Origin: Deltaproteobacteria bacterium
GTDB taxonomy: Bacteria > Desulfobacterota > GWC2-55-46 > DRQE01
Direction of reading: 5' to 3'
Assembly: GCA_016219105.1 (NCBI GenBank)
Contig: JACRCI010000047.1
Location: 1-46,014 of the forward strand
Length of the DNA stretch: 46,014 bases
Shown piece by piece: positions 1-46,014 of the stretch. The stretch's first letter is position 1. The number at the start of each line of letters is the position of its first letter. Below the pieces are notes generated by a model. The model was given only the letters and a program-made list of their open reading frames with translations. It did not search any database and was not told where the DNA came from. A program made the position numbers and the translations under genes.

Positions 1-135
1 CCAAAGAAGGAGACCCCGGCCAAGAGATCAAGGCCGAGGAAGCCCTGTGTTCCTTCCAAGGACCACCCCTGGAGACGGTGGCAAAACAGACAGCCTCTCC
101 CGCCAAGGGAGGCATTACCTATACTAACCGAATAG
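1..135 (+). CDS. C-terminal fragment of ISNCY/IS1202-like (IS481-related) transposase, truncated by window edge
   Basis: Frame 1 reads PKKETPAKRSRPRKPCVPSKDHPWRRWQNRQPLPPREALPILTE*. A basic/Pro-rich tail ending in P-x-x-DHPWR is typical of these transposases, and an IS-like end follows directly. Confidence 0.75.
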   Translation, partial: PKKETPAKRSRPRKPCVPSKDHPWRRWQNRQPLPPREALPILTE

Positions 136-183
136 GACATTAATACTTTGCCAAGAATAGGACATTACTAAATTGCCTTGACA
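130..183 (+). mobile_element. Right end (IRR) of the IS1202/ISNCY-like element
   Basis: Two direct repeats, GAATAGGACATTAATACTTTGCC (130-152) and GAATAGGACATTACTAAATTGCC (155-177), then terminal TTGACA (5'-TGT on the minus strand). This matches the repeated transposase-binding-site plus TGT...ACA end architecture. Confidence 0.75.
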
Positions 184-225
184 CATCCGGAAATGTCCCC
201 TTGACTTCGCATCGTCAAATAACCT

Positions 226-373
226 AATATTGAGACCTCTGAAAAAGTCTTTTTTTGATGTCATTGCGAGCGTAGGCGACGAAGCAATCTCATAACTCAT
301 TGATTTATCGAATAGACGAGATTGCTTCGCTCCGTAATGACGTCCCAAGGGGTTTTTCAGAGGTCTCAATATT
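226..373. mobile_element. MITE with 15-bp terminal inverted repeats and an AATATT flanking duplication
   Basis: GAGACCTCTGAAAAA (232-246) and TTTTTCAGAGGTCTC (353-367) form a perfect inverted repeat, with AATATT on both sides (226-231, 368-373). The TIR resembles IS5-family GAGACCT... ends. No transposase inside. Confidence 0.75.
260..341. repeat. REP-doublet (REPIN-like) palindrome inside the MITE
   Basis: GTCATTGCGAGCG...CGAAGCAATCTC (260-291) pairs with GAGATTGCTTCGCTCCGTAATGAC (318-341). Confidence 0.7.
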
Positions 374-376
374 GTC

Positions 377-515
377 ATTGAAGAACTCCACCCCCGTATC
401 AAGTACGGGGCAGGCATAAATGGCGGAGTTCTTCGACGGTTAAGGAAATTGTCGTTTGTATAGCCCGCCTTGACCCTCCCCTTGGGGGGAGGGATTGCGG
501 CGGGCATTCCGTTCA
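377..515 (+). mobile_element. About 140-bp structured dispersed repeat, copy 1 (non-autonomous IS200/IS605-like element, inferred)
   Basis: Matches the reverse complement of 23152-23291 except for 5 substitutions and 1 indel. Two subterminal hairpins; ends TTGAA... and ...GTTCA. Confidence 0.7.
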
Positions 516-535
516 AAATAAGAAGAGGGGGCAAC

Positions 536-2359
536 GTGTCAACAGCCGCCGAACCGTCAAGCAATACCGTTGATATACCGGCAAAATCGTATTTCCTGGT
601 TTGTTTTGTTACTGCCGCCCTGATAGGGACAATCACATGGGCAATGCCCGTTGCACCGATTCTGCTGGGGATAGAGGTGTTCGCCACCATCCTGGCCCTC
701 TTTATCTTCGGCTCCATCAAGTACAGGATAGATAAGAACGCCGTCACATACGGCGCGTTACTTATCATACTGGCCACCTTCCTGCCCATGTGGTGGCCCG
801 GCTCCCAACTGCGCCAGGAGTTCATCCAGAACGGAGTGCCGGCCATATTGAATGCGGCGAAGGAAAACCTCCTCTCTTTGCACGGCCTTGAAAAACTCGC
901 CCATGCCGATACGATGCTCTTCATCCTCGGGCTGACCTTCTTTGTGGCCGTAATCTCGCAGACCCGCCTGCTCGAATCCATAAGCATGAACATCCTGAGG
1001 ATATTCGAGGGCCGCGTCTTCTTCACCGTCCTGGTTATCGGGGGGCTGGTCTCCTTTGCCTCCGGCATACTTGACGGGGTATCCATGATAGGCCTTACCA
1101 TCCGGGTGCTGGTCATCATCCTGGTCATGGCCAGGGTTGACTCCCACGGCATCAAATTCATCACCATGGTTTCGGTGATAATGACCACGGTCTGCGGGAT
1201 GTGGCTGGCCTATGGGGAGCCTCCCAACCTCATCATGAAGTCGAACCTGTCACTCCCTGATTCTTTTTTCCTCAAATACGCCATGCCGATGGCGGCGGCC
1301 ACTTTCGTCATCGTCGCATATTTCATATACGCGCGGCTGCGGGGCGTCGCCATACCGCTCGATGAGTTGGACGTCCTGGAGCAAAACATAGCGGACGTCC
1401 GGTTCATGCAGGCGGCGCATAAGGGAAAGACCAGGGAGATGGAGGAAATGCTGAAGGACTTTGCCGGCCGGCTCGGGGACAAGGCCGCGGCCGTGGACGC
1501 CTCCTACCATGAAGGGCACCATCCCATATCGGCCATGTGCCGGGCCGGGGTGGACAGGAAGATTACACACGAATTCATCGGGGAATATCTGGGAGAGGAA
1601 TTCAAGACGCCGGTCTTTTCCTACTACTGCCACAGGGTTAAACGGAAGCGGTCAAAGGAGGTGGAACATGAGATGGTGCATGCGGACGTCATCGAGCGTC
1701 TGATGGAGACGACCCGCCTGCAGAGACATGCCGCGCAGACGTGGGGGAAGATAGCCTTTGTCCCGTTCATCGCCCTTTTGTTCTGGCATGCGAAGAACCA
1801 TGAAGTCCCGCTCTTCGTGTCGTCGCTGGCCGGCTTCGGATTCGCCTTCATGGGGATACTGCCCCACCCGAAGATGCGCAGGCTCGCCCTGCTTGAGGCG
1901 GCCCATGAATACAGGGAATACCTCTTTCTCTTCCCCCTGTTCCTCTCCATCAGCCTGCTGACGGCGGTCGGGTTCTTCGACCAGGCCAAGGGCGTCATAG
2001 AATACGGTATCTCCACCATCGGAAACGCCAACGTGGCCGTTATACAGTTTATCGGCTCCGGCCTCCTCTCGGCGATACTCGACAACAACGTGGTGGCCGA
2101 CATCACGTCCAGGGCCATCCATGGAATGCCCAACATGTTCCTTTTTGCCGCCACCCAGATAGCGGGCTACGCAACCGGCGGGTCCTTGACCCACATAGGT
2201 TCCGCCCAATCGGTGGTCGCCTTTGCCTTCATCCTCAGATATCTTGACCCCAATTTTACGCCCCTGGACTGGATCCGGGCCATGTGGAAGCTGGTGCTGG
2301 CCATAACCATCGTCCTGACCGCGGTGATATACATAATGGCCTTTGTCGTGGCGGTCTGA
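536..2359 (+). CDS. Ion transporter (IT) superfamily permease (ArsB/NhaD/SLC13-like)
   Basis: Many TM segments with family motifs SGILDGVS, GEPPNLI, SAILDNNV and GGSLTHIGSAQSVV. GTG start at 536 after GAGGGG; the longer upstream ORF start lies inside the repeat. Confidence 0.75.
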   Translation: MSTAAEPSSNTVDIPAKSYFLVCFVTAALIGTITWAMPVAPILLGIEVFATILALFIFGSIKYRIDKNAVTYGALLIILATFLPMWWPGSQLRQEFIQNGVPAILNAAKENLLSLHGLEKLAHADTMLFILGLTFFVAVISQTRLLESISMNILRIFEGRVFFTVLVIGGLVSFASGILDGVSMIGLTIRVLVIILVMARVDSHGIKFITMVSVIMTTVCGMWLAYGEPPNLIMKSNLSLPDSFFLKYAMPMAAATFVIVAYFIYARLRGVAIPLDELDVLEQNIADVRFMQAAHKGKTREMEEMLKDFAGRLGDKAAAVDASYHEGHHPISAMCRAGVDRKITHEFIGEYLGEEFKTPVFSYYCHRVKRKRSKEVEHEMVHADVIERLMETTRLQRHAAQTWGKIAFVPFIALLFWHAKNHEVPLFVSSLAGFGFAFMGILPHPKMRRLALLEAAHEYREYLFLFPLFLSISLLTAVGFFDQAKGVIEYGISTIGNANVAVIQFIGSGLLSAILDNNVVADITSRAIHGMPNMFLFAATQIAGYATGGSLTHIGSAQSVVAFAFILRYLDPNFTPLDWIRAMWKLVLAITIVLTAVIYIMAFVVAV

Positions 2360-2417
2360 CGCATCAGCCCTCGCCCCGACCCCCTTTCGCATCCCCGCAA
2401 AGCCGCGGATGTTTACG

Positions 2418-2438
2418 CCAACCAGCCGTCCTCGACGG
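2418..2438 (-). repeat. 21-nt hairpin+tail repeat (intergenic copy)
   Basis: Minus strand reads CCGTC-GAG-GACGG-CTGGTTGG. Confidence 0.8.
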
Positions 2439-2445
2439 CCCATCA

Positions 2446-2475
2446 TTTACAACCCGCCGGATTATTTGGTATAAT
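2446..2475 (+). promoter_or_regulatory. sigma70-type promoter upstream of hemW
   Basis: TTTACA, 18 bp, then TATAAT with an extended -10 TG. Confidence 0.55.
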
Positions 2476-2558
2476 CTTTCAAAGACCGTAAATGGGCGCA
2501 GACCTCGTAAGGAGCGTAGCGCCGCGCAGGCAAAGAAAACGGAAGAACTGAAAAGGCC

Positions 2559-3749
2559 TTGCTGAAAACATCCGGAAGACAAAAAAAGGACACCCTCGGC
2601 ATCTACGTCCACATACCCTTCTGCAAAAGGAAGTGCCCGTACTGCGATTTCAACTCGGTCGCGGCCGTCGGGGACGGCTGGATAGCCGTCGGAACGCCTG
2701 AAAAAGAGTACGCGGAAAGCGTGCTCATGGAGTTTTCCTCCATCGCTGAAAGGGAGGGGCTCGGGGAGCGGATACGCGCGGTCGAAACCCTGTATTTCGG
2801 CGGCGGCACCCCCTCCATTTTTTCACCTGATACGATAGCCCGCATCATCGGCGGGATACGCCGCGTAATCCCTCTCTCGGACAACGCCGAGATTACCCTT
2901 GAGGTGAATCCGGAAACCGTTGATGGAAAAAAACTCCGCGGCTTCAGGGACGCCGGTATAAACCGCCTGAGCATAGGCATCCAGTCTTTAAACCCAACGG
3001 AACTCAAAACCCTCGGCAGGCTCCACTCGGCTGAAAAGGCCGTGGAGGCCGTCGCGCTTTCAAGGGACGCCGGGTTTAAGAACATCGGGGTGGACATCAT
3101 GTTCGCCGTGCCGGGCCAGACGTTTCGGGGATGGGAAAAGACGCTCATTGAAATAACGGGGCTCGCTCCCGAGCATGTGTCAATATACGGGCTTACCGTT
3201 GAGAAAGGCACCCCCTACCACGGGTTATTGAAAAAAGGAGAGCTCGTGCTGCCGTCCGAAGGTCTCTACGCCGACATGTACCGCTGCGGCGCCAGGGTCA
3301 TGAAGGAAAACGGCTACGCGCGCTACGAGATATCGAACTTCGCTCTCGACGGCTTTGAATGCAGGCACAACATGAGATACTGGCTGGGAAAAGACTATAT
3401 AGGGCTTGGGGCAGGCGCCCATTCCTATCTGGGCCTAAGCGGCCAGGGACTGAGGTGGTGGAACGAGCCCTCCCCGGGCCGTTATATGGAGATGGCCGGG
3501 AAAGGGTTAAGCCCTTCGGCCGGCTCGGAGACGCTTAAGGTCGAGGAGGAGGCGACGGAAAGGATTATGCTGGGCCTGAGGCTTAAAGAGGGCATAAGGG
3601 AAAACGAATTCATCGAACGCTTCGGCTCGCCTCCGGCGGAGTTCATCCTGCGCTGGAAAGAGCTGAACGAGCTCGGGCTCATACGCGCCGAGGACGGCTT
3701 TATCGCCCTGACCCAGAAGGGCATACTTTTTTCAAACGAGGTCTTTTAG
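2559..3749 (+). CDS. hemW: Radical SAM heme chaperone HemW (HemN-like)
   Basis: YVHIPFCKRKCPYCDF radical SAM motif, YFGGGTPS, YEISNF and HNMRYW; lies directly upstream of hrcA. Confidence 0.9.
   Translation: MLKTSGRQKKDTLGIYVHIPFCKRKCPYCDFNSVAAVGDGWIAVGTPEKEYAESVLMEFSSIAEREGLGERIRAVETLYFGGGTPSIFSPDTIARIIGGIRRVIPLSDNAEITLEVNPETVDGKKLRGFRDAGINRLSIGIQSLNPTELKTLGRLHSAEKAVEAVALSRDAGFKNIGVDIMFAVPGQTFRGWEKTLIEITGLAPEHVSIYGLTVEKGTPYHGLLKKGELVLPSEGLYADMYRCGARVMKENGYARYEISNFALDGFECRHNMRYWLGKDYIGLGAGAHSYLGLSGQGLRWWNEPSPGRYMEMAGKGLSPSAGSETLKVEEEATERIMLGLRLKEGIRENEFIERFGSPPAEFILRWKELNELGLIRAEDGFIALTQKGILFSNEVF
2665..2685 (+). repeat. 21-nt hairpin+tail repeat inserted in frame in hemW
   Basis: CCGTC-GGG-GACGG-CTGGATAG, encoding AVGDGWI just after the CxxxCxxC motif. 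Confidence 0.7.
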
Positions 3750-3803
3750 CGGACGGAGAAGGCCTCCGGCCTGGCGCGGCAAAAGGACAAAAACCTGATT
3801 TCC

Positions 3804-3832
3804 TTGACAACGGTTTTTCACGCTGGTATCTT
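3804..3832 (+). promoter_or_regulatory. sigma70-type promoter of hrcA-grpE-dnaJ
   Basis: TTGACA, 17 bp, then TATCTT with extended TG; GAGGAGG RBS before the GTG at 3865. Confidence 0.65.
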
Positions 3833-3864
3833 TCTTTAAAGAGCCGCATAAACGAGGAGGCGAC

Positions 3865-4902
3865 GTGACGACCCTCACGGAACGCGCGGAAAAGATACTC
3901 ATAGAGATAGTCAAGGTGTATATCTCGACGGCCGGGGCGGTAAGCTCCGGGAGCATCGCGAAGACCCGCCGCGTGGGCCTCAGCCCCGCCTCCGTACGAA
4001 ACGTGATGGCCGAGCTTGAACGTCAGGGCTACATCACCCGGCCGCACGCCTCCTCCGGAAGGGTGCCGACGGACAAAGGCTTCCGCCTGTATGTGGACAG
4101 CCTGCTTGAGGTCGAAGAGCCGCGCGAAGACGACAAACACCGCATAAGGGCCTGCTGCGAAAACACCCTTGTCTGCGATGGAATGGTGCGCGGCGCCACA
4201 AGGATGCTCTCCAGCATCACAAGCTGCGCCGGGTTTGTCCTCGTGCCGCGCAGGGCCGGGTTTTTGATAAGGCACGTACGGTTCCTCCCGGTGGACGACT
4301 CCTTCATACTCGTCGTCATCGTCTCAACCAACGGGATCGTCAACACAAGGCCGGTAAGAAGGGAAAAAGGGTTCGCCGGTATAGACCTTGAAAAGGCATC
4401 GAACTACCTGAACTCCTTTTCCGCCGGCCTTACGATGGAGGAACTGAGGGACAGGGTCATGGAGGAGATGGGGAAGGAAAGGAACCTCTACGACGGGCTC
4501 TTCAAGGCGGCGCTCCGGCTCGGCCTGATGATAGGGGAGACGGCCGCGAGTAACGGCGACGCCGAGGGCGACATATACGTCGAAGGCAGGGCGAACATAT
4601 TCGACCAGCCCGAATTCGCAATTGACATCGAGCGGATGAAGCGCGTATTCGCCGCCTTCGAGGAAAAAAGCCTGCTCGTCAGGATACTCGACGAGAGCAT
4701 CAAGGAGAGGGGCGTGCGCATCTCCATCGGCTCGGAGTGCGACACGAAGGGGTTCGAGGGGCTCAGCCTTGTCGCCGCCTCTTACGGAAAGGACGAATCT
4801 GCGCTTGGCACCGTCGGGGTCATCGGGCCTGTCAGGATGAACTATCCAAGGATTATCCCGCTTGTAAACTACGCCGCAGGACTCCTCACCGAAGCCCTTT
4901 AG
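3865..4902 (+). CDS. hrcA: Heat-inducible transcription repressor HrcA
   Basis: SPASVRNVMAELE, PHASSGRVPTDKGFRLYVD and GVIGPVRMNY motifs. Confidence 0.95.
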   Translation: MTTLTERAEKILIEIVKVYISTAGAVSSGSIAKTRRVGLSPASVRNVMAELERQGYITRPHASSGRVPTDKGFRLYVDSLLEVEEPREDDKHRIRACCENTLVCDGMVRGATRMLSSITSCAGFVLVPRRAGFLIRHVRFLPVDDSFILVVIVSTNGIVNTRPVRREKGFAGIDLEKASNYLNSFSAGLTMEELRDRVMEEMGKERNLYDGLFKAALRLGLMIGETAASNGDAEGDIYVEGRANIFDQPEFAIDIERMKRVFAAFEEKSLLVRILDESIKERGVRISIGSECDTKGFEGLSLVAASYGKDESALGTVGVIGPVRMNYPRIIPLVNYAAGLLTEAL

Positions 4903-4968
4903 AACGCCGTCTTCTTAAAATTCTGGAGGAAAAAAGTCCAATCTCAAGACATGACGGGGTGCACGGAT

Positions 4969-5520
4969 ATGGCCGACGAAAAAAAGACAGAGGGGACGGA
5001 GGAAGGGAAAGAATCTCCTGAACAGGGCGCCGGGGCCGGAGAATCGGCCGTGGCCCGGCTGACGGAAGAGCTTGAGGCCAGGGCGAAAGAGGCCGCGGGA
5101 AACCATGACAAGTTCCTCAGGAAATGCGCCGACCTCGAAAACTACAAAAGGCGGATGGAAAAGGAACTCTCCTCGGTTGTTCAGTTCGCTAACGAAGACC
5201 TGATAAAGGAGATACTCCCGATAGTGGACAGCCTCGAAAGGGCGCTTGAGCACCGCGGGGAGGAGCCGGGGGAGGCGGCGGCCTCGTCCCTTATCGGGGG
5301 GGTCGATCTGACCCTCAGGAAGATGTCGGATATCCTCAAAAAGTTCGGGGTGGAGGAGATACGGGCCGAGGGCGGAAGGTTCGACCCCGCAAGGCACGAG
5401 GCGCTCTCCCACGAGGAAAAGGAAGGGTTTGAGAGCGGGGCGGTCATAAAGGAACTGCAAAAGGGTTATATCCTCAGGGACAGGCTCCTCAGGCCCTCGC
5501 TCGTTATAGTCGCAAAATAA
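4969..5520 (+). CDS. grpE: Nucleotide exchange factor GrpE
   Basis: ADLENYKRR, ILPIVDSLERAL, FDPARHEA and KGYILRDRLLRPSLV motifs. Confidence 0.95.
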   Translation: MADEKKTEGTEEGKESPEQGAGAGESAVARLTEELEARAKEAAGNHDKFLRKCADLENYKRRMEKELSSVVQFANEDLIKEILPIVDSLERALEHRGEEPGEAAASSLIGGVDLTLRKMSDILKKFGVEEIRAEGGRFDPARHEALSHEEKEGFESGAVIKELQKGYILRDRLLRPSLVIVAK

Positions 5521-5598
5521 AACCAGGGGGAGGCGCCGGCTGGCACGCCTCGCGGCGCCGGCGGGTTGGCCGGGGGAGACCGAAGGGCCCGTAACGTT

Positions 5599-6702
5599 AT
5601 GTCAAAGGACTACTACAGCATACTCGGCGTAAGCCGCAACTCGACCGATGACGAGATAAAGCGGGCTTACAGAAGGCTCGCCCACATGTACCACCCGGAC
5701 AAGCACGCATCCGAGGGCGACAAGGAAGAAGCCGGGGAGAAGTTCAAGGAGATAAACGCGGCCTACGAGGTGCTTAAAAACCCTTCGAGGAGGGCGCAGT
5801 ACGACCGGTTCGGACAGGCCGGCGCCGGAGCGGACTTCGGCGGCGCGGCTGATTTCGGAGGGGACTTCGGGGATTTCTTCGGAGACATGTTCTCGGAGTT
5901 TTTCGGGGGCCGCAGGCGCCCCGGGCCTGAGGCGGGCGCGGACTTAAGATACGACCTCACGGTATCCTTCACCGAGGCGGCGTTCGGGACCACGAAAAAG
6001 ATCATCATCCCCAAGGTCGCTCATTGCAAGACCTGCCAGGGCCTCGGCGCCAGGCCCGGCACATCCCCCAAACGCTGCGGCCGATGCGGCGGCTCAGGCC
6101 AGGAAAGGTTCCAGCAGGGGATATTCAGGATTGCAAAGACATGCCCGGAGTGCCGCGGCGCCGGCGCGGTCATCGAGAACCCCTGCGCGGAGTGCCGCGG
6201 CGCCGGCGCGGTAAAGATCGAACACTCGCTTACGCTCAATATACCCGGCGGGGTGGATACGGGCAGCAAGCTCAGGGTGGCCGGCGAAGGCGCCTCAGGG
6301 ACGCGCGGAGGCCCGGAGGGGGACCTCTACGTGTTCATAAGCGTCGAACCCCATCCCATATTCAGGAGGGAGGAAGACGACGTTATATGCGAGGTGCCGA
6401 TAAGCTTCCCGCAGGCGGCCCTCGGGACCGAGATAGAAGTCCCCACGCTCGAAGGGCCCGTGAAGCTGAAGATACCGCCCGGGACGCAGCCGGGAAAGAT
6501 TTTCAGGCTCAAGGCAAAGGGCGTTGCGTCCCCTGGCGCGCCGCGGCGCGGAGACCATCTCGTTTACATAAGGATAGAAACGCCGGCGAAACTCAACATG
6601 AGGCAGAAGGAACTGATCGAGGAGTTCGCGCGGATAAGCAACGACGACGTGTTCCCCCATAAAAAAAGCTTCCTCGACAAGGTGAAGGAGATGTTCGGAT
6701 GA
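5599..6702 (+). CDS. dnaJ: Molecular chaperone DnaJ
   Basis: J domain with HPD, a G/F region and four CxxCxGxG repeats; start at MSKDYY. Confidence 0.95.
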   Translation: MSKDYYSILGVSRNSTDDEIKRAYRRLAHMYHPDKHASEGDKEEAGEKFKEINAAYEVLKNPSRRAQYDRFGQAGAGADFGGAADFGGDFGDFFGDMFSEFFGGRRRPGPEAGADLRYDLTVSFTEAAFGTTKKIIIPKVAHCKTCQGLGARPGTSPKRCGRCGGSGQERFQQGIFRIAKTCPECRGAGAVIENPCAECRGAGAVKIEHSLTLNIPGGVDTGSKLRVAGEGASGTRGGPEGDLYVFISVEPHPIFRREEDDVICEVPISFPQAALGTEIEVPTLEGPVKLKIPPGTQPGKIFRLKAKGVASPGAPRRGDHLVYIRIETPAKLNMRQKELIEEFARISNDDVFPHKKSFLDKVKEMFG

Positions 6703-8348
6703 GACGCCGGATTCCTCCCTTCATCATCCCTTTCCTCATCGCCGCCGTCATGACGCAGGCGGCCCCGTGCCTCTCGGAGGATGCGGCTGGAAAGGCCCTT
6801 TTTACGGTATTGGACGAGGCGGAGAAAAACGCCCCGACGGACCGGACTATCGAAAAGATCGAGGGCTTCATCCGGAGCTACCCCCTCTCAAGCGTGACCG
6901 ACGAGGCCATCGAGAGGGTCGCGTCCATGCTCGTCCAGAAATCCGATTTCCGCGAGGCCGCCGTGTACTACCAGAGGCTTCTAATGGACTTTCCGGCGAG
7001 CCGCTACAAGATAGACGCCCTCTACGGACTCGGATACTGCCGGTACAGGCTGGGGGATGCGCGGGAGGCGAAGTCCTCCCTCGATGCGGTCGCGTCGAAC
7101 CCGGACGCCTCGGTGACGCAGAAGGTAAAGGCACGGAGAATCCTCGACACGATAAGATACGCCGAGGCCCCCGGCCGCGCCCGAAAAACCGCCATAGCCG
7201 CCGTGCTTCCGCTTAAAGGGGAATATTCGGCCTACGGCGAAAACACCCTGAGGGGGATACTGCTCGCCGCCGGTGTTTTCGGGAAGGGCACGGACATGGG
7301 CGTTGAGATACGGGTGGAAGACAGCGGGGAATCGGAAAGGGAGACCGAAAAGACCATTGAGAGGCTCGGCGCGGAAGAAAACGTGGTGGCCGCGGTCGGC
7401 CCGCTTTTGAGCTCGACCGCCACGGCGGCGGCGCGGGAGGCGCAGAAAAGGAAACTCCCGGTCATAGTCCTGTCGCAGAAGGAGGGCATACCCCAGACCG
7501 GGGACTACGTGTTCAGGAACTTCCTTACCCCGAAAGAACAGGCCATGACCGTGGCGGAATACGCCGCGAAGACCCTCGGCATAAGGAAATTCGCCGTGCT
7601 CTATCCCGAAAACTCCTACGGGATCGAGCTGGCCGGACATTTCATGGCGGCCGTTAAAGACCACGGCGGGCTTATAGTCTCGGAAATTAAGTATCAGCCG
7701 GGCACGAAGGACTTCAACTCCGAGATAAAGACGCTCTTCGGCATAAAGGTTAAAGAGGAACTCGTCGGCCGCAGGCGCGTTACCGAATACACGCCCACCG
7801 TGGACGTCGAGGCCCTCTATATACCCGACTATTATTCAACGGTCATCCAGATCGCCCCGTACCTCGCCTACCACAACATCAAAGACGTCCAGCTCCTCGG
7901 GTCAAACGGCTGGAACTCCCCGGAGCTTCTGAAACTCGCCGGAGATTACGTCGAGGGGGCCGTCTTCGTGGACGGGTTCTTCACGGCGAGCAGAAGGAAA
8001 GGCGCAAGCCTGTTCCGGGACATGTTCGTGAAGGCATACGGCAGCCCGCCGGGCATACTCGAGGCCGAGGCCTACGACTCCACGATGCTCATACTCTCGG
8101 CGCTTAAAGGCGGGGCCGTTGACCGCGGTGCCGTGAGGGCCTACCTGTCGGACACGGGCCAGTTCGAGGGGGCCACCGGCCGCATGAGATTCGACCCTGA
8201 CGGCGAGGCGGTAAAGGAGCTTTTCTTGCTGAAGGTCGTCAAAGGCGCCATAACGGAGGTGGAAAACCCCGGCGGCCAAAACACCCTCCCGGGCGCCACC
8301 CGGAGTACTCCAAAGACTACTCCAAGCATCGCTCCGGCGAGGCAGTAA
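6699..8348 (+). CDS. TPR + periplasmic-binding-fold protein (penicillin-binding protein activator LpoA/LppC-like)
   Basis: Signal peptide, TPR helices (ALYGLGYCRY), then IAAVLPLKGEY, VVAAVGPLLS, LLGSNGWNS and EAYDS of the LivJ/LppC type I fold. Confidence 0.75.
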   Translation: MRRRIPPFIIPFLIAAVMTQAAPCLSEDAAGKALFTVLDEAEKNAPTDRTIEKIEGFIRSYPLSSVTDEAIERVASMLVQKSDFREAAVYYQRLLMDFPASRYKIDALYGLGYCRYRLGDAREAKSSLDAVASNPDASVTQKVKARRILDTIRYAEAPGRARKTAIAAVLPLKGEYSAYGENTLRGILLAAGVFGKGTDMGVEIRVEDSGESERETEKTIERLGAEENVVAAVGPLLSSTATAAAREAQKRKLPVIVLSQKEGIPQTGDYVFRNFLTPKEQAMTVAEYAAKTLGIRKFAVLYPENSYGIELAGHFMAAVKDHGGLIVSEIKYQPGTKDFNSEIKTLFGIKVKEELVGRRRVTEYTPTVDVEALYIPDYYSTVIQIAPYLAYHNIKDVQLLGSNGWNSPELLKLAGDYVEGAVFVDGFFTASRRKGASLFRDMFVKAYGSPPGILEAEAYDSTMLILSALKGGAVDRGAVRAYLSDTGQFEGATGRMRFDPDGEAVKELFLLKVVKGAITEVENPGGQNTLPGATRSTPKTTPSIAPARQ

Positions 8349-8364
8349 AAGACACACTTACCAT

Positions 8365-8393
8365 TTGCAGATTTTTTCCTTTTAGGTTATACT
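8365..8393 (+). promoter_or_regulatory. sigma70-type promoter, probably leaderless, for dksA
   Basis: TTGCAG, 17 bp, TATACT, then 6 nt to the ATG at 8400. Confidence 0.55.
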
Positions 8394-8399
8394 GGATGG

Positions 8400-8765
8400 A
8401 TGAATAACGACAGACTTGAGCACTTCAGGGATATCCTTAATTCCACCCTCGAAGGGTTGCTCCAGGACGCAGAGCGCACCGTAAGCGGGATGAACAGAAC
8501 CACCGATGAGCACTTCCCGGACCCGACCGACCGGGCCTCTCACGAGACCGACAGGAATTTCGTTTTAAGGGTCAAGGACAGGGAAAGGAAACTCGTCGCC
8601 AAGGTTAAAGACGCCCTCAAGAGGATAGAGGACGGCACCTACGGCATCTGCGAGGAGTGCGGCGAGCCTATCTCCGAGAAAAGGCTCGCTGTCAGGCCGG
8701 TTACGACCTGCTGCGTTGAATGCAAGAAGGAAGAAGAGGAACTTGAGAGGCAAAGGGGCGCGTAA
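8400..8765 (+). CDS. dksA: RNA polymerase-binding protein DksA
   Basis: FPDPTDRA coiled-coil tip and GTYGICEECGEPI...RP...CVEC C4 zinc finger. Confidence 0.93.
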   Translation: MNNDRLEHFRDILNSTLEGLLQDAERTVSGMNRTTDEHFPDPTDRASHETDRNFVLRVKDRERKLVAKVKDALKRIEDGTYGICEECGEPISEKRLAVRPVTTCCVECKKEEEELERQRGA

Positions 8766-8918
8766 CCTGACTTTACGCGCTTGCGGCGGCATTTATGCCC
8801 CATGGCCCCGCTAAACCCGCCGAGGCCCAGTGACCTGTCGTGTCCTCATCCATGCCCGCACTCCGTCCCCGACGGCCCGGCGGCCGGCTCAAAAAACAGG
8901 AAAGGCGTTTAAAACACC

Positions 8919-9923
8919 ATGCCTGAACTCAGAAAAGACCCGATAATCGGAAGGTGGGTTATAATCTCCACCGAACGCGGGAAGCGGCCCGCGGATTTCG
9001 TCGTTACCCCGCCGCCCCTGAAGGGCGGCATGTGTCCGTTCTGCCCCGGCAACGAGGGCATAACCCCCAAGGAGATAATAGCCTACCGCGTGGACGGGGG
9101 GAGCAAGCCAAACACGCCCGGCTGGCACATAAGGGTCGTGCCGAACAAATACCCGGCGCTCAGGATCGAAGGCGACCTCAACAGGGCCGGCGAGGGCGTT
9201 TACGACAGGATGAGCGGCATAGGCGCTCATGAGGTGATAATAGAATCCCCCAACCACAAGGACGTGCTCTCGACCCTGTCCCCCAAACAGTTCGAGGAGG
9301 TGCTCTGGGCCTACCGCGACAGGATAATAGACCTTAAAAAGGACTCAAGACTGCGTTACATACTCATATTCAAAAACCACGGCGAGGCGGCCGGGGCGTC
9401 CCTCGAACACACCCACTCGCAGCTCATCGCCCTGCCGATCATACCCAAACGCGTCAGCGAGGAGCTCGACGGCTCGCTCGAGTACTACAATTACAAGGAG
9501 CGGTGCGTTTTCTGCGACATAATCAGACAGGAGACAATGCAGGGGGTTCGGGTCATAACGGAAAACCAGGACTTCCTCGCCGTCACTCCATACGCCCCGA
9601 AGTCCCCGTTCGAGGTATGGATACTGCCAAAGTTCCACGAATCTCATTTTGAGAACTCGCAGAAGCACCACTACGAAAACCTGGCCGTGCTTTTCTCCGA
9701 CGTCTTGAGGAGGATGGACAAGGTGCTGAGTTCCCCTCCATACAACTTCATACTTCATACCGCGCCCGTCAAAAACGGCGACTCCATACCGCACTACCAC
9801 TGGCACTTCGAAATAATGCCCAAGCTCACAAAGACCGCCGGATTCGAGTGGGGATCAGGTTTTTACATAAACCCCACCCCTCCGGAAGAGGCCGCGACCT
9901 TCCTGAGGGAGGCAAAGGTTTAA
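8919..9923 (+). CDS. galT: Galactose-1-phosphate uridylyltransferase-family (GalT/HIT) protein
   Basis: MPELRKDP, CPFCPGNE, NKYPAL, GASLEHTHSQ (HxHxQ) and YHWHFEI motifs. Confidence 0.88.
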   Translation: MPELRKDPIIGRWVIISTERGKRPADFVVTPPPLKGGMCPFCPGNEGITPKEIIAYRVDGGSKPNTPGWHIRVVPNKYPALRIEGDLNRAGEGVYDRMSGIGAHEVIIESPNHKDVLSTLSPKQFEEVLWAYRDRIIDLKKDSRLRYILIFKNHGEAAGASLEHTHSQLIALPIIPKRVSEELDGSLEYYNYKERCVFCDIIRQETMQGVRVITENQDFLAVTPYAPKSPFEVWILPKFHESHFENSQKHHYENLAVLFSDVLRRMDKVLSSPPYNFILHTAPVKNGDSIPHYHWHFEIMPKLTKTAGFEWGSGFYINPTPPEEAATFLREAKV

Positions 9924-9960
9924 TCCCGCGGTGCGGGCTTAATTCCCCGACGTCATAACC

Positions 9961-11223
9961 ATGGGATACGACATACTGAGCAGGGTAATAGAGCTGACCG
10001 ATTCCGACTTCGCCCTCGATGTGAAGCTGAGGAAGGTGGCCGGGCTTCTCGCCAGACAGCTCCCGGTAGACGGCTGCGAGGTATACCTCTGGGACAGGAA
10101 AGACAGGCGTTTCAGGGCCACGGCCCATGGGCGCGGCGGCGCGGTCGAAGCCTACGGGGAAAAACAAGGCCTGCCGGGGCGCGTGAAAAAAACCGGGAGG
10201 GCAATCGAGGTCTCGAAAAAAGACCCTGAAAGCTGCCGGGGCGGAGGCGTCGAAGACATGGGTCTCAGGGGTTTCAGGGGCGCCATGGTCTACCCCCTCA
10301 GGGACGGAAAAGAATGGTACGGGGTCCTTTACCTCAAGACCGAGCGTAAATCCCTTCTGCCCGGAAGAAGAAAAAAGATGATAGGGGTCATCTCAAAGCA
10401 GATTGCCTCGTCCATCAAGAGTGAACGGAACTACGTAAGGCTCAGGAACGCCTACAATAAACTCAAAGACCTGCAGGTAAGGCTGGTGAACGCCGAGAAA
10501 CTCATGGCCCTCGGCGAGCTTTCGGCCTCGCTCGCCCACGAGATAAGAAACCCGCTCGTATCCATAGGCGGTTTCGCGGCGAGGCTCAGGAAAAAAATCG
10601 AACCCGGCTCCCCCCACCTCCCCTATGTGGAGCACATCTCGAAACAGGTCACGAGGCTTGAGGAGATAATAAACGACATCCTCAACTTCGCCGAGCACAG
10701 GGAAATGAAGCTCAACGTCGCGGAGGTGAACGCGGTCGTCGAGGACGCGCTGTGGCTCTTCGAGGAGGCGTGCCATAACCAGAAGATAAAGGTGGTGAAG
10801 GCCTTATCGAAGGAGCCCATGCCGGTCGTCGCGGACGCGCACCAGCTCAAGATTGCCTTTGACAACCTCATAGCAAATGCGATACAGTCCATGGAGCACG
10901 GCGGGAAGCTCACCGTGAGGACCCGCAGGGAAAACGACCTGGGGGTAGTTGACATAACCGACAGCGGCGGCGGGATAGAGCCTGGCATAATAGGCAACAT
11001 ATTCAACCCCTTCTTCACCACCAAGAAAACCGGCACGGGACTGGGGCTTACTATAACGCATAAGATAATAACGCGGCACAGGGGCGTTATAGACGTGGCC
11101 AACGACTACGGCAGGGGCATAACCTTCACGGTAAAACTGCCGTGCACCGACGCGCGCGGAACCCTCCCGCCCGGTGGAGAGCGGGGCATGAAATCATCTA
11201 TCGCGGGAGTTTTGGCGCCATGA
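9961..11223 (+). CDS. Cytoplasmic GAF-domain sensor histidine kinase
   Basis: N-terminal GAF-like region, H-box LAHEIRNPL, N-box NLIANAIQ, DSGGG, FFTTK and GTGLGL. Confidence 0.9.
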   Translation: MGYDILSRVIELTDSDFALDVKLRKVAGLLARQLPVDGCEVYLWDRKDRRFRATAHGRGGAVEAYGEKQGLPGRVKKTGRAIEVSKKDPESCRGGGVEDMGLRGFRGAMVYPLRDGKEWYGVLYLKTERKSLLPGRRKKMIGVISKQIASSIKSERNYVRLRNAYNKLKDLQVRLVNAEKLMALGELSASLAHEIRNPLVSIGGFAARLRKKIEPGSPHLPYVEHISKQVTRLEEIINDILNFAEHREMKLNVAEVNAVVEDALWLFEEACHNQKIKVVKALSKEPMPVVADAHQLKIAFDNLIANAIQSMEHGGKLTVRTRRENDLGVVDITDSGGGIEPGIIGNIFNPFFTTKKTGTGLGLTITHKIITRHRGVIDVANDYGRGITFTVKLPCTDARGTLPPGGERGMKSSIAGVLAP

Positions 11224-11582
11224 AAAAGAGGGTGCTTGTAGTTGACGACGAAGAGGGCATAAGGCTCCTCTACAAGGAAGAACTCGAGGAAGAGGGATGC
11301 AGCGTGGAGCTTGCCGCATCCGGCGAGGAGGCGTTGAAAAGGCTTGAGGCAAGCAGCATAGACTTGGTGCTCCTCGACATAAAGATGCCGGGCATGGACG
11401 GGGTCGAGGTCTTGAGGAAGATCAAGGAAAAATGGAAGGACCTTCCGGTAATACTCTGCACGGCCTATCCGCATTACAAGCAGGACTTCGGCACGTGGGC
11501 GTCGGACGCCTATGTGGTTAAGTCCTCGGACCTGAGGGAACTCAAGGAAAAGATCAAGGACATCCTTCAGAGAAAGGCATGA
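11220..11582 (+). CDS. Single-domain response regulator (receiver)
   Basis: VLVVDDE, LLDIKMPGMDG, CTAY and VK; ATG overlaps the kinase stop. Confidence 0.92.
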   Translation: MKKRVLVVDDEEGIRLLYKEELEEEGCSVELAASGEEALKRLEASSIDLVLLDIKMPGMDGVEVLRKIKEKWKDLPVILCTAYPHYKQDFGTWASDAYVVKSSDLRELKEKIKDILQRKA

Positions 11583-12466
11583 TACTCGTCACAGGCGCAA
11601 CGGGCTTCGTGGGAGGCAGCCTCGTGAGGGAGCTTCTCAAGAAAGGCTACGGAGTCAGATGCCTCGTGAGGGACGCCCAGAGGGGCTTGAGGCTCAAGGA
11701 ACTCGGGTGCGAGTTAAGACGGGGCGATGTAAGGGAATTGGATTCGGTCGTTGAAGCCCTTGATAAAAACACGGACACCGTAATACACCTGGTCGGGATA
11801 CTCGCCGAGGCGCGCGGATCGACGTACAGGGACATTCACGTGGCGGGGACATCGAACGTCCTTACGGCCTGCAAGATGCGCGGCGTCCGCAGGGTCATTC
11901 ACACAAGCGCGCTCGGCGCTCGGCGCGACGCACGAAGCCGATACCACAGGACGAAATGGGAGGCCGAAGAGCTTGTAAGAAATTCCGGGCTTGAATATAC
12001 CATATTCAGGCCGTCAGTCATATTCGGCGGCGCCGACAGATTCACCAACACGTTCGCCCGATTCATAAGGATGTTCCCGGTCGTGTTCGTGCCTGGCAAC
12101 GGAGGTAATCTCATGCAGCCGGTGTTCGTCGAAGACCTCTCGAGGATGATGCGTGAAAGCATCGTGAAAAAAGACGCCGCCGGGAAAACATACGAGGTCG
12201 CCGGGCCCGAACGATTTTCGTTCGACGAAATAATAGACAGGATCGCGCAAACGCTTGGACGGCGGGTTTTAAAGGTCCACATACCGCTTGTCCTTATGAA
12301 GCCGGGGGCGCTCATGGCGGAGATGCTATTTTCAAAGCCTCCGCTGTCGAGGGACTCCCTCCTCATGCTCGAAGAGGACAACGTAACGGACGATGATTCT
12401 ATCGAGCGGGTATTCGGCATAAAACGCACGGGCCTTACGGAGGGGATGAGGAGTTACCTGCATTAG
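11579..12466 (+). CDS. NAD(P)-dependent SDR, complex I NDUFA9-like family
   Basis: VTGATGFVG, HLVGI, SALGA, YHRTKWEAE and RPSVIFG motifs. Confidence 0.85.
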   Translation: MILVTGATGFVGGSLVRELLKKGYGVRCLVRDAQRGLRLKELGCELRRGDVRELDSVVEALDKNTDTVIHLVGILAEARGSTYRDIHVAGTSNVLTACKMRGVRRVIHTSALGARRDARSRYHRTKWEAEELVRNSGLEYTIFRPSVIFGGADRFTNTFARFIRMFPVVFVPGNGGNLMQPVFVEDLSRMMRESIVKKDAAGKTYEVAGPERFSFDEIIDRIAQTLGRRVLKVHIPLVLMKPGALMAEMLFSKPPLSRDSLLMLEEDNVTDDDSIERVFGIKRTGLTEGMRSYLH

Positions 12467-12478
12467 TTCTTTACATAA

Positions 12479-12554
12479 GGGGGGTTAGCTCAGTTGGGAG
12501 AGCGTCACGTTCGCAACGTGAAGGTCGCCGGTTCGACCCCGGTACCCTCCACCA
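12479..12554 (+). tRNA. tRNA-Ala (anticodon CGC)
   Basis: 76-nt cloverleaf: acceptor stem GGGGGGT/ACCCTCC with the G3:U70 Ala determinant, anticodon arm TCACG-TTCGCAA-CGTGA, T loop GGTTCGA, encoded CCA. Confidence 0.97.
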
Positions 12555-12583
12555 GAAGACCTGTCCCTGTGAAAACAGGGCGC

Positions 12584-12614
12584 AAGGGCTGCGGGGATTC
12601 CCTCAGCCCTTTTT
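12584..12614 (+). terminator. Rho-independent terminator after the tRNA
   Basis: AAGGGCTG...CAGCCCTT stem followed by a T run. Confidence 0.6.
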
Positions 12615-12623
12615 AACATAGAA

Positions 12624-13199
12624 ATGACCGAAGACAAGAAAATCATCCTCGCCTCGGCCTCGCCACGGAGAAAAGAACTCCTGAAGGATATTTCAAGCTC
12701 ATTCGAGGTCCGCCCTGCGGATGTGGACGAAGGCGTCAGGGAGGACGAGTCTCCGGTCGGGCACACCCGCAGACTTGCCCGCGAAAAAACCGGCAAGGTC
12801 GGTGAAGGATTAAGCGGAGGCATTATAATAGGCGCTGACACCGTGGTGGTTATAGACGGGGAAATCCTCGGCAAACCCAAAGACACGGATGACGCAAGAA
12901 GGATGCTCGGAAGGCTCTCCGGAAAGGCCCACACGGTTGTAACCTCGTTCTGCATACTTAACGCCCGCACCAAAGAGACCATCGCAAAGACGGTTGAAAG
13001 CAAGGTGACGATGAGGAGGATACACGACGCCGAACTGGAGGAATATCTCGAAACAGGCGAGCCGCTCGACAAGGCAGGCGCTTACGCCGTGCAGGGCATC
13101 GGAGGAAAATTCATTGAAACGGTCAAGGGGTCATACACGAACGTCGTCGGTCTTCCGGTGGATGAAGTTAAAGAAGCGCTAAAAAAGATGGGACAATGA
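12624..13199 (+). CDS. maf: Maf-family nucleotide pyrophosphatase
   Basis: ILASASPRRKELL, IGADTVV, ILGKP, DKAGAYAVQG and NVVGLP motifs. Confidence 0.93.
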   Translation: MTEDKKIILASASPRRKELLKDISSSFEVRPADVDEGVREDESPVGHTRRLAREKTGKVGEGLSGGIIIGADTVVVIDGEILGKPKDTDDARRMLGRLSGKAHTVVTSFCILNARTKETIAKTVESKVTMRRIHDAELEEYLETGEPLDKAGAYAVQGIGGKFIETVKGSYTNVVGLPVDEVKEALKKMGQ

Positions 13200-13225
13200 C
13201 GGCGATTCCGATTTTCTCCGTGTGC

Positions 13226-13987
13226 CTATCCCGCCAGCATTGCGAGGCTTGCGGCCATCACGATCATGCCCGCGATAACGCCGATTATAGCCACGTGCTC
13301 CTGCCTGTAGGAATGCGCAACGGGCAGGAGCTCGTCGAACGATATGAAGACCATGAACCCGGCCACCATGCACAGTATCCAGCCGAGCAGCCGTTCGGTT
13401 AAAAAAGGCATGAACACCATAGCGGCCAGGAACGCGCCCACCGGCTCGCTCACCCCCGAAAGGGCGGACCATTTGAACGCCTTCGCGGCGCTTTTCGTCG
13501 CGGCGTAGACCGGGACCGCCACGGCTATACCCTCGGGGATGTTGTGTATGGCCACGGCCACCGCGAGCGCAATCCCCATATCCGTGCTCTTCAGCGTCCC
13601 GGCGAACGTGACCATGCCCTCGGGGAAGTTATGTATGGCGATGCCGAGGGCGACAAGTACTGAGGCCCTTTTAAGGCGCCCGCCGTCGTCCCCGTATGAT
13701 TCGAGTATGTAGATATGGGGCAGACACATATCTATCGCCAACATCAGGAATATCCCGAGGAAAAAGGCCGCGTGCGCGGTCGTAAAACCGAGGATGGAGA
13801 TGCCCTGCTGAAGGAGCTCCACGAACGACACGAGCACCATCACCCCGGCCGAGAAACCGAGCGTGAAGGCCATGTACCTGGGCCCGGGGTTTCTGTAGAA
13901 GACGGCTATCGCGCTCCCGATCGTGGTTGAGAGGCCGGCAAATGTCGTAAGCGCTATCGCGGTGTAAAAAGAGCCGTCGAACGTCAT
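13226..13987 (-). CDS. zupT: ZIP-family zinc transporter ZupT
   Basis: AGLSTTIG, FSAGVM, AIHNFPEG, AIHNIPEG, SGVSEPVG and ISFDELLP; GGGGGGAGG RBS before the ATG at 13987. Confidence 0.9.
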   Translation of the reverse strand: MTFDGSFYTAIALTTFAGLSTTIGSAIAVFYRNPGPRYMAFTLGFSAGVMVLVSFVELLQQGISILGFTTAHAAFFLGIFLMLAIDMCLPHIYILESYGDDGGRLKRASVLVALGIAIHNFPEGMVTFAGTLKSTDMGIALAVAVAIHNIPEGIAVAVPVYAATKSAAKAFKWSALSGVSEPVGAFLAAMVFMPFLTERLLGWILCMVAGFMVFISFDELLPVAHSYRQEHVAIIGVIAGMIVMAASLAMLAG

Positions 13988-14073
13988 TGCGCCTCCCCCC
14001 TCGTTAAGGAAAGTATATCCCCTCAAGCCTGCCGCAGTCAATCGCCGTTGACGGGAACCGGCCTCTGTGCTAA

Positions 14074-16119
<2,046 letters not shown>

Positions 16120-16151
16120 GCCGCGGGGCGTAACGCTCGGCGCACCCGCCG

Positions 16152-17729
16152 TCAACTGCATATCCTGTTCCTTCCCTCCCGCTTTGCCCTGTAAAGGCGC
16201 GCGTCGGCCTTCCTCAAAAGCGAAAGGTGGTTTTTGCCGTCCGTCGGAAAGGTGGCGACCCCGCCGCTTAAGGTAACGGTCCTGTTCGGCATCGGGTACT
16301 TTTCTATCTCGCCTATGAGCCTGCGGCCGAAGGCATGTGCCCCTTCTTTTTTAATCTGCGGCATTATTATGCAGAACTCCTCGCCGCCGAAACGGCCCAC
16401 GGTGTCGGTCATCCTCGTGTTTTTCTTCAAAAGCCTCGCTATTGATTTCAAAATCTTGTTGCCCTCGAGGTGGCCGAACGTGTCGTTATATTCCTTGAAG
16501 CTGTCTATGTCGAGCATAATCAGCGAAAGTATGTAGTTGTGCCGCGCGGCCCCCTGTATCTCCTTCTGCAGCTGCTCCATGAGGAAGCGCTGGTTGTAGA
16601 GGCCGGTAAGCCCGTCGGTTATGCTCAGAAGGCGCGTCTCCTCGAGCGCCTTTACCCTCTCCATGGTAAGGCCCGCGTATATGGTAAGGAGCGAAAAAAG
16701 AGAGATGTCCTCGGCCCTGAACCTGCGCTTCTTGAAATCGTTGACGTATAGCACCCCGACGATCCTCCCCTCCATCGTGAGCGGGGCCGCAAGCAGCGTC
16801 CTCACGCCCTCTTTGAGAAGCACCGGGTTGGGTTTTGAAAACTCCCTCATATCCGGTATGAAGAGCGGGCCTTCGTGGTTCACGACGGTGTGCGTCAGCC
16901 CGCCGTCCCTTATGTTCCACCTCGCGACCTTCTTGAAATCGGCGCTGAAGCCCTTGGACGCGACAAGCATCATGTCCTCTCTTTTCTCGTCGAAAAGCGC
17001 GATCGAGCCGGCCGGCGTGTCCGTAAGCTTCGTGGCGTAATCTATTATCGCGTATCCCGCGGCGTTAACGCTGTCTATGCTCTCGACGACAAGCCCGAGG
17101 TGATAGAGGGCTTCGTGTTCCTTGAGGAGCTTTTCCCTTTCCTCCGCCCGTTTTCTGCGCTCCTCGAACATCTGCCACATTATCTTGGCGGAGACCCCTC
17201 CCATAAGCTCGGTAGAGGCCGGGATTGACCTCCTCAGGTCTTCCGCTATCTTCGTGGAGCCGGTCAGGTTTATTACCACGTCCACCTTCCTGTCGAGGAA
17301 GAACCTGTAATCCTCGGCCGTCGGTATGCCTGCCTCCCTTGCGATTATAATGCCCGGAGCCGAGGGGTTCCTGTCCGCGGTCCACTCCACCTTGACCGAG
17401 GGGTTTTCCCTGAAAAGGTTAAGGACCGCCGTCCCGCCCCTGCCGCATCCCACTATGCCGACGCTCATCATGGGCCCGAACTCTTCGGCCACGGCCGGCT
17501 TTGGCGACGGGAGCATCCCCATCCCGATGGCCTGGCTCACGGCCTGGGCGCGGCTCGTGACGTTCAGCTTCTTCATGATGCTTTTGAGATGGTACTTGGA
17601 GGTCCACACGGATTTGCCTATTATGACGCCTATCTCATCGTTGGTCTTGCCCTCCTGCACCCAGCGCAGTATTTCTATCTCTTTGGGAGTCAGCGCCGTC
17701 GGTCCCTTTTTTGTCTTGCCCCTTGCCAT
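16152..17729 (-). CDS. Diguanylate cyclase with N-terminal LuxR-type HTH, Rossmann-like and GAF domains
   Basis: LTPKEIEILRWVQEGKTNDEIG...SRAQAV (LuxR HTH), VGIVGCGRGG (Rossmann), LLAAPL...VGVLYVND (GAF), DGLTGLYN, FKEYNDTFGH, RxxD I-site RMTD and RFGGEEF. Confidence 0.88.
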   Translation of the reverse strand: MARGKTKKGPTALTPKEIEILRWVQEGKTNDEIGVIIGKSVWTSKYHLKSIMKKLNVTSRAQAVSQAIGMGMLPSPKPAVAEEFGPMMSVGIVGCGRGGTAVLNLFRENPSVKVEWTADRNPSAPGIIIAREAGIPTAEDYRFFLDRKVDVVINLTGSTKIAEDLRRSIPASTELMGGVSAKIMWQMFEERRKRAEEREKLLKEHEALYHLGLVVESIDSVNAAGYAIIDYATKLTDTPAGSIALFDEKREDMMLVASKGFSADFKKVARWNIRDGGLTHTVVNHEGPLFIPDMREFSKPNPVLLKEGVRTLLAAPLTMEGRIVGVLYVNDFKKRRFRAEDISLFSLLTIYAGLTMERVKALEETRLLSITDGLTGLYNQRFLMEQLQKEIQGAARHNYILSLIMLDIDSFKEYNDTFGHLEGNKILKSIARLLKKNTRMTDTVGRFGGEEFCIIMPQIKKEGAHAFGRRLIGEIEKYPMPNRTVTLSGGVATFPTDGKNHLSLLRKADARLYRAKREGRNRICS

Positions 17730-17821
17730 TCGGTCTACCCCCAAGCATCTTAAAGATGGTGGCATAAATAAGCGTCACTGAAAGACCTATTCGTATAACC
17801 CGCAGGCCCAGGCACGGTCAA

Positions 17822-17837
17822 CTACCCGAACGGGCAG
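17822..17837. promoter_or_regulatory. Imperfect 16-bp palindrome abutting the -35 of the LuxR-GGDEF gene (candidate operator)
   Basis: CTACCCG-AA-CGGGCAG, directly adjacent to minus-strand TTGACC (17816-17821). Confidence 0.4.
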
Positions 17838-17893
17838 CATTCAGCTACAGGTAAAATAAAAACAGCGGGTGCCGCGGCAATGGGGCAGGAACG

Positions 17894-18421
17894 CTACCTT
17901 GAGTGCCTGTCGGCCACCTTTGTCGCGCCGTAGGAGTCGGGCTTGGTCACGGCCGCATAGCCGCTGCCTGTAACCATCCCAACCACCTCTTTGATAATAT
18001 CCCGTGTCTCGCCCTTCGTGCCGACGTCGAGGTGTATCTCCACCGGCAGAAGTTTGCAGCCGTTCTCGGACATTTTCGTTTTCATAAAAGAGGCGAGTTC
18101 AATGCTCATGGTCGTTTCGTAGAATATCCGCTGGCGGATATTGTCCATCTTCTTGTGGCGGGTCTTCCGGTAGAAATACCGGCCTCCGTGCCCCACCCTG
18201 TGGACGACCACGGCGGTCACGAAGTGCGTCTCCGCGGAGAGGAACGAATCGGTGCCTATAATCAGGTTATATCTGTAGTCAGCCCCTTCAGAGACGTATT
18301 CGACCACCCTTAAGAACATCTCCTCATCGGTAAGCCTGCCGAAGGTGGGGCTCAAAAAATCCTTCTGAATTTTTCCCGCGCATTGAACGGGGTCAGCGTC
18401 TTGTTTTGAGGAGGTCATCAA
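17894..18421 (-). CDS. Ribonuclease H-like YkuK (DUF458) family protein
   Basis: LIIGTDS, FVTAVVVHR..GG, RI..ET..S, EIHLDVG..G.T and KPDSYGATKVADRH motifs. Confidence 0.88.
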   Translation of the reverse strand: MMTSSKQDADPVQCAGKIQKDFLSPTFGRLTDEEMFLRVVEYVSEGADYRYNLIIGTDSFLSAETHFVTAVVVHRVGHGGRYFYRKTRHKKMDNIRQRIFYETTMSIELASFMKTKMSENGCKLLPVEIHLDVGTKGETRDIIKEVVGMVTGSGYAAVTKPDSYGATKVADRHSR

Positions 18422-18524
18422 TTTTGAATCTTACAATAAAATGTTAAAGAAAACAAGGGATTTAAGCTCCACAATCCGCCGCGGACCGGAAGGCCCGCGG
18501 CCCGTAAACCCCATGACTGAATAA

Positions 18525-21122
<2,598 letters not shown>

Positions 21123-21151
21123 AAACACCGAACGGAACAGGGGCATCTCCA

Positions 21152-21976
21152 ATGACAAGGGACAAATCGCAGAAGGTCGGCATATACGTTGACGTGGCCA
21201 ATATAACCCGCAACGGCGGCTACGGCATGAGGTTCGACATCTTAAGGGATTTCGCCTGCCGCGAGAACGGCGAGCCCATAAGGATGAACGCCTACGTCGC
21301 CTATGACGAGGAACGCGCGAAGAAAGACCGCGAATACAAGGACCGCACGTTTAATTTCCATTCCGCCCTCAGGGACTTCGGCTACAAGGTGATGGAAAAG
21401 ATAGTCACATGGTACGTTGACGAGGGAGGGTCCCGTTACGGCAAGGCCAACGCGGACCTCGACATGGCCGTTGACGCGCTCTTGCAGTCGGAAAACCTCG
21501 ACAGGGTGCTTATCGCGACCGGGGACGGGGATTTCATACAGGTCGTAAGGGCGCTTCAGAACAGGGGCTGCAGGGTGGAGGTTATAGCCTTCCAGAACAT
21601 ATCCTCCCAGCTCAAAAGGGAGGCGGACCTCTTCATGTCCGGCTACCTGATACCAAACCTTCTCCCGATAGAAGGCGCGGAGATGAAAAAGTGGGGAGAT
21701 GTAGGCTCTAAGGCCCGCGGGATATGCTACAGCTATAATCGTGAAAAAGGCTTCGGGTTCATGCGTTTCCTCGACCATATAGGCCCGGGGCTGTGGATAA
21801 CTGACACGCGCAGGGAAGACACTCCCTACAAAACGGCCTTTGCCCACGAATCCAACTTCGACAAGGCGATAGACATGGGACAACTCCCAAACCGGGAACA
21901 TATCTTCGAGTTCGACGTGGTAAAAGGGGAAAAGGGACTTCAGGCCACTAACATAAGAAGGATCTATCCGTCTTAA
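21152..21976 (+). CDS. NYN (LabA/DUF88, PIN-like) domain protein with C-terminal cold-shock-like OB domain
   Basis: IYVDVAN, K..D.DMAVD and ATGDGDF for NYN; C-terminal YNREKGFGF...FAHES...EFDVVKGEKGLQATNI resembles a CSD. Confidence 0.8.
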   Translation: MTRDKSQKVGIYVDVANITRNGGYGMRFDILRDFACRENGEPIRMNAYVAYDEERAKKDREYKDRTFNFHSALRDFGYKVMEKIVTWYVDEGGSRYGKANADLDMAVDALLQSENLDRVLIATGDGDFIQVVRALQNRGCRVEVIAFQNISSQLKREADLFMSGYLIPNLLPIEGAEMKKWGDVGSKARGICYSYNREKGFGFMRFLDHIGPGLWITDTRREDTPYKTAFAHESNFDKAIDMGQLPNREHIFEFDVVKGEKGLQATNIRRIYPS

Positions 21977-21988
21977 GACGACCACGGC

Positions 21989-22732
21989 TCAAGCGCCTTC
22001 AGCCTTTTTTTTCTTCCCGAATATAAGCGCGAGGATAACCCCCATGGCGTAAAGGATAAGGAGCGGCACGCTCAGAAGCAACTGGCTGAACACGTCCGGA
22101 GGGGTGAATATCGCCCCTACCACAAAAATACCGATCACCGCATACCTCCAGTAATAAAGCAGCATCCTCGCATCCACCACCCCGAGCCTCGCCAGAACGA
22201 GCATCAAAAGCGGCAGCTCGAACGCCGCCCCGAAGGCGATGATAGTTTTTGCCGCAAGCGACAGATAAAGGTCCATTGAGATGAACGGGACGAGCTCGGG
22301 GGTCGAGAAACTCAAAAGGTATTTGAAGCCGAAGGGGAATATCACCTTGTAGGCGAAGACCGAGCCTGCGGAAAAAAGCGCGAGCGAGAAGGCGACCAGC
22401 GCCCCGAACCAGAGTTTTTCGTCCCTGTAAAGCCCGGGCGCGACAAACGCCCACATCTGGTATAGGACGACCGGGCTTGATATCATAACGGCCGCTCCGA
22501 ACGCTATCTTGAGATATACGAAAAAAGGCTCGCCGACCCCGGTAAAGGTTATGAACCTGTGCTCATTAGGCAGGTTGGAAAGGAGCGGTTTTGCGAGGAA
22601 GGAATAAAGCTCTGCAGACCATGTGTAGGTCAATAAAAAGGCCACTCCCACGGCGAGGAGCGCTATCATGAACCTCCGCCTGAGTTCCCTAAGGTGCCCT
22701 ACAAGGGGCATATTTTGGTAGTCTTCGGCCAT
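21989..22732 (-). CDS. tatC: Twin-arginine translocase subunit TatC
   Basis: MPLVGHLRELRRR, YQMWAFVAPGLY, FELP and TPPDVFSQ motifs. Confidence 0.95.
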   Translation of the reverse strand: MAEDYQNMPLVGHLRELRRRFMIALLAVGVAFLLTYTWSAELYSFLAKPLLSNLPNEHRFITFTGVGEPFFVYLKIAFGAAVMISSPVVLYQMWAFVAPGLYRDEKLWFGALVAFSLALFSAGSVFAYKVIFPFGFKYLLSFSTPELVPFISMDLYLSLAAKTIIAFGAAFELPLLMLVLARLGVVDARMLLYYWRYAVIGIFVVGAIFTPPDVFSQLLLSVPLLILYAMGVILALIFGKKKKAEGA

Positions 22733-22741
22733 TCACCAATA

Positions 22742-22993
22742 TTATCTCCCCCCGGCTTCGTCCCCTTCTTTTTCAACCTTTCGAGCCGCCTCGCCTTTTC
22801 CCGGCCCATCAACCCCAACGGACGCCTCTTTCTCCAATTCAAGGAGGCTCACCCTCACCTCCCGGCCCGCCTTCTTGAACTCGTTGAACACCTTTGCGGC
22901 CGACTTTACCATTTCCGGCATCTTCTCGGGACCCATGACGATGAGGGCGATGACCGCTATGAGCAATAACTCTCCAATCCCTATGCCGAACAT
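22742..22993 (-). CDS. tatB: Twin-arginine translocase TatB/TatA-family subunit
   Basis: MFGIGIGELLLIAVIALIVMGPEKMPE, directly upstream of tatC. Confidence 0.85.
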   Translation of the reverse strand: MFGIGIGELLLIAVIALIVMGPEKMPEMVKSAAKVFNEFKKAGREVRVSLLELEKEASVGVDGPGKGEAARKVEKEGDEAGGR

Positions 22994-23151
22994 CTTTAGA
23001 CCCCTCCGCGGTGTTTCCTCTCGCCGCCGCAATGGGCGGGCGCGCGCCAAAAAAAAGTAATGATAAATCTTATTATAACGCGGCCATTCTTTCAATACAT
23101 TTCTCCGCATAAACGGTTCCTCCGCGCAAGGCCGTGAAAAAACCTGAAAAG

Positions 23152-23291
23152 TGAACGGAATGCCCGCCGCAATCCCTCCCCTTAAGGGGAGGGTCAAGGC
23201 GGGCTATACAAACGACAACTTCCTTAACCGTCGAAGAATCTCCGCCATCTATGCCTGCCCCGTACTTGATACGGGGGCGGAGTTCTTCAAT
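23152..23291 (-). mobile_element. About 140-bp structured dispersed repeat, copy 2
   Basis: Reverse complement of 377-515 with 5 substitutions and 1 indel. Confidence 0.7.
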
Positions 23292-23319
23292 TGACGCGCC
23301 GGAGGAAAAATGGTAAAGT
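23291..23319 (+). promoter_or_regulatory. sigma70-type promoter, probably leaderless
   Basis: TTGACG, 17 bp, TGg-TAAAGT, then 6 nt to the ATG at 23326. Confidence 0.5.
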
Positions 23320-23325
23320 CCGTTC

Positions 23326-24423
23326 ATGCTCGATTCTTTCCGCATGGAAAGATTGAAGGAGATGATAAAAAAACCGTTCCCGGCCCTGGCGAGGCCCGTG
23401 GGCACAATAAGACCGTTACCCTTGAAAACAGTCCTTGCCTCTATCGCCCTCTCCGTTTTTTTCCTTCATACTCACCTCGCATGGCCGGCTGACAGGACGG
23501 TCCATACCGCCGTCATTGCCCCGGAAATGCCGGAAAACGAAATGCCCATGCCCGCGGCCATCACCCTCTCCATTGCTACTTTCGGAAAAGCAGGATATTC
23601 CACGGCCCTCAGTGGCAGGCCGGCATGGCCATCTAACGGGAACGTCCCTCCCGACATCACGCGCGGCCCAGCCAAAGGCATGGAAATAGCCCTCACGTTC
23701 GACGGAGGGTCGGAGGCGGACGACGCCGAAATGATCCTCTCCACCCTCAGGGAGAAAGGGATAAGGACAACGCTATTCCTGACCGGGAGTTTCATGGAAA
23801 AATACCCGTGGCTCGTGAAAAGGATGGTGGAGGACGGACACGAGATAGGCAACCACACGATGAACCACCCACACCTTACGGACTACGAAAGAAGCTACCG
23901 CCAGACGACGAGCCACGGGGTTACGAAGGAGTTCCTCCAGACGGAACTGAGGGAGACCTCGCGGATTTTCACCTCTATAACCGGAGGCAGGATGGCGGGT
24001 ATGTGGCGGGCGCCTTACGGAGAAATAAACGATGAGATACGGCAGTGGGCGTTTGAAGAAGGCTACATGCACGTCGGCTGGACGTCCGACTATAAAAGGA
24101 GGGAAAGCCTCGACACCCTCGACTGGGTTTGCGACAGCTCCTCAAAACATTACCTCACCTCCGGAGAGATAAAAGACAGGATACTCAACTTCGGCATGGA
24201 CAAAGGGGGCCTCGGGGGCGGCATAATCCTCATGCACCTCGGGACCGAACGCGCGGGAGACAGGGTATCGGGAAAACTCGGCGAGATAATAGACGCGCTC
24301 AGGGAGAGGGGCTACGGTTTCGTTAAGGTATCAGCGCTCATAAAAGGGGATGAAAGGCTTAAACCCTTTATGGCCGGGGTAATAGCGCTGAGCGGAAAAG
24401 TTCCTGGAAAGGCCGCGCAATGA
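23326..24423 (+). CDS. Polysaccharide deacetylase (NodB/CE4) family, membrane-anchored or secreted
   Basis: IALTFDGG, TLFLTG, GHEIGNHTMNHP, WRAPYGE and GGIILMH motifs. Confidence 0.85.
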   Translation: MLDSFRMERLKEMIKKPFPALARPVGTIRPLPLKTVLASIALSVFFLHTHLAWPADRTVHTAVIAPEMPENEMPMPAAITLSIATFGKAGYSTALSGRPAWPSNGNVPPDITRGPAKGMEIALTFDGGSEADDAEMILSTLREKGIRTTLFLTGSFMEKYPWLVKRMVEDGHEIGNHTMNHPHLTDYERSYRQTTSHGVTKEFLQTELRETSRIFTSITGGRMAGMWRAPYGEINDEIRQWAFEEGYMHVGWTSDYKRRESLDTLDWVCDSSSKHYLTSGEIKDRILNFGMDKGGLGGGIILMHLGTERAGDRVSGKLGEIIDALRERGYGFVKVSALIKGDERLKPFMAGVIALSGKVPGKAAQ

Positions 24424-24432
24424 ACGGTCAGA

Positions 24433-24453
24433 CCATCCAGCCGGCCATGCCGG
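24433..24453 (-). repeat. 21-nt hairpin+tail repeat between convergent genes
   Basis: Minus strand reads CCGGC-ATG-GCCGG-CTGGATGG. Confidence 0.75.
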
Positions 24454-24456
24454 AGA

Positions 24457-25503
24457 CTAACCCCTCGTTCTGAAAAGCTCCCCCTTCTCCCCCCTTGAGA
24501 AAAGCAGCAGCACCATCCCCGCCGTCAGCACGAAAGAGCCCGCTATTATGAACCATATGCCCGGGTCTTTGTTTATCGTAAAAACCGCGTAAGGTGAAAC
24601 GATATGGTTAACGAGGGTTATGGTCTTGCCGCCTATACTTACGCCGCCTCCGGGCCGCGAAACATCGAGAAACCCGCTTTCGTTGTCATCAATCGAGGTT
24701 ATCTCCTGATACGGGTTACGGTACTGGCCGGAGCGCGAATAGGGTCTGCCTTCCACGTCAAAGGCCATGTCGGGGTACAGCGCGCCGAGCGAATACCGTT
24801 TCCCGTCAGCGGTTACGAAGCCTTTGCCGAAGCCGGCCTCTTTCCTTTCGCCGGATGCATCGAGGAGAAATCCCGTAACAGAGCGGCCGTGGTCAACGTA
24901 ATAAAAGGCCATACCGCGGTATATAAGGGGGCTGTTCGGGCGTATCCCGCCTTTTTTTACCTCGGTGCCGCCCTTTAAAAGGGTAACGGCCGAGGAAAGG
25001 CTCTCCACCTCTCCCGCGTCGTCGAACCTTACGTCAACGCCGTCGAGGCGCATGGACAGGCCTTCCGCGTGGGGCACGGCGAGGGCCTCCCCCTTTACGA
25101 CGAGGTTGCCGTAGGACCTGAAGCCGTAGAGGCTGCCGGCGAGGTGTCCGAGAAGCGCTATCAGAAACCCCACGTGCACGGCCTGCGGCAGGAAGGACCT
25201 GAAAGGGCTTTTCTTCCTTATTATGAGGTAAAGCCTGTCCGCCGTGCATACCGCGGTATTCACGGCAAAAAGTGCGATGAGGAAGACGAAGATGAATATC
25301 CAGAGGGTCTTGCCGGGATGCTCCGTCCCGGAGGTAAAGAGCCACGGCAGGAGGATTTCTCTGTCGAGGGCGTCAAAAAAAGCGCGGTTACGCAGAACAA
25401 CCATTGAACCAACGGCCGCGTCAATGCACACGAGCGCGGCAAGCACTATCGTAAGCGTGGTGGAGGCGAAGAAATTCCATACGCGCTTGAAGAAACCCGT
25501 CAT
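24457..25503 (-). CDS. ResB/Ccs1-like cytochrome c biogenesis protein
   Basis: WNFFAS N-terminus, TM helices with the conserved H (VHVGFLI), NSPL.YRG..FY and C-terminal DPGIW..GS TM. Confidence 0.75.
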   Translation of the reverse strand: MTGFFKRVWNFFASTTLTIVLAALVCIDAAVGSMVVLRNRAFFDALDREILLPWLFTSGTEHPGKTLWIFIFVFLIALFAVNTAVCTADRLYLIIRKKSPFRSFLPQAVHVGFLIALLGHLAGSLYGFRSYGNLVVKGEALAVPHAEGLSMRLDGVDVRFDDAGEVESLSSAVTLLKGGTEVKKGGIRPNSPLIYRGMAFYYVDHGRSVTGFLLDASGERKEAGFGKGFVTADGKRYSLGALYPDMAFDVEGRPYSRSGQYRNPYQEITSIDDNESGFLDVSRPGGGVSIGGKTITLVNHIVSPYAVFTINKDPGIWFIIAGSFVLTAGMVLLLFSRGEKGELFRTRG

Positions 25504-25767
25504 AAATGTTTTTTACCACAACCTCCCAGGGCTGTCAACGGAAGTGGCCGGCTGGTGGGCCTCTATCGCGGCACATGCGCGCCGCACGAATGAACCTCCC
25601 CGGCGCCCGGCTGCGGGTATCATGGAATATCGTTCCAAACAATCCGAAGTAAGCTTCGAGGAATCAAACCCGCATCGCGTGACAAAACACAGGGCTTACC
25701 TTGACTTTTCTCATGGTTTTGTTAAACTTTGAACGACCAAATACGCGAACAACCGGGAATAATCGCT

Positions 25768-26238
25768 ATGGAGACACCTGTAGAAACCAACGAACAGAAA
25801 AAGACCACAATCGAGAACCGCGTCATCGGCTGGTTCGGCCGGCTCTTCAGCTACCTCGACGATATCATCCTCATCATCGTAAGCCTCGGCATAATAGCCG
25901 TCGCGATAATCGTGATGTCGGAGGCCTTCTTCGACATATTCACGATCAGGGCGTATTCGGTCACCCACATAATCAGCGACCTGATGTTCGTGCTCATAAT
26001 CATGGAGCTCTTCAGGCAGGTCATGCGCCAGTTCCTGCGCCATCAGTTCTCGCTGAACCCCTTCCTCTTCATAGGCGTCATAGCGAGCATAAGGGGCATG
26101 CTGATAATGCAGATGGGCCTGGCCATGGGCGAGGTTGAATGGACGCGCGGGGTCATACAGGCCGGGGTATACGCCGTCATCGTATTGATCCTCGTTGTCT
26201 GCTACTACTTCACATCCAAGACCGAAAGGGCGCGATAG
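25768..26238 (+). CDS. PsiE-family (phosphate-starvation-inducible) membrane protein
   Basis: Four TM helices; DLMFVLIIMELF and PFLFIGVIASIRGML motifs. Confidence 0.8.
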   Translation: METPVETNEQKKTTIENRVIGWFGRLFSYLDDIILIIVSLGIIAVAIIVMSEAFFDIFTIRAYSVTHIISDLMFVLIIMELFRQVMRQFLRHQFSLNPFLFIGVIASIRGMLIMQMGLAMGEVEWTRGVIQAGVYAVIVLILVVCYYFTSKTERAR

Positions 26239-26393
26239 CATCGGCCCTTAAAACACCGGCCATGACCCTCCGTAAATCCCCCTCAGCCTTGACAAACCAG
26301 GCCCGGCGCCTATATTCGCATCATAATCAAAGACCCGATAAAGGTCTTTGGCCGCCTGAAAGCCGGGCAATCTCAGTGAAAGGCGCTGTCTTT

Positions 26394-27398
26394 ATGAGTT
26401 GCGGACCAAAGAAAATATCATCCCTCTTTCTCTCGGCCGCGCTTGTTTTTTTGCTCGCCGCGCCTGCCGGGTCGTATGCGGCCGCGGCAATATCCGCTTA
26501 CAGAGGTATCTTCAAACCCTTCAACTTAAGCGACGGCAAATTCAGGATAGCCATACGGCAATTCAACCGCAAGGGGAAACAGGAACTGCTTACGGTGGAC
26601 CCCTCCACGTTCGAGACCTTTGTTGAGGACGCCTCGGGCGTTGATTTTTCAAAGGCCGGTCAACCGGCGAGGCCGGCTGGTGGGCCGTCGAGGACGGCTG
26701 GCGGATATGAAAAAACCCTCAACGCCTCCCCTTTCATAAAGGCCCTCACGAGATACTCCGCCCCGCCCGTAAGGCTTCAGAACCACGGAATAACAAAGGC
26801 GGAAAACACGCGGGGAGGCGTTTTCCTCACCGTTGACCTGTGCCCGTCCAAAAGGCCGTTCGATAGGGACATGTTCCTGGCCGCAATTGAATTTTCAGGC
26901 GATAAAATCCCAGCTCCAATGGCCATTGCAATAACCGGGGCGTGGATAAAGACGCATAAAGGGGAACTTACCTGGATTTTGGAGCAGGTCAAGGCAAGGA
27001 AACTTGACGTTACGTGGATTAACCACAGCTATTCCCATCCCTATTCTGGCAAGGGAAAACCCCTGACTGAGGATTTCCTCCTGACCAGGGGGGTTGACTT
27101 TGAAAAAGAGGTTCTGGACAACGAATCCCTGATGCTTGATTCCGGCATAACCCCCTCGCCTTTTTTCCGCTTCCCGGGCCTTGCCTCGGACGGACGGACG
27201 ATGAAAAAACTCAAGGAACTGTCGCTTATCCCGGTTGGCGCGGACGCGTGGCTTGCGAAGGGGGAAACGCCCTCGGACGGGAGCATCATACTCGTGCACG
27301 GCAACGGCAACGAGCCGCGTGGCATAGAGAAACTTCTGGAGTTTTACAAAAGGGAGAAGGGGAGGCTTGAATTACTGCCGGTCAAAGACGCGTTTTGA
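26394..27398 (+). CDS. Secreted divergent polysaccharide deacetylase-like protein
   Basis: Signal peptide; LTVDLCPS, WINHSYSHPY, FFRFPGL and IILVHGNGNE motifs. Confidence 0.75.
   Translation: MSCGPKKISSLFLSAALVFLLAAPAGSYAAAAISAYRGIFKPFNLSDGKFRIAIRQFNRKGKQELLTVDPSTFETFVEDASGVDFSKAGQPARPAGGPSRTAGGYEKTLNASPFIKALTRYSAPPVRLQNHGITKAENTRGGVFLTVDLCPSKRPFDRDMFLAAIEFSGDKIPAPMAIAITGAWIKTHKGELTWILEQVKARKLDVTWINHSYSHPYSGKGKPLTEDFLLTRGVDFEKEVLDNESLMLDSGITPSPFFRFPGLASDGRTMKKLKELSLIPVGADAWLAKGETPSDGSIILVHGNGNEPRGIEKLLEFYKREKGRLELLPVKDAF
26664..26705 (+). repeat. Two tandem 21-nt hairpin+tail repeats in frame within the CDS
   Basis: CCGGCGAGGCCGGCTGGTGGG + CCGTCGAGGACGGCTGGCGGA, encoding PARPAGG-PSRTAGG. 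Confidence 0.85.
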
Positions 27399-27412
27399 AC
27401 CTTGTGTTTTAG

Positions 27413-28807
27413 TTATCCCCCGACCTCCCCTCCGACCGTTATCTCCGGTATCCTCAACGTCGGCTGCGCGTCGGCAACTGGCACGCCCTGCCCGTCCTTT
27501 CCGCATGTGCCTACGGCGAAGCCGAGGTCGGAGCCGACCATGTCTATGGTCATAAGCACCTGCGGCCCGTTGCCCGTGAGGGTCGCGCCCCTTACCGGCT
27601 CGCCGACCCTGCCCTTTTCTATCAGATAACCCTCGCTCACCTCGAAGACAAAATCGCCGTTTACCGTATTGACCTGCCCCCCGCCCATCCTCCTTACGAA
27701 AAGCCCTTTTTCGAGAGAGGCCATAATGTCTCCCGGGGAGTGCCGGCCGGGCGCTATCATTGTATTGGTCATGCGCGGTATGGGACGGTGGTGATAGGAC
27801 TCCCTCCTTCCGTTGCCCGTGGATTTCACGCCGTCCTTCATGGCGGTTATCCTGTCGTACATGTAACTTTTCAGAACGCCGTCCTCCACGAGCACTGTCT
27901 TCTGCGTCGGGGTGCCCTCGCCGTCATAGAAACCCGACCCGCGCTTAAACGGGATTCGGCCGTCGGCTATGACGGTTATAACCGCGGACGCGACAACCGC
28001 GCCTAATTTTCCGGAATAGACCGAAAGCCTTTCCTGCGCCAGGTCGGCTTCCAGCCCGTGGCCGACGGCCTCGTGTATCATGGTCCCGCCGGCCTCGCTC
28101 GACAGCACAACGCCCATCCGCCCGCCCGGCGCCTTGCGGGCCCCGAGCATCATGACGGCCCTCGCCGCCGCCTTCTCGGCCACGGCCTCAACGGGCGTCA
28201 AGTCGAATATCTCAAGCCCCATCGCCCCGCCCATTGGTTCGTAACCCGTCTGGATGACGCCGTTTTCCTCGGCTACGACCTGACAGAGGTAAAGGATGGA
28301 CGTCCTATTTTCCTCCACCCACTCGCCGAGGGAATTAACCACGGCCGTTTTTTTAAGCCCGTCTCCGTATACGACCCTTACCTGCCGTATCCTCCTGTCA
28401 AGCGCCCTGGCCGAGGCGTTGCCCCTTGTAACGAGCTCTATCTTTTTTGACAGGTCCACCCCGCCAGGGGGAACCTTTATATCAAACCCCGGAGAGAAGG
28501 CCCTGTTCTTGAGGGCTATGTCCTTTTGGGACTCGCCCTCCCTGACGGCCGCTGCCACAACGTCCGCGACTTCACTGAGGCCGCCTTCGGTCAAGTCGTT
28601 CGTGTAGGCGTAGAAGGTCTTGAACCCGGCAATCACCCGTATCCCGGCCCCCCTGTCCCTGCCTGATACGACCTTCTCGACCCTGTCCTCCTCGGAGCTT
28701 ATCGAGGTAGAGAGGGTATCTTCAACGTAGACGTCGGAAAAATCGCCGCCGTTTTTGAGCGCCCTTTTTATTATTTTAAACGGGTCAAACCCTTCTAAAA
28801 GTCCCAT
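27413..28807 (-). CDS. tldD: TldD metalloprotease
   Basis: HEAVGHGLEAD (HExxxH), GNGRRESY, PRMTNT and GTCGKDGQGVPV motifs. Confidence 0.93.
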   Translation of the reverse strand: MGLLEGFDPFKIIKRALKNGGDFSDVYVEDTLSTSISSEEDRVEKVVSGRDRGAGIRVIAGFKTFYAYTNDLTEGGLSEVADVVAAAVREGESQKDIALKNRAFSPGFDIKVPPGGVDLSKKIELVTRGNASARALDRRIRQVRVVYGDGLKKTAVVNSLGEWVEENRTSILYLCQVVAEENGVIQTGYEPMGGAMGLEIFDLTPVEAVAEKAAARAVMMLGARKAPGGRMGVVLSSEAGGTMIHEAVGHGLEADLAQERLSVYSGKLGAVVASAVITVIADGRIPFKRGSGFYDGEGTPTQKTVLVEDGVLKSYMYDRITAMKDGVKSTGNGRRESYHHRPIPRMTNTMIAPGRHSPGDIMASLEKGLFVRRMGGGQVNTVNGDFVFEVSEGYLIEKGRVGEPVRGATLTGNGPQVLMTIDMVGSDLGFAVGTCGKDGQGVPVADAQPTLRIPEITVGGEVGG

Positions 28808-28830
28808 TGCGCGCCTCCGTAAACTAAAAG

Positions 28831-28859
28831 AGTATAACAGCGGCGGAAGGCCGCGTCAA
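28831..28859 (-). promoter_or_regulatory. sigma70-type promoter for tldD
   Basis: Minus strand TTGACG, 17 bp, TGt-TATACT. Confidence 0.65.
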
Positions 28860-28947
28860 GAGAGAGGGGCCGGCGTGGCCGGGTGGTAGCCCGGCGCTTT
28901 CCATATCCATATTGCCATTACACTCCTATCTGTTGTAATATCTATCC

Positions 28948-30261
28948 ATGGAGCTTTTTAAAAAGATACCGGCGTGGCCGGCTGGTGGGCATGGAAGGAA
29001 CCCGCATAGGGCCAAGGCATCCCCCCTGTCCCCTTTAGCCGACAGGATGAGGCCCGCGGACCTCGGGGAATTTTTCGGGCAGGGGCACCTCGTTTCAGAG
29101 GGAAAATTCCTGAGGAGGGCCATAGAAAAAGGAGAGGTCCCCTCCATCATCCTGTGGGGCCCTCCGGGATGCGGCAAAACCACCCTTGCCCGCATCATCG
29201 CCGAGAGCTCTGGCTCGGACTTCACGGCGTTCTCGGCGGTCATGTCCGGGGTAAAGGAGATACGGGAGGTAATAAAACTCGCGTGGCGGAACCTGGGCCT
29301 CGGCAAAAAGACGGTCCTCTTCGTGGACGAAATCCACCGCTTCAACAGGGCTCAGCAGGACGCCTTCCTCCACCACGTCGAGGACGGCACCTTGACGCTC
29401 ATCGGCGCGACGACCGAAAACCCCTCTTTCGAGGTAAACGCCCCGCTCCTTTCAAGGTGCAAGGTCTTTGTCCTGAACGCGCTCGCATCCGAGGACATAA
29501 AGACGCTCGTGGAGAGGGCATTGAAGGACACGGAGCGCGGCCTGGGCAGGCTCAACGCAAAGGCGGACCAGGATGCCCTTGAGTTTATCGCCGGGTTTTC
29601 CCACGGGGACGCAAGAGAGGCCCTCAATACGCTCGAAAATTCCTGCATGATGGCCCCGGCGGACGCGGGCGGCGCGAGGGTCATAACCGTTGACATCGTA
29701 AAAGAGGCGATGCAGAAAAAGGCCCTCCTCTACGATAAGGGCGGGGAGGAACACTATAACGTCATATCGGCGTTCATAAAAAGCATGAGGGGTTCGGACC
29801 CCGACGCGGCCCTCTACTGGCTCGCGCGCATGGTCGAGGCAGGCGAGGACCCGCTCTTCATAGCGAGACGCATGGTGATATTCTCATCCGAGGACATAGG
29901 GAACGCGGACCCCGCGGCCCTCTCGGTCGCCGTCGCGGTAAAGGAGGCCGTTCATTTCGTGGGCATGCCCGAGGGCTTTATCCCCCTGGCGCAGGGTGCT
30001 GCGTATCTGGCGACGGCCCCCAAATCCAACGCGTCATACGCGGCGTATCTCAGGGCAAAGGAGGACGTCGTCGGGAAAGGGGCGCTCCCCGTTCCGCTCC
30101 ACCTGAGGAACGCGCCGACCAGGCTGATGAAGGACCTCGGCTACGGAAAAGACTACAAATACCCGCACAACTACGAGGGCTCGAAGGTGGACGAGGCCTA
30201 CCTGCCCGCTGAGCTCAAGGGAAAAAAATACTACACGCCGCCGGAGGGAAAAAAACAATGA
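28948..30261 (+). CDS. rarA: Replication-associated recombination protein A (RarA/MgsA)
   Basis: PLADRMRP, GPPGCGKTT, DEIHRFN, GATTENPSF, SAFIKSMRGSD and SEDIGNADP motifs. Confidence 0.95.
   Translation: MELFKKIPAWPAGGHGRNPHRAKASPLSPLADRMRPADLGEFFGQGHLVSEGKFLRRAIEKGEVPSIILWGPPGCGKTTLARIIAESSGSDFTAFSAVMSGVKEIREVIKLAWRNLGLGKKTVLFVDEIHRFNRAQQDAFLHHVEDGTLTLIGATTENPSFEVNAPLLSRCKVFVLNALASEDIKTLVERALKDTERGLGRLNAKADQDALEFIAGFSHGDAREALNTLENSCMMAPADAGGARVITVDIVKEAMQKKALLYDKGGEEHYNVISAFIKSMRGSDPDAALYWLARMVEAGEDPLFIARRMVIFSSEDIGNADPAALSVAVAVKEAVHFVGMPEGFIPLAQGAAYLATAPKSNASYAAYLRAKEDVVGKGALPVPLHLRNAPTRLMKDLGYGKDYKYPHNYEGSKVDEAYLPAELKGKKYYTPPEGKKQ
28969..28989 (+). repeat. 21-nt hairpin+tail repeat in the rarA N-terminus; a further copy at 28870-28890
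   Basis: CCGGC-GTG-GCCGG-CTGGTGGG, encoding PAWPAGG. Confidence 0.8.
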
Positions 30262-30797
30262 AAAGGTTCGCCCTTACCGCGATAGGCGCCGACACGCCCG
30301 GCATAGTGGCCGGCATCACCAGTGTCCTCTTTGAATACGGCTGCAACATCGAGGACTCGAGCATGACGAGGCTCGAGGAGGAGTTCTCGGTCATCCTGAT
30401 AATGACAACGGCCGATGACATTAAAACGGCGGAGCTTGAGAAGGAAATCAAGGAGATGGAGAGGGGCATGGGCCTTGAAATCCACTTCAAGGAAATTGGA
30501 GAAAAACCGCTCCGGAAAGAACGCGCTTCAACGCACATGGTCACCGTATCGGGCTATGACAGGCCGGGGATAGTCTATAAGACGGCCGACCTTTTGGCCG
30601 GATGCGGCATAAACATAACCGACCTCACGACAAGGATGCTTCACGGCCACGGGAGGAGCATCTACATAATGCTCATGGAGGTTTCCCTGCCAAAAACGCT
30701 CGACGGCGCGGCAGTGGCGGCGTCGCTTAAAACCCTCGGCGACGGCATGGGCGTAAAAATAGAGATGAAACCGATAGAGACGCACGAGGCGCTCTGA
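30258..30797 (+). CDS. Tandem ACT-domain protein (GcvR-like)
   Basis: IGADTPGIVA...CNIEDSSM and GYDRPGIV...INITDL. Confidence 0.85.
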   Translation: MKRFALTAIGADTPGIVAGITSVLFEYGCNIEDSSMTRLEEEFSVILIMTTADDIKTAELEKEIKEMERGMGLEIHFKEIGEKPLRKERASTHMVTVSGYDRPGIVYKTADLLAGCGINITDLTTRMLHGHGRSIYIMLMEVSLPKTLDGAAVAASLKTLGDGMGVKIEMKPIETHEAL

Positions 30798-30833
30798 GGC
30801 CGCGGACCACGTCCCTCAATCCGTCAAATCAAT

Positions 30834-31322
30834 ATGCCGGCATTAAAAATCCTCCAGTACCCGGACCCCGTTCTCAAGGAAAAATCTTTAGAGGTAACGG
30901 CCGTATCCGAGGGGCTTAAAGACCTTATCCGCGACCTCGTGGACACGCTCCGCTCAGGCCCTGGCGTGGGTCTTGCGGCGCCCCAGGTCGGGATACTGAA
31001 ACGGATAATCGTCGTTGACGTAACGTCCAGGGCCGCGGGGGGTGGGCTCATCATACTTATAAACCCGGTGATTACGGCGTCAAAAGGCTCAAAGACCGTA
31101 AGGGAGGGGTGCCTCTCCATTCCAGAATACACGGCTGACGTAAAAAGGGCGGAAGATGTTATCGTGGAGGGGCTGGACGAAGAGGGCGGGGCAGTTAAAA
31201 TCGCCTCGACCGGACTCGAGGCGATAGCGCTCCAGCACGAGATAGACCACCTCGACGGCGTCCTGTTCATAGACAGGATAGAGGGCGTAAAGGGGCTTTT
31301 TAAAAGAAAGATAAGATTGTAG
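30834..31322 (+). CDS. def: Peptide deformylase
   Basis: GVGLAAPQVG, EGCLS and QHEIDHLDG motifs. Confidence 0.96.
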   Translation: MPALKILQYPDPVLKEKSLEVTAVSEGLKDLIRDLVDTLRSGPGVGLAAPQVGILKRIIVVDVTSRAAGGGLIILINPVITASKGSKTVREGCLSIPEYTADVKRAEDVIVEGLDEEGGAVKIASTGLEAIALQHEIDHLDGVLFIDRIEGVKGLFKRKIRL

Positions 31323-31418
31323 CAGTTTGCGGAAAAACTCGTTCAGCAGCCTGCTAAATCGTAACACTGGATAACCTATCAGAAGCAATAATAGTGGTCA
31401 ATTTAAAAATCCGCCTTT

Positions 31419-31451
31419 ATTGTCAACCTTTGAAAATAACAGGTTGACAAT
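31419..31451. promoter_or_regulatory. BirA biotin-repressor operator overlapping the bioB -35
   Basis: ATTGTCAACCT...AGGTTGACAAT, i.e. TGTCAAC-N15-GTTGACA, matching the BirA consensus TGTtAAC-N14/16-GTTaACA directly upstream of bioB. The right half contains TTGACA. Confidence 0.88.
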
Positions 31452-31480
31452 GTCCGCCTTCCATGTTATTGAGAAATACC

Positions 31481-32470
31481 ATGAACGACATCTCAAAAGC
31501 GCTTAAAAAAGCTGAGGAAAAGGCCCTAAGCGGCATCGGCCTATGTCATGAGGACGCGCTCCGGTTCAGCGATATCCCCGAAGACCGGATATTCGAGATA
31601 TTACCCTATTCGGACAGGATACGGCGCCGCTTCAAGGGGGTGGAGGTAAACCTGTGCTCGATAGTCAACGCAAAGAGCGGCCTGTGCAGGGAGGACTGCT
31701 CGTTCTGCGGCCAGTCAATAAAATACTCAACCGGCATAAACGCCTACCCCATGATAGAGGCAGAGGAAATAGTGTCCAGCGCGCTACGGGCGGAAAAATC
31801 CGGGGCAAGGGAATTTTCGATAGTGACGAGCGGGACAAAGATAGAAAAGAAGAGCGACGTCTCAACGCTTAAAAAGGCCATTTCAGGGATAAAGGAGACC
31901 GGCCGCCTTGAGACCTGCGCATCCCTCGGCATAATGAAAAGGGAAACGCTTGAAGAGCTTAAAGACGCGGGGCTTGAGAGCTACCACCATAACCTCGAAA
32001 CGTCCCGGAGTTTTTTTCCGAACGTCTGCACCACGCACGGCTACGACGAGGACGTTGCCACGGTCAGGGCCGCCGGGGAACTCGGCCTTCACGTCTGCTC
32101 CGGCGGCATATTCGGCCTCGGCGAGGGATGGAAAGACCGGGTCGAGCTTGCCGGAACGCTGAGGGACCTCGACGTGGATTCCGTCCCCATAAACTTCTTA
32201 AACCCGCGGCCAGGCACGCCGCTTGAAAACGCGAGGAACTTGACGCCCCTGGAGTGCCTCAAGATAATAGCGCTTTTCAGGTTCATGCTGCCGTCCAAGG
32301 ACATAATAGTCTGCGGCGGAAGGGATGTGAATCTGCGCGATATGCAGTCGCTCATATTCGCCGCAGGAGCAAACGGCATGATGGTGGGGGATTACCTTAC
32401 GACAAAGGGGAGGCCCCCGGCGGACGACTTGAGGATGCTCGAAGACCTCGGACTTAAACCTAAGGCATGA
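31481..32470 (+). CDS. bioB: Biotin synthase
   Basis: NAKSGLCREDCSFCGQS, YHHNLETS, CSGGIFGLGE, SVPINFL and GDYLTT; alternative start at 31463. Confidence 0.96.
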   Translation: MNDISKALKKAEEKALSGIGLCHEDALRFSDIPEDRIFEILPYSDRIRRRFKGVEVNLCSIVNAKSGLCREDCSFCGQSIKYSTGINAYPMIEAEEIVSSALRAEKSGAREFSIVTSGTKIEKKSDVSTLKKAISGIKETGRLETCASLGIMKRETLEELKDAGLESYHHNLETSRSFFPNVCTTHGYDEDVATVRAAGELGLHVCSGGIFGLGEGWKDRVELAGTLRDLDVDSVPINFLNPRPGTPLENARNLTPLECLKIIALFRFMLPSKDIIVCGGRDVNLRDMQSLIFAAGANGMMVGDYLTTKGRPPADDLRMLEDLGLKPKA

Positions 32471-32478
32471 CCTTACTC

Positions 32479-32539
32479 TGTCACCCTGAACCTTGTTTCA
32501 GGGTCTCTATTTGGATCCTGAAATGAATTCAGGATGACA
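32479..32539. repeat. REP doublet (REPIN-like palindrome) between bioB and bioF
   Basis: TGTCACCCTGAACCTTGTTTCAGGGTC and GATCCTGAAATGAATTCAGGATGACA: two hairpins in inverted orientation. Confidence 0.75.
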
Positions 32540-32550
32540 AAAAGTCTGAC

Positions 32551-33705
32551 ATGAATTCAGCGATAGAAAAGACCCTTAAAAAGATCAAGGACGAAGGACT
32601 TTTCCGCTCCCTCACCCTCATAGAGGGGCCGCAGTCTCCGCGCGTAAGGATCAGCGGAAAAGAGGTTCTGTGTCTCTGCTCCAACGATTACCTGGGGCTT
32701 GCGAACCACCCGGAGGTCAAAGAGGCGGCGATAAAAGCGACGGAAAGATACGGCGCCGGGGCAGGCGCGTCGAGGCTCACCTCCGGCGCGATGGAGCCGC
32801 ACAGGGAGCTTGAGGACAGGATAAAAAGATTCAAAAAGGCCGAGGCCGCCCTGGTCTTCAATTCCGGCTGGCACGCCAATACCGGCATTATCCCGGCCAT
32901 GGCCGGCAGGGGCGCGGACGTCTTCTCCGACAGGCTCAATCACGCGTCCATCATAGACGGCTCGATCCTCGGCAGGGCGAACCTCAGGCGATACCCGCAC
33001 GGCGACGTAAACGCGCTTGAAGGCCTTCTCGGAAGATCAACGGCCGAACGGAAACTCATCGTGACGGACGGCGTTTTCAGCATGGACGGCGACGTCGCGC
33101 CGCTCAAGGAGATTATAGCCCTTGCCGAAAGGCATGGCGCCATGGTCTTTCTCGACGACGCGCACGCCGTCGGATGTATCGGTAAAAACGGAAGGGGCAC
33201 CCTCGAACACCTCGGCATCGAACGCCGCCAGTCTGTAATCGAGGCCGGAACGCTCGGAAAGGCCTTCGGGTCATACGGCGCGTTCGTAACCGGCGGCAGG
33301 GAACTCATGGAACTTCTCATGAACAGGGCGCGCAGTTTCATCTACTCGACCGCCCTGCCGCCGGGCGTATGCGCTGCAAGCTCAAAGGCGATAGAGATAG
33401 CCGGAAGGGAGCCTCAGAGGAGAAAAAGACTTTCGGAAAACGCCGCCTTCATGAGGGACGGGCTGAGAAAAAACGGCTTCGACACGCTCAAAAGCTCGAC
33501 CCACATAATCCCGCTTGTAACGGGCAAAGCTCAAAGGACAATGGAGATAACGGGAAGGCTCCTCGACAGCGGCGTTTTCGTGCAGGGCATCCGTCCGCCG
33601 ACAGTGCCGCAGGGGACATCCAGACTCAGGATAACGGTCAGCTCGGAGCATAAACCCGCGGACCTCGAACGCGCGATCGAGGTCATCGCAAGGGCCTGCG
33701 AATGA
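32551..33705 (+). CDS. bioF: 8-amino-7-oxononanoate synthase
   Basis: SNDYLGLA, NHASIIDG, DGVFSMDGD, DDAHA, GTLGKAFG and IRPPTVP motifs. Confidence 0.96.
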   Translation: MNSAIEKTLKKIKDEGLFRSLTLIEGPQSPRVRISGKEVLCLCSNDYLGLANHPEVKEAAIKATERYGAGAGASRLTSGAMEPHRELEDRIKRFKKAEAALVFNSGWHANTGIIPAMAGRGADVFSDRLNHASIIDGSILGRANLRRYPHGDVNALEGLLGRSTAERKLIVTDGVFSMDGDVAPLKEIIALAERHGAMVFLDDAHAVGCIGKNGRGTLEHLGIERRQSVIEAGTLGKAFGSYGAFVTGGRELMELLMNRARSFIYSTALPPGVCAASSKAIEIAGREPQRRKRLSENAAFMRDGLRKNGFDTLKSSTHIIPLVTGKAQRTMEITGRLLDSGVFVQGIRPPTVPQGTSRLRITVSSEHKPADLERAIEVIARACE

Positions 33706-34565
33706 AGCCGCCGGCCAATCAGCCGTCCACGACGGCCCACCAGCCGCTCTCAGCGGCCAAGAAAATCTTTGTCCACGGATGGGCGACCGACAGCCGCGTC
33801 TGGCGGGAATTCATAAAAGACCCGTCGAGGACGGCTGGCGGGCCGGCGAGGCCGGCTGGTGGGGGCGAAGACGCCGTCGCCGTAAATCTTCCCGGTCATG
33901 GCGACTGGCCCTCCGGTCATGACAATCAGCCAGCCGGCGGGAAAAAATGGGACTCGCCGACATTCGCGCCTGCGATTGAAGCGCTCCTCGGCTCTGCGCC
34001 GGACTCTATCGGCATAGGCTGGTCGCTCGGGGGGGAGATACTGATGCACCTCGCCTCAACCAACGCCGTAAGGTTCCGGGGGCTTATCCTTGTCTCCACC
34101 ACGCCGTCTTTCATCGAGCGCGACGGCTTTCCGTGGGCACAGAAAAAGGCCCGCGTCAAAAAAATGCTCGCGGACATGGGGAAAAACCCGGCCGAGACGC
34201 TCAAGAGGTTTTATGCCCTGAACTTCACGGAAGAGGAGTTCCTCACCGCCAGGGCAAAGGGTTTCTTAAAACTCTACTCAGGGCATCCTCAGAGCGCCCT
34301 TAATTATGACTATGACGGACTGACGTTGGCCCTTAAGGCGCTCATGGACGCGGACCTGAGGGATGGGCTGAGAAAAATCACCGTGCCCACGCTTATCATG
34401 CACGGCTCACTGGACAATGTCTGCCCGATAGGGGCGGCCCATTATCTGAAGGAGAATATCACCGGGGCTACGCTCAGGATATTTGAAGGCGCGGGACACG
34501 CGCCATTTATCACCCGCCCGGAGGAGTTCAGTAAAGCCGTGTCCGGTTTTACGGAGGGGATATGA
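33702..34565 (+). CDS. bioH: Pimeloyl-ACP methyl ester esterase (BioH-like alpha/beta hydrolase)
   Basis: VHGWA, LPGHG, GWSLGG (Ser), GSLD (Asp) and AGHAPF (His); lies in the bio operon. Confidence 0.85.
   Translation: MKPPANQPSTTAHQPLSAAKKIFVHGWATDSRVWREFIKDPSRTAGGPARPAGGGEDAVAVNLPGHGDWPSGHDNQPAGGKKWDSPTFAPAIEALLGSAPDSIGIGWSLGGEILMHLASTNAVRFRGLILVSTTPSFIERDGFPWAQKKARVKKMLADMGKNPAETLKRFYALNFTEEEFLTARAKGFLKLYSGHPQSALNYDYDGLTLALKALMDADLRDGLRKITVPTLIMHGSLDNVCPIGAAHYLKENITGATLRIFEGAGHAPFITRPEEFSKAVSGFTEGI
33715..33756 (-). repeat. Two tandem 21-nt repeats (minus orientation) in the bioH N-terminus
   Basis: Minus strand reads CCGCT-GAG-AGCGG-CTGGTGGG + CCGTC-GTG-GACGG-CTGATTGG. Confidence 0.8.
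33822..33863 (+). repeat. Two tandem 21-nt repeats in frame within bioH
   Basis: CCGTCGAGGACGGCTGGCGGG + CCGGCGAGGCCGGCTGGTGGG, encoding PSRTAGG-PARPAGG. Confidence 0.85.
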
Positions 34566-35368
34566 CCGGGGCGTTCGATAAGGGGATTATAAAAAGGGCC
34601 TTTTCAAAGGCCGCGGCCACGTATGACTCGCACAGCGGCCTTCAGGGCGAAACGGCCCGGGAGGTCTCGGCCCTCCTGCCGCTTGAGCCCGGGGTTATCC
34701 TCGACGCCGGGTGCGGCACTGGCGGCGTGATGGAATACGTAAAGGCGCTTAGCCCTTCGGCCCAGGTCTACGGCTTTGACATCGCGCGGGCCATGCTCGG
34801 TATAGCGGGCGGAAAACCGGCACTCAAGGGGGCAAGGCTCGCCTGCGCGGACTGCGAGAGCCTGCCGTTTAAAGATTCCTCCTTTGACGCCGTGGTGTCA
34901 AACATGGCCTACCAATGGGTCGAGTACCCGGAGGGGGCGTTTGGCGAGGCATGGAGGGTTTTAAGGCCAGGCGGGGTCTTTATCTTCTCGACCCTCGGCC
35001 CGGGGACGTTCATTGAACTCCGGCGCTCCATTGAGGAAGCGGAAAGACTTACCGGCAGGAACGGTCTGCCGCGACTCATGGATTTCGCGGACGCGGAGGA
35101 ACTCCTGAAGGCCCTTGAAGCCGCCGGCTTTGGAGGTATAAAGATGGAAGAGAGAAAGAGAGAGAGGCGCTACAACGACCTCCGCGAACTCCTGAGGACG
35201 CTTAAGTTCATCGGCGCCGTAAACCCTTCATCCGGCGGCAAAAACACGCTGTCAAGGGGCTCTACCCTCAAGGAGACATCAAAGATATACTTGACCGCCT
35301 TCCCTTACCCTGAAGGCGGGATACGCGCGACATACGACGTAATCCTCGCGACGGCATATAAAACTTAG
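34562..35368 (+). CDS. bioC: Malonyl-ACP O-methyltransferase
   Basis: FSKAAATYD, ILDAGCGTG, SNMAYQW, LRPGG and STLGPGT..EL motifs. Confidence 0.92.
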   Translation: MTGAFDKGIIKRAFSKAAATYDSHSGLQGETAREVSALLPLEPGVILDAGCGTGGVMEYVKALSPSAQVYGFDIARAMLGIAGGKPALKGARLACADCESLPFKDSSFDAVVSNMAYQWVEYPEGAFGEAWRVLRPGGVFIFSTLGPGTFIELRRSIEEAERLTGRNGLPRLMDFADAEELLKALEAAGFGGIKMEERKRERRYNDLRELLRTLKFIGAVNPSSGGKNTLSRGSTLKETSKIYLTAFPYPEGGIRATYDVILATAYKT

Positions 35369-35371
35369 CCC

Positions 35372-36754
35372 TTGAAGCTTAAAAAAGCAAATAGCGGACG
35401 GCTCAAAAGGCTCGACAGGCTCCACGTCTGGCATCCATTCACGAGGATGCGGGAGTGGGTGGAGTCCGACCCGGTCATAATAGAAAGGGGCGAGGGCTGC
35501 CACCTTATAGACACCGAGGGGCGGCGTTATCTCGACGGCGCCTCGTCTCTGTGGGTCATTGTGCACGGCCACAGGAAAAAAACAATTGACGAAGCGATAA
35601 AAAAACAGCTCGATAAAATCGCGCACTCAACGCTCCTCGGCCTCTCTAACGTCCCTTCCATAGAGCTTGCGGAAAAACTCGTAACCCTCGCCCCGAAAGG
35701 GCTTACAAGGGTCTTTTATTCGGACGACGGCTCGACCGCCGTGGAATCCGCGCTCAAGATGGCCTTCCACTACTCAAAGGCAAGGGATAAAAACACGCGG
35801 AAGGAAAAGTTCCTCGCCTTTACAGGCGCGTACCACGGCGACACCTTAGGCGGGATGAGCGTAGGCGAGATAGACGTCTTTGTCGAAAGGTACAGGCCTC
35901 TTCTTTTCAAGGCGCTGCGCGCGCCATACCCATACTGTTACAGGTGTCCGGTCAAAAAGAAATACCCCGACTGCAAGATTGCCTGCCTCGATAAGCTGAA
36001 GGATATCCTTGAAAGGCGCGGCCCTGAGATAGCCGCGTGCATAATAGAGCCGCTCATGGAGGGGGCCGCCGGCATGATCTCCGCGCCTCCAGGGTTCTTG
36101 AAAGGGGTAAGACGGCTTACGGAAAAATACGGCGTCCTCCTGATAGCCGATTGCGTGGCGACCGGATTCGGAAGGACCGGCGCGATGTTCGCATGTGAAC
36201 ACGAGGGGGTAAGCCCGGACCTTATGTGCCTCGCCAAGGGCATGACCGGCGGGTACCTGCCGCTTGCCGCGACCCTTTCGACCGAGAGGATATACAGGGC
36301 GTTCCTCGGGACCGTAAAAGACCCTGACGCCTTCTATCACGGGCACACCTATACCGGCAACCCGCTCGGCTGCGCCGCGGCCCTGGCGAACATAAGGATA
36401 TTCGAAAAGGAGCGGGTGTTGGAAAAAATGCACCCTAAGGTACGCCTTCTCGAAAGACTCCTCAATGAATTCCGCTCCCTCGGACACGTCGGCGACGTAA
36501 GGCAGCGGGGCCTGATGGCCGGGGTCGAGCTTGTAAAGGATAAAAAGATGAAAGAACCCTATCCGTTCCAACTGCGCATCGGGCATAGGGTCTGCCTCAG
36601 CGCGAGGGATAAAGGGGTCATCGTAAGGCCACTCGGAGACACCATCGTCATAATGCCCCCGCTGAGCATAACCGCGGGCGAGCTTAAAATGCTCGCGGGC
36701 GTAATACGCGATTCGATCGAAGAGGTTACGGGGCAGGAGGTATGCGAAGAATGA
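35372..36754 (+). CDS. bioA: Adenosylmethionine-8-amino-7-oxononanoate aminotransferase
   Basis: VWHPFT, SSLWV, SDDGSTAVE, YHGDT, TGFGRTG, AKGMTGGYLP and HGHTYTGNP motifs. Confidence 0.95.
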   Translation: MKLKKANSGRLKRLDRLHVWHPFTRMREWVESDPVIIERGEGCHLIDTEGRRYLDGASSLWVIVHGHRKKTIDEAIKKQLDKIAHSTLLGLSNVPSIELAEKLVTLAPKGLTRVFYSDDGSTAVESALKMAFHYSKARDKNTRKEKFLAFTGAYHGDTLGGMSVGEIDVFVERYRPLLFKALRAPYPYCYRCPVKKKYPDCKIACLDKLKDILERRGPEIAACIIEPLMEGAAGMISAPPGFLKGVRRLTEKYGVLLIADCVATGFGRTGAMFACEHEGVSPDLMCLAKGMTGGYLPLAATLSTERIYRAFLGTVKDPDAFYHGHTYTGNPLGCAAALANIRIFEKERVLEKMHPKVRLLERLLNEFRSLGHVGDVRQRGLMAGVELVKDKKMKEPYPFQLRIGHRVCLSARDKGVIVRPLGDTIVIMPPLSITAGELKMLAGVIRDSIEEVTGQEVCEE

Positions 36755-37455
36755 AAAAAGCCTTTTTCATAACCGCGACCGACACCAACGCCGGGAAGAC
36801 GTTCGTTGCTTCCGCCCTCGCCAAAGCCGCAAGGCAAAGGGGAATGGATGTCGGGGTGATGAAGCCGGTTGAGACCGGCTGCCCCCTGAAGAATGGGAAA
36901 CCCCTCCCCCTCGACGCCGTGAGGCTTAAGGAGGCGGCGCGTTCGTCCGACCCCCTCGACCTCATAAACCCTTACAGGTTCCCCCTCTTGCTCGCGCCTT
37001 CCATTGCCGCGAGGATAAGCGGCAAGCGGATAGATTTCCGGAGGATAAAAAAGGCGTTTGAAACGCTTTCCGCGGGACACGACGTAATGTTCGTCGAGGG
37101 CGCCGGCGGGCTGGCCACCCCCCTTGCCGGCGACAAGACGACCCTCGACCTTATACTCTTTCTCGGCATACCCGCGATAATAGTCTCCCCCTCGAGGCTC
37201 GGCTGCATAAACTCCACCCTCCTCACCCTCGTATATGCCATGAACTCAGGCGTCGAGGTAAAGGGCGTGATACTCAACCATCCGACGGCCAAGACGGACT
37301 TAAGCGACGGGTTCAATTGCAAGGAGCTTGAAAGGTTCGGCGTGCCTGTAATAGGCGCGCTCCCCTTTTCTGAAAAAGGGGAGCGCGGTTTGCGGATAAA
37401 AAAGGCTGCGGGAGAGATGCTGTTTAAGCCGCGGCGTGGGCTTTTGTGTAGTTGA
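36751..37455 (+). CDS. bioD: Dethiobiotin synthase
   Basis: FITATDTNAGKT, MKPVETG, VEGAGG and LGCIN motifs; ATGA overlap with bioA. Confidence 0.93.
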   Translation: MKKAFFITATDTNAGKTFVASALAKAARQRGMDVGVMKPVETGCPLKNGKPLPLDAVRLKEAARSSDPLDLINPYRFPLLLAPSIAARISGKRIDFRRIKKAFETLSAGHDVMFVEGAGGLATPLAGDKTTLDLILFLGIPAIIVSPSRLGCINSTLLTLVYAMNSGVEVKGVILNHPTAKTDLSDGFNCKELERFGVPVIGALPFSEKGERGLRIKKAAGEMLFKPRRGLLCS

Positions 37456-39370
37456 GCGTGCCCCCGGCCTTTATAAGCTCAATCTGCCTCGGCGTAAATC
37501 CGTGTTTGAGCTTAACCTCGAAATTCTTCGTTACGTTTTTAAGGGTAAGGGTGTCTCCTGATGAAAGCCCGTTGGTAAGCCCATTGAGTTCAAGCGTATC
37601 GCCCGCCTCTATGCGGTCCGAATCAGCGGGGTTCGCGAACGTAAGGGGCAGTATCCCGAAATTAACGAGGTTGTCCTTGTGTATGCGGGCGAAACTCTTC
37701 GCGATGACCGCCTTTATCCCGAGATACATGGGACACAGGGCCGCGTGCTCGCGGGATGAGCCCTGTCCGTAGTTCTCCCCGCCAACGACGAACCCGCCCC
37801 TGGCCTCCTTCGCCTTCTCGTGGAACTTGGCGTCTATCGCCGAAAACACGCTCTCCGAGTACTTCGGGACGTTGCTTCTGTATTTAAGCCACGTGCCCGC
37901 CGGCGTTATATGGTCGGTGGTGATGTTGTCTCCGAGCTTTATCAGGACCGTACCCCGCAGGGAATCGGGAAGAGGACCCTGCACCGGAAGGGGCTGGATG
38001 TTCGGGCCCCTTTTCACCTCGACCCGCGAGGGGTCTTTCGCCGGAGGCACTATCATCGAGTCGTCCACGATATAGGTCTTCGGAAGCTTTATCCTGGGGT
38101 ATTTGCCGAGCTTTCGCGGGTCGGTCACGACCCCGTATATGGCGGCCGCCACGGCGACCTCGGGGCTGCACAGATAGACCCTGGCGTCCTTTGTGCCGCT
38201 GCGGCCCTCGAAGTTCCTGTTGAACGTCCTCAAGGACACCCCGGCCGAGGGAGGGGACTGTCCGTTGCCGATGCACGGGCCGCAGGTGTTCTCCAGTATC
38301 CTCGCGCCCGCCTCGATGAGGCTCGTAAGCCCCTTTGTGTGGGCTATCATGTCAACGACCTGCCTCGACCCGGGCGATACGGTCATGTTCACTTCTGGAT
38401 GGACCTTGTATCCGCCTTTTCTCAGGACCTCTGAAACGAGCATCAGATCCCTGTAAGACGAGTTGGTGCAGCTTCCGACGCAGACCTGGTCCACCTTCAT
38501 GCCCTCTATGTCGGACACCTTGCAGACGTTGTCCGGGCTGTGGGGCTGGGCGATGAGGGGCTCGAGCCTCGTCAGGTTTATCTCGATAGTCTCGTCGTAT
38601 TTGGCGTCTTCGTCGGCCTTGATCTCAACAAAGTCCTTGGCCCTGCCCTCGGCCTCTAAAAAAGCGGCCGTTACTTCGTCGCTCGGGAACAGGGACGTGG
38701 TTGCGCCGAGCTCGGCGCCCATGTTCGTTATGACGGCCCTGTCCGGCACGCTAAGGCTCTTTACGCCCTCCCCGTTGTACTCGAACACCTTGCCGACCCC
38801 GCCCTTGACCGTGAGCCTCCTCAGGAGTTCGAGGATTATGTCCTTTGCCGACACCCACGGCTTCAATTTCCCCTTGAGCTTTACGAGCACGACCTTTGGG
38901 AACGTGAGGTTGAAGGCCCCTCCCCCCATGGCCACGGCCACGTCCAGCCCGCCCGCGCCTATGGCCATCATGCCGAGCCCTCCGGATGTCGGGGTGTGGC
39001 TGTCGCTTCCGAGGAGGGTCTGTCCCGGGACCCCGAACCTTTCGAGATGGACCTGATGGCAGATGCCGTTGCCCGGCCTCGAGAAATAGATGCCGTATTT
39101 GGCGGCTATGGTCTGGAGGAACCGGTGGTCGTCGGCGTTTTCAAACCCGCCGTACTGGAGGGTGTTGTGGTCAACGTAACTAACCGAAAGCTAGGTCCTT
39201 ACCCTGTCAACGCCCATGGCCTCGAACTGTAGATAGGCCATGGTGCCGGTTGCGTCCTGCGTGAGGGTCTGGTCTATCTTTATGGCGACTTCCTTGCCGG
39301 AAACCGGCTCCCCCCCCTCGGATGACGTGAGGTGGCCTTCTATTATCTTCTGGGTTATGTTTTTGCCCAC
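37424..39370 (-). pseudogene. Aconitate hydratase (about 648 aa) interrupted by one in-frame TAG at codon 60 (pseudogene, sequencing error or readthrough)
   Basis: GTG at 39370 with AGGAGG RBS reads MGKNITQKII...DQTLTQDATGTMAYLQFEAMGVDRVRT*LSVSYVDHN...GNGICHQ...GSDSHT, continuing in frame into the 515-aa ORF (GSCTN, CGPCIG, NRNFEGR, TTDHI, GSSREHA). Confidence 0.85.
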
Positions 39371-39428
39371 GGCGTATCCTCCTCTGATTTTTCGGCTGTT
39401 ATTTCTATCTTATGGAAAGAAGGAGTCA

Positions 39429-39457
39429 AATTTACATAAATTCCGCGGGGATGTCAA
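39429..39457 (-). promoter_or_regulatory. sigma70-type promoter for the aconitase gene
   Basis: Minus strand TTGACA, 17 bp, TAAATT. Confidence 0.5.
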
Positions 39458-39528
39458 TATATCTTTAAAATATCCTTAAAGGAAAGACCGGGGCGCTTTC
39501 CGCGCTCTTGCGGGATATGCGTAAAACC

Positions 39529-40887
39529 TCACGCCCCGCTTGCGTTTATCTCCTTGAAGAGAAGGCCCGGAGAACCTGTCGAGCCCAAAAAGCGCGTATC
39601 CGTGCCAACGACCTCTACCTTTGAAAAAAGCTCAAGGAGCGTCCCTGCTATGGCTATGCCCCTTACCGGATGAACCGGACGGCCCCCCTCAACCCAAAAA
39701 CCCGAGGCCCCGAGGGAGAATTCCCCGCTTACCGGGTCTATCGTGTGCGCTCCCATGACGTCCGTTATGAAAAGCCCGCTGCCCATCCGCGTTAAAAGCT
39801 CATCCGAGGTATGAGGTTTTTTTCCTTTCTCTATGTAAAGGTTGGATATTCCAACGGAAGGCGTGCCCTTGAAGCCGCCCCTTTGCGCGTTGCCCGTGCT
39901 CGCAATGCCGGCCCTGCGGGCCCAGTAGGTGTCGTAGAGAAAACCCGCGCACACACCCTCTTTTACCAGAAAAGTCTTTTGCCGAGGAACGCCCTCGCAG
40001 TCATAGAGGGACGTTGACCATCCTCCGGGCATAAGCCCGTCGTCAACGATGCTGACTACGGGCGAGACCGCCATCTTTCCCTTTTTGTCAGCGAGCATGG
40101 ATTTGCCCTTCAGCACGTTGTCCGCGAGGAACGAACTTGAAAGGGCTTCCAGGAACTCTATCGCAACTGTATTTTCAAAAACCGCCGGACATTTCACAGT
40201 GCCTATGGGCCTGGCCCCCAACATGCCCACGGCCCTTTGCGCCGCGGCTTTCGCGATGGAGAGGCAGTCAACGTCCGCCCTTCTGTGCCCCATGCCGCAG
40301 TCCCATCCCATCTGCTGTTCACCGGCCTCCTCGGCGATAGCCACGACCGACCCGGAAAAAAACGTCCCGGAATAGGCCGCGTCAACCCCGGCCGAGTTTA
40401 CGGTCCGCGTCGAGACCGTGCTTTCGCTGTACGAGGCCTTCCTCACCCTCTTAACCCGTTGGTCCAACCCGAGCGCCTCCTTTTCCAGAGAGAGGGCGCG
40501 GCCGATATTTTCATCCTCGGTCGCAACGTCAAACGCCGGGTCTACTGTATCAAGAGGCCCTTTTGCAGAGGATACCGGAGAAGAGGGCAAAGGGAAAAAG
40601 ACGAAACCGTCCGCCGTTGCGCCGGTACTTCCGGACACGGTAAGGGACACCATCTCCCCAAGAGCGTCCTCCGTAAGGACGCTCGAAAAACCGAACCCGG
40701 GCCTTTTGTCCATGACGGTCCGAAGCCCGGCCCCCGACGCCGAGTGCACCCTCAGGGCGTCCACCTTCCCCTCCCTCACCTCGACCGTAAGCCCCCTTGA
40801 AGTCGAAAGGAATATCTCGTATGAGTCGGCCCTCCCTTTAAGAAGGCCGCGTATGACGTCAATGGTCCCGTTAAAACCCTTTTTCAT
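39529..40887 (-). CDS. pmbA: TldE/PmbA family protein
   Basis: YDCEGVP, STGNA.R, GEFSLGASGF and I.GTLLELF motifs; lacks the HExxH of TldD. Confidence 0.9.
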   Translation of the reverse strand: MKKGFNGTIDVIRGLLKGRADSYEIFLSTSRGLTVEVREGKVDALRVHSASGAGLRTVMDKRPGFGFSSVLTEDALGEMVSLTVSGSTGATADGFVFFPLPSSPVSSAKGPLDTVDPAFDVATEDENIGRALSLEKEALGLDQRVKRVRKASYSESTVSTRTVNSAGVDAAYSGTFFSGSVVAIAEEAGEQQMGWDCGMGHRRADVDCLSIAKAAAQRAVGMLGARPIGTVKCPAVFENTVAIEFLEALSSSFLADNVLKGKSMLADKKGKMAVSPVVSIVDDGLMPGGWSTSLYDCEGVPRQKTFLVKEGVCAGFLYDTYWARRAGIASTGNAQRGGFKGTPSVGISNLYIEKGKKPHTSDELLTRMGSGLFITDVMGAHTIDPVSGEFSLGASGFWVEGGRPVHPVRGIAIAGTLLELFSKVEVVGTDTRFLGSTGSPGLLFKEINASGA

Positions 40888-40914
40888 AACCGCCTTCCCG
40901 CGCGTATGTTGCGC

Positions 40915-41370
40915 TCAGGGCCTGATATCGATTATTACGGCGTTCTCGTCGCAGCTTGGGAACTTGGCGCACTTTATGCAGTCCCCCCATATCTTGTGCG
41001 GGAGTATCTCCTTTTCGACCGGCCTGAAGCCCATCTTCTCGAAGAACGCGGGCCTGTATGTAAGCGCGAAGACCTTTTTTACGCCCAGCGTCTTCGCCTC
41101 GCTGAGGCAGGCCTTGACAAGGGCGCGGCCCACGCCCCTGCCGGAGGCCTCCTCTTTTACGCAGAGCGACCGTATCTCGCCTATCTCCTCCCAGCATATA
41201 TGGAGCGCGCAGGTGCCGAGTATCTCGCCCCCTTCCTCATGGACGAAGAAATCCCGCAGGTTGGCGTAGACCTCCGCGAGAGGGCGGTGGAGCATGTCGC
41301 CCTTGCGGGCGAAACTCTCGACGATGGCGTATATCGCGTCTACGTCGTTTAAAACAGCCTTGCGTACCAA
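40915..41370 (-). CDS. GNAT N-acetyltransferase (short ArgA-like amino-acid N-acetyltransferase)
   Basis: EIRSLCV, GRGVG, VFALTY..FF.K.GF and LPHKIWGDCIKC.KFP.CDE motifs; TTG start after GGAGGG. Confidence 0.85.
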   Translation of the reverse strand: MVRKAVLNDVDAIYAIVESFARKGDMLHRPLAEVYANLRDFFVHEEGGEILGTCALHICWEEIGEIRSLCVKEEASGRGVGRALVKACLSEAKTLGVKKVFALTYRPAFFEKMGFRPVEKEILPHKIWGDCIKCAKFPSCDENAVIIDIRP

Positions 41371-41386
41371 ATCCCCTCCATCGCGG

Positions 41387-43102
41387 CTACTTCGTTGCGC
41401 CGGCCGCATTGGGCCGGGCCTTGCTTCCGGCGAGCGTAAGCAGTTCCATCGCGTGCTTCCTCGCGGTCTCGGTTATCTTCGCCCCGGCAAGAAGGCGGGC
41501 CACGTGTTCGACCCTTTCCCCGGCCGCGAGCCTTTTAACCCTCGTAACCGTCCTTTTCTCCCCGTCCGCCACCTTCTCGACGAAATAATGGGCGTCGGCG
41601 AACGCGGCTATCTGCGCCAGATGCGTTATGCATATCACCTGATGCGCCGCGGACGCCACCTTGAGCTTGCCTCCGACGGCCTCGGCCATCCTTGCCCCTA
41701 TGCCGGTATCAACCTCGTCGAATATGAGCGTCGGGACCCTGCCGGCTGAGCTAAGGGATTTCATCGCGAGCATTATCCTCGAAAGCTCCCCTCCGGAGGC
41801 TATGCGCGAAAGCGGCTTCGTCTCCTCCCCGGGGTTGGGCGATATGAGGAAGATGACCCTGTCCGCGCCCTTTTCCCCGAAACGCGGGGTCGAATCCGGG
41901 TTCCTCTCGACTTGAACGACCGCCTCAAAGACCGTCCCGGCCATGCCGAGTTCCTTGAGCTCCCTCTCCATCCCCTTTTTAAGCTCTTTCGCCTTTTTAA
42001 GCCTCGCCTCAGTAAGCGCCGCGGCTGCGGACGCGGCTGAAGATGCGGCCTTTTCCATCTCTCCCCTTACGGCGACGAGCCTTTCGTCATGGCCGGATAT
42101 GGCCCTGAGCGTTTCCCCTATGGCCTTTTTCTTCTCGAGTATTTCTTTAATGGTAGCGCCGTATTTTTTCCTGAGTCTCGCTATGCAGTCGAGCCTCGAT
42201 TCGATTTCCTCGATCCGTGCCGGGTCGCCCTCGCACCCCGATGAGTAGTCCCTCAAAAAGCCGGCCGCGTCTTCGAGCTCATACCGCGCGGCCTCGATCC
42301 TGCGGCATTGGTCCTCAAGCCTTAAGTCAAACCTGGAGGCGTCCTTAAGCTCCCTTGCCATGCCCGCGAGCTTTTCGATTACCGAGGCCTCGCCGGAGTA
42401 AAGGGCCTCTTCCGCCCCGTGGGTCGCGGCGCGGAGCCTTTCAATATTTTTAAGCCTCTCCCCCTCGGCCCTGAGGGCCTCTTCCTCCCCCTCTTTAAGC
42501 CCAGCCTCCTCTATCTCGCCAAACTGAAATTCAAGGAGTTCCAAGTCCGAGGCGGCCTTTCTCGCGCCTTCCGTAAGCGCGTCAAGTTCGCGTTTAAGCG
42601 CCGACCACCGAGCGAACGCATCGCTCATGGCTCGCCTCAGGTCCCCGAGACAACCGAACGCGTCCAGCATCTCGACGTGGTCCTCGTCCCTTGCAAGCGA
42701 CTGGTGCTCGCTCTGGCCGCATACGTCCACGAGACGGCTTCCCACGTCGGCAAGGGCGGAAAGGGTGGAGATGCAGCCGTTTATGAAAACCCTGTTTTTG
42801 CCGCCCCTTGTGATGAGCCTCTTTATCACGAGCGTATCCGAATGAGGGATCCCCGAGGATTCGAGCGCGGGACGCAGCCCCGGGTTCTCCGACACGTCGA
42901 ACATCGCCTCGACCCGCGCCTCCTCCTTTGCGCTCCTTATCATCTCGTTGGACGCCCTGTCGCCGAGTATCAGGTCTATGGCGCCGATGATTATGGATTT
43001 GCCCGCGCCGGTCTCCCCGGTGAACACGTTGAGGCCCGGAGCGAACTCTATCGAAAGGTCGGCGATTATAGCGAGGTCTTTTATATTGAGTTCAAGCAGC
43101 AT
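41387..43102 (-). CDS. recN: DNA repair protein RecN
   Basis: TGETGAGKS, ASGGELSR, FDEVDTG and CITHLAQIA motifs. Confidence 0.96.
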   Translation of the reverse strand: MLLELNIKDLAIIADLSIEFAPGLNVFTGETGAGKSIIIGAIDLILGDRASNEMIRSAKEEARVEAMFDVSENPGLRPALESSGIPHSDTLVIKRLITRGGKNRVFINGCISTLSALADVGSRLVDVCGQSEHQSLARDEDHVEMLDAFGCLGDLRRAMSDAFARWSALKRELDALTEGARKAASDLELLEFQFGEIEEAGLKEGEEEALRAEGERLKNIERLRAATHGAEEALYSGEASVIEKLAGMARELKDASRFDLRLEDQCRRIEAARYELEDAAGFLRDYSSGCEGDPARIEEIESRLDCIARLRKKYGATIKEILEKKKAIGETLRAISGHDERLVAVRGEMEKAASSAASAAAALTEARLKKAKELKKGMERELKELGMAGTVFEAVVQVERNPDSTPRFGEKGADRVIFLISPNPGEETKPLSRIASGGELSRIMLAMKSLSSAGRVPTLIFDEVDTGIGARMAEAVGGKLKVASAAHQVICITHLAQIAAFADAHYFVEKVADGEKRTVTRVKRLAAGERVEHVARLLAGAKITETARKHAMELLTLAGSKARPNAAGATK

Positions 43103-43120
43103 CTTTTAGGCCGTCGTCCC

Positions 43121-43136
43121 TGAACGGAATGCCCGC
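43121..43136 (-). repeat. 16-bp remnant of the right end of the 140-bp repeat
   Basis: GCGGGCATTCCGTTCA is identical to 500-515 and to the reverse complement of 23152-23167. Confidence 0.6.
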
Positions 43137-43990
43137 TATCTTCTGGGCTCCCACATGAGCCGCTCCCTCATGACGTCGAAGTAGCTCTTTCCGTTGCCCC
43201 TTATGAGGTATACGTTTTCCTCGGCCCTTCTCGCCTCGATGACGTCCCCGGCCTTAAGCGGCATGTCAACCTGCCCGTCGAGCGTAAGCACGGTCTCAAG
43301 GTGTTCGCTGCCAAGTTCCACGGCGACGGTCATCCTGTCCGGTATGACCACCGGACGGTTGGTGAGGTTGAAAGGGCATATCGGCACGATGATGATGGAA
43401 TGGATCGTGGGGTAGAGGATGGGGCCGAAGGCCGAAAGGGAATAGCCCGTCGAGCCGGTGGGGGTGGCGACTATAAGCCCGTCGGCCCGGTAGGTCGTGA
43501 CATACTCTTCGTCTATGCGCACATCGAGCTTGAGGAGCCGCGCTATCGTACCCCTTATGACGGCGTCGTTAAGGACCCTGTAATCCGCTATCCTCTTGCC
43601 CCCCCTCATTATGCCGACCGAGAGCATCATCCTCTCTTCTATCTCGCACTTGCCCTTCAATGCCTTCTCGAGACAGGCATACGCGTCCGTTGCGGTGGCC
43701 GCGGTCAGGAATCCGAGCCCTCCCATGTTTATGCCGAGTATAGGTATCTTCCTGCCTCCGACGAGCCTCGCGGCATAGAGCATCGTTCCATCCCCTCCGA
43801 GCACGAGGACGGCCTCGACCGCGTCGGGCATCTCCTCGCGCGAGACCTTTTTGACGGCGCTTACGCGCTTTGATATCTCCCCGTCGCCGTAGACCTCGAC
43901 GCCCCTTGCGTTGAGCCACCCGGTCACCTCGGCGCAGAACTTCACGACCTCCGGGTTTATAAGTTTCGCGACAAGCCCTATCTTTTTCAT
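43136..43990 (-). CDS. nadK: NAD(+) kinase
   Basis: LGGDGT, GINMGGLGFL, LND and DGLIVATPTGSTGYSLSA motifs; conserved nadK-recN synteny. Confidence 0.95.
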   Translation of the reverse strand: MKKIGLVAKLINPEVVKFCAEVTGWLNARGVEVYGDGEISKRVSAVKKVSREEMPDAVEAVLVLGGDGTMLYAARLVGGRKIPILGINMGGLGFLTAATATDAYACLEKALKGKCEIEERMMLSVGIMRGGKRIADYRVLNDAVIRGTIARLLKLDVRIDEEYVTTYRADGLIVATPTGSTGYSLSAFGPILYPTIHSIIIVPICPFNLTNRPVVIPDRMTVAVELGSEHLETVLTLDGQVDMPLKAGDVIEARRAEENVYLIRGNGKSYFDVMRERLMWEPRR

Positions 43991-44012
43991 TCCCTGCCGT
44001 TCCTCTCTTCCC

Positions 44013-45035
44013 TTATCTCTGCGGCTCTATTATTACCTTCATTGATTCGCCGGCCCCGCTAACGAGCCTGAAGCCGGTCTGCGTCTCATCGAGGCCGAGC
44101 CTGTGGGTTATCATGTCTTTTACCGTAACGGCGCCGGATGAGATGAGGTCGAGCGCCGTAAGGGTGTCGGCCGGGGCCGAGGCGTATGTGTTTTTAATGG
44201 TAACGCCCGCCTGCCATATCCTGAAAAGCGGCATAGGGTAAGTCGCCTCCGGCTCCTTGGGCGCGAAGAAAATCACGCACCCCCCCCTCTCCACGCTCTC
44301 TATGGCCTGCGCTATCGCCGGGTCGTGGGCCACGCACAGAAAGACTATGTCCGAGAGTCTGCCGGAGGCCTCCATTATCGCGGCCGCCGAGTCGTCCTCG
44401 GCCTTGAGCGTCAGGTCGGCGCCGAATCTTTTCGCCTGGGCGAGCCTGAAGTCGTTTATGTCCGTTGCCGCGATAAACCCGGCGCCGAGCGCCCTTGCGA
44501 GCTTTACGTGCAAAAGCCCGGATACGCCCGAGCCTATGACGAGGACGCTTTTGCCGGGGCCCATCCCGGCCATACGCATGCCCCTTAAAACGCATCCGAG
44601 CGGCTCTGAAAAGGTCCCTTCCTCGAAGCTTACCGATTCGGACAGATGAAAAACCCCGCGGTCAACGTTTATCGCCGGGACCCTCACGTATTCGCAAAAC
44701 CCGCCGGGGTCGAAATTGGTCTTCCTCAGGGTGTCGCACACGGTATGGTTGCCGGCGAGGCAATGTCTGCACGTGTTGCACGGGACGTGGTGGGCGACCG
44801 TCACCCGGTCGCCTTTTTTAAACGAGGAGACGGCGCCTCCGGCTTCCTCCACGGTCCCGGCGACCTCGTGGCCGAGGACGAGCGGGGCCTTTTTCAGCCG
44901 GTACCACTCCATTACGTCCGAGCCGCAGATGCCCGCGGCCTCTATCCTGACGAGTATCTCTCCGTCTTTTATGGAAGGCCTCGGCAGGACCTCAACCCGC
45001 ACGTCCCTGTTGTTGTAATAAACGGCGGCCCTCAT
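44013..45035 (-). CDS. Zinc-dependent medium-chain (polyol/iditol-like) dehydrogenase
   Basis: GICGSD, GHE, CxxCxxC...C structural zinc site, EPLGC and IGSGVSG. Confidence 0.88.
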   Translation of the reverse strand: MRAAVYYNNRDVRVEVLPRPSIKDGEILVRIEAAGICGSDVMEWYRLKKAPLVLGHEVAGTVEEAGGAVSSFKKGDRVTVAHHVPCNTCRHCLAGNHTVCDTLRKTNFDPGGFCEYVRVPAINVDRGVFHLSESVSFEEGTFSEPLGCVLRGMRMAGMGPGKSVLVIGSGVSGLLHVKLARALGAGFIAATDINDFRLAQAKRFGADLTLKAEDDSAAAIMEASGRLSDIVFLCVAHDPAIAQAIESVERGGCVIFFAPKEPEATYPMPLFRIWQAGVTIKNTYASAPADTLTALDLISSGAVTVKDMITHRLGLDETQTGFRLVSGAGESMKVIIEPQR

Positions 45036-45844
45036 CACGCGGTCTTCTTCTTTTGCTGTTTCCGGGCCGAGAGCGTTTTAAAGAGGTCGTATGCTTTCTC
45101 CGGCGTTGCGTTATTGTGGACGACCTCCCTGACGGCCTTTATCATGGCGACCGGGTTTTCGGACTGGAATATGTTACGCCCCATGTCAACCCCGACCGCG
45201 CCCCTTTTAACGGCGTTATAAGAGAGCTCGAGCGCGTCCTTTTCCGCGATCTTTTTTCCGCCCGCTATGACGACCGGCACGGGGCAGGCCCTTACGACCT
45301 TTTCAAAGTCCTCGCAGTAGTAGGTCTTGACTATATGCGCACCGAGTTCGGCCGCTATCCTGCAGGCAAGCCCCAGGTAGCGCGCGTCCCTGACCATGTC
45401 CTTGCCCACGGCCGTGACCGCGACGACCGGTATCCCGCACTCCTCGGCCTCGTCAATGAGGTCCGCCATGGCAAGGAGCGTCTGCCTCTCGTTCGCGGCT
45501 CCGACGAAGATGGAGAGCGCCACCCCGGCGACGTTAAGGCGTATCGCGTCGTTCATCGAGACGGTAAGACCCTCGTCCGAGAGGTCGTCTTTAAGGACGC
45601 TCGTGCCGCCGGAGACCCTGAGGACGACCGGGACGTCCATTGACGGGTCAACGCACCTCCTCAATACCCCTCTTGTGAGCATCAGCGTGTCGGCGTAGGG
45701 AAGAAGCGGCTCTATGGTCTTGCGCGGCTCCTCAAGCCCTGTCGTGGGACCCAGAAAATACCCGTGGTCAACGGCCAACATGACTGTCCTGCCGTCGGAC
45801 GGCCTGATTATGCGGGACAGACGGTTCTTCATTCCCCAGTCCAT
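45035..45844 (-). CDS. lsrF: LsrF-like class I aldolase/thiolase (DhnA family)
   Basis: [46 protein letters not shown] and [10 protein letters not shown]; AGGAGG RBS. Confidence 0.88.
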
Positions 45845-45962
45845 AAAATTGCCTCCTTTTTCAGCTTTTGTCCGTGCAAATCCGTCAAGGGTATAGATTT
45901 TACTAAAATAAAAGATAATAGGCAAGGGGGTTGGAGTCAATTTAATTTTTGGAAAAGGTTAT

Positions 45963-46014
45963 ATGGACATGCCCGTTAAGAGGGATGAGGGGGGCTTCTT
46001 TTTGTCATGCACGG
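45963..46014 (+). CDS. Possible 5' end of a divergent gene (truncated by window edge)
   Basis: ATG after AAAAGG, open to the window end (MDMPVKRDEGGFFLSCT); too short to identify. Confidence 0.3.
   Translation, partial: MDMPVKRDEGGFFLSCT

Follow-up and report, generated by a model that had tools for sequence, protein, structure and literature searches.

A putative mobile 21-nt hairpin repeat in the genes of an uncultured groundwater bacterium

Copies of the repeat in the window

The stretch of DNA analysed here (the window, 46,014 nt long) contains 13 good copies of a 21-nt unit formed by a short hairpin and a tail. A sequence-only reading of the window had counted approximately 13, and each was verified at its coordinates by comparison with the genome consensus, the mismatches being counted against the nearer of the genome consensus forms. 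The exact pattern CCGNNRNGNNCGGCTGGYGGG is matched five times in the window and never in 100 dinucleotide shuffles, and 18 matches are found when up to three mismatches are allowed, whereas the shuffles averaged 3.97 and reached at most 10.

Several copies are intergenic. The copy at 2418..2438 (- strand) is identical to the type A consensus (0 mismatches), lies 59 nt past the stop of the gene at 470-2359, and folds as DNA into a 6-bp hairpin. Those at 8855..8875 (-; 6 mismatches) and 25539..25559 (+; 5 mismatches) have decayed, the former in the tail, with the hairpin intact, and the latter in the left stem arm. A type B copy at 24433..24453 (-; 3 mismatches) separates two convergent genes, 23326-24423 and 24457-25503, and the copy at 28870..28890 (+; 4 mismatches) lies in the spacer from which tldD and rarA diverge.

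Eight other copies are found within coding sequences. One is in hemW (2559-3749), at 2665..2685 (+; 3 mismatches), where it encodes AVGDGWI, and another at 28969..28989 (+; 2 mismatches), encoding PAWPAGG, in the rarA-like AAA ATPase gene at 28948-30261. Two form a tandem pair at 26664..26705 (+) in the ORF 26139-27398, type B followed by type A, with one mismatch in the unit at 26664 and three in that at 26685, and are read as PARPAGG-PSRTAGG. The remaining four are in bioH (33702-34565), as an antisense pair at the N-terminus (33715..33756, -; two mismatches at 33715 and five at 33736), which encodes ANQPSTT-AHQPLSA and has the compensated stem CCGCT/AGCGG in one unit, and a sense pair at 33822..33863 (+; type A then B; two mismatches at 33822 and one at 33843), which encodes PSRTAGG-PARPAGG.

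The sequence-only reading had named the peptides PARPAGG, PSRTAGG, PAWPAGG and AVGDGWI, tandem pairs in both orders, and the use of different frames on both strands, all of which are found as described, the coding copies occupying three of the six possible frames. Its count of eight coding copies also stands for HemW, the ORF 26139-27398, RarA and BioH, but not for a deacetylase gene, where the supposed decayed copy at 23620..23640 (+) has 8 mismatches to the consensus, is not convincing, and was not counted. The interval 26002-29347 is also covered, gap-free and with 8 differences, by an independent assembly made from a public run, so the copies it holds are not an assembly artefact.

The repeat family across the genome

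The genome is a 1.87 Mb MAG from an uncultured groundwater bacterium, with a 95%-complete assembly, in which copies were counted at up to three mismatches from two consensus forms, using the reversed genome as the control. This count gave 445 copies against three in the control, i.e., an excess of more than 100-fold, which supports the sequence-only reading, and 573 against 33 when four mismatches were allowed. In the genome-wide consensus, CCGKC-GAG-GMCGG-CTGGTTGG, a G+C stem of 5 bp encloses a loop of 3 nt and is followed by a G/T-rich tail of 8 nt, type A being CCGTC-GAG-GACGG followed by CTGGTTGG. The tail CTGGYGGG, previously taken for the consensus, is a minority form, CTGGTTGG being predominant genome-wide. 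On the opposite strand, the tetranucleotide CCAG forms the 5' foot of the hairpin and is 94-96% conserved, and the GT[AG]G tag is missing from the 21-mer consensus.

The hairpin structure of the unit is maintained, as indicated by the covariation of its arms, which upholds the claim of a conserved structure made from the window, where the stems CCGTC/GACGG, CCGGC/GCCGG and CCGCT/AGCGG occur with variable loops. Genome-wide, the stem is fully paired in 372 of the 445 copies, 10 different paired stems being represented, and double departures from the consensus within stem pairs are paired in 18 cases and unpaired in none. Stem positions 4 and 10 are combined as T-A in 216 copies, G-C in 181, T-C in 20, and G-A in 8. 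A third subfamily, CCGGCGAGGCCGGTTGGTTGA, is represented by 15 identical copies over 13 contigs, and rare compensated units, such as the CCATC/GATGG form (three times), recur identically on separate contigs. Identical rare variants dispersed in this manner indicate copying, by which variant units reached scattered loci.

The copies are distributed over 351 loci, at a density of about 1 per 4 kb. A single unit is present at 274 loci, and the rest are arrays of two (64), three (10), four (2), or five units (1). Neighbouring units are head-to-tail, and their 94 spacings are without exception 21 nt. Neighbours within an array share the stem type in 0.50 of the pairs, against 0.49 expected, and as they are no likelier to match than random units, repeated modular insertion, as previously suggested, fits better than local duplication. 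Core matches number 315 here and 0-1 in each of 30 relatives from the same family or order, among which the repeat family was not found, and it is probably restricted to this lineage.

Insertion into genes and target sites

Comparisons with orthologues were made at seven sites (11 copies), in HemW, BioH (two), RarA, the ORF 26139, and PcrA (two), and the encoded peptide is missing from all the orthologues examined at every site, so the alternative of an ancestral sequence, raised with the original claim, is not borne out. The AVGDGWI block of HemW, directly downstream of the radical-SAM Cys motif, aligns entirely with a gap in 10 of the 11 orthologues and with unrelated residues in the eleventh. 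The peptides at both BioH sites are missing in 11/11 orthologues, those at both PcrA sites in 9/9, PAWPAGG, which lies 7 codons past the conserved MELF start of RarA, in 9/9, and PARPAGG-PSRTAGG in the 2/2 found for the ORF 26139.

The in silico removal of exactly 21 or 42 nt yields an orthologue-fitting sequence at four sites. In PcrA, the loss of the exact 21-nt unit converts GGFF-SGKGGWL-AERV to GFFSERV, which fits the orthologue pattern DFF[SAT]ER, and as the insert end and the flank share at most 1 nt, there is no target duplication. The BioH N-terminus without its 42 nt reads MKPPAKKIF..., equal in length to the MKPSPKKIF... of the nearest orthologue, and the BioH internal site and the ORF 26139 are restored, in frame, to an orthologue-like length. 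Among 35 homologues, residues 47-52 of the BioH sense pair have zero occupancy and residues 53-56 have 0-19%, and the contig of a relative approximately 94% identical, which spans 28904-29473, has exactly 21 gaps somewhere within this 570-nt span. These comparisons show the copies to be insertions relative to the orthologues.

A host-selected signal, either uptake-sequence-like or a protein-binding site, built by point mutation and biased recombination, would be in keeping with the high density (one copy in about 4 kb), the occurrence in either orientation without strand bias, and the preference for certain frames within genes, all of which characterise DNA uptake sequences as well. It is nevertheless very unlikely, given the clean 7- or 14-residue indels, rather than substitutions, at 7/7 sites, the tandem spacing of exactly 21 nt, and a covarying stem, which a linear recognition word does not need.

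Based on a crude ORF-scoring gene caller, 279 of the 445 copies (63%) are in coding sequences, spread over 159 of 1695 genes, including those of PcrA, MutS2, RarA, and FtsK, and intergenic DNA is 3.7 times denser in copies per kb. About a tenth of the genes thus contain a 7-codon unit, which forms an additional loop and leaves the protein unbroken. The frames and positions of the copies in genes are filtered by selection. Copies within ORFs are skewed toward the first tenth, and the 223 coding arrays are unequally distributed by frame (sense 35/49/19, antisense 8/52/60; chi-square p = 1e-10), the two depleted frames being arginine-rich and encoding RRGRLV and PTSRPRR. In an AlphaFold2 model of BioH (mean pLDDT 87.7), only two segments fall below 50, namely residues 41-55, where the double copy lies, and residues 71-79, a further insert peculiar to this genome.

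The orientation of the arrays bears on whether an RNA intermediate, i.e., the retro-insertion of a small structured RNA, may have been involved, as is said to have been proposed for the small dispersed repeats (SDR) of cyanobacteria. Of the arrays in intergenic spacers transcribed in one direction, 54 point the same way as transcription and 29 against it, and, as read from the consensus, the sense strand could lengthen the stem by G-U pairs between successive tails. On the other hand, genes carry antisense (120) and sense (103) arrays about equally often, 11 single stem mismatches are G-T against 46 of other kinds, and the 95%-complete assembly yielded no reverse transcriptase domain, which makes this route very unlikely.

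The DNA next to the arrays often resembles the unit itself. Of the 351 arrays, 76% are followed by C at the first position past the array end, 75% by C at the second, and 72% by G at the third. At least CCGKC is matched downstream of 206 of them, compared with about 3% for random sites. The K of the flank is not tied to that of the adjacent unit (48/39 and 29/20), and this independence points to a target preference and not to duplication. The flanks are unlike the unit junction at PcrA site 1, the ORF 26139, and the BioH internal site, which counts against a junction-targeting model, and the partial units of variable length (7-16 nt) that terminate 129 of the 351 arrays are outside what an insertion model explains.

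Copying without a dedicated enzyme, through template switching in repair or replication or microhomology-primed copying from other arrays, whose periodic template would keep the product to multiples of 21 nt, would give just such a pattern of unit-like flanks (CCGKC-like in about 75% of arrays) and partial end units. Also in keeping with this are the 7-11 nt resembling a junction that the inferred empty sites of HemW and the BioH N-terminus already had, the lack of a transposase linked to the family, and the absence of replication-strand bias. We consider it unlikely, however, as clean insertions occur at the three unit-unlike sites, and the 18 paired against 0 unpaired compensatory changes imply recognition of structure, which homology-driven copying does not need, while the 30 relatives share the general repair machinery yet lack the repeat family.

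Mobilisation and related repeats

The only Y1/HUH gene in the assembly encodes a REP-associated tyrosine transposase (RAYT; NF047646, 158.8 bits, the cut-off being 80), is truncated by the contig end, and is followed by a different, GTAG-tagged palindrome, single-copy in the assembly. There is no 21-mer on its 4.5-kb contig, so the suggestion that such a transposase gene might be flanked by the units finds no support here. Reverse transcriptase and TnpB were not found in the 95%-complete assembly, which has only one rve integrase, and among the 10 intervals between inverted intergenic copies, four are annotated, with all five proteins being ordinary housekeeping enzymes. The arrays show no strand bias, either in relation to GC skew (175 + and 176 -, with an adjusted skew of 0.0007 and p = 0.85) or to the strand that most of the local genes use (180/171), which counts against a lagging-strand, single-strand transposition, as this predicts a bias. 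No mobilising enzyme could be linked to the 21-nt repeat in this assembly.

The RAYT may nonetheless have moved the repeat, as an ordinary REP family in which gene tolerance is incidental, given the REP-like build of the unit (a short hairpin whose 5' foot is a conserved tetranucleotide, CCAG, on the opposite strand), the range of known RAYT substrates (REPs of 21-65 nt with a guide tetranucleotide, in the account of Quentin et al. 2018, PMC6006769), and the documented existence of intragenic REPs (PMC3733652). This is improbable, however, considering the other palindrome that adjoins the RAYT, the untagged 21-mer, the 63% of copies that are intragenic, and the 14 of 30 relatives with a RAYT above the cut-off, all of which lack the repeat, with 0-1 chance matches.

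The reading we prefer is that of a non-autonomous, putative mobile 21-nt DNA element, which probably spreads by in-frame insertion filtered by selection. Units would enter the chromosome in whole multiples of 21 nt, without target duplication, preferably at targets that already resemble the unit-unit junction GG|CCGKC, and the ends of existing copies would also serve as targets, which would produce head-to-tail arrays of mixed unit types. As 21 nt equals seven codons, insertion would never shift the reading frame. Selection would then purge copies from harmful places and frames, and those surviving in genes would lie at N-termini, linkers, and disordered surface loops, translated as 7- or 14-residue filler peptides. 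More tentatively, a trans-acting, hairpin-recognising ssDNA nuclease or transposase might move the units by cutting at the unit junction, in the manner of REP and IS200/IS605, although our confidence in so specific a step is rather low.

The element would resemble IS200/IS605-type transposition in how it works. As the "peel and paste" of IS200/IS605 and the RAYT/REP system are described in PMC6006769, they share with the repeat the lack of terminal inverted repeats and of target duplication, a small hairpin with a conserved flanking tetranucleotide, and insertion beside a short favoured word similar to the end of the element itself. Unlike IS200/IS605 as presented there, the entire 21-mer is one gene-less hairpin, with no replication-strand bias or linked Y1 transposase.

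The repeat is a variant of the known palindromic repeats that is very small and lies in genes unusually often, akin to intragenic REPs, Rickettsia palindromic elements (RPE), and SDR. The SDR of heterocystous cyanobacteria, which Elhai et al. reportedly described in 2008 (Genome Res 18:1484), are said to be 21-27 nt long and to be, like the 21-mer, hairpin-forming, dispersed, and apparently mobile without a known enzyme, placing both in one size class, although they are unrelated to it in sequence and phylum. A preferred insertion word is a further common feature, this being HIP1 for SDR5, and SDR were not found outside Nostocaceae, according to later mentions of these repeats (PMC5861425, PMC3116915).

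The RPE, as described in PMC10969869, are likewise palindromic and found in frame within unrelated housekeeping genes, to which they add fold-compatible peptides, but they are about 150 bp long, against 21 nt here, belong to a different phylum, have an unrelated sequence, and number 44 insertions in R. conorii, against about 280 coding copies here.

Finally, the GTAG/CGTC-tagged palindromic repeat superfamilies include intragenic REPs (Di Nocera, De Gregorio & Rocco 2013, PMC3733652). In that account, the REPs differ from the 21-mer, which has neither a GTAG nor a CGTC tag, a conserved unpaired part consisting of the 8-nt tail, a stem of only 5 bp, a tandem spacing fixed at 21 nt, and no cognate RAYT found, and which is mostly intragenic (279/445), REPs being mostly intergenic by general description rather than by per-species counts. 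The same source describes features that are shared, i.e., short, G+C-rich stem-loops of high copy number, whose subfamilies are set apart by complementary residues in the stem, present as singletons, head-to-tail pairs, and clusters, some of them wholly inside ORFs as extra residues in known proteins, with N-terminal copies being common. The hosts of REPs are often replication or repair proteins (PMC3733652), and PcrA, MutS2, RarA, and FtsK are among the hosts here.

A dispersed family of covarying hairpins

Across the assembly to which the window belongs (GCA_016219105.1; 1.87 Mb in 137 contigs, 56% G+C, 94.9% complete), a core regular expression for the 21-nt unit, which consists of a 5-bp stem, a 3-nt loop and an 8-nt tail, finds 386 sites. 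A fuzzy search with the type A consensus, CCGTCGAGGACGGCTGGTTGG, and the type B consensus, CCGGCGAGGCCGGCTGGTTGG, yields 73, 105, 134, 133 and 128 sites at zero, one, two, three and four mismatches to either form, against 0, 0, 0, 3 and 30 in a control in which the assembly was reversed but not complemented. The working set comprises the 445 copies with three mismatches or fewer, and the genome-wide excess that was expected of a true family is borne out (445 copies against 3 in the reversed genome).

In the window itself, the exact pattern proposed in the sequence-only reading matches five times, against none in 100 dinucleotide-preserving shuffles, and at up to three mismatches it matches 18 times, where the shuffles average 3.97 and reach 10 at most. 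The 13 copies which that reading had located stand, with 0 to 6 mismatches to the nearer genome consensus, but its “decayed copy” at 23620, with 8 mismatches, is not counted, and the tail that it described, CTGGYGGG, is a minority form genome-wide, where the common tail is CTGGTTGG. Eight window copies do lie inside open reading frames (ORFs), as had been reported, with one in the HemW gene (2559-3749), one in the gene of a RarA-like AAA ATPase (28948-30261) and four in the BioH gene (33702-34565), these names being given by NCBIfam, as well as two in an ORF at 26139-27398 without an NCBIfam family match. The remaining five window copies are all intergenic. The region 26002-29347 is also covered by an independent public assembly, with 8 differences and no gap.

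The hairpin is maintained by compensatory change, which had been proposed from the few stems of the window. All five stem pairs are Watson-Crick in 372 of the copies, four are in 62 and fewer in 11, and ten distinct fully paired stems are found. Changes from the consensus on both sides of a pair leave it paired in 18 cases and unpaired in none; the single departures number 57, including 11 that give G-T, and the pair formed by stem positions 4 and 10 is T-A in 216 copies, G-C in 181, T-C in 20 and G-A in 8. Given that the search threshold penalises double changes, this excess of covariation is conservative. Folding as single-stranded DNA gives the expected 5-6-bp hairpin in each unit, with an energy near -6 kcal/mol; against this G+C-rich background, the z-scores are modest (-0.35 to -3.5).

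Copying has, moreover, carried variant units to dispersed loci. Rare forms with compensated stems are found in identical copies on separate contigs, as is CCATCGAGGATGGCTGGTTGG on contigs C6, C67 and C71 of the assembly, which indicates that variant masters were copied, and a third subfamily, CCGGCGAGGCCGGTTGGTTGA, with two linked tail changes, is present in 15 identical copies dispersed over 13 contigs (for example, C105:7410, C136:13653 and C92:14335). The 445 copies form 351 loci, or arrays, of which 274 are single, 64 double, 10 triple, two quadruple and one quintuple, and within the arrays the spacing between neighbours is exactly 21 nt, head to tail, in 94 of 94 cases.

The BoxC element, an intrastrand-triplex motif (TMECO), has as its consensus a hairpin and, after it, a third block in which the G-rich arm is repeated (PMC4666352). 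It was rejected as an identity for the family, whose tail, CTGGTTGG, is no repeat of the arm GMCGG.

Clean insertions inside genes

Host proteins were aligned with orthologues from 9-11 related genomes of the same family or order, at 44-77% protein identity. The HemW peptide AVGDGWI faces a full gap in 10 of 11 orthologues and unrelated residues in the eleventh, and both the internal BioH segment PSRTAGGPARPAGG and its N-terminal counterpart ANQPSTTAHQPLSA are absent from all 11 orthologues of that protein. In RarA, the peptide IPAWPAG forms part of a 13-residue extra linker, found in none of 9 orthologues, which follows the conserved MELF start. Two of two orthologues of the ORF at 26139 lack PARPAGGPSRTAGG, while PcrA, which is encoded outside the window, has SGKGGWL at site 1 and an 18-residue block including AHQPSST at site 2, both absent from 9 of 9. 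Each of the seven sites, which hold 11 copies in all, is thus empty in all the relatives compared, as the sequence-only reading of the window copies as insertions would lead one to expect. A wider set of 35 BioH homologues likewise has no residue aligned to residues 1-13, 47-52 and 68-78, and 0-19% at residues 53-56. In a search for BioH homologues, the nearest protein other than BioH itself is 51% identical.

The limits of the inserted piece can be read from the deletions. When the exact 21-nt unit is removed from PcrA site 1, the protein changes from GGFF-SGKGGWL-AERV to GFFSERV, which fits the orthologue pattern DFF[S/A/T]ER, and the end of the insert has at most one nucleotide in common with the flank. 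The removal of 42 nt from the BioH N-terminus gives MKPPAKKIF, where the nearest orthologue has MKPSPKKIF, and the same removal from the internal BioH site or from the ORF at 26139 leaves an in-frame sequence of orthologue-like length. As these deletions fit the orthologues, the inserted piece is the unit in the register CCGKC...NNGG, without target duplication, and the insertions are clean multiples of 21 nt.

Two regions of these host genes stand apart. A further genome-specific insert of 11 residues, DWPSGHDNQPA..., is encoded at 33903-33941 (BioH residues ~68-78), being absent from the 35 homologues and modelled with a pLDDT below 50, and it may be a decayed antisense copy, given that its end reads NQPAGG. 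In the ORF at 26139-27398, the first ~100 codons (26139-26430) have no counterpart in the two orthologues, and the true start is probably the Met ahead of a signal-peptide-like stretch, MSCGPKKISSLFL...; the conserved portion contains an NHSYSHPY motif.

The wider distribution in genes depends on a crude caller, in which ORFs were scored by codon usage and selected greedily (1695 genes, 86.7% of the genome), and which places 279 copies in CDSs, 160 in intergenic DNA and six across a gene edge, with a density per kb that is 3.7 times higher in intergenic DNA than in CDSs. At least one copy is found in 159 of the 1695 genes (~9%), and 184 copies, in 105 genes, are separated from either end of the ORF by over 120 nt. 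Among the twenty best-scoring hosts with such internal copies, ten were annotated, and eight of these have clear names, that is, BamA, PilQ, IF-2, GlnE, CheA (five copies), FtsK, PcrA and MutS2. Four to five copies per gene are seen in CheA (C46:6117-7868), MutS2 (C84:11782-14247) and GlnE (C5:2014-5310), with the five in CheA being antisense, inside 150 nt, and presumably in an inter-domain linker. The first tenth of the ORF holds 62 of the 279 CDS copies, a skew which may be partly due to over-long start calls. None of the 39 tRNA and tmRNA genes is interrupted by a unit, and the tRNA-Leu (C13:14906-14992) and tRNA-Pro (C95:4399-4475) genes each have one within 20-30 nt.

The frames and positions of the units inside genes have been filtered. 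In 223 CDS arrays, with the strand taken relative to the host gene, the sense frames read PSRTAGW (35 arrays), VEDGWL (49) and RRGRLV (19), and the antisense frames PTSRPRR (8), NQPSST (52) and QPAVLD (60), a six-frame distribution that departs from evenness with a chi-square p of 1e-10, or 8e-10 when the first 90 nt of the ORFs are left out. The depleted frames are the two arginine-rich ones, RRGRLV and PTSRPRR, and stop codons in some unit variants account for only part of this depletion. Freedom from stops in all six frames was rejected as a special property of the unit, given that 50% of shuffles of the consensus, and 28% of random genomic 21-mers, are as free of stops as the consensus itself; among the 445 copies, only 311 are stop-free. 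The TGA of the tail was likewise rejected as a supplier of gene stop codons (none of 38 copies), and in the third subfamily, too, it never ends a gene.

An AlphaFold2 model of BioH, built with 36 sequences, has a mean pLDDT of 87.7, and falls below 50 only at residues 41-55, which contain the sense double copy, and at 71-79, in the other genome-specific insert. Third codon positions do not decay faster, the mismatch rates at codon positions 1-3 being 4.3, 4.1 and 3.6%, against 4.1% in intergenic copies (p = 0.59; 15 fixed positions, in a test biased and weakened by the three-mismatch cut-off). These even rates fit filler peptides that are free of constraint on residue identity, as far as a test weakened by that cut-off allows.

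Target sites, arrays and close relatives

The sequence that borders the arrays resembles the start of the unit itself. Downstream of the 351 arrays, the first three nucleotides are C, C and G at 76, 75 and 72%, the fourth is G or T in 83% and the fifth is C in 58%, while on the upstream side G or A occupies position -1 in 82% and G occupies position -2 in 50%. When continuation is measured by prefix match, at least CCGKC is present after 206 of the 351 arrays, against ~3% of random sites, and these continuations comprise 129 partial units of 7-16 nt and 77 decayed full units. A model of target duplication, in which the left arm of the hairpin would derive from the target, was rejected because among 136 cases the K of the flank equals that of the neighbouring unit in just 77, which means that the downstream CCGKC did not arise by target duplication.

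Of the inferred empty sites, those in HemW and at the BioH N-terminus already hold 7-11 nt of an inter-unit junction, and those at PcrA site 1, in the ORF at 26139 and inside BioH have no junction-like sequence. Insertion at GG|CCGKC-like sites may, from these flanks, be read as a preference and not a requirement. Such a preference would turn existing copies into targets, which would explain the head-to-tail arrays. Neighbouring units have the same stem type in a proportion of 0.50 of pairs, where 0.49 is expected, so the arrays are not mainly local duplications; their tails are somewhat more alike than chance (0.53 against 0.37).

The family is restricted to this lineage. The core pattern has 0-1 matches in each of 30 relatives from eight families of the same order, against 315 in the assembly, and a 26-nt pattern with 97 sites in the assembly has no match in JGI metagenome contigs. 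A looser two-hairpin pattern finds nine metagenome contigs of 64-72% G+C, with one site each, and six of these look like chance matches. Contigs L176, L178 and L181 (71-72% G+C) represent one locus with a local array of 3-4 tandem 21-nt units whose layout is similar to that of the family, CCGGC-GCG-GCCGG-CTGGGGCC, and have no dispersed copies of it. In genome contigs, a loose 21-nt pattern gives single chance matches in G+C-rich genomes, among the 80 of 117 stretches listed, and a scan of viral contigs gives one chance match, in a low-complexity stretch.

The window stretch itself is present in two public groundwater sequencing runs of different studies, at 92% of the sampled words in X1, which is probably the source sample, and 13% in X2; no RNA run is listed among the runs that hold it. 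The X2 contigs are ~93-95% identical to the window, and from joints between copies in them it is clear that the family is present in this relative too. By per-span counts, a 549-nt X2 contig has exactly 21 gaps over 28904-29473 (570 nt), and another has 54 over 32542-34249; both spans contain copies, and a span with a 23-nt gap begins inside one. These counts suggest differences in presence and absence between close relatives. In X1, what looked like an additional pair at 26664-26704 was rejected, being explained by the look-alike array at 33822-33863.

Possible routes of spread

The search for a mobilising enzyme led to a single candidate. The assembly has one match to Pfam Y1_Tnp (PF01797), below threshold, and the same gene scores 158.8 bits, against a cut-off of 80, with the NCBIfam model of the REP-associated tyrosine transposase (RAYT). 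This gene, placed at C99:2-433 (also as C99:2-340), is truncated where its contig begins, at position 36 of the profile, and 12 bases after its stop stands a GTAG-tagged palindrome with a 9-bp stem (C99 ~446-475), which is unrelated to the 21-nt unit. As the palindrome occurs only once in the assembly, the locus resembles a REPtron, that is, a RAYT gene flanked by REP units, without an expanded REP family. No unit is found on this 4.5-kb contig, where the 5' side of the gene is lost at the contig end, and the sequence-only suggestion of an HUH/Y1 transposase flanked by the repeats finds no support in this gene, which is the sole RAYT of the assembly and adjoins a different palindrome. RAYT genes above the cut-off are present in 15 of the 31 genomes of the group, this assembly included, and the family was not found in any of the 14 RAYT-bearing genomes among the 30 relatives. 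Neither an RVT_1 nor a TnpB zinc-ribbon domain was found in the assembly, which has one rve integrase. A search for REPtron-like intervals, bounded by inverted intergenic copies, gave 10; the five proteins annotated, from four of these intervals, are housekeeping enzymes (rubrerythrin, LpxK, RnpA, an amino-acid kinase and RRF), with no nuclease or transposase among them.

Given these results, membership among the RAYT-dependent REPs fails on three of the four features compared. The family shares the high-copy short palindromic hairpin of REPs and REPINs, with 445 copies, 372 of them fully paired. In place of the guide tetranucleotide GT[AG]G, which is conserved in REPs at the hairpin's 5' foot (PMC6006769), the family has CCAG on one strand and a variable sequence or TTGG on the other; no RAYT is flanked by the family's own units; and 279 of 445 copies are in CDSs as called by the crude caller, where REPs are mainly extragenic. 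Intragenic REPs are, nonetheless, documented in several species, often in genes of replication and repair (PMC3733652).

The similarity to the REP/RAYT and IS200/IS605 systems is one of mechanism and not of membership (PMC6006769), and includes the lack of terminal inverted repeats and of target duplication, a hairpin flanked by a conserved tetranucleotide, and perhaps a favoured target word that resembles the element's own end. As in IS200/IS605, no target duplication is seen at PcrA site 1, the ORF at 26139 or either BioH site. As for the insertion of IS200/IS605 next to a specific short word, CCG follows 72-76% of the arrays here and is absent at three of the well-resolved sites. By this analogy, we infer that a trans-acting enzyme, which would recognise the single-stranded hairpin and cut at the unit junction, may mobilise the unit.

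The replication orientation bias of IS200/IS605 is lacking, with 175 arrays on the plus and 176 on the minus strand and a skew-adjusted mean of 0.0007 (p = 0.85), where the GC skew of contigs is only a proxy for the direction of replication, and there is no bias relative to the local gene-majority strand (180 against 171). This lack of strand bias, together with the frayed partial units, is consistent with spread by repair or template switching, which may be an alternative to mobilisation by a hairpin-recognising enzyme.

In common with the Rickettsia palindromic elements (RPEs), the unit is inserted in frame into unrelated conserved genes, at sites that are empty in orthologues (seven of seven). 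The RPEs are palindromes of ~100-150 bp with a conserved peptide, whereas the unit has 21 nt and is read in six frames; one source gives ~150 bp and 44 in-frame insertions in R. conorii (PMC10969869). What separates the family from the known systems is its length of exactly seven codons, the tandem spacing fixed at 21 nt, the mostly intragenic location, the occupation of ~9% of genes and the lack of a cognate enzyme. The nearest known system in size is that of the small dispersed repeats (SDRs), which the family matches by description only, through its 21-nt size and its hairpin, here a covarying one, without a sequence relation. The cyanobacterial SDRs are dispersed units of 21-27 nt with a common hairpin. 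The literature searched holds no account of such a family in this bacterial group.

It is possible, if rather doubtful, that the unit is among the smallest of mobile DNAs, a codon-neutral micro-element of 21 nt that is not a RAYT client and depends for its movement on templated repair or on a hairpin nuclease, as yet unrecognised and either of the host or specific to the lineage, with its cut at the GG|CCGKC unit junction, and that it represents a wider, undescribed class of in-frame mini-hairpins in uncultured groundwater bacteria, continually seeding disordered loops into about one-tenth of the proteome. If truly mobile, it would show how small selfish DNA can be, and offer a simple route to life inside genes, through a seven-codon length and selection that discards bad frames, in hosts that include BamA, IF-2, FtsK, PcrA, MutS2, GlnE, CheA, HemW, RarA and BioH. 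With ~9% of the called genes occupied, the family steadily supplies new surface loops and linkers and amounts to a natural experiment in insertion tolerance, and, as it has no cognate enzyme, it is well suited to the study of how untagged REP-like or SDR-like repeats spread, a question of long standing. In practice, the copies inflate protein lengths, confuse start-codon calls and may break assemblies.

Finally, the minority tail of several window copies contains an octamer (26676-26683, 28981-28988, 33737-33744 on the minus strand and 33855-33862) which we take to be the Chi recombination hotspot of E. coli. The match is probably a coincidence; the genome-wide consensus tail has one T inserted relative to this octamer.
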